Notes under the pieces: generated by a model
What the model was told of the DNA's origin: nothing
What the model saw: the letters and a program-made list of their open reading frames with translations, nothing else
Database searches by the model: none
In this document: positions 1 to 43,597 of the stretch, piece by piece
Layout: every line of letters starts with the position of its first letter
How positions within the stretch are numbered: the first letter of the stretch is position 1
From: an uncultured Sulfuricella sp.
GTDB lineage: Bacteria > Pseudomonadota > Gammaproteobacteria > Burkholderiales > Sulfuricellaceae
Assembly: GCA_964451375.1 (NCBI GenBank)
Contig: CAYVIN010000031.1
Span: 1 to 43,597, forward strand
DNA: 43,597 bases
Reading direction: 5' to 3'
Translations under genes and position numbers: made by a program

Positions 1-79
1 CAGCTAAAGCTGACCGGCTAAAGCCGGTGGTTTAAACCTTATGATGGATAATTAATCGTTGATCGTTGCAATCCCGGTA

Positions 80-373
80 TCACGCAGTATGCAGTTCGCG
101 CCGGATAGCCTCGCGCACCACATCGGACAAGGTCAAGCCCTGCACATATTGCTTGAGCGCCTCGTTCATCAGGGTTTGGTAATTTCCCCCGCTCATTTCG
201 GCGCGCGCCTTGAAAGCCGCCAACACCGCGCTATCCACGCGCATGGTGATACGGGTCTTGCCGCCTGATTCCGCCTGGAGCCGGGCCAATGCGGGGATTT
301 CACCCGCCGGCCTGGCGGCGGAAAAATCTGCGTCCTTGAATTTATCGTAGATCGGGTCAGAACTGTTGCTCAT
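80..373 (-). CDS. brnA: BrnA-type antitoxin (CopG/RHH-like, DUF4415)
   Basis: 97-aa ORF directly downstream of a DUF497/BrnT-like toxin ORF and overlapping it by 17 nt, the typical TA arrangement. Size and charge pattern fit BrnA. Confidence 0.6.
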   Translation of the reverse strand: MSNSSDPIYDKFKDADFSAARPAGEIPALARLQAESGGKTRITMRVDSAVLAAFKARAEMSGGNYQTLMNEALKQYVQGLTLSDVVREAIRRELHTA

Positions 374-632
374 AGCGCCTCCATTGCGGCTGGTTGGCCT
401 TCCAGGCGGAAATCAGGCGAATCCGTTCCCCGCGTAGCGTCCAGACCACCACCAGAACCCGGCCTTTCGCTCCCATGCTGAGGGAAACAAAGCGTCGCTC
501 GTCTTCTGCGTCCTCATCCTCGATAGTCAGGACATAAGGATCAAGCAATACCGGCTTCGCTTCGTCGAACGTCACGCCCTCGTGAACCAGCGGATTGCGG
601 GCGGCCTTGTCGGGATCGAATTCGATTTCCAT
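357..632 (-). CDS. brnT: BrnT-type ribonuclease toxin (DUF497)
   Basis: 91-aa ORF starting MEIEFDPDKAARNPLVHEGVTFDEA, which is the conserved BrnT/DUF497 N-terminal signature. Paired with the downstream antitoxin ORF. Confidence 0.7.
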   Translation of the reverse strand: MEIEFDPDKAARNPLVHEGVTFDEAKPVLLDPYVLTIEDEDAEDERRFVSLSMGAKGRVLVVVWTLRGERIRLISAWKANQPQWRRYEQQF

Positions 633-674
633 AAATTATTATATGCACAAACGTATGCGCCGGAAAAGAAAAAA

Positions 675-701
675 GGGGCGGAATTGCTTCCGCCCCTTTT
701 T
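675..701. terminator. Bidirectional rho-independent terminator hairpin (GGGGCGGAA-ttgc-TTCCGCCCC) flanked by A-run and T-run
   Basis: Perfect 9-bp stem read directly from the sequence, with 'aaaaaa' upstream and 'ttttt' downstream. A diverged second copy lies at 964-990. Confidence 0.6.
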
Positions 702-963
702 CAAAATCAACGCGAACGATGCGCTTCCTGCCGTCAGCGCATCCTACGGCCCTTGGCTTCGGAATTCATTTTTGCACAATAAATTGCTCCGACCCCATAT
801 TCCCACTTGCGAGAAGCGGGGTTTTGAGGTTGCTGCGCCCTACGCTTGCTGGGAAGGGTGTCAAACGTAAGGCCTGACCCCGTGGTTTGTTATCGGGATC
901 GAATTCGATTTCCATGAATCATCATATGCACAAACGCATGCACAAGAAAAGGCAAAAAAATAG

Positions 964-990
964 GGGTGGAATTGCTTCCGCCCCCTTTCA
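964..990 (-). terminator. Second copy of the terminator hairpin (GGGGTGGAA-ttgc-TTCCGCCCC), T-run on the minus strand
   Basis: Belongs to the duplicated approx. 200-bp unit. 'aaaaaaata' precedes it on the plus strand, so it gives a T-tract for minus-strand transcripts. Confidence 0.45.
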
Positions 991-1281
991 TAAACCTCCC
1001 TCTTCCGTACCATTCGGCGATGTGCGCGGACGATGCGCTTCCTTTCGTCAGCGCATTTACGGCCTTGTGGGACGAAGATTGAACGGTTCGACCTGCGTAC
1101 TTCCGGGGGGCGCGGCCTTCCCGTGACTGGCGGCAAAACCCGGTGTTTCTTTGCTTCAGAACGACGACAAAAACCGCGCTTAAGCCGCCGGACTTTTCTT
1201 TCACACCTGCCAGCATTCCGCACCCTCCCAAAAAAATCGGTCACCTTGTGAGTGGCCGGTAAGTGAGATTGGCTTCGGAAG

Positions 1282-1665
1282 TCATTTTTGCACAATAAAT
1301 TGCTCCGACCCCATATTCCAGAGAATTTCATGGCGGCTCGATAATATCCGGCAAGCCTCGCGCCACAGCCCCGCGTAAGCCCCAGCGGAGATCACCAACG
1401 GCAACGACTGGTTATAAGCACTGCTGTGCGGCGCAAGCAGCCACAAAAACCACAAGGCGCGCTGCCCATGCGACAACGGGACACAACGGAACAAGGTCGG
1501 ATCACGCGCCAGTAGATCGAGAATCTCCGTCTTGTGAGCGCGCAAAAAGGCCATCTGCACCTCCCCCGCTGCGGCGCGCGGCGCGCGAAAACGCAGCTTG
1601 TCGCCCTCGCACCAGAATTGCCAACCGGCGAAGATCAGGGAGAGGATTTCCTTTGAAAAAGTCAT
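1282..1665 (-). pseudogene. Truncated NRPS gene fragment: TubC-like N-terminal docking domain plus the start of a condensation domain (PLSHGQRALWF..AYNQ..RHEIL), ending inside the 50-bp repeat
   Basis: The residues EILSLIFAGWQFWCEGDKLRFRAPRAAAGEVQMAFLRAHKTEILDLL match the TubC_N docking consensus. The C-domain C1 motif follows. The frame then runs into repeat-derived sequence (NMGSEQFIVQK) and stops after 127 aa. Confidence 0.6.
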
Positions 1666-1912
1666 GCCGGTCGGCGCGGGTTATGCCGGATATCCGGACG
1701 ACGCCTGATTTCCCGGTGCATCGCATCGGGCGCAAGGTCGTGGTCATTCGGGCAAACCACTGCGCCATCATCCAACCACCCCGCAGATTCGGGACGCACA
1801 TTTTTCACCTGATTCATTCTCTTTCTTCCACTCTGAAACAACACCTAACCAAAACCGTTCTCACCCCGCCCTCTCACGGAGGACTACAACAACCTGCCAA
1901 GCGAATTTCGCG

Positions 1913-2524
1913 CTAAAAGTAGTTCGCCGAGAGCACCCCTTTAACCGATTCGGCACGATCATCGGAAAATCCGAAATACACCCGGACATCATGAGGGAAC
2001 GTAAACGCCGTATCAAAAAATCTCTCTATTACGCCTTCTTTCGTGCTGATTCGTCGCGGAGTTTTTCCGATGCAGATAAACATTTCCTTCTTATGTTTAC
2101 CTTCAACGCGTGTTTCCTTCGGCAGCGGAAGAATTTCCATCCCGTTTTTCTCGCAGAAATCCAATATTGCCGTCTTGTGTGTCCCGACCGGAACGTAGCG
2201 TCTAGCCAATCTGGAAATATCTGTTTCAACTGAGCTATTTATGAATTTTAAAGCCTCGATCAAGAAATTATGCGGCAGTTCGTCTGAATACGCCGGACTC
2301 ACCTGCAAAATAGCAAAAATGAAAACAACTGCGCTCATAAACGCGGAAACAGCGGCAGTAGCAGGCTGGCGTTCACGAAATTTAGCGGGCGCGTGGGCAC
2401 AGTTTGTATGCCCACCGTTGAGCGACCGGGTGGGCGCGATGAAACCGCCCCCACCTTCCCTGCTGCTGCTTGCAGCGGAATAACCCGACACTTCCCAACA
2501 TTTCCCGGTTTGAGACTCAAACAT
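1913..2524 (-). CDS. Hypothetical protein with N-terminal hydrophobic segment, in a locally low-GC (foreign-looking) segment; true start uncertain (possibly Met at approx. 2335)
   Basis: ORF whose codon usage is visibly more AT-rich than its neighbours (for example aaaaaatctctctattacgcc). It has a TM or signal-like stretch AAVSAFMSAVVFIFAILQVSPAYS. I recognise no family. Confidence 0.35.
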   Translation of the reverse strand: MFESQTGKCWEVSGYSAASSSREGGGGFIAPTRSLNGGHTNCAHAPAKFRERQPATAAVSAFMSAVVFIFAILQVSPAYSDELPHNFLIEALKFINSSVETDISRLARRYVPVGTHKTAILDFCEKNGMEILPLPKETRVEGKHKKEMFICIGKTPRRISTKEGVIERFFDTAFTFPHDVRVYFGFSDDRAESVKGVLSANYF

Positions 2525-2828
2525 GCGGCTCGCCTATCGGTTGTACCGCGAGGCGCATCCCCATCGCCTTGAGAATTGCAGAGAGCGTCTTCAGTTCGGG
2601 GTTTCCCCGTTCCGACAGGGTGCGATATAACGTATGAGCGTTTATTTCCGCCTGCCGGGCGACTTCCTGAACTCCGCCGTATGCCTTGCTGAGGCTGCGC
2701 AAGGCGAGCATCAAATCGACCTCATCGCCATCTTCCAGCACGGAATTCAAATATTCCGCAGCCAGCGCGGGATCGCTGCGAAACATTTTAATTGTCGCTT
2801 CTTCATGGGTTCGATGCGTTTCAGCCAT
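2517..2828 (-). CDS. Addiction-module antidote protein (HigA-like XRE HTH, 'probable addiction module antidote' family)
   Basis: 103 aa. It contains ..AEYLNSVLEDGDEVDLMLALRSLSKAYGG..INAHTLYRTLSERGNPELKTLSAILKAMGMRLAVQP, typical of the HI1420-type antidote family. Its start codon overlaps the stop of the upstream killer remnant (ATGGCTGA). Confidence 0.7.
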   Translation of the reverse strand: MAETHRTHEEATIKMFRSDPALAAEYLNSVLEDGDEVDLMLALRSLSKAYGGVQEVARQAEINAHTLYRTLSERGNPELKTLSAILKAMGMRLAVQPIGEPHV

Positions 2829-3015
2829 TTCGTTTCTCCCAGTCCTTCAGTAGCTCGATTGCACGGTCAATATCGCACACAAGACAACTGCTCAGAACCG
2901 CGCAATATGGCGCTATAGAAGCCCCTCTCTCGTGTGCTGTCGCGTAGGCGCGGGGAGAACACCGCCTGAGTTGTTGCCAACAAAGCTGATTTCACCATTA
3001 CGTTTTCCCTCCCCC
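2829..3015 (-). pseudogene. Remnant of the cognate RelE/ParE-like 'addiction module killer' gene: 5'-truncated and frame-disrupted
   Basis: The last reading frame before the antidote gives ..SCLVCDIDRAIELLKDWEKRNG*, which resembles killer-protein C-termini. Only about 185 bp exist between the antidote gene and the PKS stop at 3016. No intact ORF of about 100 aa is present. Confidence 0.45.
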
Positions 3016-6000
3016 TCACAATTCCCCCTCCAGATAATCCAGCCCTGCCGGGGCGCCGGGTTCCTGGGCGGTTGGTTCCAGCGAGGCGACGATGTGGGCG
3101 GCGAGTTTGTCGAGGTTACATTGGTCGATCAGATAGCCGACCGGAACGTTGACGGCGAAGCCGCGTTGCACGGCGACCGAGAGTTGCAGGGCGAGGAGCG
3201 AGTCCAAACCCATCCGCACCAGGGTTTGGGTGGTGTCGAGGCGTTCCGCGTCGTTGCGCAGGAGGATCACTGCAACAGCTTTGCGGAGGAATTTCAGGGT
3301 GACGGCAAGTTGTTCGGCTGGCGGTCTGGCGCGCAGTCCGGCGGCCATATCGACGATGGCCGGGGCGTTTGCGAGGGGGTGGGCGGCGAGGATCAGGCCG
3401 TCGAGAGCCAACACGGTTGTCCCTGTTGCGGCGGCGCGGATATGGATGGCGGCGCGATATCCGGCGCTGTCGGGCTGGAGGCTGGCTTCAAGAATCAGGG
3501 TGTCCGGGGGGAGCGGTCGCAATTCGGCGGCGCGCAGGCTGCGTACGCTGAACCGCGCCGGTTGGCCGCTTTGTAGGTGGATGACGGTGAATAACTGAAA
3601 GCCGGTTTCGAGCAATACGGCAAAGTCGGTCGGCGAGACGAAGTTGCGTTGGTTGATGTCGATAATCGCCGTGGCGCTTTGCGGGCCGATGCGTAATTGG
3701 TCGAGGAAGCGGTGGCGTTCGGTGTATTCAAAACCGGGGTTGCGCAGGGTGTCGTAAAAGCGCGCACCGTCGAGCAGTGGAACAGCCGCGTCGCCAGGCG
3801 TTCCATCCCCCTTTCCAGAGAGGGAACTAGCGCCCTCTTCACTCGCCGTGAAACCAGCCAAACGCATCCACGGACTTTCCGGGTCGCCGCTCTGGATATG
3901 CAGCAACCCTGCGCCGTCAGGGGCGAGAGTGGCGTGAAACAAGGTTCCGGCAGCGATATCCGCAACCAGCGGAGCGACCTCCAGGGCGTTGATCCGGGAC
4001 AAGCCGCTACGCGCCGCCGCAGCGAGGGCCAGCGTCACCGGGGCGCTGGCGAGCAGGATGTCCTGACCGTTCACTTTTAAGCCGCCCAACGGATGGGTGT
4101 TGGGCAATCCATAGCGGTTGGCGTAGTGGCGGCGCGGGTCGCCAGGCACAGGCTGAGGGGTCAGCAGGCCGCCGATGCCCGAACCCGTGGCGTTTTCGTC
4201 GCCGCCGTGGTTAGCGGGGGGCGGGTCGAGCCACAGGGCTTCGCGCTGGAAGCGATAGCCGGGGAACGCCACCCGGGTGGCGGGGCGCGCCGCGTGAAAC
4301 GCCGTCCAGTCAAAATCACAACCGGCTTCGTAAAGCGCCGCGACAGCCTGCATCAAGGCGGCGTTTTCCCCGCCGGGGCCGGATAACGAGGCGACCCAGC
4401 GCGCCGCACCGGCCTTCGGGTTAAGTCCCCCCATGCCGGTGAGGATGGATTTGGGGCCGATTTCCAGGCACACGGTATGGGGTTCGTCGAGGAGTTTTTC
4501 CAGCGCCGGGCCAAACCGCACTGCGCCGCGCAACTGGGCGCACCAGTAATCCGCCCCGGCCATGCGGGCGTCGCCCCATACGCCATCGAGAGTGGCGAGC
4601 AACGGCAGGCGCGGCGGCTGGTAGGCGACCTGCAACGCGGCGGCGCGAAAAGGGGCCAGCGCGGGTTCGAGCAGATGGGAATGGAAGGCGTGGGAAACCT
4701 CCAGCGGCACACAGAGGATGCCTTGTTCCTTGAGTTGTTGAGCGGCGCTCTGGAGATCGCCGAGTTGGCCCGACACCACGCTGCTGTGCGGGGCGTTGAC
4801 GGCGGCCAGGGAAAGGCGCGGCCAGAGGTCGCCGAGCAAACCGGGCAACGCCGCTTCACCGGCATTTACCGCCAGCATCCCGCCGCCGGCGGGGAGCGCC
4901 TGGATCAGTTCGCCGCGCCGCGCCACCAGACGTAGCGCGTCTTCCAGCGAAAACACCCCGGCCAGAGTGGCGGCGACGTATTCCCCGACGCTGTGGCCGA
5001 GCACTACCGCCGGTTCGATGCCCCAACTGCGCCACAATTGCGCCAGCGCGTATTCAAAGGCGAACAAACACGGCTGTGTCCAGCGGGTTTGGCTGATTTG
5101 GCCCGGCTCGTCGCTAAACATCACCTCCAGCAATTTTCCGCCGGCGTGTTTTTCGAAAATTGCCGCGCAACGCTCCAGTTCGGCGCGAAACTGCGGCTCG
5201 CTATGGTACAACTCGCGCCCCATGCCGGGATATTGCGAACCCTGCCCGGTGAACAGGAAAGCGATACGCGGCGAATAAAGAGACGGCGCAGCGCGGTGTT
5301 TTTTGCTTAAGTGGGCGCGGGCTTCGGCGATGCTCGCGGCGGCCACTGCGCGGCGCTCGCGGAAATGACTGCGGCCCCGGTTGGCGGCGCGGCACAAAGC
5401 GGGGAAATCCGCCTCTGCAACCCCGCTCAGATGGGCGGCGAGCGCGCCGCTCAGGTCTTCCAGCGCCTGCGGGGTTTTGGCGCTCAGCGTGAGCACCTGG
5501 CAGGGGCGTTCGGCTGCGTCACCGACGGGGGGCGGCGGGGCCTCGCTGATGAGCAGGTGGGCGTTGGTGCCGCCGATGCCGAAGGCGCTCACCCCGGCGG
5601 CGCGGGGAATGGTTTCGTCCCAGGGACGCGGCGCAGTGACGATGGACAGCGGCAGACGCGCCCAGTCCACGCGCGGATTGGGATGGCGAACATGGAGGCT
5701 GGGAGCCAGGGCGCGCTGACGCAGTTGCAGGCAGGCCTTGAGTAATCCGGTAATACCGGCGGCGGCTTCGAGGTGGCCCAGGTTGGATTTAAAGCTGCTG
5801 ATCAGCAGCGGCGCGCCACGTTTCACGCCATACACGGCGGCCAGCGCCTGGACTTCGATGGGGTCGCCGAGCGCCGTGCCGGTGCCGTGGGCTTCCACCA
5901 CGCCGATTTCAGCGGGACTCATATGCGCATCGGCGAGGGCCTGGCGGATCACCTCCTGCTGGGCCAGGCCGTTGGGTACGGTGAGACCGCTGGTGCATCC

Positions 6001-8436
6001 GTCGTGATTGACCGCCGAGCCGCGTATCACGGCGAGGATGGTGTCCCCATCGGCCTGCGCGTCGCCCAGGCGTTTGAGGATCAGCGCCGCGCCGCCTTCG
6101 GCGCGCACGTAACCGTCGGCCCCGGCGTCGAAGGTGCGGCAGCGCCCAGACAAGGAGAGGGCCTGACCACGCGCCAGGAAGATGCTGATTTCGCCGTTGA
6201 GCAACAGATTCACCCCGGCGGCCACCGCCACATTCACCTCACCCCGGCGCAGGCTCTGGCAGGCAAGATGCACCGCCACCAGCGACGACGAACAGGCAGT
6301 GTCCACCGCCAGACACGGCCCTTTCGCCCCGAGCGTGAAGGCGATGCGTCCGGCGGCGGTGCTGGCGGCGTTGCCGGTGGCGAAATAGCCGCCCAGATCG
6401 AGGCGCTGGCGCGGCGACAGGCGCTGCGCGTAATCGTTGCTGCTGATTCCGACGAATACCCCGGTGGGGCTGTCGAGCAGGCTGGAGGGGGCGATGCAGG
6501 CGTTTTCCAGGGCTTCCCAGGTCAATTCCAGCAACAGGCGTTGCTGCGGATCGAGGGCCAGGGCTTCGCGCGGCGAGATGCCGAAAAACTCGGCGTCGAA
6601 ACCTTTCACGTCGTCGAGAAACCCGCCGAAAGACGCGCGCCGCCGCGTTTCGGGACGGTCGTTGGGGGCCAGCGCGGTCACGTCCCAGCGCGACGCCGGG
6701 ACTTCGCTGACCTTGTCGCAACCTTCTGCGAGCGCCGCCCAGAAGCCCGCCGGCGTATCGATGCCGCCCGGCAACCGGCACCCCGCGCCGACGATGGCGA
6801 TAGGTTCTTCGCTCGCCCCGCGCGGCAACATCGGACACGGTGCGACGGACGGGTGATGCAGGCCGCCGATGGCCCGCGCCAGCCGCGCTGGGGTGGGATA
6901 GTCGAAAGGCAGGGTTTGCGGCAACGCCAGGTCGAGGCGTTTGGCGAGGTTATCCAGCAGCGCCACGCAACCCAGCGAAGTCATGCCGAGGTCGAAAAAA
7001 CCGCCTTCGGCGTCGAGAACATCGTTTTCCCCGAGGTTCAGCAAGGAGCGCATTTCGGCGAGGATCAGGGCAAGGATTTCCGCAGCGGCGGGTAACGAGG
7101 GGGATTCCTGCGCGGTTGCGACGCTCAACGCCGGCGCAATCCCCTCCCCTCCTATTGGCGCGCCGGAGAACCCGGCAACGGGTGCGCCTTCATGGAACAC
7201 CCCCAGATCGAGATCGTGGCCGCGCGCCACCAGTTGCGCCACCGCCAGTTGCACCTGGCGTAACACCGGGCGACCTTCGCGGTTGGTCGCGATAGCCACG
7301 GCGTCACTGCCGCGCAACGTGTCGCGCACGAATCCGCTGAGGAAATCGGCAGTCCCCAATTCGACGAAAGTGCGAATCCCGGATTCGGCAAGTTTTTCCA
7401 CGGTTTCACGAAACCGCACCGGGTGATGCCACTGGCGCACCAGCACTTCCCGTATCGCCGCCGGGTCGGCGGGGAACGGTGCGGCGCTGGCGCAACTCCA
7501 CGCCGCCAGACGCGGCTCATGAATCGCCACTGCCGCGTAAACCGCCGCCAGCGTCGCCGGACTCAGCGGAAAGGCGGGGGTGTGGGCGGGCAAGGTCAGA
7601 CCCGGTAATTCAAAGGCTTTTTCGCCGCGTTGGTTTATCGTCTGGCGCAATTCCTCCAGCGCCCCGGCGTCGCCCCATACCACGGTCTGTTGCGGGCAGT
7701 TGTCGAGAGCGACGAATACTTTCGGTTGGGGCTGGACAAGCAATGGATCGAGCACCGCGCGGGATGCCGCCGATACGGCCAGCATCCCGTGTTTGCCGCT
7801 TGCCGCCGCAGCCGGCGCGCCCTGGGCGAGCCGCGCGGCGATGGCGAGCACCGCGCCGGGGTCTTCCACCATTGCGGCGGCATGGAGCACCGCGTTTTCC
7901 CCGTAGCTGTGCCCCAGTAACGCAGCGGGACGTAAACCCAGCGCAGAAAACAACGCCCACATCGCGAGATCATTGAGCAGCAGGCCGTTCAGCGTAGCGC
8001 CCAACGCGTCGCCGGGCGGCGCGGGAAGCTGCGGATACCCGGCAAACCAGCGTTCCACGCAGGGAAACAGGGCGCGCAGATCAGCCGCCAGGGCGCCGGG
8101 TTTGGCCCCGAAACCGGGGAACAAAACTGCCGTCGGCGCTGCGCTCGACCAGCCATACCAGGCGCTGTTCGCCTGGGTAAAAGAGGGGGCGCTGTCGCTC
8201 TCCAGACGTTTCAGCGCGAAATCCAGCGCGCGCCGCAATTCGGCGGCATTTCCCGCCACCAGAGCGTAGCGGTGTTCCCGCAACGGCAAACCGGCCAGTT
8301 GATGCGCCAAGCCGCCAAGATCAGTCGTATCGGGATCAACCGCCAACAATATCGCCCGTAGCGCGGCGCGCGACTCGGCTGACCAGACCAGCAAATAACT
8401 ATCCCAAACGGGAAGACAAATATCGGGGGAATTCAT
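3016..8436 (-). CDS. Type I polyketide synthase, domain order AT(loading-like)-ACP-KS-AT-DH-like-ACP
   Basis: 1806 aa. GHSYGE (AT 1). LGMTSL (carrier). KS motifs DTACSSSLVAVHLAC, EAHGTGTALGDP and NLGHLEAAAG. AT 2 has FLFTGQGSQ, GHSVGE and AFHS. A hot-dog DH-like region has HPLGG. The C-terminal ACP is MGLDSLLALQL. Confidence 0.85.
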   Translation of the reverse strand: MNSPDICLPVWDSYLLVWSAESRAALRAILLAVDPDTTDLGGLAHQLAGLPLREHRYALVAGNAAELRRALDFALKRLESDSAPSFTQANSAWYGWSSAAPTAVLFPGFGAKPGALAADLRALFPCVERWFAGYPQLPAPPGDALGATLNGLLLNDLAMWALFSALGLRPAALLGHSYGENAVLHAAAMVEDPGAVLAIAARLAQGAPAAAASGKHGMLAVSAASRAVLDPLLVQPQPKVFVALDNCPQQTVVWGDAGALEELRQTINQRGEKAFELPGLTLPAHTPAFPLSPATLAAVYAAVAIHEPRLAAWSCASAAPFPADPAAIREVLVRQWHHPVRFRETVEKLAESGIRTFVELGTADFLSGFVRDTLRGSDAVAIATNREGRPVLRQVQLAVAQLVARGHDLDLGVFHEGAPVAGFSGAPIGGEGIAPALSVATAQESPSLPAAAEILALILAEMRSLLNLGENDVLDAEGGFFDLGMTSLGCVALLDNLAKRLDLALPQTLPFDYPTPARLARAIGGLHHPSVAPCPMLPRGASEEPIAIVGAGCRLPGGIDTPAGFWAALAEGCDKVSEVPASRWDVTALAPNDRPETRRRASFGGFLDDVKGFDAEFFGISPREALALDPQQRLLLELTWEALENACIAPSSLLDSPTGVFVGISSNDYAQRLSPRQRLDLGGYFATGNAASTAAGRIAFTLGAKGPCLAVDTACSSSLVAVHLACQSLRRGEVNVAVAAGVNLLLNGEISIFLARGQALSLSGRCRTFDAGADGYVRAEGGAALILKRLGDAQADGDTILAVIRGSAVNHDGCTSGLTVPNGLAQQEVIRQALADAHMSPAEIGVVEAHGTGTALGDPIEVQALAAVYGVKRGAPLLISSFKSNLGHLEAAAGITGLLKACLQLRQRALAPSLHVRHPNPRVDWARLPLSIVTAPRPWDETIPRAAGVSAFGIGGTNAHLLISEAPPPPVGDAAERPCQVLTLSAKTPQALEDLSGALAAHLSGVAEADFPALCRAANRGRSHFRERRAVAAASIAEARAHLSKKHRAAPSLYSPRIAFLFTGQGSQYPGMGRELYHSEPQFRAELERCAAIFEKHAGGKLLEVMFSDEPGQISQTRWTQPCLFAFEYALAQLWRSWGIEPAVVLGHSVGEYVAATLAGVFSLEDALRLVARRGELIQALPAGGGMLAVNAGEAALPGLLGDLWPRLSLAAVNAPHSSVVSGQLGDLQSAAQQLKEQGILCVPLEVSHAFHSHLLEPALAPFRAAALQVAYQPPRLPLLATLDGVWGDARMAGADYWCAQLRGAVRFGPALEKLLDEPHTVCLEIGPKSILTGMGGLNPKAGAARWVASLSGPGGENAALMQAVAALYEAGCDFDWTAFHAARPATRVAFPGYRFQREALWLDPPPANHGGDENATGSGIGGLLTPQPVPGDPRRHYANRYGLPNTHPLGGLKVNGQDILLASAPVTLALAAAARSGLSRINALEVAPLVADIAAGTLFHATLAPDGAGLLHIQSGDPESPWMRLAGFTASEEGASSLSGKGDGTPGDAAVPLLDGARFYDTLRNPGFEYTERHRFLDQLRIGPQSATAIIDINQRNFVSPTDFAVLLETGFQLFTVIHLQSGQPARFSVRSLRAAELRPLPPDTLILEASLQPDSAGYRAAIHIRAAATGTTVLALDGLILAAHPLANAPAIVDMAAGLRARPPAEQLAVTLKFLRKAVAVILLRNDAERLDTTQTLVRMGLDSLLALQLSVAVQRGFAVNVPVGYLIDQCNLDKLAAHIVASLEPTAQEPGAPAGLDYLEGEL

Positions 8437-8479
8437 GTGGGGATAGGACGCCGCTTGTTGTTTTTGTTAATGAATAGAT

Positions 8480-8571
8480 GTAACTACTCAGGGTGGCTGT
8501 GTTTTGCTCCTTCCCCCTTGCAGGGGGAAGGGACTGGTGCGGTGGTATGCCACCACCTCCTGAGTAGTTAC
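8480..8571. repeat. MITE-like element, 92 bp, perfect 13-bp terminal inverted repeats GTAACTACTCAGG/CCTGAGTAGTTAC, internal hairpin CTTCCCCCTTGCAGGGGGAAG
   Basis: TIRs and central palindrome read directly from the sequence. Related copies are at 8618-8985 and 23198-23384. Confidence 0.65.
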
Positions 8572-8617
8572 GAATAGGTTTGAAATAACTTCCCGATTTG
8601 GAAAACGAAAAAAATGG

Positions 8618-8985
8618 GTAACAACTCAGGAGGTGGTGGCATAGCACTAGTCTCTTCCCCCCTTGCAGGCGAATCTATGCGCACATCATTTAATTCCAAA
8701 TTTTGATATGGCACGGGAAGCAATTTCAACTGACTTTCTTTGCATTTGGCGACGCTTCCTCAAGCGCCAGCCGCCCTCTCCCATGTCCATGGAGAGGGGA
8801 GTGTCCATGCGCTCATCGGGTGGGGCGATCCGCGCTTTTCTCCCCTCTCCCACGCGAGTGGGAGAGGGGCGGGGGAGAGGGTGGTTCGGCTTCGGACAAG
8901 CAACATCGAAGATGCCGCCGCCCTCTCCCCAACCTCTCTCCCGCCTGCGGGAGAGGGGCTTTTACGCGCTGCCCTGAGTCGTTAC
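8618..8985. repeat. Larger related MITE-like or composite element with imperfect TIRs GTAACAACTCAGG/CCTGAGTCGTTAC, containing nested GC-rich hairpins (CCCCTCTCCCAC..GTGGGAGAGGGG; CTCTCCCGCCTGCGGGAGAGG)
   Basis: The first about 50 bp are homologous to the reverse complement of the element at 8480-8571. An internal 50-bp block recurs at 13732-13790. Confidence 0.55.
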
Positions 8986-9124
8986 GTTAATCCAAACCAA
9001 CGGCCAGAGCGGGGCAATAAAACCGGGGCAGAGGAACACAAATGGAACCCGGAAGCGCCCGGCCAGGGTGTTTTCGCTTCACCCATCGGCGGCCCCGGAT
9101 TCCGCTACGCGCCAGGGCCGCTGT

Positions 9125-9307
9125 CTATTTCGCAATATCCGCAGGTTTGGCGCGCGGGTTGAAAAGTATCATCAGCAGAATCGCCAGGGGCGGCGAGATC
9201 AGGAGGGAGATAAAAAACGCTCCCCAAAACCCGACCCGGGTATGCCGCCCGGCAAAACCCGCCACCAAACATAGCGCCACGTAGGCCAGCACCAGAAGAA
9301 ACAGCAT
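9125..9307 (-). CDS. Small two-TM membrane protein (60 aa), last gene of the operon
   Basis: ORF 14 nt downstream of the DUF697-like gene. It has two hydrophobic helices. No family recognised. Confidence 0.35.
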   Translation of the reverse strand: MLFLLVLAYVALCLVAGFAGRHTRVGFWGAFFISLLISPPLAILLMILFNPRAKPADIAK

Positions 9308-9320
9308 GGCGGCGTTATCC

Positions 9321-10052
9321 TCAGGCGGGTTGGGGCTGCGCTTCGGCGGCGGGGGCGACGGGTTCCTCGGCTGCGGCTGCGGGCGCTGCGGCTGCCGCGC
9401 TTTCCTTGCACTTGCCGGGCATCAGGCACACGGCAGATTCCTGACCGCGTTTGTAGAGGTCGCGGAAATACGCGGAATATTTCTGCGATTGGAAATCCGC
9501 CAGGGTGCCGCCGATTTCAAAGTGGCCGATGAACAGGTTGCCGATGGCGTAGGTATAGGCGGCAGACATCAGGGGCAGGGACAACATCCCGATGGCGGTG
9601 CCCGCGCCGGGAATCAGCTTGCCCAGGCTCGCGCCGATGATCAGTGCGGAACCGGCTGCACCCAACGTGCCGAACAATGAGGTCACAATGCCGCGCGCGG
9701 CTTTTTCGGAGAACGGCACTTCGTAAAGATCGCACAGACGTTTGACCAGCGTCACCTGGGCCGTGACCGCAGCCGCCAGATCAAGCAGCGGGAAAGGCAG
9801 CAAACCGACGCCGAGGCACACCATCATGTGGTCGCGAACGCGGGTTTCGGCCTGAAGCAGGCGGGCTTTGCGCCCTTCTGCAGTGAGGAATGGCGCATCC
9901 GGCGCAGCGGTTTCGGCATTTTGGGTGGTTTCTGCAACGGCTTCGGGGCTGGCGTTTTCGGCATTCATGGTGGTCTCCTGTGGGGTGGTTGACAAGACTT
10001 CGGCGTCACTGACATCTGCGGTAGTACGGCTGGGGGATTTCCTGGGCATCTC
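9321..10052 (-). CDS. DUF697-like (YcjF-related) membrane-associated protein; start at MPRKSPS with GGAG RBS
   Basis: The conserved core LLPFPLLDLAAAVTAQVTLVKRLCDLYEVPFSE..IPGAGTAIG..AYTYAIGNLFIGHFE resembles DUF697 proteins. The C-terminus is an Ala/Pro-rich tail. A GGAG lies 8 nt before the ATG at 10050-10052. Confidence 0.45.
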   Translation of the reverse strand, partial: EMPRKSPSRTTADVSDAEVLSTTPQETTMNAENASPEAVAETTQNAETAAPDAPFLTAEGRKARLLQAETRVRDHMMVCLGVGLLPFPLLDLAAAVTAQVTLVKRLCDLYEVPFSEKAARGIVTSLFGTLGAAGSALIIGASLGKLIPGAGTAIGMLSLPLMSAAYTYAIGNLFIGHFEIGGTLADFQSQKYSAYFRDLYKRGQESAVCLMPGKCKESAAAAAPAAAAEEPVAPAAEAQPQPA

Positions 10053-10123
10053 GGGCGCTCCTTTCGTTAACCTGCGGATCAAGTGTGCTACTTTTTTAAC
10101 TACAAAGTGATGAAGGAACATCA

Positions 10124-11677
10124 TTATTTTCCTTGCGTAACGGCGGTGGCGGAACCCGCAGCCGGCGCGACATTGTTCGCTGCCGTCCAGCGCCGCCACA
10201 AGCCGCCCAGACCGCCGTCAATGCGCCGCCCGCCGCCGCTTGCAGCCACCGGCTGGCTGGCGGCGTTTTCCGGGCTGCCGCCGGTGGCGACGGGCGCCGC
10301 GTTATGGGCAGGCGCGGCGCGTGACGGCATACGGTCGGAATGGACTTCGGCGCGCTGGTTTTCGAGCGCGCCCGGCCCGACCGGAATCGCCTGATCGGTG
10401 CGCTGCGACGGTTCGCCGGCTTGGGTGACGCGCCCGCTTGCATTGGTGACGATGACGCCGCCGGGTTCCCCGGTATTGACGGGACGGGTCGAGGGAAAAG
10501 CGTTGCGCGGGGTATTCGTGCCGACTGCCGGGGCTTGCGCTTCCATACGGGGGGCGCGGTAGTCCTGGCTCCCCAATTGGCTTTGTGGTGCGGCTGCGCC
10601 GTTGCTTACCACATTCTCATTGGGAAAACGCGGGGCCGGGGTCGGGACGGAACGATCATGTTTTTCCAGCATGTCGGCGACAATTTCCCGCGCAGTGCTG
10701 CTGTTCATGTGGGGTAACGCTGCGCTCGCAGCAGACTTGGCGGGGGCCGTCTTGGCCGCCCCCGGCGCGGCGGAATCCGGGGTGTTGGCGGCGATATCGC
10801 CGCCCAGAATCAAGGGCAACTGCCCTTTGCCGTTGCCCATGATAACCACCTTGGCATTGGGCGAACGGGCCACGTCCACGGTAGCTTCGATGCCGCGCCA
10901 AGTAAGCAGTTGCGGAGTCAGTGACGCGCCCACCACTTCGTAAAAACCGCGCAGGCCTTCGGCCTCGATACGCAGCCGTTCCGCTTCCTTTTTCTGGGTT
11001 TCGACCATGAAGTTGTAGGCGTACATCGATTGTTCCTGGGCCAGCTTGCGTTCGATGGCGGCGGTGATGGCCTGCGGCAGGGAAATTTCGGTAATGATGA
11101 AATCGCTGAATTCAATCAGTTCGTTAAGCGGGTGAACACGTAATGCTTTCTCGACTTCCGCCTGCATCTTGTCGTAACCGACCGTATACATTTCGTGGGA
11201 GCGATAGAGAGCGACCATTTCGCGTATCGATCCGGTGACCAACGGCAACACCACCAGATCGCGGTAAAACGGCCCGATCTGCTGGTGCAGCTTGGGAACA
11301 CTTTCGCGCTTGGGTTTGAACAGCAGGGTGGCGCGCACCGTGACCGCCATCCCTTCGCGGCTGTAAGCCACCATTTCGACGTTAATCGGCTGCATCCGCG
11401 CCTCGTAGACGTAGAACTGGTTCCACGGGAACTTGGTGACCAGCCCCTCGCCGTACACGTCGGCAATCTGGGTGCCGCCAAACAGCAGGTCGAACATCAC
11501 GCCGATCTGGCCGGGCCGCACGGTGACGAAGATGCTGCGCCAGAACACCAGCATCAGAAAACCGATGGTGACCAGGATGCCGAGCACTTTCAGGGTGTTA
11601 TCCGGTGAAAAAATCCGTTGCATCACACTGGGGGATGGCGTTTGCGGGTTTGCGGAAGGTTCCGTTGCGCTTGTCAT
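10124..11677 (-). CDS. SPFH/band-7 (prohibitin/HflK-like) membrane protein with a low-complexity C-terminal extension of about 230 aa
   Basis: N-terminal TM anchor followed by a band-7 domain (..VRPGQIGVMFDLLFGGTQ..VYGEGLVTKFPWNQFYVYEARMQ..), then a long Ala/Pro/Gly/Ser-rich tail. Confidence 0.7.
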   Translation of the reverse strand: MTSATEPSANPQTPSPSVMQRIFSPDNTLKVLGILVTIGFLMLVFWRSIFVTVRPGQIGVMFDLLFGGTQIADVYGEGLVTKFPWNQFYVYEARMQPINVEMVAYSREGMAVTVRATLLFKPKRESVPKLHQQIGPFYRDLVVLPLVTGSIREMVALYRSHEMYTVGYDKMQAEVEKALRVHPLNELIEFSDFIITEISLPQAITAAIERKLAQEQSMYAYNFMVETQKKEAERLRIEAEGLRGFYEVVGASLTPQLLTWRGIEATVDVARSPNAKVVIMGNGKGQLPLILGGDIAANTPDSAAPGAAKTAPAKSAASAALPHMNSSTAREIVADMLEKHDRSVPTPAPRFPNENVVSNGAAAPQSQLGSQDYRAPRMEAQAPAVGTNTPRNAFPSTRPVNTGEPGGVIVTNASGRVTQAGEPSQRTDQAIPVGPGALENQRAEVHSDRMPSRAAPAHNAAPVATGGSPENAASQPVAASGGGRRIDGGLGGLWRRWTAANNVAPAAGSATAVTQGK

Positions 11678-11690
11678 ATTATATTTGCTA

Positions 11691-13325
11691 TCAATTCGTT
11701 ACGGGATTTTTCGACCAGTTTACCAGTTTGCCTTCTTCCATGGCGAGAACCCGGTCGGCAAGATGGAAATAACGGTCATCGTGAGACACCACCAGCACCG
11801 CTTTGCCCCGATCCCGCAGGCGCGGCAGGAATTCCTCGTAAATCCAGGCGCGGAAAGCCGGATCCTGGTCGGCGGCGATTTCGTCGTAGACGTAGATTTC
11901 CTTGTCTTCCAGCACCGACAGGGACACCGCCAGGCGATGGCGCTGGCCGCGCGACAGTTCGAGGGTGGTGAAGGCTTCGTTGAGGTAATCGGTTTTTTTC
12001 GCCAGCCCCACGTCGGCAATCGCTGCGCGGATGTCCGTTACCGGGGTATCGCGGAAGCCGTAAAAACGGTCGAACAGGTGAAAATCGGTAAATACCGTGG
12101 CAAAGCGGCTGCGATACGCCACCCGGTTGTGCGGGCCGATGGGCTGGCCGTTCCACAAAATCTGCCCGGCGCTCGGGTAATACAGGCCGCTGATGACGCG
12201 CATCAGGGTGGTTTTGCCGGAGCCGTTGTGCCCCACCATAAACACCAGTTCGCCGGGCGCCAGCGTCAGCGAAATCGGGCCGATGCCGAAGGTCGAACCA
12301 TCCTCGATGCTCGCGTAGGAATATTCAAGCGCGTTGAATTGCAGGCTCTGGAGTGGCGCAAGGTGTTCCGGTTCGGCGGCTTCGCTGGACGTGCCGCGCG
12401 CCAGTTCCTCGCTCATCGCGGTGATTTCATCGTGGGCGGAATGCGCCTTGGCAAGCGTCGGAAACACCCGGAATATCCCTTCCACCAGCAGCCACATGAA
12501 CATCGAGGCATACACGATTTTCATCGCGTCGCGGGCGTCTTCGACGTATTGCGGCGTGACGAACACCACCGTGGCAAGCAGCAGGTAAAACGCCGCAAAC
12601 ACAATCGCGCCGAACTTGATCATGGTGTCCACCGCCGCCAGCCGCGAATCGCAGGCGGTATGGGCGCGCGCCAGGACGAAGCGGTCGATCAGGTCGTCGG
12701 CGCGGTTGCGATCCAGCTTGACCTCCTTGAAGCCTTGCAAAAGCTGGTTGAGCGAATCGAAAAAGGCGCGGTCGTCGAGCTGGCTCTGGCGCATCTCGTT
12801 TTCGGTGCGGGCTTTCTGATAACGCCCCGCCACCGCGATGACGGCAATCAGCACCAGCACCGCCGCCGCCGCAATAAATGAATACCAGGCCACGTACAGC
12901 GTGGCGAGCACAAAGCTGATCGAGGAAACCAGCCCCTGCGCGAGGATCAGCGGGGATTCCGCAAGAATCGGGGTGTTCCGCGCCAGCGTCCCATAAATCC
13001 GCTCGACGCCGAGTTTTTCCACAGTGCTGAAATCGGCGTTGCGCAGCAGATGGGCAAACTGGTCGCGCACCCGGAACACCACCGATTCGCCGACCGCATT
13101 CATCATGCGGGTGGTTTCACCCCGGCTCATCACCAGGATCACGCTGACCAGCACAAACGACGCAAGCAACTCGAAATCCATACCCAGCGCCGGATCGTAT
13201 TCGGTTACCGAGTTGACGATCACCGTCACCAGGGTGCTGCACACCGCCGACAATCCGAGATATAGATACAACCGCCAACCCCATGCAGCGGCGGCGGCCC
13301 GGAAAGTGTTGAGAAAACTTTTCAC
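11691..13325 (-). CDS. Fused TMD-NBD ABC exporter of the cyclic-peptide/siderophore-peptide type (SyrD/PvdE/YojI-like)
   Basis: 544 aa. N-terminal 6-TM domain. Walker A GHNGSGKTT. Signature LSRGQRHRL. Walker B YVYDEIAADQD. H-loop VVSHD. GTG start with AAGGA RBS. Confidence 0.8.
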   Translation of the reverse strand: MKSFLNTFRAAAAAWGWRLYLYLGLSAVCSTLVTVIVNSVTEYDPALGMDFELLASFVLVSVILVMSRGETTRMMNAVGESVVFRVRDQFAHLLRNADFSTVEKLGVERIYGTLARNTPILAESPLILAQGLVSSISFVLATLYVAWYSFIAAAAVLVLIAVIAVAGRYQKARTENEMRQSQLDDRAFFDSLNQLLQGFKEVKLDRNRADDLIDRFVLARAHTACDSRLAAVDTMIKFGAIVFAAFYLLLATVVFVTPQYVEDARDAMKIVYASMFMWLLVEGIFRVFPTLAKAHSAHDEITAMSEELARGTSSEAAEPEHLAPLQSLQFNALEYSYASIEDGSTFGIGPISLTLAPGELVFMVGHNGSGKTTLMRVISGLYYPSAGQILWNGQPIGPHNRVAYRSRFATVFTDFHLFDRFYGFRDTPVTDIRAAIADVGLAKKTDYLNEAFTTLELSRGQRHRLAVSLSVLEDKEIYVYDEIAADQDPAFRAWIYEEFLPRLRDRGKAVLVVSHDDRYFHLADRVLAMEEGKLVNWSKNPVTN

Positions 13326-13334
13326 GCGTTGTCC

Positions 13335-13637
13335 TTACATCGCCTGGGGTGCGGGCGGCGGCGCAGCGTCGCTGGTCGCAACGAATCCCGCCAGTTCGGC
13401 GATGGTCAGATCATCGCGCATCACCCCGTCGTTGAAAAACAGGGTTTCGTAGGGAAGTTTCCGGCCCCCCAGCTTGTGGGTGATGCTACCCAGCAGATGG
13501 ATGAGGTCAATCGAGGTCAACGCCAAATCCTCACGCAAAGACATGTCGCCGGAAAGGCTGTCAACGGTAAATTCGCTGTTCACCTCGTTGACCGCCTCAC
13601 ACACCATGGTTACGAAATCCATATTTTGTTGCTCCAC
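13335..13637 (-). CDS. Stand-alone acyl/peptidyl carrier protein
   Basis: 100 aa, acidic, four-helix-bundle-sized, with a candidate phosphopantetheine Ser in DLALTSIDLIHLLG. It lies 9 nt upstream of the ABC exporter gene. Confidence 0.6.
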   Translation of the reverse strand: MEQQNMDFVTMVCEAVNEVNSEFTVDSLSGDMSLREDLALTSIDLIHLLGSITHKLGGRKLPYETLFFNDGVMRDDLTIAELAGFVATSDAAPPPAPQAM

Positions 13638-13731
13638 AATAGTTCCTAAATAAACACTTACAAATCCGAATATTACATCACCTCACCCACACGAGCGGGG
13701 GGGGGTGGTGCTTCGAACAACTGTGCCGATA

Positions 13732-13790
13732 TGCCGCCGCCCTATCCCCAACCCCTCTCCCGCCTGCGGGCGAGGGGCTTGTAAATCGCC
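13732..13790. repeat. REP-like GC-rich hairpin repeat (GCCGCCGCCCT[C/A]TCCCCAACC[C/T]CTCTCCCGCCTGCGGG[A/C]GAGGGGCTT), copy of 8911-8963
   Basis: About 90% identical 50-bp block at both places. A related hairpin lies at 35592-35626. Confidence 0.6.
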
Positions 13791-13826
13791 GTTTGGCGGG
13801 GACAAGCGTCATGGTGCGCCCGTCAT

Positions 13827-16800
13827 TCAGCACACCAGCGTCGCGCCCGCACCAACCTGAGCGACAGCACTGATCCATTTCCCTTCCCGGTTAACCCACA
13901 CCTGGTAGGTTTTTCCACCGTCGTCCGGCGGCGCAGTCACCAGGGTGCGCCAGCCTCCCGCGTCGGCCTGCCAGGCGCTGCTCAGCCAGGCGTCGGGACG
14001 CCCCCGCAGGCCGCTTCCGGCGGCTTTGGAAGCGGCTTCCTTGGCGCACCACAGGCGCGCCAGCCCGACTTTTTCCAGTGTCGCACGTTCGGCGGGAGCG
14101 ACGATCTGCGCCTCCAGATGCGCCAACCCGGCAAAAGCCTGTTCCGGCTCGACATCGATACCCAGCATTTCTCCGCCTGCGCCGACCAGGGCCATCGCGC
14201 AGCCGTCGCAATGGGAGATGCTCAACGCTGCACTTTTACCGCCCGGCAGGATCGCTTGCGGCGCACCGCCGGGTGCGTTACTCACCGTCACGTCGGCGTA
14301 ATCGCTGTCCCGGTCGCCTTGGGCGCGTAACCAGGCAAGCAGCGCCGATTTGCCGGCAATCCGCCCGAGCAGCCAGGAAACCCGCCGCGCCGGGGCCGCC
14401 GTCGCCAGATCGCGCCACACTTGCCGTTCCGCCGCACTCAGCACGGCGCGCGCCGCGACTTCCAGCCACACCCCGCTGCCCGCGCTGAGCAAGCCGGTCG
14501 GCAGGTCGTCGAGCGTGGCCCGCCACAGTCCGGGCTGCGGCTCATCGAGGCGCGCCAGAATGTCGCCCTCAACCTGCGGATGAAGAATTTTGTGGAACGT
14601 CAGTCCCCAGTCGAAAATCCGCTGTTGCACCCCCGAGGCGCGATACAGCAGGCGTCCGCCGGCGTCGATAAAATCCACTCCGCCTTTGACATCCTGCCCG
14701 GATTGTACACAGGAAGCGCGCACCACGATATCTTTGCCAGGTGCCGCCGGGGGGGCAAAAAACTCAATTCGATCAATGGATACCGGAAAAATACCGACAT
14801 TCGGGCGGGTTTGCAGAGCGAATAACGCGGTGAGCTGGCCGATGGTGTCCAGCAACGTTGCCGGGGTGGCCAATTGATCGGGCCGGACAGCCCCCGCCAG
14901 TACGTCGTCGAACGGCGCAACCACGCCTTCCGCAACCATCCCGGCAGGGGTGTAATAGCGCACCCGGCGCATCGCGATGAAAGCGGGGCCGTGAAACAGG
15001 GCGTGATTAAAAACGTCGAGCGGCAACGTCAAAGGCAGCGCCGGAGCGGAAATTTCGGGCAGCGGCGCGGGCGCGCCGGGATAAGCCGCAGCGATTTCGA
15101 CGCCGCTGGAAAACAGCAACTCGCCCGCCGCGCCGCAGAGCCGCACTTGCCACACGCCGGGGGCGCTGCGCCGTGCTTCCAGAAGCAATTCGCGGCGCTC
15201 GGCGGCGACCTCCACCCACTGCATTCCCCGGCACTCGACAAGCGCCGTCACCACCCCGCCGCCATTGGCGCGCAAGGCGGCGGCAGCGCACATTTCGCAG
15301 GAAAACACCAGCGGTGAGACGGGCAGGCCAATCAAGCCGATATCCTTGCGGGTCAACGGCCTGCCAAAGGTGTGCTGGCGCAAAAAACCGTGCCGGGCCA
15401 GATCGAGGGTAATGCGGCAACGCCAGGTTTGGCCGTCCGCAGTAATATCGCGCGGCGCGTAAAAAACCAGCGGATCGTGGTTGCTGCGTTGCGCCATACC
15501 TGGCTCGCCGCCCTCCGGCGCAGGTTGCCCGGTGCTTTTCAGGCGCGCCACGGCGGCTTCCATGACGCGGGTCTGGGTGGCGAGAAAATCGCGCATCAGC
15601 GCGAAATGGCGATGCACCAGCAGCGCTGCGTCCGGGGAGTTTGCGACGGCGGGCGGCGACACGGCGGACGTAAAGGCCGCCCTATCCAGCGCCTGCCAGC
15701 CGGCAAAAAGCGGCTGGAGCTGGTTGGCCTTACCCATCACAAACAATTGCCCGAGGGTGCGCAGCAGCGCTGCGTAACCCGAGCCGTTTTCCCCGTCGCA
15801 GACCAGCGCATGATGCGGCTGGCCGCGCAGGGTGTCGCGCACGAAGCCGCTGAGCCGCCCCGCCGGGCCGACATCGACGAATAACCGGATGCCGTCTTCA
15901 TGCAGACGTTGGGTGGTTTCGCGAAAGCGCACCGTGCGATTCCATTGCGCAGCCGCAGCGGCGCGCCGCCCCGCGCCATCCGCCGGAAAGGGGGCGGCGC
16001 TGGCGGCGCTGTACAAGCGGCTGCGCAACGGTTTGTCGTCGATTTCCGCATATCCGGCGGCAAATCCGGCGGCGACTTCTTCGAACAACGGGGTATGGAA
16101 TGGCTGGTCGAACTGCAAACGGGTGCATATCACGCCCAGCCCGGCCAATTCCGTGAGCAGCGTCGCGCTCGCTTCGGGAACCAGGTGAACCAGCAATTGC
16201 GCGGGGCAGTTGTCGATGGAGACATAACCCCGTCCCGCCAGCAACGCGAGGATTTGCGGGCGCAGGTCGGGATTGGGCAGGGTCAGCGCGACATTGCAAC
16301 CGTGCGCGGTGGCGGGCTGGTCGGTGTCGGCAAGCCAGGGACGGATGAAATCCAGGCCGGCGAGGATTTCCTGATGATGCCCCTCAAGTCCGTAATAGGC
16401 CGCCAGGAGCGCCGCATTTTCGCCGTTGCTGTGGCCGACCACCGCATCGGGAGATGCGCCGCAGCGCTCCAGCATTTCCGCCAGCGCCAGCCCGCCGACC
16501 AGGCAGGATTGCCCACCGTCGGCCAGCGCAAAGAGGCGCTCGGCTGCGGCGGCGCGTCCCGCAGGATCGGGCGGCGCTTCGTAAAGGGTTTCCGAAGGAC
16601 GCGGTGACTCCGGGGTCTGTCCATCAAGCAGGTCGTACCAATAACGCACACTGTCGAGATACAGCGCGCTGTCGCGCAACATCCCGAAATATTGGGAACC
16701 CTGGCCGGGAAAAATGAACGCCAGCCCGCCACTTTCCGCCGCGCCCGTGAAATTCCCCCAGATACCACGCGGATGCTGGTAGCGCGTCAGTTTGGGGTCG

Positions 16801-17603
16801 TTCAAGGCGGCCCCGAGCAAGGTGAGTTTGTGGGACAAATCGCCAACATCGGTAGCGACCAGCGCGGCGCGCACCGGGCCGCACGCCGAGTTTGCACATT
16901 CCGCCGCCAGATCGACGAGGCGTTGCGCCGTATCAACCCGCGCCGCCAGCGCTTTCACCCGCTCAATCAGGGCGGCGCGGCTATCCGCCGCCACCACGAT
17001 CAATTCATGGGAACGCCGCCGCTGGAGGCGCGGACGCGGCGCGTCCGGCGCTGCTTCCGCGATGCGCAGGGGGAACGCCGCACCCGGCGGATGTAATTGA
17101 AAGCTTCGTCCCTCGTCGCGATACCCCCACACCCAGGGGATCCGTTGGGCGTCCGGCCCCGCCGCAATACGGAAGCGGTCATGCACCATCCACACGGCGA
17201 GCAGGAAATCGCGGCACGAAAAACCGCCCGGCAAAGCAAGCGGGGAAGCGGAAAAATCCACCCTCACGGCGCACGGGTCGCTGTCCGCCGCGCCCAGCGC
17301 GACCGCCCAGGCAATGTCGCCGACATCTCCGGCGAGCAGGGTCGCCAACCCCTGAGTCGCGCGTTCCAGCGCTGTTTGCAGCGCACCGGCGAGACTCGCG
17401 TCGTCGCACTCCAGCAGCACTGCGCCGCTGAAATCGCCGAGTTCCGTCAGGCAGACGTTGCGCCGGGCGGTGTCGGGCGCTCCCCCGCCATCTCCCCCGG
17501 CGAGCCGGTCGAGCGCTTCGTCCAGCCCGCCCTGCGGCCCGCGCAGGGACTGCCCGAGCAGCCTTGCCGCGCCGTCAGCCGGGGAAAACGCCGGAACCTT
17601 CAC
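13827..17603 (-). CDS. Multidomain synthase subunit: N-terminal region of unknown function, acyltransferase, PKS-type dehydratase (hot-dog), C-terminal 4'-phosphopantetheinyl transferase
   Basis: 1258 aa. AT motifs FIFPGQGSQYFGM, GHSNGE and FHTPLF. DH-like region HTFGRPL..LPVSP plus a DxxxQ motif (LLDTIGQL). The C-terminus carries PPTase motifs GIDVEPEQ and WCAKEAASKAAG. The GTG start lies 2 nt after the RND gene stop. Confidence 0.8.
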   Translation of the reverse strand: MKVPAFSPADGAARLLGQSLRGPQGGLDEALDRLAGGDGGGAPDTARRNVCLTELGDFSGAVLLECDDASLAGALQTALERATQGLATLLAGDVGDIAWAVALGAADSDPCAVRVDFSASPLALPGGFSCRDFLLAVWMVHDRFRIAAGPDAQRIPWVWGYRDEGRSFQLHPPGAAFPLRIAEAAPDAPRPRLQRRRSHELIVVAADSRAALIERVKALAARVDTAQRLVDLAAECANSACGPVRAALVATDVGDLSHKLTLLGAALNDPKLTRYQHPRGIWGNFTGAAESGGLAFIFPGQGSQYFGMLRDSALYLDSVRYWYDLLDGQTPESPRPSETLYEAPPDPAGRAAAAERLFALADGGQSCLVGGLALAEMLERCGASPDAVVGHSNGENAALLAAYYGLEGHHQEILAGLDFIRPWLADTDQPATAHGCNVALTLPNPDLRPQILALLAGRGYVSIDNCPAQLLVHLVPEASATLLTELAGLGVICTRLQFDQPFHTPLFEEVAAGFAAGYAEIDDKPLRSRLYSAASAAPFPADGAGRRAAAAAQWNRTVRFRETTQRLHEDGIRLFVDVGPAGRLSGFVRDTLRGQPHHALVCDGENGSGYAALLRTLGQLFVMGKANQLQPLFAGWQALDRAAFTSAVSPPAVANSPDAALLVHRHFALMRDFLATQTRVMEAAVARLKSTGQPAPEGGEPGMAQRSNHDPLVFYAPRDITADGQTWRCRITLDLARHGFLRQHTFGRPLTRKDIGLIGLPVSPLVFSCEMCAAAALRANGGGVVTALVECRGMQWVEVAAERRELLLEARRSAPGVWQVRLCGAAGELLFSSGVEIAAAYPGAPAPLPEISAPALPLTLPLDVFNHALFHGPAFIAMRRVRYYTPAGMVAEGVVAPFDDVLAGAVRPDQLATPATLLDTIGQLTALFALQTRPNVGIFPVSIDRIEFFAPPAAPGKDIVVRASCVQSGQDVKGGVDFIDAGGRLLYRASGVQQRIFDWGLTFHKILHPQVEGDILARLDEPQPGLWRATLDDLPTGLLSAGSGVWLEVAARAVLSAAERQVWRDLATAAPARRVSWLLGRIAGKSALLAWLRAQGDRDSDYADVTVSNAPGGAPQAILPGGKSAALSISHCDGCAMALVGAGGEMLGIDVEPEQAFAGLAHLEAQIVAPAERATLEKVGLARLWCAKEAASKAAGSGLRGRPDAWLSSAWQADAGGWRTLVTAPPDDGGKTYQVWVNREGKWISAVAQVGAGATLVC

Positions 17604-17605
17604 GA

Positions 17606-27200: not shown

Positions 27201-30200
27201 GGCTGGCCGTCAGCGTTGCCGTACACCGGCAGCGCCGCCGCGCGGAAGGCGACGCCGGCAATGCGCGTCGCCAGGGTTTCCTGGGCGCTCGCCACATAGG
27301 GCGAATGGAACGCCCCGCTCACCGGGAGGCGGCGGAAGTTGAGCGCGGCGGCCTGAAGCGCCGTTTCGGCGGCCTCGATATCCGCCACGCTGCCGGACAG
27401 CACCACCTGGGCCGGCGCATTGTGGTTGGCGATCACCACTTTGGCGTCGAGACCGGCCAGCACGGCGGTCACCGCGCTACGCTCGGCAAGCACCGCCGTC
27501 ATTGCGCCTGCGCCGCACGAGTGCATTGCCGCACCGCGTTGCAGGGATAACCCAAACAGGGTGGCGAGGTCATAACAACCGGCGGCGTATAACGCGGTGA
27601 ATTCGCCATACGAATGCCCGGCCAGGAAATCCGCATGGATACCCGCTGTTTCGAGCACCCGCAGCCAGGCGGCGGAGATTGCGCCGATGGCGATTTGCGC
27701 CGCCCGCGTATCGGTGAGGCGCGCCGAAAAACGTTGTTCGAGTTCCGCATTAAACGCGGCGGGCGGGTAAATCAGGCGATCCAGGCCGATGGCGGCGGGG
27801 TGCGCGAGGGCGTAAGTCTGGACGGCTTCTTCCACCACCCTGCGGAAAGGTTCGAGATAAACGGCGGCCTCGCGCCCCATGTGGGGACGCTGGCTGCCCT
27901 GGCCGGGAAACAGGAACACCAGACGGCCTTCACGTGCGGCGCGGCACGGGCCGAACCAGACGTTGGGGATTTGTTCCGCACTGCCTTTTTCCAGCGCACC
28001 TGCGACATTTTCCAGGGAACGCAGCAGTTCCGCGCGGTCGCCGGCAGCCAGCGCCAGCGCCCACTCGGCGCGGGGCTGTTCGGCGACGCGCCGCGCAGCG
28101 GCGGCGGCGATGGCCGGCAGCGCCAGTTCGGCGCGCGCCGCGAGGCGTTGCAATTTGCGGACTTCACCCAACAACGCAGCGGCGTCGGCGGCGCTCGCGA
28201 CAAACGGGATGCGCGGCCATTCCGCCGCACCCAGCGGCGCAGCTGCGCCATTTTGATATTCCTCCAGCACGGCATGGGCGTTGGTGCCGCCGAAGCCGAA
28301 GGCGCTCACCCCGGCGCGGCGCGGCGCATCGACCGGGCGGAACCAGGGCAATGGGGCGGCGGCGAGGAACACCGGACAATCCGCCTGGGTCAGCGGGGCA
28401 ATGGGGTTGTCCACCGCCGCCTGCGGCGGCAGGGTCTGGTGATACAGCGCCAGGGCGGCCTTGGAAATCCCGGCCAGTCCGGCGGCGGTCTTGATATGGC
28501 CGAGTTGGGCTTTGGCCGAGCCGAGCAATACGCTTTCGGGATGCGCGGCGTGGGCCAGGAGTTCGCTGGTAATCGTCTCCAGTTCGGCGCGGTCGCCGAC
28601 CTGGGTGCCGGTGCCGTGGGCTTCGTAGAGGCCGATGCGGGATATCGGGAACCCGGCGATGTCGTAGGCGCGCCGCACCGCGCGGCGCTGCCCGAGGGGA
28701 CGCGGGGCGGTCATGCCGAGACTGCGCCCGTCGCTGGAGCCGCCCACTGCGCGGATCACCGCATAAATCCGTTCGCCGGCCCGTTCGGCATCGGCCAATG
28801 GACGCAATACCAGCCCCACCACCCCTTCCCCCAATACGGTGCCGTCGGCGGCGCTGTCGAAGGCGCGAATTCTGCCGGTTTTGGATAACGCCCCGACAGT
28901 GCTGAAATTGACGAACTGGTCGGGCGTCAGGGATACGTCGGCCCCCGCCACCACGGCGGCTTTGCAACGCCCGGCGGCGAGTTCGGCGGTGGCGATGGCA
29001 AGCGCCGATAGGCTGGAGGCGCAGGCGGAATCCACCGCCAGATTGGGGCCGCCCAGATCGAGACGGTTGGCGATGCGCCCGGCGGTCACCGAATTCAAAC
29101 TGCCGGGAAAGGTTTCTTCGGTGCGTTTCGGCACCCGTTCGCGGAGCCGTTCGACGCTGTCCGGGTCGAGCAGGAACGGTGCGCAGGCCGACATCACCAG
29201 TTTGTTGCCGTTGAATCCGGCCACGTCGGAACACGCGGCGATCACTGCGGTGTCCTCGCGGGGGAAACCGTTTCCGTCGTTCCAGCCGGCGTCGTCGAGG
29301 GCGCGCCGCGCCACGTCGAGGGCGATGAGCTGGGCGGGCGAGATGCTGGTGACGGCTTTGGGCGGCACTCCGTAACGTAGCGGTTCAAAAATGAAGGGCT
29401 GAATCAACCCGCCCCAGCGCCCGCTACAGGCTTCCGCACCCTTCTGCGGATTTTCCTCGAAGAGCAGCCGCCAATCCCAGCGGTCGCGGGGAATTTCGTC
29501 GATGTGTACTTCCTTACTCAACAAACACCGCCAGAATTCGCCGGGGTCGCCGCCGCCGGGGGTTTGCATGGCGATGCCGACAATCGCGATATCGAGCGGT
29601 TCGGCAGCCAGCCGCAGCGGCGCGTCCGCTTCGGCGTAGGTCGTCAGCAGCGCCGCCCCGCCGACGCTGACGCGTTCATGGAGTTGCCCCAGGGTGGTTT
29701 GCTCGCACAGCAGGGTAGCCACCTCGCCGGCCATGTACATGCCATCCGCCAATTGGCGTTCCGCCGGGACTTCCAGCAACTGCCCGGCGCTTCGCTCCAA
29801 GCCCTTGGAGGCCAGGCGCAGGCGGCCCAGCGCCAGCTCGTCAAGTTCGGCGCGGAACGTTTCCGCCGGGGTGGCGGCGGCGGCGAGGCGCACCCGCGCC
29901 GCCGACCAGACGTGCGCAAAAGGAGTGTCCAGGCAGCGCACCGCGTGGCCGCGCCCGCTTTCCAGATTGACGGTGCGGCAGCTTTCCAGCACAGCCTGAC
30001 GGAAGGTCTCGGTGATTGCGCCGCTTTCCACCGCTTCGTCGCAGGTGAGATAGGCGGTGCCCATCAGGACGCCGGCCTTGACGCCGCGTTCGATCAGCGG
30101 GGCGAGCACCGCCATCGCCAGCATCGCTGAGATATCGTCATGGATGCCGCCGGCCAGCAGCACATGGAGTTTTTCATAGCCGCAGGCGGGCGGGGTGGCG

Positions 30201-31672
30201 AGTAATTCGTGGACGACACCTTCCCACAACACGAAGGAATGCAGCGGCCCGACGTGTCCGCCGCATTCGCGGCCTTCCAGAACGATGCGGCTAACCCCCT
30301 GCTCCACCAGTGCGCGAGCGCGGCGTGGGGTGGGCGCATGGACATAGGCGGCGATGCCATCCTGTTCGAGACTGTGCGCCTGATCGGCGCGGCCCCCGGC
30401 AATCAGTGCAAAAGCCGGCTTGCAGCGCCGTACTTCGCTGATCTGCGCCGCCAGCAGCGGCGCATCGGCAAACCCCAGCAAGCCGACCCCCCACGGACGG
30501 CCCGCGCAAACGCGGGCGGTTTCGTCAAGCAATGCGGCGACCCGTTCCCCCGGCAGCAGCGCCAGGGCCAGCATCGGCAACGCGCCGTTGGCGGCAATCG
30601 CGGCGGCAAATTCGGGAATGTCGCTAACCCGCGTCATCGGCCCCTGGACAATCGGATAAAGCGTCCCGTGGCTAGCCGCCAGCGGCCCCTGAGGCGCTAA
30701 CGCCTCAGCCACTTTGGCGGCATTTTGGGCAAATTGGCGGGGCGCATCAAAAACCGCCCGCGCCAGCTTGGGTAAACGCGGATGAACCCGGCGCAGCGCC
30801 GCCGAGAGCCCCGCGCCCTGCCCCAAGAGCAGCGGCGCGCCGCCGTCGCGCCGCGCCAATTCGGTTTTCGCGCGGGTTATCCAGGTGTTGTGGAGTTGCG
30901 CGGCGTCCTGGTTTTCCGCTCCGGCGCGCGCTTCCAGCTCCAGCGCCAGGGTTTCCAGGGCGCGTCCGCCGGGCGCGGCGGGATGCACCAGCACCCGCAC
31001 CGGAAACCCCAGCGGCTCGCCGACCGCGATCAGTTCAGTGCCTTCGAGGGTTTCGCGCAGACGCGCCGGAAGATCCAGCGGCCCTTGCGGCCAGGCGCTC
31101 AACTGGTCGTCCAGCACGACGCCCGCCGCACCGGCCAGCGCGCAGGCGGGGGCGCTGTATAACCCGACGCCGCCACGCACCAGTAGCGGTCGCCGGGCGA
31201 TCTGCGCCCAGCCGGCTGCCGCCAGACGCTGCATTTGCACGAAAGTGGACTGGCTGCCGGCGATCCCGCCGGCTTCTGCGCCGACCAGGATATAGCCGGC
31301 CAGATAGGGAAGTTTTGCCGCCGGGAAATTTAGATTGAGTTCGAGCAGACGTTCAACCGAGCGGACTTGTACCCAGCAGCGCCCGCCGCTTACGCCGGGT
31401 TCGGCAGGGTCATCGAGCAGCCATTCGATCCGCGTCTCGCCGCGCAAAGCCGGTTCCGCCTCGTGGGGCGCAACCCCGGCGAGAATGGCCGCATCGAACG
31501 GGAGCGCCGCCAGTATGGCGCTCAGCCGGGCGGGCTCGAGAGCCAAAAACATCTCGCGGGGGAAATATACCTGCGCGCCGACCCGCGCCAATGCGACGAC
31601 TTCGGCCACATCCGCGCGCCCCAGCGCGATCACGCAATGTTGTGTTCCTTCCTGTCCGGTTACGGTTCTCAT
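24284..31672 (-). CDS. Giant PUFA-synthase-like protein: N-terminal degenerate NMO-like region, PfaD/FabK-type enoyl reductase, KS, AT, Pro/Ala-rich linker, 2 x ACP (LGIDSIKRVEI), KR
   Basis: ER motifs are YPIVQGPMTRVSD and RECGGHVGP. KS motifs are DSACASSL, EAHGTGTQVGD and KAQLGHIKTAAG. AT motifs are LFPGQGSQ, GHSYGE and AFHSPY. Two carrier domains have ELGIDSIKRVEIVEEI and DLGIDSIKRVEIAELI. The KR has a Rossmann N-subdomain and SDYALANEALNF. ATG at 31670-31672 has a GAGGGGGA RBS. Confidence 0.85.
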   Translation of the reverse strand: MRTVTGQEGTQHCVIALGRADVAEVVALARVGAQVYFPREMFLALEPARLSAILAALPFDAAILAGVAPHEAEPALRGETRIEWLLDDPAEPGVSGGRCWVQVRSVERLLELNLNFPAAKLPYLAGYILVGAEAGGIAGSQSTFVQMQRLAAAGWAQIARRPLLVRGGVGLYSAPACALAGAAGVVLDDQLSAWPQGPLDLPARLRETLEGTELIAVGEPLGFPVRVLVHPAAPGGRALETLALELEARAGAENQDAAQLHNTWITRAKTELARRDGGAPLLLGQGAGLSAALRRVHPRLPKLARAVFDAPRQFAQNAAKVAEALAPQGPLAASHGTLYPIVQGPMTRVSDIPEFAAAIAANGALPMLALALLPGERVAALLDETARVCAGRPWGVGLLGFADAPLLAAQISEVRRCKPAFALIAGGRADQAHSLEQDGIAAYVHAPTPRRARALVEQGVSRIVLEGRECGGHVGPLHSFVLWEGVVHELLATPPACGYEKLHVLLAGGIHDDISAMLAMAVLAPLIERGVKAGVLMGTAYLTCDEAVESGAITETFRQAVLESCRTVNLESGRGHAVRCLDTPFAHVWSAARVRLAAAATPAETFRAELDELALGRLRLASKGLERSAGQLLEVPAERQLADGMYMAGEVATLLCEQTTLGQLHERVSVGGAALLTTYAEADAPLRLAAEPLDIAIVGIAMQTPGGGDPGEFWRCLLSKEVHIDEIPRDRWDWRLLFEENPQKGAEACSGRWGGLIQPFIFEPLRYGVPPKAVTSISPAQLIALDVARRALDDAGWNDGNGFPREDTAVIAACSDVAGFNGNKLVMSACAPFLLDPDSVERLRERVPKRTEETFPGSLNSVTAGRIANRLDLGGPNLAVDSACASSLSALAIATAELAAGRCKAAVVAGADVSLTPDQFVNFSTVGALSKTGRIRAFDSAADGTVLGEGVVGLVLRPLADAERAGERIYAVIRAVGGSSDGRSLGMTAPRPLGQRRAVRRAYDIAGFPISRIGLYEAHGTGTQVGDRAELETITSELLAHAAHPESVLLGSAKAQLGHIKTAAGLAGISKAALALYHQTLPPQAAVDNPIAPLTQADCPVFLAAAPLPWFRPVDAPRRAGVSAFGFGGTNAHAVLEEYQNGAAAPLGAAEWPRIPFVASAADAAALLGEVRKLQRLAARAELALPAIAAAAARRVAEQPRAEWALALAAGDRAELLRSLENVAGALEKGSAEQIPNVWFGPCRAAREGRLVFLFPGQGSQRPHMGREAAVYLEPFRRVVEEAVQTYALAHPAAIGLDRLIYPPAAFNAELEQRFSARLTDTRAAQIAIGAISAAWLRVLETAGIHADFLAGHSYGEFTALYAAGCYDLATLFGLSLQRGAAMHSCGAGAMTAVLAERSAVTAVLAGLDAKVVIANHNAPAQVVLSGSVADIEAAETALQAAALNFRRLPVSGAFHSPYVASAQETLATRIAGVAFRAAALPVYGNADGQPYPADAQEANRRLQAHMTAAVEFVAQIENLYAAGARCFVEVGPGAVLTRLVGKILPDRGVTALALDETPEMGGLLGVLGQLWLAGEDVAWENLLPESWYVSSLEGLLEQPAPQIPATAWWVGGQDARPVDEQSPLGESGVKPQLDFEEAQKMREEAGRTPQPADTAAPAAPPATDMVRLVADFQDTMRVFLSSQERILMAALGAAPASGAICAASLMPSMPVAVSVPQVAAPPLAATPAAIPAPAPAAAPVLDRAALAALVREVVASCSGYPESVLSPKHDLESELGIDSIKRVEIVEEIQRRLPPGQFAQLAGRSGELSRAKTLDQITDILSAVSGGVAAVPAPASAAPATLSAAELGDVVRRVVSELTGYPAQLLGANQDMEADLGIDSIKRVEIAELIVRNLPAQFAERLRSRPDALARAKRLQDIDAILAGLLDDAPPAAPLVTSLPPAAVAADEPETPPQYDDSCPGYTVVFEPAPLSPLPLTSPLAGKRVLVAEGDPALTHAVITHLRDLGVNPVVLPWALACRAGEVDKFLANGAVDAVLQLSPTRRPGHSALDSEAWMQAALHAVLPVAQHCAPRWTEPVSWLRWLTVTATGGAPGQNGAPEGESALLQALGGGVAGMLRCLHIEHPGATVRIADLPVEWDTALAAQTIVAELHAATDQETVSWLDGERKLMRLAAWESAPVEPGEAFRHILAIGGIRGITAHCLLSLAGPQTAISIIARGEPALQEDPASAAIPDMNGLRAYFAAALAQEGQAPQARDIERHARSVFRDRAARAALAKLREAGSTVTVFAADALDRSAVAAAIHAAQQQNGAPDCVVHGAGIIEDKRLIDKKPESWRRVIDTKLYPVLALGAHLETAKLRKMVFFGSVAGSIGNLGQSDYALANEALNFAGKAFAARWPGVSVSTINWGPWAGLGMASDAVNQQFAERGIKTIQPAAGAAFFSAAVWNGPLQLVAGAGYWETA

Positions 31673-31969
31673 ACGCCGTCCCCCCTCAACACAAACAACC
31701 AGCAAAACAGTAACCCATTCGAATCGTCTTTCCGCGAAATCTCAGGCGAGGATACTAGCATGGTTGGTCGCGTAAAAAACCGGGTTTTCCCCTACTTGAA
31801 ATAGGTGATTTGGTGGATTTTCCGATCAAAGTTATCATCAAAACACGCCGCCCTGCGCCGGTCTTTCTGAAATAGCGTTACACTTTCAACAAGGTACGGC
31901 GCGAGCGCAGGTGTTGTTCCGACCCGCCGGATTGCCGGGAACCTTTTCAATTTCAGGGAGGCGATTCAA

Positions 31970-32539
31970 ATGATGAACCGATTGATGATGTATTGGGTAT
32001 ACGGCGGAGCGCTTGCCGGGGTGCTGCTGCTGTTGCTCTACCCGTTGCTGTGCCGGGGCTGGAGCGTCGCGTTGACGCTGACCTTCCTGCATCTGCCGAT
32101 GTACATGCTCCATCAGTATGAAGAGCACGATAACGACCGTTTCCGCCTGTTTTTCAACAAAACCATCGGGGGCGGCAAGGAAGTGCTGTCCCATGCGGCG
32201 GTATTCGTGGTCAATGTGCCGCTGGTGTGGGGTTCCATTGCGGTCGCGACGGTTCTGGCAGCCGAGGTCAACATCGGGTTTGGTTTGATTGCGGTGTATC
32301 TGGCGGTGGTCAACGCCCTCGTCCACATCGCCCACGCCATCATTTTTCGCGGTTACAACCCCGGCCTGATCAGCGCAATCGTGCTGTTTTTGCCGGTCGG
32401 CGTTTCCACTATCGAGCAGATTCATCTCGCCGGCGGCAGCAGTATGATGACCCATGGCGTCGGGCTGATTTTTGCGATTCTCAGCCACGCCGGCATCATC
32501 GCCTACGTCCGTCACAAGGGGGCTTTCGCCAAGTCCTGA
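31970..32539 (+). CDS. HXXEE-domain membrane protein
   Basis: 189 aa, multi-TM, with the diagnostic HQYEEH motif. AGGGAGG RBS upstream of ATGATG. Confidence 0.6.
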   Translation: MMNRLMMYWVYGGALAGVLLLLLYPLLCRGWSVALTLTFLHLPMYMLHQYEEHDNDRFRLFFNKTIGGGKEVLSHAAVFVVNVPLVWGSIAVATVLAAEVNIGFGLIAVYLAVVNALVHIAHAIIFRGYNPGLISAIVLFLPVGVSTIEQIHLAGGSSMMTHGVGLIFAILSHAGIIAYVRHKGAFAKS

Positions 32540-32576
32540 CGGCTTGGCGGGCGGGTTACCCAAACGTCACAGCCAG

Positions 32577-32610
32577 ACGAAAAAAAGGCGGGGCAAACCG
32601 CCCCGCCTGG
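32577..32610. terminator. Bidirectional terminator hairpin GGCGGGGCAAACCGCCCCGCC between convergent genes, with A-run upstream
   Basis: Perfect GC-rich stem read from the sequence, preceded by 'aaaaaaa'. It lies between the plus-strand HXXEE gene and the minus-strand SseB-like gene. Confidence 0.55.
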
Positions 32611-32626
32611 ACTTATACGATAGAGT

Positions 32627-33034
32627 TTATTTCGACGTTTCGCGCAGCTTGGCTACGGTTTGCGGCTCGATGTCGTAACCGATTTCCCAGCCCGGATTGA
32701 GCGAGATGCCGGCAGTGTCGGTCATTTTTTCCAACACCCATTTGAATTCCGTCAGCAGACCGCCGCCGAAGCCGGGAAATTCCTGCACTATCGGCTTGGC
32801 GCGCTCGGGCGTGGTAAACAGCAACATCACGGGAACGCCGCTTTCATCCTCGACCACCAGCGGTTTGGCGCTGGTGTTGAGTTGAATGCCGGATTTGCTT
32901 TCGTCCTGGATGGGCATGAAAATTTCGGCGTTACCCAGTTCACGGAGAAACTCGGCTTCGGAAATTGTCCCTTCGTGGAGGGCTTCGAGTTTACGTTCCA
33001 GATCGGTTTTGGCGACAAATGCGGTTTCGTTCAC
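32627..33034 (-). CDS. SseB-family protein (N-terminal-domain type)
   Basis: 135 aa. Pattern ..AEFLRELGNAEIFMP..PLVVEDESGVPVMLLFTTPERA resembles the SseB N-terminal family. Confidence 0.4.
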   Translation of the reverse strand: MNETAFVAKTDLERKLEALHEGTISEAEFLRELGNAEIFMPIQDESKSGIQLNTSAKPLVVEDESGVPVMLLFTTPERAKPIVQEFPGFGGGLLTEFKWVLEKMTDTAGISLNPGWEIGYDIEPQTVAKLRETSK

Positions 33035-33525
33035 TATTTCACCTGTAAAGAATTGGGAGCAGCCTCAGAGGCTGCGGGATTCAACGCGCCCTCGGCAGGC
33101 GCCTTGGGCTTGGGTTTGGCGGGCGCCGGGACGAAATGCAGCGGTTCCTCCGGGGTGGTGCTGAAACTCCCCTTGAGTTCGCCGGGATCGTCGATTTTCT
33201 TTTCCACCAGAAACATCGAGCAGTCGGCCAGATTGGTCATGTACTGGCCGGCCTTGTCCTTGAGGATGTAATAACCTTCACCTGCGTCGTATACGTCCAC
33301 CTTGCCCATATCGCCGTCATCCGAGGGCATCTTGTAGCGGGTAATACATTTCGGGCGGGATGTGACCACCACCGCACGCATATAGTGATCGTCCCACGGA
33401 TAGGCTTTTTCGCGCAGCAGCGTCACCGCCGTCTCAGCGCCGTTGATGAGATAGGAGGACGTTTCGCTGCTGGTACAACCGCCCAGCAATGGGATCAGGG
33501 CAAGGAAGATGGCCGTTTTGTTCAC
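33034..33525 (-). CDS. Lipoprotein (signal peptide plus lipobox LLGGC), function unknown
   Basis: MNKTAIFLALIPLLGGC.. with lipobox Cys. The C-terminus is a Pro/Ala/Lys-rich tail. Confidence 0.55.
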   Translation of the reverse strand: MNKTAIFLALIPLLGGCTSSETSSYLINGAETAVTLLREKAYPWDDHYMRAVVVTSRPKCITRYKMPSDDGDMGKVDVYDAGEGYYILKDKAGQYMTNLADCSMFLVEKKIDDPGELKGSFSTTPEEPLHFVPAPAKPKPKAPAEGALNPAASEAAPNSLQVK

Positions 33526-33562
33526 TTTAATCGCACCGTTTCGAGTGGGTCATGATATTAGC

Positions 33563-33856
33563 CTAACGCGATGCTTTTGCGCCGGGCAAGAACTCCAGGG
33601 TAATGTCATCGCGTTCTGCGGCGACTTCCTTGAGCAGGCCCGCCAGCTTGACATATTCGACCCCGAGCTTGGCGGCGGCGCTGTCGCAGTCTTCCCAGAC
33701 AATTTCCAAGGGCCCTTCGACATCGCCGGTCAGAACATCCCACAACGCATCGAGATTGCGTCCGAAATGGCTGGGAAGCGCCAACTGGCGCGCCAGTTCA
33801 TCGTAAAAACGGGCGGAGGAATCAATATTGACGAGATGGCAGCGTTTCATTGGCAA
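33563..33856 (-). CDS. Barstar-family ribonuclease inhibitor (immunity protein)
   Basis: ELARQLALPSHFGRNLDALWDVLTG matches the conserved barstar core (ALPEYYGENLDALWDCLTG). It lies immediately downstream of, and overlapping, the barnase-like gene. Confidence 0.75.
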   Translation of the reverse strand: MPMKRCHLVNIDSSARFYDELARQLALPSHFGRNLDALWDVLTGDVEGPLEIVWEDCDSAAAKLGVEYVKLAGLLKEVAAERDDITLEFLPGAKASR

Positions 33857-34314
33857 TCCGGGATTTCGATGAAGGTTTGATAATGATCGACGCTGACGCG
33901 ACGTAGCCCGCCGCTGGAATACACCAGCCGTTTCGCGCCGCGATGACCGCCTTTATAGTCGAGGTCGGCTTCATGCCAATTGCCGCCAGGCAAGCGGCCC
34001 TCGCGATTGCCGAAACGGTCGCCGCCGATACTTTTGCCGTATAAGGCCGCGACGCTCCACAAGTCCTTGCCGGGCCGCCAACCGAGGCGTTGAGCGTCGT
34101 TTTTGGTAACGAACTTTTCGGGCAAGCGGGTGTTGCGGGTGGCGTTGAGGGTTTTCAGGACATTGCTGAGTTCTGCGGCGTCGATATTGTCGGATAAGTG
34201 CCGATTGACGCTCTGCGCGGCGTCATTGCACGAAACCGCCGCTGCGCCGGAGATATGTCCGATGCTCAGGGCGACCAGCGCCGCTGCGAGAATTATGGCT
34301 GGAGTCTTTTTCAT
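33847..34314 (-). CDS. Secreted barnase/RNase Sa-family guanyl-specific ribonuclease
   Basis: Signal peptide MKKTPAIILAAALVALSIGHISGAAA. The C-terminal catalytic region LPGGNWHEADLDYKGGHRGAKRLVYSSGGLRRVSVDHYQTFIEIP aligns with barnase (..GRTWREADINY..RILYSSDWLIYKTTDHYQTFTKI). Confidence 0.75.
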   Translation of the reverse strand: MKKTPAIILAAALVALSIGHISGAAAVSCNDAAQSVNRHLSDNIDAAELSNVLKTLNATRNTRLPEKFVTKNDAQRLGWRPGKDLWSVAALYGKSIGGDRFGNREGRLPGGNWHEADLDYKGGHRGAKRLVYSSGGLRRVSVDHYQTFIEIPDCQ

Positions 34315-34402
34315 GATTGCGCTAGTTTACACCAGTGCGGCTTGAAAATGTCCGACCGTTTTGTTAAGGTAATCCCCATTTTTCAGCAAGGAACCCCTAT
34401 CC

Positions 34403-34801
34403 ATGGAAACCACCCCCACCACCATGACTTTCGACGAAACCCTGGCTTACGTGAGCCAGGCCAACCACGCTGCTTTCGTTTATCTGCCGGTATTCGAGGA
34501 CAACCCCGAGGAAGCGAGCGGGGTGCGCATCCTGGTATTTTTCAGCGATGACGAAGGAATCAAGCTGCGTTACGCCGCCGGCCCCCTGTTCATGCACGCT
34601 TTTTTCGAGGATGAAATCATGCCTATCGCCGAAGCGCCCGAAAAAGCCCGCAGCCTGCGCTACATCCCCACCGTTTACGAAGAGGAAATGTTTACCAGCA
34701 ACCTGCAAAACGCTATTCAGGCGTTGATGGAAAATGCCCGCGCGGTCGCCGGCGGCACAGTTCCGCAGAAGAAAAAAGTCATTCCCCTGCATCCGGTTTA
34801 A
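34403..34801 (+). CDS. Hypothetical protein (132 aa)
   Basis: ORF with plausible composition, divergently transcribed from the barnase gene. No family recognised. Confidence 0.4.
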   Translation: METTPTTMTFDETLAYVSQANHAAFVYLPVFEDNPEEASGVRILVFFSDDEGIKLRYAAGPLFMHAFFEDEIMPIAEAPEKARSLRYIPTVYEEEMFTSNLQNAIQALMENARAVAGGTVPQKKKVIPLHPV

Positions 34802-35546
34802 GCGGCGATTGCCGGTAGAACTGTTCCAGGTGGCGGTACACCGCCGGGTAAACGTTATACAAACGCCCCGGATCGACGAAAAACGCTTCGCTGGCAACCG
34901 CGAAAAATTCCACGGGATGTTCGGCGGCATAAGGATCAAGCGCGGTTTCTTCTTCTGCATCGAGTTGGGCATTCATGGTTTCGAATGCGGCGGAAAAGTC
35001 CCGCTCCCATTCTGCGCGGCTCATTCCGCTGTGCAGTGGCGGCTGACCGCAAGGTTCGCCGCCGCGCATGTCGAGTTTGTGAACGAATTCGTGGATGACC
35101 ACATTCACCCCAGCCTCGGTGTCGCCTTCCTGCGGCCAGGAGAGGATGACCGGCCCGCCCTCCCAGGCTTCGCCGGATAACACGTCGTCGTATTCGTGAA
35201 CGATGCCGTCTTCGTCCATGACGGTGCGCGGCACAATAAATTCGCCGGGATACACGACCACGCCCACCCAGCCGTCGTACCAATCCAGCCCGAGGTTGAG
35301 GATGGGCAACGCGGCTTGCAGGGCAATGCTCAGGCGGGCATCGCCGGTCAGGGAATAATCGGCGGCGGGAATCACCGATTTTTCGCTGAGGAATTGCAGC
35401 GCCAGCTCACGCAGCCGCGATTTTTCGGCGGAGTCGAGGCGTTGCAGAAAAGGCAGTTGCGCCTCTACCCGTTGCCATTGCTCGGGCGCAACATGGCTGG
35501 AATGCAACATGCGGCGGCGCAGCCATTTTTTCAGGAAAGCAAACAT
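34779..35546 (-). CDS. mtfA: MtfA-family zinc-dependent peptidase (Mlc titration factor A / DUF980)
   Basis: 255 aa with LGLDWYDGWVGVVVYP and HExxH motif VIHEFVHKLD, co-linear with E. coli MtfA (..LGLEWLDGFHEVLIYP..IIHEVAHKLD). Confidence 0.8.
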   Translation of the reverse strand: MFAFLKKWLRRRMLHSSHVAPEQWQRVEAQLPFLQRLDSAEKSRLRELALQFLSEKSVIPAADYSLTGDARLSIALQAALPILNLGLDWYDGWVGVVVYPGEFIVPRTVMDEDGIVHEYDDVLSGEAWEGGPVILSWPQEGDTEAGVNVVIHEFVHKLDMRGGEPCGQPPLHSGMSRAEWERDFSAAFETMNAQLDAEEETALDPYAAEHPVEFFAVASEAFFVDPGRLYNVYPAVYRHLEQFYRQSPLKPDAGE

Positions 35547-35591
35547 AGCAAAAATGTAAAAACCATGAATTTAAGTGAATTGGCTAAAATG

Positions 35592-35626
35592 CCCCACCCC
35601 CACCTCTCTCCCGCGAGAGGGGAACG
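35592..35626. repeat. REP-like hairpin (CCTCTCTCCCGCGAGAGGGG), same family as 8911-8963 and 13732-13790
   Basis: GC-rich inverted repeat in the intergenic region between mtfA and the DUF4202 gene. Confidence 0.5.
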
Positions 35627-35669
35627 AAGTCTTGCTTCGTGAGTTTCAAGTTAACTGACAGGAGAATAA

Positions 35670-36287
35670 ATGATCATGACATCCGACACCAAGCGCTTCG
35701 AACAAGCCATCGCCGCGATCGACGCGGTCAACGCCACCGACCCGCGCCGGGAAACCGCCCCGGATGGCAAGGAATACCCCAAGGAACTGCTGTACGGAAT
35801 GCGCATGAGCGACATGCTCGAACGCTTCGCCCCGGAAGCCGACGAAGCCATGAAACTGGCGGTGCGCGCCCAACACATCAAACGCTGGGCGATTCCGCGT
35901 AGCGATTACCCGATGACTAATCTCGGCTACAAGCAATGGCGCACCACACTCTACAAGTTCCACGCCGATCTGGCCGCCGACATTCTCCGCGAAGCCGGTT
36001 ACGATGAGGAATCCATCAAGCGCGTCCATTCCGCCGTGCGCAAGGAAGCGCTCAAACTCAACAAGGACACGCAACTGGTGGAAGACGTGGCCGACCTGGT
36101 TTTTCTGGAGCATTACATCGAGGAATTTGTGCAGAAATACGGCCACTACGACCAGGCCAAGATGTTCGACATCCTGCGCAAGACCTGGAAGAAAATGTCG
36201 GATCGCGGCCACGACGCCGCGCTGAAAATCGCCAAAATTCCGGCCCACCTCGCCCCGACGGTGGTGCAGGCCGTCACCACCGCATAA
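35670..36287 (+). CDS. DUF4202-family protein
   Basis: 205 aa with AGGAGA RBS. Conserved blocks (PKELLYGMRMSDMLERFAP.., RAQHIKRWAIPRSDYPM.., LVFLEHY) resemble DUF4202 proteins as I recall the family. Confidence 0.45.
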   Translation: MIMTSDTKRFEQAIAAIDAVNATDPRRETAPDGKEYPKELLYGMRMSDMLERFAPEADEAMKLAVRAQHIKRWAIPRSDYPMTNLGYKQWRTTLYKFHADLAADILREAGYDEESIKRVHSAVRKEALKLNKDTQLVEDVADLVFLEHYIEEFVQKYGHYDQAKMFDILRKTWKKMSDRGHDAALKIAKIPAHLAPTVVQAVTTA

Positions 36288-36345
36288 GACTCACACTCCC
36301 GTCCCGGCCCAGGGTTTTCCTGGCCGGACGGCGTCTCTCCGGCGC

Positions 36346-36978
36346 TCAATCCCGAACATAAGGATTGCTGCGTCGCTCCTCGCCGAAAGTGGATACCGGC
36401 CCGTGACCGGGAATAAAGGTCACGTCGTCGCCCAGCGGCCAAAGTTTGTCACGAATCGAATTCAGCAAGTCGCCCTGGCTACCGCCAGGAAAATCGGTGC
36501 GCCCTACCGAACCCCGGAACAATACGTCGCCGACCAGGGCGACCTGGCTGGGGGGATGAAAAAACACCACGTGTCCCGGGGTGTGTCCCGGGGTGTGAAA
36601 CACATCCAGAGTTTCGTTGCCGATCAGCACCCGCTCGCCATCAGTCAGCCAGCGATCGGGCTTGAGAGGCTCGACATGGGGCCAGCCAAAACGTTTCGCC
36701 TGACCGGGCAAATCATCAAGCCAGTAGGCATCCGCCTGATGCGGGCCGATTACCGGAATCGCCAGTTGCGCAGCCAGTTCGCCGGCCGCCCCGACATGAT
36801 CGAGGTGCCCGTGGGTAAGCAACAGGTAATCGAGATGCAGATGGTTCTCCGCAACGGCGGCCAACAGGCGACCGGGTTCTCCACCTGGGTCAATCAGCGC
36901 AGCGCGTTGCGTGGATTCGCACCACACCAGGGTGCAATTCTGTTCGTAGGGGGTAACAGGGATGATTATGAATTTCAT
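36346..36978 (-). CDS. MBL-fold metallo-hydrolase (glyoxalase-II/YcbL-like)
   Basis: HxHxDH motif LLLTHGHLDHVG, plus TPGHTPGH and GDVLF. Start taken at MKFIIIPVTPYEQN. Confidence 0.8.
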   Translation of the reverse strand: MKFIIIPVTPYEQNCTLVWCESTQRAALIDPGGEPGRLLAAVAENHLHLDYLLLTHGHLDHVGAAGELAAQLAIPVIGPHQADAYWLDDLPGQAKRFGWPHVEPLKPDRWLTDGERVLIGNETLDVFHTPGHTPGHVVFFHPPSQVALVGDVLFRGSVGRTDFPGGSQGDLLNSIRDKLWPLGDDVTFIPGHGPVSTFGEERRSNPYVRD

Positions 36979-37052
36979 GGCGCGGATTATATAGAGTGCC
37001 ACCCGATAAGGTAAAATGGCATTTTTGTATTGCCCGGCAGCGAGGAAACCCC

Positions 37053-37610
37053 ATGCGTATCGAAGTTCATGTTCACGGCAGCCTGTTTTTCTGCAAAGGC
37101 GTCACCCAGACCCAGGTTGAAACGGGGTTGCGCAAATGGCTGGAATACATGGATGTGGAAAACATGGGAGAAATGCGCAGCTTGGAACGCGCCGAACCGG
37201 GCATCGTTTTCGACCGCGCCGAGCGGGTGCTGGATATCTGCTGGACGGGAGAAGTCGGCCACAGCTTTCAGCAATGTCTGCAACAGACCCTCCACGATCT
37301 CGGCCCGCTGCTGCTGCAGGCCAGCGAGATAGAACTGACCTATTTCCACGATGAAGAAGATCAGGACGAATACCAGATATTGTTCGCCGGCCCCAACGCG
37401 GAATCCATCCATCAGGCGCAACGCCAGCGTATGGTGGAAGACGTTGGCGGCTTGCTGACCCGCCATTTCGGTAATGAAGAAGTCACCCAGGTGACGACGC
37501 TGGTCAATCAGTTGTTCGACAAGGACTGGGAAGCCCGGCGCAATCAAAAGGAAAGTGAATTTCCGCCATCAGGCAATCTGATTCACTTCCGTCACAAACA
37601 CTTGCACTGA
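37053..37610 (+). CDS. Hypothetical protein (185 aa); start at MRIEVHVHG with GAGGAAA RBS
   Basis: The ORF has a good RBS. No recognisable family. Confidence 0.4.
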   Translation: MRIEVHVHGSLFFCKGVTQTQVETGLRKWLEYMDVENMGEMRSLERAEPGIVFDRAERVLDICWTGEVGHSFQQCLQQTLHDLGPLLLQASEIELTYFHDEEDQDEYQILFAGPNAESIHQAQRQRMVEDVGGLLTRHFGNEEVTQVTTLVNQLFDKDWEARRNQKESEFPPSGNLIHFRHKHLH

Positions 37611-37633
37611 ATTCAGTCTCCACCGCGCGACGT

Positions 37634-37870
37634 TCACAACCAGCGCACCAGATGGTAAATACGCAGTCCTTCCGACGAACGCGCCGGCCCCAGAACCACG
37701 GCTGCGAAACGTTTTGCGGCTGGATCGGCAGCCGCAATCGCGGCCTCACTGCCGGACATTTCGGTCACGCAGTTTTCCGGGAAACGCTTGCGCTGCCGGT
37801 TCGGCGCATAGATCACCACGCTGCACTCGTGGGCCAAATTACATTCGGGATCAAAAAGAGTGGAGTCCAT
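37634..37870 (-). CDS. Hypothetical small protein (78 aa)
   Basis: ORF only. Composition is plausible but there is no family signal. Confidence 0.25.
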   Translation of the reverse strand: MDSTLFDPECNLAHECSVVIYAPNRQRKRFPENCVTEMSGSEAAIAAADPAAKRFAAVVLGPARSSEGLRIYHLVRWL

Positions 37871-37984
37871 AATCGCGCATTATACCTTGTGACATAGTAT
37901 TTGCAGGGGGGCGGTGTTTGTAGCACAATCCATCAAGTCTTACAGTTTTTTTGCCAATAAATAATTTTAAAGAGGTGCAGCAAG

Positions 37985-38860
37985 ATGTCTCATAAACATC
38001 CCATCATCGCCGTGACCGGAGCATCCGGCGCGGGCACCGAACCGGTGCGCACTGCTTTCGAGCACCTGTTCTGGCGTGAAAAGGTCAAGGTCACCACCCT
38101 CGATGGTGAAGCCTTTCACCGTTTCACGCGCGAAGAAATGAAAAGGGAAGTGGAAAAATCGCGCAAAAAAGGCGGGCGGGCAATTTCCCATTTTGGCCCG
38201 GAAGGCAACATTCTGGACAAACTCGAAGCGGTTTTCCGCGAATACGGCGAAACCGGCGCCGGGCAACGCCGCCGCTACCTGCACGATGATGCCGAAGCAC
38301 GTGAATTCAACCAACCCGCCGGCACGTTCACCCGCTGGGAGGCCATTCCGGAAGGCAGCGACCTGCTGTTTTACGAAGGCCTGCACGGGGGATTCGTTGC
38401 CGATGGGATCAATGTACCCCAGCACGTCGATTTGCTGATCGGCGTCACCCCTATCGTCAACCTCGAATGGATCCAGAAAATCCACCGGGATTGCTCGGAA
38501 CGCGGCTATTCACGCGATGCGGTCATGCAGATCATCCTCGACCGGATGCACGATTACGTAAACTACATCACCCCGCAGTTTTCACGCACCCACATCAACT
38601 TTCAGCGTGTGCCGGTGGTGGATACCTCCAACCCGTTCATCTCGCGCGACGTACCGACGCTTGATGAAAGTTATGTCGTGATTCGTTTCCGCTATCCGAA
38701 AGGCGTGGATTTCCCCTACCTGCTGCGGATGATTCACAACTCCTTCATGTCGCGCCCCAACACCCTCGTGGTGCCGGGAGGCAAGCAGTTGCTGGCGATG
38801 GAAACCATCCTCCTGCCGCTCCTGCACGATCTCAAGGAAAACAAGCGCAAAGCCGCATAG
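37985..38860 (+). CDS. prk: Phosphoribulokinase
   Basis: 291 aa. MSHKHPIIAVTGASGAGT (P-loop), LFYEGLHGG, NLEWIQKIHRD, QFSRTHINFQRVPVVDTSNPFI. Near-collinear with bacterial CbbP/PrkB. Confidence 0.9.
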   Translation: MSHKHPIIAVTGASGAGTEPVRTAFEHLFWREKVKVTTLDGEAFHRFTREEMKREVEKSRKKGGRAISHFGPEGNILDKLEAVFREYGETGAGQRRRYLHDDAEAREFNQPAGTFTRWEAIPEGSDLLFYEGLHGGFVADGINVPQHVDLLIGVTPIVNLEWIQKIHRDCSERGYSRDAVMQIILDRMHDYVNYITPQFSRTHINFQRVPVVDTSNPFISRDVPTLDESYVVIRFRYPKGVDFPYLLRMIHNSFMSRPNTLVVPGGKQLLAMETILLPLLHDLKENKRKAA

Positions 38861-38894
38861 GGATTGCCACAATGCCCTACCCCACCAATTCGAG

Positions 38895-38920
38895 AGCCGC
38901 ACTATGCGGCTCTTTTTTTG
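38895..38920 (+). terminator. Rho-independent terminator of prk (GAGCCGC-actat-GCGGCTC followed by T7)
   Basis: Perfect 7-bp stem followed by 'ttttttt', 35 nt after the prk stop. Confidence 0.7.
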
Positions 38921-38973
38921 GTGCTGCGGGTACAAAGTTTCGCGTGAGGTGCGGGGAAACCCGCATGATACAG

Positions 38974-40516
38974 TCTAGCAGCCTGTCGGACTTCTGCGGC
39001 AAGCCGTGCACGAGTTGGAATTTGCCTGTTTTTCAGGCGATTTTCCGCAATTTTTACCCGATTTTGCTCATTTTTCGCTCACCACCCCCAATTTTGGCGC
39101 AATACGGCCATACGTTTTAAATTCCACGCCAGGCATACCAGCGTCCATTCATTGCGCACATTGTCCAATCCGCGCAGCATGAATTGGCGGAACCCCATCA
39201 CCGATTTGATGATGCCGAACACCGGCTCTACCGTTTGCTTGCGCAACGCATAAGCCTTCTTTCCGGCTTGAGTCTTCAGAGTGTGCTTCATCTGCTCAAC
39301 CGGCGTGGCATCCTTGGCTAACGGCTCCGGCTCGCTGAAACGTTCCTTCCAGTGCGGATGGTGGCTTTCCCGCCCGGCGGCTATCAACGGCTCAATGCCG
39401 GCTTCGTTGCAGACCATGACGTTGCGCTCGCTGTAGTATCCCGTGTCGGCAAGCAGGGCGTCCGGGGTGTTGAATTCTTCGGGTAGCGCCTGAAGCTTTT
39501 CCAACATGGGCTCGACTTGTTGCTTGTCGTTGCAGGCTTGTGTGACGTGCGGCACGACAACCAGCATGCTGGCGGTGTCCACGATGGCCTGGGCGTTGTA
39601 GCACTGATCAAAGCCGCCACCGGCGGCTTTCATGATGCGCGATTCTTCGTCCGTCAGGTTGATCTGGTCTTGGGGCTGAGGGGCTTCGCTCGGCGGAGTC
39701 GGCAACTTGCCGCCCAGCTTGCGCCCTCGTGCGGCTTCCTTGTCAGCCCGTGCTTTGACCTGGGCGTCGAATTCGGCTTTCTCGCGCTGGTAGCGTTCCT
39801 TTGCACACGCTTCGATCTCCGCTTTGGCGGCTTTGATCGCCTCAATCTGCTCTTCGCGCCGGGCAATTTCAGCGGGAATGTTCAGGCCATCCGGCAGCTT
39901 GCTTTGGTCAGCCTTTTCCGCTTCCTTGATGAGTTCCTGCACATCCTGCTTGAGCTGAGCTTCCAGCTTGCCGGTGTGCTCGTAAGACAGTGCGCTGTGC
40001 CGGGAGGCATTGGCGTGGATCTTGGTGCCGTCCAGGCTGACCGTGCCAAATTGGCTGAGTTGGTTGGCGTGGGCAATTTGCAATACTTCCACAAAGATCG
40101 CCTCAAACTGCGAGCCAAAATTCCGCCGGAAACTCGCCAACGTATCATGGTCGGGATGGCGGTTGCTGGCAAGATAGCGGAACGCCACCGAGTCGTAGGT
40201 GGCCCGTTCAATTTTGCGGCTGGAAAATACCCCGGTGGCGTAACCGAAGATGAGCAGGCTCATCAGGGTGGCCGGGTGATACGCTGTGCTGCCGCTTCCG
40301 CCATAGGCGCGCTCAATCTCGCTCAGGTCAAGACTTTCAACAACCTCGGCAACATAGCGCGCCAGGTGTCGTTCGGGTAGCCAGTCTTGCACCGATGGCG
40401 GAAAAAGGTAATTGGTGTTTCTGTTGATCGGGTGAAATAACGCCATGGCGGTCTCGTTCGGTAGCAGTTACGGAATCTTAACCAAAATCCAGAGGGAAGT
40501 CCGACAGGCTGCTAGA
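38974..40516. mobile_element. IS1182-family insertion sequence (about 1.54 kb) with 21-bp perfect terminal inverted repeats TCTAGCAGCCTGTCGGACTTC
   Basis: IRL at 38974-38994 and IRR (reverse complement) at 40496-40516 read directly. It encloses a single DDE transposase ORF. I could not identify a clear target-site duplication. Confidence 0.8.
39079..40446 (-). CDS. IS1182-family (IS5-superfamily) DDE transposase
   Basis: 455 aa. The N-terminal MALFHPINRNTNYLFPPSVQDWLPERHLARYV.. and the C-terminal ..VEPVFGIIKSVMGFRQFMLRGLDNVRNEWTLVCLAWNLKRM are hallmark IS1182/IS5 transposase blocks. Confidence 0.85.
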   Translation of the reverse strand: MALFHPINRNTNYLFPPSVQDWLPERHLARYVAEVVESLDLSEIERAYGGSGSTAYHPATLMSLLIFGYATGVFSSRKIERATYDSVAFRYLASNRHPDHDTLASFRRNFGSQFEAIFVEVLQIAHANQLSQFGTVSLDGTKIHANASRHSALSYEHTGKLEAQLKQDVQELIKEAEKADQSKLPDGLNIPAEIARREEQIEAIKAAKAEIEACAKERYQREKAEFDAQVKARADKEAARGRKLGGKLPTPPSEAPQPQDQINLTDEESRIMKAAGGGFDQCYNAQAIVDTASMLVVVPHVTQACNDKQQVEPMLEKLQALPEEFNTPDALLADTGYYSERNVMVCNEAGIEPLIAAGRESHHPHWKERFSEPEPLAKDATPVEQMKHTLKTQAGKKAYALRKQTVEPVFGIIKSVMGFRQFMLRGLDNVRNEWTLVCLAWNLKRMAVLRQNWGW

Positions 40517-40532
40517 TGTCTATTACAACGAG

Positions 40533-41447
40533 GTGCCCCGCGACATTGGCCATGCCATGCAATACAGCCTGGGTATCACGGCCAAGCAGATGGCCAATAC
40601 GGTTGACCTCGGTGCGATAGGTCACGTCATCGGTCGTATGTGCCGGGAGCGCCCGCTCGACCGCTTCAATGGCTTCGATGAGATTATCGCCGCCATACAA
40701 GAGGTGTACCCGGAGCTTCCGGTTGAGTCTCTCAACGAAATGGCGCCGATCCTGGAGCTGACTCGTCCCCAGGCGCGCTCGTCGGTACTGCTGCCGTCCG
40801 ACAGCGAGCTTATTGAGGTTGAAGAAGTGCCGAGCCGGCCGATGCCGTTCCCTAACGTGCAGGAAGAAGATGTGACCGATCTGGAAGAAGTCGAATTCAC
40901 TCCCCCTCCTACTTCCACCCGCCCCTGGGGGCGCAGACTTGGAGCGTTCATGGCTGGCGGCATCATATTGCTGTTCGGTTTCGGCCTCGTCGGACGCCAC
41001 CTCGCCGCCCCGGAAGGCGTCTTGTTGCGCACCCAGCTTCACCTCGCACACGACGCCTTCGGTGTTCTGGACGCCCCCCATCCCACACCCAGAGAACGCA
41101 CAGAGGCACTCGCCACAGTTGCCGGTATTGCCGCCAGCAACAGCTACGTCAATCTGCGTGTCGATGCGTTTGTGAAGCGACATGGCTTGCATGCCCCCGA
41201 AATCATCGCCAAGGCGAAAAGCAAGCCCGGCAATGCTGAACTCAACGCCATGCTCGCCGACCTCAAGATACTGCATAAGTCCGGTCACGCTGAAGCTGGC
41301 CTGCTTGTCGTCGCCATCGAAGCCGCCGCCTCGGGCAATGCCAAGCGCATTCGCCAGGCAATGGACGACATCCGCAACCAGCCCGCCGCCGCGCGCGCGA
41401 CGGCGATACTCGAACAAGCGCAACGCGAGAAAATCAAGCCATCATGA
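40533..41447 (+). CDS. Hypothetical single-pass membrane protein (acidic N-domain, TM GAFMAGGIILLFGFGLVG, helical C-domain); 5' end abuts the IS right end
   Basis: The ORF begins 17 nt after the IS right IR, probably with a GTG start. Its stop overlaps the next gene's start (ATGATG). Confidence 0.4.
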   Translation: MPRDIGHAMQYSLGITAKQMANTVDLGAIGHVIGRMCRERPLDRFNGFDEIIAAIQEVYPELPVESLNEMAPILELTRPQARSSVLLPSDSELIEVEEVPSRPMPFPNVQEEDVTDLEEVEFTPPPTSTRPWGRRLGAFMAGGIILLFGFGLVGRHLAAPEGVLLRTQLHLAHDAFGVLDAPHPTPRERTEALATVAGIAASNSYVNLRVDAFVKRHGLHAPEIIAKAKSKPGNAELNAMLADLKILHKSGHAEAGLLVVAIEAAASGNAKRIRQAMDDIRNQPAAARATAILEQAQREKIKPS

Positions 41448-42074
41448 TGCTCGACACCCATGCCCTCTACGCCGTTGGCATCGCCGTTAGCCTGGCGGTA
41501 CTCGACCGTCTGCGCCATCTTTTCTGGATATTCGCATTCCTCGCCATGCCTGGAACCGCTGCGCACGAATGCGCCCATTACCTTATGGCGCTGCTTACGG
41601 GAGGGAGGCCTTGCTCGCTCTCGGTGATTCCGAGGCGCGTCGAAGGCGGCTACATCCTCGGCACCGTGCAATTCCGCAATCCGAAATGGTGGAACGTGCC
41701 GTTCATCTCCCTGGCGCCGCTGGCGCTGATCGGGCTCGCCTATTGGTCTTACACCGGGCTGGTTGCCATCCCCGGCGCGTCGCCCTGGCGCATTGCGCTG
41801 GGATTGTTCGTCACCGGTTCGCTGGCTTGGGGCGCGCTGCCATCAGCGGCAGGATTTTTCATTGATATGGGAATTTTCCAAACCCGCCATCATCGCTGTG
41901 CCCATGCTTGCGGCTGGCGCATGGGTAGCAACGTCGCCCGGCATGGCCAGTGGCATGGTTGCCACCGCAAAGACGGCGTTGGCGTCGTTGAGCGACAGCA
42001 AAAGTGTGAAGCCCGAAAAGCCTGTAACTCAGGCTAAAGCAAGACAGACGAAGGCGCGCCAGCCGGTCAGATAA
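41444..42074 (+). CDS. Polytopic membrane protein with an intramembrane HExxH (AAHECAHYLM) motif; apparent +1/-1 frameshift near 41860-41880
   Basis: The frame from 41444 reads as plausible TM protein until about FFIDMG, then turns Cys/His/Arg-rich and unprotein-like. The overlapping frame (ORF 41763-42074) continues with a plausible TM helix (PAIIAVPMLAAGAWVAT) and a Lys-rich tail. Confidence 0.35.
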
Positions 42075-42231
42075 CGGGCCACATCCTTGTGCGGCCTCTG
42101 CCGACACTCAAATGAGCGCAAACCCACAGGGCGGGCAGCCAATGGGTGGTCATTCTACGACGACTTGCAAAATGTCCCCATTATGATGACAATGGTCACC
42201 TGATTATTCACTTGCAAGCAAGGAACAGCTT

Positions 42232-42801
42232 ATGGCCCTCGCACTTTTTGGCAAGACCCGGCTGGCGGCACTTTCGGCGTTGCTCGGCGAACCAGGGCGC
42301 ACCTTGCACCTGCGGCAGATCGCACGGGAAGGCAACGTCCCACCGTCGGCCATGGCGCGCGAACTTGATGCTCTCGTGGCCGCCGGCATCGTGGTGGAAG
42401 AGCGCCAGGCCAATTTGCGGCTGTTTCGCGCCAACGCGGCAAACCCGCTGACGGTACCATTGCGCGATCTGGTCAGCGCGATGCGCAGCGCCGGGGCAAC
42501 CGAACCGACGCTCCAGACTGCGCCCGCCGCCGAAGCTCCGCGCAAGAGCCGCCGGCTCGCCCTCACCGCACCTTTCGACTGGTCCAACCCGCAGATTCCC
42601 GACGACGCGCTGATCGCCAAGACCGCCGCTTCCCTGCGCTTCGAAGATGTGGCTCGGCTGTGCGCCCATTACGGCATTTCCCGGGTGCGCTCCGTCGTCG
42701 CCTCCAGCGTCGCCGATCCCCTGCCGCGTGCCATCCTGGAACGGCAATTGCGTAATATCGAAGCTGCGGGCGTCGACCTTCTCCATGAACGCGCCGCTTA
42801 A
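42232..42801 (+). CDS. abiEi: AbiEi-type antitoxin (winged-HTH transcriptional regulator, type IV TA system)
   Basis: 189 aa. N-terminal wHTH-like segment (RTLHLRQIAREGNVPPSAMARELDALVAAGIVVEE). Overlaps the downstream AbiEii gene by 17 nt. Confidence 0.55.
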   Translation: MALALFGKTRLAALSALLGEPGRTLHLRQIAREGNVPPSAMARELDALVAAGIVVEERQANLRLFRANAANPLTVPLRDLVSAMRSAGATEPTLQTAPAAEAPRKSRRLALTAPFDWSNPQIPDDALIAKTAASLRFEDVARLCAHYGISRVRSVVASSVADPLPRAILERQLRNIEAAGVDLLHERAA

Positions 42802-43546
42802 AACCGAATTCCTGCCGTCCCCGACCCGCGCGCTGTTCGAGCGCCTGACCGGCGAAGCGCTGCTGGAGAACATGCTCCTGGTGGGCGGCTCCGCCCTGGC
42901 CTTGCAGATCGGTCATCGCCTGAGCGAAGACCTCGACTTCACCACCCTGGAGCCCAAACTGCCCACCGCCCGGCTCGATGCCCTGATGGCGGCACTGGAG
43001 GCGGAAGGCCGCCAAGTGTCGTTGTTGACACCCCAAAGCCAGATCGAATCTTTCCGCATCGACACCGGCAGAAAGCTGCTGGATTACGCCAGGGATTACG
43101 TCGTCGAAGGCGCGAAGCTCACCTTCTTCGCTCGCGGATCATCGGCGCCGCCGAACCAGTTGGCTTGGCTTGCGCAATCCCCAAAATCGTCCGACGGAAA
43201 GGGCTTCGCCGTCCTCGGGCTGGCGGGCCTGTTCGCCATGAAGTCCCTGGTGCTCGCCGACCGCGCCCGCTCCCGCGACCTCTTCGACCTCATGGTGCTG
43301 ATCCGGGATCACGGCTTCACCATCGATGAGGCCTTCCGCCTGGCGTGCACCCTGGCACCGATAGAAAAGCGCGACATTGAGCGCCACAAGGCGGTCATGA
43401 CTGGCGCCATCCCCCTTGATGCGGAGGATGAAGGCTTTGAGAGCATCGGCCTCGCTGTCGGCATTGAGGACATTTATGCGTTCTTCGGTGGCGAGGTTGA
43501 TCGCTACGAACGCAATGTCGCCCGCGCCGTGTTGCAGCGGAACTAG
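42785..43546 (+). CDS. abiEii: AbiEii/AbiGii-family nucleotidyltransferase toxin (DUF1814)
   Basis: 253 aa. Nucleotidyltransferase motif LLVGGSALALQIGHRLSEDLDFT plus downstream conserved blocks typical of AbiEii. Confidence 0.7.
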   Translation: MNAPLKTEFLPSPTRALFERLTGEALLENMLLVGGSALALQIGHRLSEDLDFTTLEPKLPTARLDALMAALEAEGRQVSLLTPQSQIESFRIDTGRKLLDYARDYVVEGAKLTFFARGSSAPPNQLAWLAQSPKSSDGKGFAVLGLAGLFAMKSLVLADRARSRDLFDLMVLIRDHGFTIDEAFRLACTLAPIEKRDIERHKAVMTGAIPLDAEDEGFESIGLAVGIEDIYAFFGGEVDRYERNVARAVLQRN

Positions 43547-43597
43547 CCCGAATCTTTCACAAACCTGCCCGTCAATGGCAATGGTATTTTTCGGGCG

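What the first reader, a model, noticed from the sequence alone, without database searches (positions are those of the whole stretch)
1282..1665. Decapitated NRPS: TubC-type docking domain and condensation-domain start truncated at a repeat junction
The 127-aa ORF has a textbook NRPS N-terminal docking domain and the C1 motif of a condensation domain. It then runs at ..RHEIL into the 50-bp repeat and stops. Between it and the upstream PKS (stop at 3016) lie a low-GC ORF and TA debris. This suggests that mobile and TA DNA inserted between PKS and NRPS, that the NRPS was deleted, and that the hybrid assembly line may now be non-functional or rewired.
Basis: partly seen in the sequence, partly recalled or inferred. 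Interest (0 to 1): 0.6.

Follow-up and report, generated by a model that had tools for sequence, protein, structure and literature searches.

The report
Truncated NRPS gene stump beside PKS
A peptide-synthetase gene that should follow a polyketide-synthase gene has lost all but its first 115 codons, which are now fused to toxin-antitoxin-associated DNA, so this copy of the gene cluster is most likely broken; this is ordinary gene decay.

Summary
ORF 1282-1665 (-) is the first 115 codons of a roughly 1,370-aa NRPS (docking domain-C-A-T-TE), followed by 12 foreign codons and a stop.

- **Intact versions exist.** P0122 is 92% identical over residues 1-115. L004 carries a whole orthologue followed by an O-methyltransferase gene.
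- **Where homology ends.** DNA homology stops at 1320/1321, inside the C2 motif (RHEIL|RARF). This is the edge of a 51-nt repeat (753-803 and 1269-1319, 50 of 51 identical).
- **What survives.** Residues 1-60 model confidently as an α-β-β-α-α β-hairpin docking domain. The catalytic HHxxxDG motif and the A, T and TE domains are absent from the whole contig.
- **Ancestral order.** Five relatives have the NRPS gene after the PKS gene, three of them with the O-methyltransferase gene next. In two, the PKS stop overlaps the NRPS start.

- **Insert between PKS and NRPS (1868-2952).** It sits in a variable spot. One relative carries a different TA pair there, ahead of an NRPS gene that reads well past the break.
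- **The truncation.** It is one of several deletion-like scars in brnTA- and REP-like-rich DNA that ends in an IS200/IS605-type end at the contig edge.

Still open: whether the NRPS body was deleted or merely displaced beyond the contig end, and what the 51-nt repeat is. The junction rests on one assembly. Low novelty.

The parts
1321..1665 (-). NRPS-derived part of the ORF: 115 codons. These comprise a β-hairpin docking domain (about residues 1-60, 1486-1665) and the first 55 residues of a condensation domain, through C1 and into C2 (RHEIL).
   Evidence: tblastn of the intact NRPS P0122 matches residues 1-115 at 92% identity. blastn gives 87.6% identity to L004 over 1321-1867. Pfam hits are, the AF2 model and Foldseek.
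1282..1320 (-). Foreign tail: 12 codons (WNMGSEQFIVQK) plus a TGA stop, supplied by the 51-nt repeat. Position 1320 is 1 nt of unassigned origin at the junction.
   Evidence: The three-way DNA alignment with the intact genes L004 and L002 loses homology after ...CATGAAATTCTC. The same tail, NMGSEQFIVQK*, ends ORF 766-915.
1269..1319 (.). 51-nt repeat, copy B, abutting the NRPS break point.
   Evidence: the repeat finder family D2, 98% identity. There were 0 chance matches in 100 shuffles.
753..803 (.). 51-nt repeat, copy A. It is followed on its right (804-889) by 86 nt of unrelated sequence and then by a brnT 5' stub.
890..1268 (-). Rest of unit B. It holds a brnT 5' stub (890-915, 8-9 codons), the brnT upstream region with a G+C-rich hairpin followed by a T run that looks like a terminator (about 958-988), a REP-like hairpin (1025-1056), and about 210 nt of extra sequence.
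   Evidence: Unit B is 85-91% identical block by block to unit A. It is 84% identical to the region upstream of brnT in L015.
607..752 (-). Rest of unit A: the upstream region of the intact brnT, with a terminator-like hairpin (670-701) and a REP-like hairpin (711-742).
80..632 (-). Intact brnT (357-632) and brnA (80-373) toxin-antitoxin pair.
   Evidence: Pfam BrnT_toxin at 69.6 bits and BrnA_antitoxin at 51 bits. The pair is 95.5% identical in DNA to a brnTA cassette in L015.
1..56 (.). IS200/IS605-type left end, cut by the contig edge.
   Evidence: It is 92.6% identical over 54 nt to a Methylomagnum plasmid segment lying 34 nt from an IS200/IS605 tnpA gene. It is 87% identical to segments of several other plasmids.
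1666..1867 (-). Conserved leader upstream of the NRPS start, retained in this strain.
   Evidence: It aligns with L004 370-567 as part of the 87.6% match.
1868..2952 (-). Strain-specific insert between PKS and NRPS. It holds a 203-aa ORF of unknown function (1913-2524, about 45% GC), a HigA-type antitoxin (2517-2828), and no more than 124 nt where the toxin gene should be.
   Evidence: Homology to L004 ends at 1867 and homology to L003 ends at 2953. The 203-aa ORF matched no family.
3016..8436 (-). Upstream partner PKS (AT-ACP-KS-AT-DH-ACP, 1806 aa). The reading frame is intact and it ends in the conserved docking tail ...GLDYLEGEL.
   Evidence: Pfam hits are. Orthologues are 90% and 67% identical. 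The C-terminal (W/Y/F)(V/L/I)EGE(L/I) motif occurs in all 13 orthologues examined.

Best explanation
ORF 1282-1665 is the stump of a single-module NRPS gene (β-hairpin docking domain-C-A-T-TE, about 1,370 aa). In relatives this gene immediately follows the PKS gene and receives its chain through a docking pair: the PKS tail ...(W/Y/F)(V/L/I)EGE(L/I) and the NRPS N-terminal docking domain.

In this genome an illegitimate recombination or deletion joined codon 115/116, inside condensation motif C2, to a fragment of toxin-antitoxin-associated DNA. That fragment supplies 12 codons and a stop.

The stump keeps a probably foldable docking domain. It lacks the catalytic HHxxxDG motif and the adenylation, carrier and thioesterase domains. 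The O-methyltransferase gene found next to the NRPS in three relatives is also missing. As a result the PKS has no cognate acceptor or release domain at this locus, and the pathway is most likely dead here (inferred).

The break is one of several similar scars in a 3-kb patchwork:
- a brnT stub fused to unrelated DNA at 889/890;
- an antitoxin whose toxin gene is missing, next to the PKS stop;
- an IS200/IS605-type end at the contig edge.

The pattern fits serial deletion in mobile, TA-rich DNA. On this reading the 51-nt repeat is the overlap between two old, diverged copies of one brnTA-upstream segment, with copy B cut at the point where it was joined to the NRPS.

What is shown: the truncation, its exact position, the ancestral gene order and the fold of the retained domain. 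What is inferred: the deletion mechanism, loss of product and recency of the event.
For: - **Identity of the stump.** Pfam finds TubC_N plus the first 54 profile positions of Condensation. An exhaustive phmmer search finds P0122, a 1367-aa protein matching residues 1-116 of the query to its own residues 1-116 at 91% identity.
- **Position of the break.** DNA homology to the intact gene in L004 covers 1321-1867 and stops at the repeat edge.
- **What is missing.** tblastn of P0122 and of the L004 O-methyltransferase against the whole window finds only NRPS residues 1-115.
- **Ancestral order.**
  - An ENA contig has the same gene order as the window (AT/PPTase, ABC, Band_7, DUF697, PKS, NRPS, OMT), and the PKS stop overlaps the NRPS start.
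  - L017 has PKS, NRPS and OMT.
  - L016 has PKS then NRPS.
  - L002 has PKS, a TA pair, then an NRPS gene that reads past the break for 404 codons to the contig end.
- **Fold.** AF2 gives pLDDT 88-96 for residues 1-60, with an α-β-β-α-α order. Eight of the nine best Foldseek PDB hits are NRPS/PKS N-terminal docking domains: 8aqq, 6ewt, 6ews, 6ewu, 6ewv, 5t81, 5t7z and 2jug. The topology matches the description in PMC6195595.
- **Partner tail.** It is conserved in all 13 orthologues examined.
- **Recency.** dN/dS of the stump against L004 is 0.17. For the PKS against L003 it is 0.18, at similar dS.
- **Neighbouring scars.**
Against: - The junction at 1320/1321 is seen only in this one NCBI contig. 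Four independent Logan assemblies of sibling runs all stop at window 1446, in DNA coding the conserved C1 motif, so none spans the junction.
- The contig ends 1.3 kb past the junction, in an IS end. A displaced NRPS body beyond it cannot be excluded.
- The 51-nt repeat is 98% identical, while the rest of units A and B is 85-91% identical. That is slightly odd for a passive overlap. It could mean the 51 nt is a functional end or a coding 3' end kept by selection.
- No progenitor of the segment was found in any collection.
- Loss of product was not tested.
Confidence: 0.6

Rival explanations
1. Interruption, not deletion. A composite mobile segment (brnTA units plus an IS200/IS605 element) was inserted into the NRPS gene at codon 116. 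The remaining 1,250 codons and the O-methyltransferase gene lie intact beyond the contig end.
For: The contig ends inside an IS-type end only 1.3 kb from the junction. Assemblies typically break at repeated IS copies.
Against: A search of 5.8 billion protein clusters with the intact orthologue P0122 returned no second large protein of 85% identity or more from NCBI or from the four Logan runs. P0122 and P0271 are each single-member clusters. Short fragments would have ranked below the 120 hits listed, so this is moderate evidence only. The segment itself is a patchwork of truncated pieces rather than one clean element. Either way the gene is inactivated.
Confidence: 0.15
2. A mobile element with a defined terminus. 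The 51-nt repeat (reading 5'-GGAATATGGGGTCGGAGC... on the minus strand) would be the functional end of an uncharacterised brnTA-carrying element. That element would have inserted twice: once into the NRPS gene and once into a previous copy of itself.
For: Both copies of the repeat end exactly where unrelated DNA begins, at 803/804 and 1319/1320. The 51 nt are better conserved (98%) than the rest of the units (85-91%). The sequence contains GGGGTCGG, reminiscent of the starts of Tn3-family inverted repeats (from memory).
Against: - There is no inverted partner copy anywhere in the 43.6-kb window.
- The two flanks show no target duplication and no common target.
- The shared GGAATAT lies ahead of the GGGG, which does not fit a Tn3-type end.
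- No GTTRRRY integron core site is present.
- No significant hairpin was found (z = -0.9 and -1.25).
- No copy was found in the genome, metagenome, viral or plasmid collections.
- An end point for copy B at the NRPS junction is expected anyway if the junction is a deletion break point.
Confidence: 0.15
3. Assembly chimera. The contig joins reads from different strains or loci, and no genome carries the truncated gene.
For: The source looks like a metagenome bin. Four Logan assemblies break at 1446, which indicates that a second, similar NRPS sequence is present in the same samples.
Against: De Bruijn chimeras form at shared k-mers. At 1320/1321 the intact NRPS sequence and the repeat share at most 1-2 nt. 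A strain switch within the shared stretch around 1446 would still leave a truncated gene in one of the strains.
Confidence: 0.05
4. A functional stand-alone docking protein. The short ORF would be a selected product, for example a cap or regulator of the PKS tail, and not a pseudogene.
For: The docking domain, its conserved 200-nt upstream leader and the PKS tail are all intact. dN/dS is low at 0.17.
Against: - The low dN/dS is measured against a lineage in which the gene is whole, and it equals that of the PKS. It therefore reflects history before the break.
- The ORF is a singleton cluster among 15 billion proteins.
- Short homologues are fragments of varied length with no common end.
- About 55 residues of a half-made C domain and a foreign tail model poorly (pLDDT 31-72).
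Confidence: 0.04

Closest known systems
β-hairpin (TubC/EpoB/Kj12/AerJ-type) N-terminal docking domains of NRPS and PKS-NRPS subunits (Pfam PF18563; PDB 2JUG, 5T81, 6EWS-6EWV, 8AQQ)
   Same: N-terminal position directly ahead of a condensation domain, and an α1-β1-β2-α2-α3 topology. The best structural match is 8aqq_A (rmsd 1.4 Å over 52 columns, 38% identity). The upstream partner ends in a short conserved acidic tail.
   Different: Here the domain is attached to only 55 residues of its C domain, so it has nothing to deliver the chain to. Binding to the PKS tail, and whether the domain is monomeric or dimeric, were not tested.
Intact orthologous NRPS (P0122, 1367 aa; P0271 on L004, 1368 aa) in the conserved PKS-NRPS-O-methyltransferase cassette
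   Same: 88-92% identical over the first 115 residues. Same upstream leader, same PKS partner and same wider gene order (AT/PPTase, ABC, Band_7, DUF697, PKS).
   Different: The window lacks residues 116 to about 1367, which hold the HHxxxDG motif and the A, T and TE domains. It also lacks the O-methyltransferase gene.
Pseudogenised or truncated megasynthase genes in decaying biosynthetic gene clusters
   Same: A large modular gene cut by recombination with mobile or TA-rich DNA, leaving a short ORF that is still called as a gene.
   Different: Nothing essential. The particular feature here is that the surviving piece is exactly the inter-subunit docking module.
REP (repetitive extragenic palindrome) elements and IS200/IS605 ends
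   Same: The hairpins at 711-742 and 1025-1056 sit just after stop codons. They carry a GTAG or GTAA head followed by an 8-bp palindrome. An IS200/IS605-type left end lies at 1-56.
   Different: No RAYT or tnpA gene lies in the window. Family membership was judged by eye and from one plasmid match only. These elements flank the break but are not at it.

Membership tests
β-hairpin docking domain (TubC_N, PF18563) | Matches the family HMM at or above the gathering score | tested here: met
   26.6 bits against a cutoff of 26, residues 16-52. The margin is narrow. PF18563 is also precomputed for this protein in the database.
β-hairpin docking domain (TubC_N, PF18563) | α1-β1-β2-α2-α3 fold of about 60 residues (as described in PMC6195595) | tested here: met
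   The AF2 model gives H3-12, E16-20, E23-27, H35-43 and H45-54, with pLDDT 88-96. Eight of the nine best Foldseek hits are docking domains, and the top hit has TM-score 0.79 normalised to the target. Foldseek E-values are weak (0.014 or higher) because the domain is small.
β-hairpin docking domain (TubC_N, PF18563) | Lies at the N-terminus of a subunit, directly before a C or Cy domain | tested here: met
   The C1 motif follows at residues 62-75. The full orthologues have the docking domain followed by C-A-T-TE.
β-hairpin docking domain (TubC_N, PF18563) | Binds the C-terminal docking peptide of the upstream subunit | not testable with these tools
   Only indirect evidence: all 13 PKS orthologues end in (W/Y/F)(V/L/I)EGE(L/I).
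NRPS condensation domain (PF00668) | Full domain of about 450 residues scoring above the gathering threshold | tested here: not met
   Only profile positions 5-58 of 456 match, at 21 bits against a cutoff of 30.6.
NRPS condensation domain (PF00668) | Catalytic HHxxxDG (C3) motif | tested here: not met
   P0122 has HHIVCDAWS about 200 residues in. The window ORF ends at residue 127 and leaves NRPS sequence at residue 115.
Complete NRPS module (C-A-T-TE) | Adenylation, carrier and thioesterase domains present | tested here: not met
   tblastn of P0122 against the whole window matches only residues 1-115.
Type II TA system BrnT/BrnA (80-632) | Adjacent toxin and antitoxin genes matching both family HMMs | tested here: met
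   BrnT_toxin at 69.6 bits and BrnA_antitoxin at 51 bits, with the two genes overlapping.
HI1419/HI1420 (HigBA-like) TA system (2517-3015) | Toxin gene immediately upstream of the dnstrm_HI1420 antitoxin | tested here: not met
   The antitoxin is intact at 58.6 bits. Only 187 nt lie upstream, of which 63 nt are conserved PKS-flanking sequence. Three-frame translations hold only stop-interrupted pieces, and the best 37-aa piece matched no Pfam family.
Transposon or IS terminal inverted repeat, or integron attC, as the identity of the 51-nt repeat | An inverted partner copy, a target-site duplication, or R''/R' core sites (RYYYAAC...GTTRRRY) | tested here: not met
   Only two copies exist, both direct. 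The flanks share nothing. No core sites were seen on reading the sequence. No copies were found elsewhere.
IS200/IS605 family element (window 1-56) | A left end with a subterminal hairpin next to a tnpA gene | tested here: inconclusive
   The segment is 92.6% identical to a plasmid segment 34 nt from an annotated IS200/IS605 tnpA. A hairpin ACCGGC/GCCGGT is predicted, z = -2.3. Any tnpA gene would lie off the contig. In a second plasmid the match lies between IS66 and IS110 genes.

The most novel reading that the evidence does not exclude
The gap between the PKS stop and the NRPS start in this lineage is a recurrent landing site for toxin-antitoxin cassettes. Three related genomes carry three different inserts there, whereas more distant relatives have overlapping stop and start codons. 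The truncated ORF would be expressed from its retained leader as a free docking domain that occupies the conserved PKS tail. On this reading, TA modules are being recruited inside an assembly-line operon, and a natural 'docking decoy' exists.
Probability: 0.1. Interest if true: 0.5.

Novelty: new member of a known kind. Interest (0 to 1): 0.2.

Why it matters
- **Genome mining.** This cluster would be scored as a hybrid PKS-NRPS because a docking and condensation hit is present. In fact it lacks every catalytic NRPS domain, so no hybrid product should be expected from this strain. Intact versions are available in relatives (P0122 and the L004 locus).
- **Docking code.** The comparison exposes a well-conserved docking pair: a PKS tail (W/Y/F)(V/L/I)EGE(L/I) and a β-hairpin domain. 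The pair recurs across distantly related lineages (Azospirillum, Vicinamibacterales and others) and could be used for assembly-line engineering.
- **Otherwise.** The finding is routine gene decay.

Tried and rejected
- **Exact-protein look-ups.** The 127-aa ORF, BrnT and P0122 gave no contigs.
- **Word-indexed homology search with the stump.** It found only itself. The exhaustive search was needed to find relatives.
- **Exact-pattern scans for the 51-nt repeat.** Genome, metagenome and viral collections all gave zero hits. A blastn search against plasmids found only a brnA-like segment and the IS end.
- **Scan for the shared brnT start.** It returned brnTA loci only 69-74% identical, with unrelated upstream DNA. 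The progenitor of units A and B was therefore not found.
- **Genome scan with P0122.** It gave only relatives of 42% identity or less. The genomes carrying P0122 and this window do not appear to be among the GTDB representatives searched.
- **Rfam on 1-3300.** Nothing reached a gathering score.
- **Promoter and terminator scan.** Uninformative.
- **Toxin remnant.** The 37-aa piece matched no Pfam family. Its resemblance to HigB C-termini is from memory only.
- **The 203-aa ORF.** No Pfam, NCBIfam or PHROGs match.
- **Tn3-type inverted repeat and integron attC readings of the repeat.** Both were considered and rejected, as set out in the membership rows.

Full report
**Observation**

The window is a whole 43,597-bp NCBI contig. 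ORF 1282-1665 on the minus strand encodes 127 aa.
- Pfam finds TubC_N (PF18563) at residues 16-52, scoring 26.6 bits against a cutoff of 26.
- Pfam also finds the first 54 profile positions of the 456-position Condensation model, at 21 bits, below its cutoff.
- The last 12 codons and the stop lie in a 51-nt direct repeat. The copies are 753-803 and 1269-1319, 50 of 51 identical.
- The 35-nt core of the repeat never recurs in 100 shuffles.

**It is a stump, not a small protein**

- The word-indexed search found only the ORF itself.
- An exhaustive phmmer search of 1.84 billion representatives found 2,334 relatives.
- The best relative is P0122, 1367 aa. It matches residues 1-116 of the query to its own residues 1-116 at 91% identity, then continues RARFGERDGE... 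into a full C-A-T-TE module.
- P0271 is a second intact orthologue of 1368 aa. It lies on Logan contig L004 and is followed by an O-methyltransferase gene.
- blastn aligns window 1321-1867 with L004 912-370 at 87.6% identity.
- In a three-way alignment with L004 and L002, homology ends after ...CGCCATGAAATTCTC. The intact genes read CGCGC(C/T)CGTTT (RARF) there, and the window reads TGGAATATGGGGTCGG.
- The break is therefore at 1320/1321, one nucleotide from the repeat edge. It falls inside condensation motif C2 (motif names are from my own knowledge).
- tblastn of P0122 and of the L004 methyltransferase against the whole window finds only residues 1-115, at 92% identity.
- Short homologues in the library (113-285 aa) end at many different places. 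Several have frameshift-like tails, and none shares this tail.

**The retained domain**

An AlphaFold2 model built on 24 homologues gives pLDDT 88-96 for residues 1-60. The order is helix 3-12, strands 16-20 and 23-27, then helices 35-43 and 45-54. The remainder models poorly, at pLDDT 31-72.

Foldseek against the PDB puts NRPS/PKS docking domains in eight of the nine best places:
- AerJ β-hairpin docking domain 8aqq (rmsd 1.4 Å, 38% identity);
- the Kj12 docking-domain entries 6ewt, 6ews, 6ewu and 6ewv (the last a Kj12C NDD/Kj12B CDD complex);
- EpoB 5t81 and 5t7z;
- TubC 2jug.

E-values are modest because the domain is small. The topology is the α1-β1-β2-α2-α3 fold described for this class in PMC6195595.

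The partner is also in place. The PKS at 3016-8436 (AT-ACP-KS-AT-DH-ACP) ends ...PAGLDYLEGEL. All 13 orthologues examined end in (W/Y/F)(V/L/I)EGE(L/I).

**Ancestral arrangement**

| Relative | Arrangement |
|---|---|
| ENA contig (ERZ1426829), same gene order as the window | AT/PPTase, small ORF, ABC, Band_7, DUF697, PKS, NRPS, O-methyltransferase; successive stops and starts overlap |
| Vicinamibacterales MAG (L017) | PKS, NRPS, O-methyltransferase; PKS stop overlaps NRPS start |
| Azospirillum sp. (L016) | PKS, a 205-nt gap, NRPS; preceded by the same PfaA-like megasynthase as window 24284-31705 |
| L002 (PKS 67% identical) | PKS, TumE toxin plus an HTH protein, then an NRPS gene reading through RHEILRARF for at least 404 codons |
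| L003 and L004 (PKS 90% identical, same sample) | Homology to the window ends 63 nt after the PKS stop, at window 2953, and resumes at window 1867; different DNA lies between |

Window 1868-2952 is therefore a strain-specific insert in a variable spot. It holds a HigA-type antitoxin, a 203-aa ORF of about 45% GC with no family match, and no room for the toxin gene. The L002 case shows that an insert at this spot does not inactivate the NRPS.

**The DNA that replaced the NRPS body**

Reading the minus strand from the junction, the order is:
1. The 51-nt repeat.
2. About 210 nt.
3. A hairpin with a GTAA head (1025-1056).
4. A G+C-rich hairpin followed by a T run, which looks like a terminator.
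5. The first 8-9 codons of brnT (915-890).
6. 86 unrelated nt.
7. The 51-nt repeat again.
8. A GTAG-headed hairpin (711-742).
9. A second terminator-like hairpin.
10. Intact brnT and brnA (632-80).
11. From 56 to 1, a sequence 92.6% identical to a plasmid segment that lies 34 nt from an IS200/IS605 tnpA gene.

The two units are 85-91% identical to each other except for the 51 nt, which are 98% identical.

A brnTA cassette 95.5% identical in DNA lies in a chromosomal context on Logan contig L015. The same GTAG/ATAG-headed hairpins flank it, directly after the stop codons. A neighbouring hairpin there has a different stem but nearly the same loop, GACGNNAGGA. That pattern is REP-like (by eye, from my knowledge of REP anatomy).

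The 51-nt sequence itself has no hit in the genome, metagenome, viral or plasmid collections. It has no inverted copy and no significant hairpin.

**Mechanism**

The simplest reading is serial illegitimate deletion in TA-rich, mobile DNA. Three joints have the same character: a gene cut at an arbitrary internal point and fused to unrelated sequence.
- The NRPS at codon 115/116.
- brnT at codon 8/9.
- The toxin gene next to the PKS flank.

On this view the 51-nt repeat is the overlap between two diverged copies of one brnTA-upstream segment. That segment may include the last codons of an upstream gene ending ...NMGSEQFIVQK. Copy B ends where it was joined to the NRPS.

I cannot exclude that the 51 nt is the defined end of an uncharacterised element (rival, 0.15). 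I also cannot exclude that the NRPS body survives beyond the IS at the contig end (rival, 0.15).

The stump's divergence from L004 (dS 0.33, dN/dS 0.17) matches that of the PKS from L003 (dS 0.28, dN/dS 0.18). There is no sign of relaxed constraint, so the break is probably recent relative to the split between these lineages.

**Caveat on the assembly**

Four Logan assemblies of sibling runs carry the PKS, antitoxin and 203-aa ORF region at 100% identity. All of them stop at window 1446, in DNA encoding the conserved C1 motif. This indicates that a second, similar NRPS sequence is present in those samples. It also means the junction at 1320 rests on the NCBI contig alone. A k-mer chimera is unlikely at that point, because the two sides share no sequence.

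**Consequence (inferred)**

The PKS reading frame is intact and its docking tail is conserved. Its acceptor, however, lacks HHxxxDG and the A, T and TE domains, and no thioesterase or condensation domain was found among the other large ORFs scanned. The hybrid product is most likely not made from this locus.

A free docking domain could in principle still bind the PKS tail. Nothing supports selection for that: the ORF is a singleton among 15 billion proteins.

**Verdict**

This is a real and precisely mapped truncation of an NRPS gene. It is a new instance of a well-known kind of event, and interest is low.

Noticed in passing
window 1-56: The contig ends in a sequence 87-93% identical to short segments of several plasmids. 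In a Methylomagnum plasmid the segment lies 34 nt from an IS200/IS605 tnpA gene. It is probably the left end of an IS copy, which would explain why the contig breaks here.
   Followed up: partly
window 711-742 and 1025-1056; L015 10566-10593 and 10633-10658: These are REP-like hairpins placed just after stop codons. Each has a GTAG, ATAG or GTAA head and an 8-bp stem. The stem differs between copies (GATGCGCT/AGCGCATC against GTTGGGCT/AGCCCAAC) while the 10-nt loop GACGNNAGGA is kept. The stem covariation suggests a selected structure.
   Followed up: partly
window 1868-2952; L002 13610-14454; L003 5553-6310 with L004 1-369: The gap between the PKS and NRPS genes holds three different inserts in three related genomes. 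The window has a HigA-type antitoxin plus a 203-aa ORF. L002 has a TumE toxin plus an HTH protein. L003 has an open-ended ORF rich in Thr-Pro repeats. More distant relatives have overlapping stop and start codons there.
   Followed up: partly
C-termini of the PKS at window 3016-3045 and of 12 orthologues: Every orthologous PKS ends in (W/Y/F)(V/L/I)EGE(L/I). This is presumably the docking peptide for the β-hairpin domain. It is conserved in orthologues from Azospirillum, Vicinamibacterales and Blastocatellia genomes and from several unnamed metagenome contigs.
   Followed up: partly
window 1446 (ends of L001, L012, L013 and L014): Four independent Logan assemblies of sibling sequencing runs all stop at the same base, inside DNA coding the conserved C1 motif. 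This implies that a second NRPS sharing that k-mer is present in the samples.
   Followed up: partly
protein P0273 (JGI, 1422 aa): This homologue begins with the PKS carrier-domain end (...GFLIDQCSLEQL...) and runs through a linker directly into the C1 motif, without a docking domain. It may be a natural PKS-NRPS fusion variant of the same cassette, or a partial gene call.
   Followed up: no
window 1776-1821 and L015 6270-6315: A 46-nt stretch of the conserved leader upstream of the NRPS start is 87% identical to an intergenic stretch downstream of fpg on L015. It is possibly another dispersed short repeat.
   Followed up: no
window 13827-31705: The wider cluster holds a 2473-aa PfaA-like megasynthase (NMO/ER-KS-AT-ACP-KR), a 1258-aa AT plus phosphopantetheinyl-transferase protein, an RND efflux trio and a glycosyltransferase-like gene. 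A similar PfaA-like gene precedes the PKS-NRPS pair in an Azospirillum genome (L016).
   Followed up: partly
window 37985-43546: This stretch carries a phosphoribulokinase gene (37985-38860), a DDE transposase with a DUF772 domain (39079-40446) and an AbiEii-type toxin (42647-43546). The far end of the contig is therefore also rich in mobile and defence genes.
   Followed up: no

What the first reader, a model, noticed from the sequence alone, without database searches (positions are those of the whole stretch)
3016..31705. Non-canonical PUFA-synthase-like / type I PKS (+NRPS remnant) secondary-lipid gene cluster with built-in PPTase and dedicated efflux
About 29 kb of co-directional genes encode three synthase proteins. 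The first is ER-KS-AT-ACP-ACP-KR. The second is AT-DH-PPTase. The third is a modular AT-ACP-KS-AT-DH-ACP PKS. The locus also has a free carrier protein, a SyrD-type ABC exporter, an RND pump and an NRPS docking/C-domain remnant. The tandem ACPs carry the PfaA-type 'LGIDSIKRVEI' motif, and the ER is the PfaD/FabK (nitronate-monooxygenase-like) type. Both are diagnostic of PUFA-type iterative synthases by established knowledge. But the locus has no PfaC-type KS-CLF-DH-DH subunit, fuses the ER to the PfaA-like protein and fuses the PPTase to an AT-DH protein. It couples all of this to a conventional PKS module and an NRPS interface, as in zeamine- or fabclavine-like hybrid lipid-polyamine/peptide pathways. 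I do not recognise this exact architecture as a described cluster type. The product is likely a long-chain (hydroxy/enoyl) acyl or polyketide lipid that is exported.
Basis: partly seen in the sequence, partly recalled or inferred. Interest (0 to 1): 0.85.

Follow-up and report, generated by a model that had tools for sequence, protein, structure and literature searches.

The report
PUFA-synthase-like lipid–PKS cluster, NRPS end lost
This is a real, GC-rich gene cluster in which a fatty-acid-type megasynthase appears to feed a lipid into a polyketide module, of a kind already catalogued by genome mining (Gloeobacter "Type O", Ottowia thiooxydans) though its product is unknown; in this contig the final peptide-adding enzyme is cut off after 115 codons.

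Summary
All genes lie on the minus strand and the stated domain orders are correct.

I add the following:
- a degenerate second ER-like barrel at the N-terminus of the PfaA-like protein;
- a PLOD-type glycosyltransferase;
- an SPFH protein, a DUF697 protein and a conserved 60-aa membrane protein;
- OEP and MFP partners for the RND pump.

The fusions are not assembly errors. The same gene order recurs in four independent assemblies at 51–67% identity.

The architecture is not undescribed.
- ER-KS-AT-ACP-KR, then (KS-)AT-DH-PPTase, then a ~95-aa carrier protein is the core of the Gloeobacter and Roseicyclus clusters (Shulse & Allen Type O for Gloeobacter).
- The same core (ER fused to the PfaA-like protein, plus an AT-DH protein without KS-CLF; no PPTase domain or small carrier seen there) feeding an AT-ACP-KS-AT-ACP-C-A-T-TE hybrid was described for Ottowia thiooxydans in 2026. 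That cluster is 43%, 27% and 45% identical to this one.
- DH-PPTase fusions fill at least 193 50%-identity clusters.

No member has a known product.

In this contig the NRPS gene stops after 115 codons at a repeat junction. A non-orthologous RND pump has also been inserted.

It is not a true PUFA synthase and not zeamine-like. I rate it a new variant of a known, uncharacterised kind, of moderate interest.

The parts
24284..31672 (-). PfaD-PfaA fusion ('PfaDA'), 2462 aa. Domains: pseudo-ER (30677-31672), ER of FabK/NMO type (about 29795-30661), KS (28415-29593), malonyl-type AT (27047-27919), ACP1 (about 26207-26479), ACP2 (about 25904-26176), KR (24440-24955).
   Evidence: Pseudo-ER. It is 64-65% identical to P0149 and P0150, 43% to the Ottowia protein and 45% to the Gloeobacter protein.
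23401..24258 (-). Glycosyltransferase, GT_PLOD-like (GT-A type), 285 aa.
   Evidence: Pfam PF25342 at 36.6 bits, above the 27-bit cut-off. There is a weak PDB LH3 GT-domain match. It holds the same position in the P0150 locus and in L086, where it is 82% identical.
17606..23326 (-). Tripartite RND efflux set: OEP 21860-23326, MFP 20715-21830, AcrB-type RND 17606-20692. It is inserted between the GT gene and the AT-DH-PPTase gene.
   Evidence: The set is absent from this position in the P0150 locus. The pump beside PfaDA in L086 is not orthologous, at 29% and 19% identity.
13827..17603 (-). AT-DH-PPTase, 1258 aa. Domains: PfaB-like AT (GHSNGEN, no malonyl-binding Arg context; about 15804-16736), PKS-type DH (about 14604-15506), Sfp-type PPTase (about 13998-14408).
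   Evidence: The N-terminal residues 200-290 align with KS-AT linkers. Full-length relatives: P0002 (90% identical), P0003 (51%). DH-PPTase region only: P0279 (54%); L084 (65%). It is 27% identical to the Ottowia AT-DH.
13335..13637 (-). Small stand-alone carrier-like protein of about 95-100 aa, with an invariant SID serine motif.
   Evidence: It follows the (KS-)AT-DH-PPTase gene in L082, L084, the P0150 locus, Gloeobacter (L170) and Roseicyclus (L171).
11691..13325 (-). ABC exporter with fused permease and ATPase, of cyclic-peptide/SyrD type.
   Evidence: TIGR01194 scores 278.9 bits against a 286.2 cut-off; PRK10522 scores 284 bits. It is 79-85% identical in L082 and L084.
10124..11677 (-). 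SPFH/Band-7 (flotillin-like) protein, 517 aa.
   Evidence: It is conserved in L082, L084 and the P0150 locus. It also lies next to lipid-primed PKS-NRPS genes in L104 and L112.
9321..10124 (-). DUF697 membrane protein. The likely start is ATG 10124, overlapping the SPFH stop codon.
   Evidence: It shows the same conservation as the SPFH protein.
9125..9307 (-). Conserved 60-aa hydrophobic protein.
   Evidence: Near-identical small ORFs sit at the same position in L084 (59 aa) and L082 (50 aa).
3016..8436 (-). Type I PKS, 1806 aa. Domains: loading AT (PfaB-like, GHSYGEN; 7237-8154), ACP_L (6868-7065), KS (5689-6807), malonyl AT (HAFH; 4438-5259), DH-like (3367-3879), ACP (3082-3294), and a C-terminal docking tail ...LDYLEGEL.
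   Evidence: The loading AT is a paralogue of the AT in AT-DH-PPTase, at 33% identity. Relatives: P0030 (90%), P0031 (67%), Ottowia P0076 (45%).
1321..1665 (-). 5' remnant of the partner NRPS gene: TubC_N docking domain plus the first ~55 residues of the C domain. The gene is broken after codon 115.
   Evidence: It is 67% identical to the first 115 residues of the intact L084 NRPS. Homology ends exactly at the 51-nt repeat 1269-1319, which matches 753-803 at 98%.
1913..2828 (-). Variable cargo between the PKS and NRPS genes: an orphan HigA-type antitoxin (2517-2828) and a 203-aa ORF with no family match (1913-2524).
   Evidence: The equivalent slot holds a TumE/HTH pair in L084. It holds unrelated sequence in the 90% relative L169.

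Best explanation
The locus is a GC-rich, probably horizontally acquired biosynthetic island. It belongs to the class of 'PfaDA-type secondary-lipid synthase feeding a PKS-NRPS', the same logic as the uncharacterised Ottowia thiooxydans cluster. Its lipid core matches the Gloeobacter/Roseicyclus-type synthases (Shulse & Allen Type O for Gloeobacter).

Proposed mechanism, with each step marked shown or inferred:

1. The PPTase domain primes all carrier domains (inferred; the catalytic motifs are present).
2. ER'-ER-KS-AT-ACP-ACP-KR works with the DH of the AT-DH-PPTase protein. Together they supply every activity of an iterative fatty-acid cycle: KS, malonyl-AT, ACP, KR, DH and ER. They build a long, largely saturated or hydroxy/enoyl acyl chain on the tandem ACPs. 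The domain set is shown. The product type is inferred from the absence of a FabA-type dehydratase/isomerase and of KS-CLF.
3. Two paralogous PfaB-like ATs appear to lack the malonyl-binding arginine context. One sits on AT-DH-PPTase and one at the N-terminus of the PKS. They would relay the finished acyl chain, possibly via the small free carrier protein, onto the PKS loading ACP (inferred). This step is supported by L112, where the same position is held by a fatty-acyl-AMP-ligase-ACP loader.
4. The KS-AT(malonyl)-DH-like-ACP module adds one C2 unit. It has no KR, so the expected intermediate is a beta-keto acyl thioester (inferred).
5. In intact relatives a docking-C-A-T(-TE) NRPS adds an amino acid and releases the product. 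The domain content is shown for Ottowia P0076. For L084 only the docking and C domains are seen, and for L082 a fused 3314-aa PKS-NRPS with a condensation domain.
6. The conserved glycosyltransferase may add a sugar. The SyrD-type ABC pump, with the SPFH/DUF697/60-aa membrane proteins and an outer-membrane/RND system, may export or localise the amphiphile (inferred).

In this contig the NRPS gene is truncated after 115 codons, and I detected no thioesterase or reductase domain in any ORF I scanned. As assembled, the line lacks its release module. It either makes only shunt or stalled lipid, or it is a recently disabled copy. All other reading frames are still intact.
For: - Domain content and motifs.
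- PfaA-like versus modular KS-AT. TIGR02813 is the best model for the big protein (828 bits, against 623 for the generic PKS model). The generic PKS model is best for the 1806-aa protein (1205 bits, against 356).
- Conserved synteny in independent assemblies:
  - P0150 locus: OEP-like, PfaDA, GT_PLOD, AT-(DH)-PPTase, 97-aa protein, ABC, Band7, DUF697, PKS.
  - L084: AT-DH-PPTase, 95-aa protein, ABC, Band7, DUF697, 59-aa protein, PKS, a toxin-antitoxin pair, then an NRPS with docking and a full C domain.
  - L082: the same order, with a fused 3314-aa PKS-NRPS.
  - L086: RND, OEP, PfaDA, GT.
- Ottowia L087: GT, ER-KS-AT-ACP-KR, AT-DH, AT-ACP-KS-AT-ACP-C-A-PCP-TE. It is described in PMC13291983.
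- Core triad in Gloeobacter and Roseicyclus.
- DH-PPTase fusions: 193 representatives at E<=1e-30.
- Paralogous ATs.
- ABC-SPFH-DUF697 trio next to a FAAL-ACP-KS-AT-DH-KR-ACP-C-A-PCP gene in L112.
- NRPS truncation at a repeat.
- GC of 0.66-0.69 in the synthase genes against 0.54-0.58 in the flanks.
Against: - No product is known for any member of this class, so every chemical step is inferred from domain logic.
- In L082 the genes upstream of AT-DH-PPTase are not PfaDA/GT. The lipid synthase and the PKS-NRPS part may therefore not always be linked, and the contig ends before this can be settled.
- The PKS DH-like domain keeps HxxxGxxxxP but has E in place of D in the DxxxQ motif, and it scores 23.5 bits against a 23.7-bit cut-off. 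Its activity is unclear.
- The arginine-less AT reading is by eye only.
- The RND pumps beside different members are not orthologous, so a dedicated efflux role is only suggested.
- The NRPS truncation lies 1.3 kb from the contig end in a repeat-rich stretch. It could be a mis-join in a metagenome assembly rather than a real deletion.
Confidence: 0.7

Rival explanations
1. The PfaDA, GT, AT-DH-PPTase and small-ACP genes form a self-sufficient Type-O-like secondary (glyco)lipid synthase. Its product goes to the envelope through the pumps. The PKS-NRPS part is a separable add-on that is decaying here, so the cluster still makes its main product.
For: The triad PfaDA, (KS-)AT-DH-PPTase and ~94-aa protein occurs without any PKS-NRPS within the 8 kb fetched on either side in Gloeobacter and Roseicyclus. 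PfaDA and GT stay adjacent in three loci. All lipid-synthase reading frames are intact while the NRPS is broken. L082 has the PKS-NRPS half without PfaDA upstream.
Against: In the window, the P0150 locus and L084, AT-DH-PPTase and the small ACP are tightly co-linear with ABC-SPFH-DUF697-PKS. The PKS begins with a paralogue of the PfaB-like AT plus an ACP, which is hard to explain unless it receives the lipid. Ottowia has the PKS-NRPS directly abutting AT-DH.
Confidence: 0.22
2. It is a genuine polyunsaturated fatty acid (EPA/DHA-type) synthase with unusual gene fusions.
For: Tandem ACPs with LGIDSIKRVEI, a FabK/PfaD-type ER, and a PfaA-like KS-AT.
Against: No KS-CLF and no FabA-type DH/isomerase was detected in the three synthases or in the other scanned ORFs of the window. 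The only DH domains are PKS-type PS-DH. The PfaA model score of 828 is below its curated cut-off of 1010. The PPTase carries the LSISH (hShxH, P1b') motif that Shulse & Allen associate with Types M-T, not with the PUFA types.
Confidence: 0.02
3. It is a zeamine/fabclavine-type pathway that makes a polyamino-alcohol lipid joined to a peptide-polyketide.
For: It combines PUFA-like, PKS and NRPS parts, as in zeamine (PMC3547906, PMC5811116; listed).
Against: No aminotransferase domain, no thioester reductase, no KS-CLF subunit and no multimodular NRPS was found. In the 2026 survey the Ottowia-type cluster is discussed apart from its six named clades and is called markedly distinct from the other Burkholderiales (clade III) pathways; the zeamine/fabclavine clusters form clade I.
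Confidence: 0.02
4. The unusual fused proteins are artefacts of assembly or frameshift errors that join separate genes.
For: The window is a metagenome-type contig from NCBI, and its left 1.3 kb is repeat-rich.
Against: The same fusions are present in independent assemblies from JGI, ENA, Logan and NCBI isolates, including Ottowia, Gloeobacter and Roseicyclus. They are also present in hundreds of cluster representatives.
Confidence: 0.03

Closest known systems
[quoted passage not shown] It is described but uncharacterised in El Arnouki Belhaji et al., JACS Au 2026 (PMC13291983).
   Same: Both have ER fused to KS-AT-ACP-KR (43% identity) and an AT-DH protein without KS-CLF (27% identity). Both follow this with an AT-ACP-KS-AT-ACP... 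hybrid (45% identity over the PKS part). Both carry a glycosyltransferase and nearby OEP/ABC export genes.
   Different: - Ottowia has no PPTase fused to AT-DH.
- No free small ACP, SPFH, DUF697 or 60-aa gene was seen between its genes.
- Its GT is of the GT1/EryCIII type, not PLOD type.
- Its PKS and NRPS are one 2911-aa protein ending in TE, and no DH-like domain was detected in that module.
- It has an extra NAPAA-type NRPS upstream, according to the paper.
- The window has split PKS and NRPS genes with docking domains, toxin-antitoxin cargo between them, an inserted RND pump and a truncated NRPS.
Shulse & Allen (2011) secondary-lipid synthase Types M-O (for example Gloeobacter, Type O; Renibacterium, Type M), and the Flavobacteriales 'clade VI' clusters of PMC13291983.
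   Same: All have fused pfaDA, a pfaBC-like protein carrying a PPTase domain, and an hShxH-type PPTase motif. In Gloeobacter morelensis and Roseicyclus marinus I found the same triad, including the homologous ~94-aa protein. PfaDA is 45% identical to the Gloeobacter and Roseicyclus proteins.
   Different: - Gloeobacter keeps a KS on the second protein (KS-AT-DH-PPTase) and a DH on the first.
- Neither the Gloeobacter nor the Roseicyclus locus has a PKS-NRPS, the ABC-SPFH-DUF697 set or the PLOD-type GT within the 8 kb fetched on either side.
- Clade VI clusters have many NRPS modules.
- I did not test KS phylogeny, so type assignment rests on best hits and synteny.
Canonical Pfa (PUFA) synthase pfaABCDE.
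   Same: PfaA-like KS-MAT-tandem-ACP-KR, a PfaD-type ER, a PfaB-like AT and a PfaE-like PPTase activity.
   Different: There is no PfaC (KS-CLF plus two FabA-type DH/isomerase domains), so there is no route to methylene-interrupted cis double bonds. The gene fusions also differ.
Zeamine (zmn) and fabclavine (fcl) clusters.
   Same: Co-localised PUFA-like, PKS and NRPS machinery with transporters.
   Different: Those pathways contain PfaC-like KS-CLF, aminotransferase domains, a thioester reductase and multimodular NRPSs. None of these is present here.
FAAL-primed lipopeptide PKS-NRPS loci with ABC-SPFH-DUF697 (metagenome loci L112 and L104, uncharacterised).
   Same: The same accessory trio (SyrD-like ABC 28-31%, SPFH 33-38%, DUF697 35-37% identity) lies next to a lipid-primed KS-AT-...-ACP-C-A-PCP megasynthase.
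   Different: In those loci the lipid starter comes from a fatty-acyl-AMP ligase, not from a dedicated PfaDA synthase and AT-ACP loader. Their module has a KR.

Membership tests
Canonical Pfa PUFA synthase (pfaABCDE) | PfaA: KS-MAT-tandem ACP-KR that passes the curated PfaA model | tested here: not met
   The architecture is present, but TIGR02813 scores 828.6 bits, below the curated cut-off of 1010.1.
Canonical Pfa PUFA synthase (pfaABCDE) | PfaC: KS-CLF plus two FabA-type DH/isomerase domains | tested here: not met
   No second KS/CLF and no FabA-type DH was detected in the scanned ORFs of the window. The DH domains are PS-DH type. The rest of the genome is unavailable.
Canonical Pfa PUFA synthase (pfaABCDE) | PfaD-type (FabK/NMO) enoyl reductase and a PfaE PPTase | tested here: met
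   NMO/FabK hits at residues 349-637. ACPS and 4PPT_N hits with GIDVE and WCAKEA motifs. Both are fused to other domains.
Canonical Pfa PUFA synthase (pfaABCDE) | Produces long-chain PUFA | not testable with these tools
   This needs expression and lipid analysis.
PfaDA-type secondary-lipid synthase (Shulse & Allen Types M-O; Gloeobacter/Roseicyclus-type) | ER fused N-terminally to KS-AT-ACPn-KR | tested here: met
   It is 45% identical to the Gloeobacter morelensis and Roseicyclus marinus proteins.
PfaDA-type secondary-lipid synthase (Shulse & Allen Types M-O; Gloeobacter/Roseicyclus-type) | Second protein with (KS-)AT-DH and a C-terminal PPTase | tested here: met
   The same protein is found in L170 (KS-AT-DH-PPTase) and L171 (AT-DH-PPTase). 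There are 193 representatives at E<=1e-30, and the 150 best listed mostly match across DH and PPTase in a single stretch.
PfaDA-type secondary-lipid synthase (Shulse & Allen Types M-O; Gloeobacter/Roseicyclus-type) | Small ~95-aa carrier-like protein immediately downstream (my observation, not part of the published definition) | tested here: met
   The proteins are homologous at 28-40% identity with an invariant SID motif.
PfaDA-type secondary-lipid synthase (Shulse & Allen Types M-O; Gloeobacter/Roseicyclus-type) | PPTase P1b' motif hShxH (Types M-T) rather than (F/S)NxSH | tested here: met
   LSISH at residue 1127. The motif definition comes from PMC3098273.
PfaDA-type secondary-lipid synthase (Shulse & Allen Types M-O; Gloeobacter/Roseicyclus-type) | KS falls in the Type M-O clade of the reference KS tree | not tested
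I have only best-hit evidence.
[quoted passage not shown] | Fused pfaDA plus fused pfaBC-like AT-DH lacking KS-CLF | tested here: met
[quoted passage not shown] | PKS module beginning with AT-ACP, co-linear with the pfa-like genes | tested here: met
   It is 45% identical to Ottowia P0076 over 75% of the query.
[quoted passage not shown] | Complete NRPS module (C-A-T-TE) in the cluster | tested here: not met
   Only the docking domain and 55 residues of the C domain remain. An NRPS with docking and a full C domain follows the PKS in L084 (contig ends in C), a fused PKS-NRPS with a condensation domain is present in L082, and a complete C-A-PCP-TE module is present in Ottowia.
[quoted passage not shown] | Associated glycosyltransferase | tested here: met
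   A GT is present but of a different family: GT_PLOD here, Glyco_transf_28/EryCIII-like in Ottowia.
Zeamine/fabclavine pathway | PLP aminotransferase domains, a thioester reductase, PfaC-like KS-CLF and a multimodular NRPS | tested here: not met
   None of these domains was found in the scanned ORFs of the window.

The most novel reading that the evidence does not exclude
The window represents a rare, undescribed sub-family; only about five metagenomic loci were found. In it a Type-O-like iterative lipid synthase hands its acyl chain to a one-module PKS-NRPS through a relay of two arginine-less PfaB-like acyltransferases and a free mini-ACP. The product would be a new class of glycosylated beta-keto-acyl amino-acid (possibly tetramate-type) lipid. 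A dedicated membrane platform of flotillin-like SPFH, DUF697 and a 60-aa protein would organise synthesis or export. The tandem pseudo-ER/ER would form an intramolecular FabK-like dimer.
Probability: 0.2. Interest if true: 0.65.

Novelty: new variant of a known kind. Interest (0 to 1): 0.42.

Why it matters
No cluster of this PfaDA/AT-DH-PPTase class has a known product, although the proteins are common. The protein search returned thousands of significant matches to the big protein, the best being ER-KS-AT-ACP-KR(-DH) homologues in Nevskiales, Gloeobacter, Roseobacter-group bacteria and others.

This sub-family shows the lipid synthase physically wired to a PKS-NRPS through AT-ACP loading. 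That gives a testable model for how PUFA-synthase-like enzymes off-load chains into assembly lines.

It also links SPFH/DUF697 membrane proteins to lipid-primed megasynthases.

This particular copy lacks its release module as assembled. It is therefore a poor candidate for product discovery, and intact relatives (the P0150 locus or the L084 source) would be better targets.

Tried and rejected
- Exact look-ups to find the source organism gave only unnamed NCBI/Logan records. The PfaDA contig could not be retrieved, so taxonomy remains unknown.
- A genome-collection scan with AT-DH-PPTase returned only distant AT matches, plus a 30% AT-DH-PPTase match in Blastopirellula that I did not pursue.
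- A metagenome scan with the PKS DH-ACP tail found nothing.
- The second metagenome scan did not recover the rest of the L082 contig. It returned generic PKS relatives, but it incidentally revealed L104 and L112.
- Pfam found nothing in the N-terminal 339 aa. Only a profile-profile comparison and a structure model exposed the FabK-like fold.
- No tRNA or Rfam family is present in the window.
- A literature search for any characterised Type M-O product found none.
- I rejected the PUFA-synthase, zeamine-like and assembly-artefact readings. The reasons are given under the rival explanations.

Full report
**What is there**

All large genes in 3016-31705 lie on the minus strand. Pfam and NCBIfam scans give the following gene order.

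- 24284-31672: a 2462-aa protein with NMO/FabK-type ER, KS, AT, two ACPs and KR.
- 23401-24258: a 285-aa GT_PLOD-type glycosyltransferase.
- 17606-23326: an OEP, an MFP and an AcrB-type RND pump.
- 13827-17603: a 1258-aa AT-DH-PPTase.
- 13335-13637: a ~100-aa protein.
- 11691-13325: a SyrD/cyclic-peptide-type ABC exporter.
- 10124-11677: an SPFH/Band7 protein.
- 9321-10124: a DUF697 protein.
- 9125-9307: a 60-aa hydrophobic protein.
- 3016-8436: an 1806-aa AT-ACP-KS-AT-DH(like)-ACP polyketide synthase.

Both ACPs of the first protein carry LGIDSIKRVEI. The underlying DNA is a 303-nt tandem repeat.

The DH of the second synthase passes the PS-DH threshold when its sub-region is scanned alone (31.9 bits). 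It keeps the HTFGR, FHGPAF and LLDTIGQ motifs. The PPTase keeps GIDVE and WCAKEA.

**Refinements**

The annotated start of the big gene is ATG 31672.

Its first ~330 residues had no Pfam hit. Three results identify them as a diverged second FabK-like barrel.
- A profile of this region aligns in register with a profile of the ER domain (hhalign E = 6.8e-4; EAGGxxG opposite ECGGHVGP).
- An AlphaFold model has pLDDT 75 and pTM 0.71.
- Its best PDB matches are FabK and NMO structures (E about 1e-6, TM about 0.5).

The catalytic His of the GGH motif is replaced, so I read it as a pseudo-ER. The region is of conserved length in 13 homologues, including those from Gloeobacter and Roseicyclus.

The two unusual ATs are paralogues at 33% identity. 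One is in AT-DH-PPTase and the other is at the N-terminus of the PKS. By eye, both lack the arginine context that the two malonyl-type ATs retain.

**Are the fusions real?**

Yes. The same genes in the same order occur in independent assemblies.

- An ENA contig (P0150 locus, PfaDA 64% identical): OEP-like, PfaDA, GT_PLOD, AT-(DH)-PPTase, 97-aa protein, ABC, Band7, DUF697, PKS.
- A Logan contig (L084, PKS 67% identical): AT-DH-PPTase, 95-aa protein, ABC, Band7, DUF697, 59-aa protein, PKS, a TumE/HTH pair, then an NRPS beginning with a TubC_N docking domain and a full C domain.
- JGI contigs (L082 and L083, 51% identical): the same order, with a fused 3314-aa PKS-NRPS.
- An NCBI MAG contig (L086, 65% identical): RND, OEP, PfaDA, GT.

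The small protein is conserved with an invariant SID serine, and its L082 orthologue hits PP-binding. The 60-aa protein is also conserved.

**The NRPS remnant and local decay**

ORF 1282-1665 has a TubC_N docking domain and 55 residues of a C domain. It is 67% identical to the first 115 residues of the intact L084 NRPS.

Homology ends at nucleotide 1321. That is exactly where a 51-nt repeat begins: 1269-1319 matches 753-803 at 98% identity.

Downstream of the break lies a tandem duplication of the brnT upstream region and 5' end, followed by an intact BrnT/BrnA pair.

I detected no thioesterase or reductase release domain in any ORF I scanned. As assembled, the line lacks its terminating module. 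The break is 1.3 kb from the contig end in repeat-rich DNA, so an assembly mis-join cannot be excluded.

The slot between the PKS and NRPS genes is variable.
- Here it holds an orphan HigA-type antitoxin and a 203-aa ORF.
- In L084 it holds a TumE/HTH pair.
- In the 90% relative L169 it holds unrelated sequence from about 70 nt after the PKS stop.

The RND set is absent from this position in the P0150 locus. The pump beside PfaDA in L086 is not orthologous (29% and 19% identity, against 65% for PfaDA). Pumps were therefore recruited independently.

**Comparison with what is known**

Shulse & Allen (2011, PMC3098273) defined secondary-lipid synthase Types M-O. Their PPTases carry the hShxH motif, and the window has LSISH.

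The 2026 survey by El Arnouki Belhaji et al. (PMC13291983) describes two relevant cases.
[quoted passage not shown] The paper likens this arrangement to the Renibacterium (Type M) cluster.
- The Ottowia thiooxydans DSM 14619 cluster has pfaD and pfaA fused and a fused pfaBC that lacks KS-CLF. A PKS-NRPS directly follows, and a glycosyltransferase is present.

I retrieved that Ottowia contig (AUGX01000034.1). It encodes a GT1, ER-KS-AT-ACP-KR (2350 aa, 43% identical) and AT-DH (905 aa, 27% identical across AT and DH). It also encodes AT-ACP-KS-AT-ACP-C-A-PCP-TE (2911 aa, 45% identical over the PKS part).

Gloeobacter morelensis has PfaDA(+DH), KS-AT-DH-PPTase and a 94-aa protein. Roseicyclus marinus has PfaDA and AT-DH-PPTase followed by a 94-aa protein. 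These small proteins are homologous to the window's.

A full HMMER search with the DH-PPTase half found 193 cluster representatives at E<=1e-30. Those listed mostly match across DH and PPTase in one stretch, at the C-terminus of 1000-1900-aa proteins. The fusion is therefore common. Only the close sub-family (at least 50% identity) is rare.

ER-KS-AT-ACP-KR(-DH) homologues are abundant in Nevskiales and other lineages.

I found no report of a product for any of these clusters.

**How it probably works**

The lipid core supplies a complete iterative cycle: KS, malonyl-AT, two ACPs, KR, a DH in trans and ER. It has no FabA-type isomerase and no chain-length factor. I therefore expect a mostly saturated or hydroxy/enoyl chain rather than a PUFA.

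The PKS starts with a PfaB-like AT plus an ACP. In the metagenomic locus L112, a fatty-acyl-AMP ligase plus ACP sits in that position of a KS-AT-DH-KR-ACP-C-A-PCP megasynthase, next to homologues of the same ABC, SPFH and DUF697 genes. This supports two readings: the AT-ACP didomain is a lipid loader, and the membrane trio is an accessory of lipid-primed assembly lines.

The single PKS module has a malonyl-type AT (HAFH motif) and no KR. Its DH-like domain is borderline: HxxxGxxxxP is present, DxxxQ reads ExxxQ, and it scores 23.5 bits against a 23.7-bit cut-off.

In relatives, a C-A-T(-TE) module follows (complete in Ottowia; only partly seen in L082 and L084). The family product is then most simply a glycosylated long-chain beta-keto-acyl amino-acid lipid that is exported. 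All chemical steps are inferred.

**Rivals**

- The lipid core might be self-sufficient, as it appears to be in Gloeobacter and Roseicyclus, with the PKS-NRPS dispensable. L082 lacking PfaDA upstream keeps this reading alive, at about 0.2.
- A true PUFA synthase and a zeamine-like pathway both fail their defining features.
- An assembly artefact is excluded for the fusions.

**Verdict**

The locus is a new variant of a known but chemically uncharacterised kind. As assembled, this copy lacks its release module.

Noticed in passing
window 30677-31672 (-): The N-terminal ~330 aa of the PfaA-like protein is a diverged second FabK/NMO-like TIM barrel without the catalytic His (a pseudo-ER). It sits directly ahead of the real ER and is conserved across the PfaDA family. 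It could form an intramolecular FabK-like pseudo-dimer.
   Followed up: yes
window 1913-2828; L084 13696-14408; L169 5490-6310: The gap between the PKS and NRPS genes is a variable cargo slot. It holds an orphan HigA-type antitoxin plus a 203-aa ORF here, a TumE/HTH pair in the 67% relative, and unrelated sequence in the 90% relative.
   Followed up: partly
window 590-1320 and 80-632: There is a tandem duplication of the brnT upstream region and 5' end: 607-674 matches 890-957, and 753-803 matches 1269-1319. It lies next to an intact BrnT/BrnA toxin-antitoxin pair. The outer copy forms the breakpoint of the NRPS gene.
   Followed up: partly
window 8437-9120, 13650-13826, 23187-23400: REP/MITE-like GC-rich hairpin repeats lie in or near intergenic gaps of the operon, one arm overlapping the start of the OEP ORF as listed. 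8912-8964 matches 13731-13783 at 92%. 8496-8583 is an inverted match to 23187-23367. The gap between the small membrane gene and the PKS is unusually long, about 690 nt.
   Followed up: no
L112 39-18166 and L104 (metagenome loci): Homologues of the SyrD-like ABC, SPFH and DUF697 genes flank a FAAL-ACP-KS-AT-DH-KR-ACP-C-A-PCP megasynthase. This suggests the trio is a recurring accessory module of lipid-primed PKS-NRPS clusters.
   Followed up: partly
window 17606-23326 versus L086 365-5018: RND/OEP pumps lie beside the PfaDA gene in two relatives but are not orthologous (29% and 19% identity). This implies independent recruitment of efflux genes.
   Followed up: yes
window 31886-43597: The low-GC right flank holds a barnase-type ribonuclease-domain protein (PF00545), an M90/MtfA peptidase, an MBL-fold hydrolase, phosphoribulokinase (37985-38860), an IS with a DDE transposase (39079-40446) and an AbiEii toxin (42647-43546). 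I could not assign a source organism.
   Followed up: partly
L171 15211-18753 (Roseicyclus marinus): In Roseicyclus the PfaDA and AT-DH-PPTase genes are separated by TauD-like, citrate-synthase-like and methyltransferase genes. This hints at a different tailoring chemistry on the same lipid core.
   Followed up: no

What the first reader, a model, noticed from the sequence alone, without database searches (positions are those of the whole stretch)
13827..17603. Acyltransferase-dehydratase-phosphopantetheinyl transferase tri-domain protein (self-contained carrier activation)
PPTases (PfaE, Sfp or AcpS types) are normally stand-alone proteins. Here, C-terminal PPTase motifs (GIDVEPEQ ... WCAKEAASKAAG) sit on the same polypeptide as a PfaB-like AT (GHSNGE) and a PKS-type DH (DxxxQ). 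The about 240-aa N-terminal region matches no domain I recognise. This fusion would hard-wire carrier-protein activation into the pathway and is an unusual architecture.
Basis: partly seen in the sequence, partly recalled or inferred. Interest (0 to 1): 0.7.

Follow-up and report, generated by a model that had tools for sequence, protein, structure and literature searches.

The report
PfaB-like acyltransferase–dehydratase–PPTase lipid-synthase subunit
The gene is real and does fuse an acyltransferase, a dehydratase and a carrier-protein-activating enzyme, but this layout is a widespread, already described accessory subunit of bacterial PUFA-synthase-like "secondary lipid" synthases, so it is a new member of a known kind.

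Summary

The unassigned N-terminus is therefore a PfaB-like KS' plus linker.

The fusion is not rare. An exhaustive search with the DH-PPTase half found 194 clusters (50% identity) at E<=1e-30. Nearly all of the best 150 matched DH and PPTase in one stretch, most preceded by (KS)-AT-(ACP).

In the four related loci that show it, the gene sits near a PfaDA-like ER-KS-AT-ACP-KR synthase; the window's copy lacks a DH. A small discrete ACP follows it in all six.

The literature already describes "pfaBC homologs harbouring a PPTase domain" (Shulse & Allen types M to P; a 2025 preprint). It also describes ArsD and the enediyne PKS PPTase domain.

Best reading: a trans-acting subunit that supplies the missing dehydratase, activates the carrier proteins, and probably transfers the finished acyl chain.

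Verdict: new member of a known kind, with low to moderate interest. The product lipid is unknown.

The parts
13827..17603 (-). Whole gene: KS'-linker-AT-DH-PPTase, 1258 aa, GTG start
   Evidence: ORF. Domains. Co-linear homologues. dN/dS 0.21.
17049..17576 (-). Pseudo-ketosynthase remnant (KS'), about residues 10-185. It is a half thiolase fold with no catalytic Cys or His.
16734..17048 (-). KS'-AT linker, about residues 186-290
   Evidence: NCBIfam PfaA and PKS models align from residue 174/184 onwards. PDB KS-AT didomains align from about residue 202-224. hhalign.
15684..16733 (-). Acyltransferase domain, about residues 291-640. Motifs: GQGSQ 300, GHSNGE 390 (Ser392), FHTP 502 (His503).
15492..15683 (-). 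Post-AT linker, about residues 641-704. It has a disordered stretch followed by a long helix at 657-690.
   Evidence: AF2 model. This segment has the highest dN/dS, 0.44.
14568..15491 (-). PKS-type double-hotdog dehydratase, about residues 705-1012. His744 lies in HTFGRPL...LPVSP; Asp919 and Gln923 lie in DTIGQ.
13830..14552 (-). Sfp-type (group II) 4'-phosphopantetheinyl transferase, about residues 1018-1258. Key residues: R1081, K1085, S1128, H1131, D1150, E1152, E1189, K1193.
13335..13637 (-). Discrete divergent acyl carrier protein, 100 aa, with the DLALTS(42)ID motif. It lies immediately downstream.
   Evidence: Ser42 is invariant in 4 syntenic homologues. 43 of the 44 PDB profile hits are ACPs; best is AcpM, E=0.0036. 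PP-binding E=0.011. The equivalent gene is annotated 'acyl carrier protein' in Streptomyces.
24284..31705 (-). PfaDA-like partner synthase, 2473 aa: ER(NMO/FabK)-KS-AT-ACP-ACP-KR, with no DH
   Evidence: Pfam. TIGR02813 PfaA 828 bits. Two LGIDS ACP motifs at 1787 and 1888, and no DH motif.
23401..24258 (-). GT_PLOD-like putative glycosyltransferase, conserved in the cassette
   Evidence: Pfam 36.6 bits. Same position in related loci.
17606..23326 (-). Tripartite efflux genes: outer membrane factor (21860-23326), membrane fusion protein (20715-21830) and RND pump (17606-20692). The RND stop codon abuts the target's start.
   Evidence: Pfam. RND identified by eye and by ACR_tran in the Ferrovibrio-like locus. 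Junction sequence.
9321..13325 (-). ABC ATPase/permease (11691-13325), Band 7/prohibitin (10124-11677) and DUF697 (9321-10199). This trio is conserved downstream of the ACP.
   Evidence: Pfam. Same order, in whole or in part, in L002, the P0025 locus and plasmid CP049030.
3016..8436 (-). Type I PKS, 1806 aa: AT*(paralogue of the target's linker-AT)-ACP-KS-AT-(weak DH-like)-ACP
   Evidence: Pfam. Its residues 15-387 are 33% identical to target residues 201-605. Motifs.
1282..1665 (-). Truncated remnant of the terminal NRPS: TubC_N docking domain plus the first ~55 residues of a condensation domain
   Evidence: Pfam. The intact C-A-PCP-TE NRPS follows the PKS in the closest related locus.

Best explanation
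The gene encodes the accessory 'PfaBC-like plus PPTase' subunit (ArsD-like) of a two-protein, iterative, PUFA-synthase-related type I fatty-acid or 'secondary lipid' synthase.

The partner is the PfaDA-like protein (ER-KS-AT-ACP2-KR, 24284-31705). It has every elongation activity except a dehydratase. The target acts on it in trans in three ways.

1. PPTase domain (inferred from conserved catalytic residues and fold). This Sfp-type domain transfers 4'-phosphopantetheine from CoA to the carrier proteins of the pathway. These are the two ACPs of PfaDA, the discrete 100-aa ACP encoded immediately downstream, and probably the two ACPs of the 1806-aa PKS.

2. DH domain (inferred). This PKS-type domain (His744/Asp919) dehydrates the 3-hydroxyacyl-ACP made by the partner's KR in every cycle. 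The partner's ER can then reduce the enoyl intermediate and a long, largely saturated chain is built.

3. KS'-linker-AT module (the least certain step). It has a Ser392/His503 dyad and no conserved malonyl-binding Arg. It is proposed to behave like PfaB, as a terminal long-chain acyltransferase that moves the finished chain off the PfaDA ACPs. The likely acceptor is the discrete ACP or the PKS loading ACP, whose own N-terminal AT is a paralogue of this one.

The chain would then be extended once by the PKS. In intact relatives it is joined to an amino acid by a C-A-PCP-TE NRPS and exported (RND/ABC genes).

Shown here: gene integrity, domain identities, catalytic-residue conservation, purifying selection and conserved synteny. 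Inferred: all enzymatic activities, substrates and the product.
For: Domain identities:
- Pfam and NCBIfam hits.

Catalytic residues:
- Invariant across 19 diverse DH-PPTase sequences: H744, D919, R1081, K1085, S1128, H1131, D1150, E1152, E1189, K1193.
- Invariant across 25 AT sequences: S392, H503.
- The PPTase motifs align with those of M. tuberculosis PptT.

Partner and synteny:
- The partner lacks a DH.
- A gene for this kind of subunit lies near a PfaDA/PfaA-like gene in the window and in the four related loci that extend far enough to show it: the ENA contig, the Ferrovibrio-like MAG, the Rhodobacteraceae plasmid and the Streptomyces plasmid. A small ACP gene follows it in those loci and in L002 and L003.
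- No stand-alone PPTase gene is called in any of these loci.

Selection: dN/dS is 0.11-0.29 in every folded domain.

Precedents in the literature:
- ArsD is described as the PPTase that modifies the type I FAS ArsA (PMC4824345).
- PfaB is KS'-linker-AT, acts as a terminal long-chain acyltransferase and possibly off-loads to a soluble ACP (PMC12895367).
- CalE8 is listed with KS, AT, KR, DH and PPTase domains (PMC3107222).
Against: - No activity has been measured for this protein or for any close relative.
- The AT keeps the canonical GQGSQ and GHSxG motifs that PfaB has lost (PMC12895367). A malonyl- or starter-loading role is therefore not excluded. The absence of the Arg rests on a sequence alignment in a variable region.
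- The DH is below Pfam significance in this protein itself, and its His motif is non-canonical (H-x2-G rather than H-x3-G).
- The 1806-aa PKS has a weak DH-like region, so the target's DH might serve that module instead.
- In this window the terminal NRPS is truncated, so the pathway may be incomplete in this genome.
- ArsD's domain order could not be checked here because the primary papers are not held.
Confidence: 0.7

Rival explanations
1. The AT domain is an ordinary malonyl-CoA:ACP transacylase, or a starter-unit loader. It would feed the discrete ACP or the PfaDA ACPs rather than act as a terminal off-loading acyltransferase. The DH and PPTase roles are as in the best explanation.
Against: The partner already has its own AT, GHSYGE at 1363, with a 164-bit FabD hit. 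No conserved Arg occupies the FabD R117 position in 25 family members. The KS'-linker-AT layout and the 510-residue superposition are those of PfaB. The family-specific GHSNGEN and (F/Y)HTPLF signatures differ from those of MATs.
Confidence: 0.25
2. The PPTase domain no longer works as an enzyme. It is kept as a structural or docking partner of the DH, and carrier activation is done by a genomic Sfp/EntD-type enzyme encoded elsewhere.
For: Its Pfam score is modest (32 bits) and 4PPT_N is below its cut-off. The model has pTM 0.88, which suggests a rigid DH-PPTase unit. One relative, P0004, has lost the catalytic half of the PPTase.
Against: All Mg2+-binding, CoA-binding and catalytic residues are invariant across 19 diverse sequences and align with those of PptT. 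dN/dS is 0.22. No separate PPTase is called in any related locus. Integrated PPTase domains are reported for the enediyne PKS CalE8 (PMC3107222 and its reference 27).
Confidence: 0.1
3. The tri-domain ORF is an assembly or sequencing artefact that joins separate AT-DH and PPTase genes.
For: The window is a metagenome-type contig. PPTases such as PfaE are usually separate genes.
Against: The reading frame is continuous, with GC3 of 0.75 typical of coding sequence. The identical protein occurs in a second assembly. Co-linear homologues occur in independent samples, isolate genomes and a closed plasmid. DH and PPTase match as one uninterrupted stretch in nearly all of the 150 best hits.
Confidence: 0.01
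4. It is a decayed fragment of an enediyne-type iterative PKS (PKSE: KS-AT-ACP-KR-DH-PPTase) and makes a polyene.
Against: No KR was found in any of the 150 family members labelled or in the seven scanned with Pfam. The KS is vestigial here. The neighbour is a PfaA-type synthase with an ER domain, which predicts saturated chains. No enediyne cassette genes are present in the window.
Confidence: 0.03

Closest known systems
'pfaBC homologue with a PPTase domain' of PUFA-synthase-like secondary-lipid clusters (Shulse & Allen 2011 types M to P, e.g. Renibacterium, Frankia, Streptomyces avermitilis, Dinoroseobacter, Gloeobacter; Aquimarina and Flavobacterium clusters in bioRxiv 10.1101/2025.10.24.682833)
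   Same: A fused pfaDA-like ER-KS-AT-ACP-KR partner goes with an AT-DH protein that lacks KS-CLF and ends in a PPTase. The PPTase carries the hShxH (LSISH) P1b' motif reported for types M to T (PMC3098273). The window's PfaDA-like protein is 43-45% identical (local alignment over 61-70% of its length) to Gloeobacter and Rhodobacterales proteins. The products are uncharacterised.
   Different: This clade has a very reduced KS' (about 180 aa) that only P0001, P0002, P0003 and P0025 share. It has a PKS-type single DH, where PfaC is reported to have FabA-like DH/I pairs. Its cassette also includes a discrete ACP, an ABC protein, a prohibitin and DUF697, plus RND efflux and a PKS(-NRPS). The papers give the domain layouts in figures that I could not read, so the match to a specific type is by organism and by text only.
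ArsD of the Azotobacter vinelandii arsABCD operon (type P)
   Same: ArsD is described as the 4'-PPTase that modifies the type I FAS ArsA, which makes C22-C26 acyl chains that stay on its ACP (PMC4824345, PMC6274091, PMC3098273). From my own memory, ArsD also carries the DH that ArsA lacks; this was not verified here.
   Different: There are no type III PKS genes in the window. Here the chain is handed to a type I PKS (and, in relatives, an NRPS). Sequence relatedness to ArsD was not tested.
PfaB of marine PUFA synthases (Shewanella baltica PfaB, PDB 9ry8; PMC12895367)
   Different: The target keeps GHSxG and PGQGSQ, where PfaB has GYSMG and PGVGT. TIGR02816 pfaB_fam scores 16 bits against a cut-off of 144. 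PfaB has no DH or PPTase.
Enediyne iterative PKS (PKSE: CalE8, SgcE, DynE8)
   Same: An integrated Sfp-type PPTase domain sits on the synthase itself, alongside a DH (PMC3107222); from memory it follows the DH at the C-terminus.
   Different: PKSE is a complete KS-AT-ACP-KR-DH-PPTase in a single protein and makes conjugated polyenes. The target lacks an active KS, an ACP and a KR, and it works with an ER-containing partner.
Stand-alone Sfp/EntD/PptT/PfaE group II PPTases
   Same: Same fold and catalytic motifs.
   Different: Those are free-standing proteins of about 230 aa. Here the domain is fused after a DH and is predicted to pack against it.

Membership tests
Sfp-type (group II) 4'-phosphopantetheinyl transferase, PF01648 | Profile match above the curated threshold | tested here: met
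   PF01648 32.3 bits against a cut-off of 25, E=1.1e-07, residues 1147-1202. The N-terminal half, 4PPT_N, scores 23.8 against 27, just below.
Sfp-type (group II) 4'-phosphopantetheinyl transferase, PF01648 | Catalytic and Mg2+/CoA-binding motifs: (S/T)xxH, GxDxE, (W/F)xxKE(A/S)xxK | tested here: met
   SISH 1128-1131, GIDVE 1148-1152 and WCAKEAASK 1185-1193. They are invariant in the family and align with the SLTHC, GIDAEP and FCAKEATYKA motifs of PptT.
Sfp-type (group II) 4'-phosphopantetheinyl transferase, PF01648 | Two-subdomain pseudo-dimeric fold of about 220-240 residues | tested here: met
Sfp-type (group II) 4'-phosphopantetheinyl transferase, PF01648 | Transfers phosphopantetheine from CoA to an apo-carrier Ser | not testable with these tools
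   Needs an in vitro assay or complementation.
PKS/FAS-type double-hotdog dehydratase | Double-hotdog fold | tested here: met
PKS/FAS-type double-hotdog dehydratase | Catalytic His (HxxxGxxxxP) and Asp (DxxxQ/H) | tested here: met
   H744 and D919 are invariant, and Q923 is conserved in at least 90% of sequences. The spacing around the His is atypical: HTFG...LPVSP.
PKS/FAS-type double-hotdog dehydratase | Pfam PS-DH / PKS_DH_N profile match | tested here: inconclusive
   Not significant in this protein. Significant in the homologues P0003, P0004, P0027 and P0028.
PfaB family (TIGR02816; KS'-AT terminal acyltransferase of PUFA synthases) | Inactive pseudo-KS, then linker, then AT | tested here: met
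   hhalign 98.2% for the KS tail plus linker. 510 residues superpose on 9ry8. No KS Cys or His motifs are present.
PfaB family (TIGR02816; KS'-AT terminal acyltransferase of PUFA synthases) | Family profile above the threshold | tested here: not met
   TIGR02816 scores 16.2 bits against a cut-off of 144.3.
PfaB family (TIGR02816; KS'-AT terminal acyltransferase of PUFA synthases) | GYSxG (Tyr replaces His), and loss of the PGQxQ oxyanion Gln | tested here: not met
   The target and its family have GHSNGE and PGQGSQ. The criteria are taken from PMC12895367.
PfaB family (TIGR02816; KS'-AT terminal acyltransferase of PUFA synthases) | Loss of the malonyl-binding Arg | tested here: inconclusive
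   No conserved Arg lies 25-29 residues after Ser392 in 25 sequences. The region aligns poorly, and the target itself has R421.
ArsD-like / 'pfaBC + PPTase' subunit of PfaDA-type secondary-lipid synthases | AT-DH-PPTase order on one polypeptide without KS-CLF | tested here: met
ArsD-like / 'pfaBC + PPTase' subunit of PfaDA-type secondary-lipid synthases | Encoded next to an ER-KS-AT-ACP-KR (pfaDA/ArsA-like) gene that lacks a DH | tested here: met
   Window gene 24284-31705. The same pairing is seen in four other loci.
ArsD-like / 'pfaBC + PPTase' subunit of PfaDA-type secondary-lipid synthases | Sequence relatedness to ArsD itself, and type III PKS partners | not tested
No type III PKS is found in the window.
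Enediyne PKS (PKSE) | Complete KS-AT-ACP-KR-DH-PPTase in one protein | tested here: not met
   No active KS, ACP or KR is present in the target.

The most novel reading that the evidence does not exclude
The conserved cassette may specify an uncharacterised class of long-chain membrane or envelope lipid, built and exported at a prohibitin-organised membrane site. The cassette comprises the PfaDA-like synthase, KS'-AT-DH-PPTase, a dedicated divergent ACP, an ABC protein, a prohibitin (Band 7) and DUF697, with or without RND efflux, a GT-like protein and a PKS-NRPS.

Within it, the PPTase is predicted to pack rigidly on the DH. It might do more than prime carriers. It could act as an ACP-docking platform that presents the partner's ACPs, or the orthogonal small ACP, to the trans-acting DH and AT. 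That would explain why DH and PPTase are inherited together in the relatives found here.
Probability: 0.15. Interest if true: 0.55.

Novelty: new member of a known kind. Interest (0 to 1): 0.25.

Why it matters
- It explains how a PfaA-type synthase that lacks a dehydratase can still run a full reductive cycle.
- It shows that carrier activation, dehydration and probably chain hand-over are bundled in one accessory protein that recurs across Proteobacteria, Chloroflexota, Planctomycetota and Actinomycetota.
- For genome mining, the DH-PPTase didomain and the adjacent small ACP are a handy marker of these orphan 'secondary lipid' clusters. For heterologous expression, such clusters may need no extra PPTase.
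- The finding does not overturn the view of PPTases, because integrated PPTase domains are already known.
- The real open question is the product and physiological role of this conserved cassette.

Tried and rejected
- **Genome scan.** The genome-contig scan returned mostly AT-only relatives. The window's genome is not among the species representatives. The apparent Blastopirellula AT-to-PPTase match in L008 turned out to be a separate PPTase gene next to a PKS, not a fusion; the similar L012 match was not examined.
- **Word-indexed protein searches.** These were too insensitive for this family: 24 hits with the protein and only 6 with a DH-PPTase profile. The exhaustive representative search was needed.
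- **Organism identification.** The GC content is 62%.
- **ArsD primary papers.** Funa 2006 and Miyanaga 2008 are not held, so ArsD's domain order rests on a secondary statement (PMC4824345) and on my memory.
- **Pfam on the DH.** Pfam alone did not call the DH in this protein. This was resolved by the structure and by the homologues.
- **Enediyne PKS reading.** Considered and rejected: no KR, no active KS, and an ER-containing partner.
- **Assembly-artefact reading.** Considered and rejected: independent co-linear copies exist and the gene is under purifying selection.
- **KR labelling.** Local phmmer labelling with the PfaA KR found no KR in any of the 150 hits. Pfam on seven of them agreed.

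Full report
**Observation**

The window has one uninterrupted ORF at 13827..17603 on the minus strand. It is 1258 aa with a GTG start, and that start lies two bases after the stop codon of the upstream RND pump gene (TGATCGTG). The same 1258-aa product is on record from NCBI and from an independent Logan assembly.

Pfam gives these results:
- Acyl_transf_1 at residues 372-594, 48.4 bits.
- ACPS PF01648 at residues 1147-1202, 32.3 bits, E=1.1e-07, above the curated cut-off of 25.
- 4PPT_N at residues 1066-1140, 23.8 bits, just below its cut-off.

The two results it said would refute the finding, no PPTase profile match or a split ORF, do not occur.

**Anatomy: C-terminal half (residues 701-1258)**

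I modelled this half with an alignment of 19 diverse family sequences. The model has mean pLDDT 89.7 and pTM 0.88.

Invariant residues across the 19 sequences:
- DH: His744 and Asp919, with Gln923 conserved in at least 90%.
- PPTase: R1081, K1085, S1128, H1131, G1148, D1150, E1152, E1172, W1185, E1189 and K1193.

The target motifs SISHC, GIDVEP and WCAKEAASKA align with SLTHC, GIDAEP and FCAKEATYKA of M. tuberculosis PptT. By sequence and fold, both domains look catalytically competent.

**Anatomy: N-terminal half (residues 1-700)**

I modelled this half with 25 family sequences. The model has pLDDT 84.4 and pTM 0.83.

hhalign puts residues 140-283 on the last ~50 residues of a KS plus the KS-AT linker, with 98.2% probability. 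A global alignment lays residues 1-139 co-linearly on the C-terminal half of a KS, with the EAHGTG and KS..GH motifs gone. Other family members show every stage from a complete KS to internally deleted remnants.

This is the layout recently solved for PfaB (PMC12895367).

The AT has its Ser392/His503 dyad invariant in the family. It keeps the canonical GQGSQ and GHSxG motifs. It has no conserved Arg where FabD has the malonyl-binding R117.

**Not an artefact, and under selection**

Co-linear homologues exist in independent samples and in named genome records:
- P0002 (90% identity), P0003 (51%) and P0025 (54% over the DH-PPTase half).
- A Ferrovibrio genome record, WP_341977907.1.
- A closed Rhodobacteraceae plasmid, QIE43321.1, annotated only as a "4'-phosphopantetheinyl transferase superfamily protein".

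Against the P0002 gene, dN/dS is 0.21 overall. By region it is:

| Region | dN/dS |
|---|---|
| DH | 0.11 |
| AT | 0.20 |
| PPTase | 0.22 |
| KS tail plus linker (140-290) | 0.26 |
| Residues 1-139 of KS' | 0.29 |

**How common is the fusion?**

I ran an exhaustive phmmer search with residues 701-1258 against 1.84 billion cluster representatives. It found 2237 hits at E<=1e-3, 935 at E<=1e-10 and 194 at E<=1e-30. In nearly all of the best 150, one stretch covers both the DH and the PPTase.

I labelled those 150 with domain queries taken from the window. Pfam on seven of them agreed. The counts were:

| Architecture | Count |
|---|---|
| AT-DH-PPT | 35 |
| DH-PPT | 31 |
| linker-AT-DH-PPT | 15 |
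| AT-ACP-DH-PPT | 11 |
| KS-AT-DH-PPT | about 31 |
| KS-AT-ACP-DH-PPT | about 8 |

Some of the shorter entries are probably gene fragments. Named members come from Alphaproteobacteria, Chloroflexota, Planctomycetota and Streptomyces. All carry generic names. The DH-PPTase didomain is therefore a widespread evolutionary unit.

**Context**

All cluster genes are on the minus strand. In order:

1. A 2473-aa PfaDA-like protein, ER(NMO/FabK)-KS-AT-ACP-ACP-KR. It scores 828 bits on the TIGR02813 PfaA model and has no DH.
2. A GT_PLOD-like protein.
3. An outer-membrane factor, a membrane fusion protein and an RND pump.
4. The target.
5. A 100-aa divergent ACP. Its DLALTS42ID Ser is invariant in syntenic homologues, and 43 of its 44 PDB profile hits are ACPs.
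6. An ABC protein, a Band 7/prohibitin protein and DUF697.
7. An 1806-aa PKS. Its N-terminal AT is a 33%-identical paralogue of the target's linker-AT. That AT is followed by ACP-KS-AT-(weak DH-like)-ACP.

The core of this cassette recurs elsewhere:
- An ENA contig that carries P0025. There the PKS is followed by an intact C-A-PCP-TE NRPS.
- A Ferrovibrio-like MAG.
- Plasmid pSC52_2.
- A Streptomyces plasmid and a Planctomycete contig, in KS-containing form. In both, the small gene after the DH-PPTase protein is an ACP.

None of these loci has a stand-alone PPTase gene called. Named relatives of the window's PfaDA-like protein include Gloeobacter and Rhodobacterales. Those are the lineages of Shulse & Allen's type O.

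**Mechanism**

The partner has KS, AT, ACP, KR and ER but no DH. The target has a DH, an AT and a PPTase but no active KS, ACP, KR or ER. Together they make one complete iterative type I FAS-like machine.

I therefore read the target as the trans-acting accessory subunit. It would:
- prime the carrier proteins (PPTase);
- dehydrate the 3-hydroxyacyl-ACP in each cycle (DH);
- probably move the finished chain to the next carrier (the PfaB-like KS'-AT). The likely acceptor is the adjacent discrete ACP or the PKS loading ACP.

The PfaB paper reports that PfaB is a terminal long-chain acyltransferase and proposes off-loading to a soluble ACP (PMC12895367). ArsD is described as the PPTase that modifies the FAS ArsA (PMC4824345). 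The enediyne PKS CalE8 is listed with KS, AT, KR, DH and PPTase domains (PMC3107222); that the PPTase follows the DH is from my own memory.

All activities here are inferred. The AT's role is the least certain, because it keeps the canonical MAT motifs that PfaB has lost.

**Comparison with what is known**

The arrangement is already in the literature:
[quoted passage not shown] It calls this an unusual arrangement that resembles the Renibacterium salmoninarum cluster. It also describes an Ottowia cluster with fused pfaDA and a pfaBC that lacks KS-CLF, followed by a PKS-NRPS.
- Shulse & Allen (2011) list PPTases, with an hShxH motif that the target shares, for types M to T. They also note a PPTase incorporated into pfaC in Pseudoalteromonas DS-12.

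The target fails strict PfaB membership. TIGR02816 scores 16 bits against a cut-off of 144, and the target has GHSxG rather than GYSxG. It is not a PKSE. I file it as a new member of the known "PfaBC-like/ArsD-like + PPTase" kind.

What is particular to this clade is the very reduced KS', which only four sequences share. The association with the ACP-ABC-prohibitin-DUF697 genes and with a PKS(-NRPS) is also particular to it.

**Verdict**

The domains and the carrier-activation idea are right. The claim of unusualness is overstated, and the N-terminus is now explained.
- Interest is low to moderate. The product and role of the conserved cassette remain unknown and are the part worth following.

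Noticed in passing
window 1282-1665 (-), with 1913-2828 (-) and 80-632 (-): The NRPS that follows the PKS in the closest related locus (C-A-PCP-TE) survives here only as a 127-aa stub. The stub has a TubC_N docking domain and the first ~55 residues of a condensation domain. A HigA-like antidote gene (2517-2828) and an unassigned ORF (1913-2524) lie between the PKS and the stub, and a BrnT/BrnA toxin-antitoxin pair (357-632, 80-373) lies beyond it. The pathway's release step may be lost in this genome.
   Followed up: partly
window 3016-8436 (-), residues 15-387: The 1806-aa PKS starts with a linker-AT unit that is 33% identical to the target's linker-AT. It shares the GHS(N/Y)GEN and GFVRDTLRG signatures but has FPGFGAKPG instead of GQGSQ. 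An ACP follows it. It looks like a dedicated loading didomain that receives the fatty acyl chain.
   Followed up: partly
window 9321-13637 (-); also L002, L086 and the P0025 locus: A small divergent ACP, an ABC protein, a Band 7/prohibitin protein and DUF697 follow the AT-DH-PPTase gene in the same order in distant Proteobacteria. The role of a prohibitin-like protein and DUF697 in a lipid cluster is unexplained.
   Followed up: partly
window 17600-17606: The target's GTG start lies 2 nt after the RND pump's TGA stop codon, which suggests translational coupling of an efflux gene with a biosynthetic gene. In the Ferrovibrio-like locus a citrate-synthase-like gene and a methyltransferase gene sit there instead; the Rhodobacteraceae plasmid has a hypothetical gene and a methyltransferase gene.
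   Followed up: no
window 24284-31705 (-), residues 1-340: The PfaDA-like protein has about 340 N-terminal residues ahead of the FabK/NMO-like ER, and they gave no Pfam hit. NCBI calls the gene 11 codons shorter, at 2462 aa.
   Followed up: no
window 33847-43546: The flank beyond the cluster holds housekeeping and mobile genes: a ribonuclease, an M90 peptidase, a metallo-beta-lactamase-fold protein, phosphoribulokinase/uridine kinase, an IS transposase (DDE_Tnp_1/DUF772, 39079-40446) and an AbiEii toxin (42647-43546). Mobile elements on both sides are compatible with horizontal acquisition of the cluster.
   Followed up: no
P0004 (959 aa, ENA contig of 56.9 kb): This relative has AT-DH followed by only the N-terminal half of the PPTase. 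It lacks the GxDxE and WxxKE motifs. The PPTase domain can therefore be lost from this scaffold.
   Followed up: no
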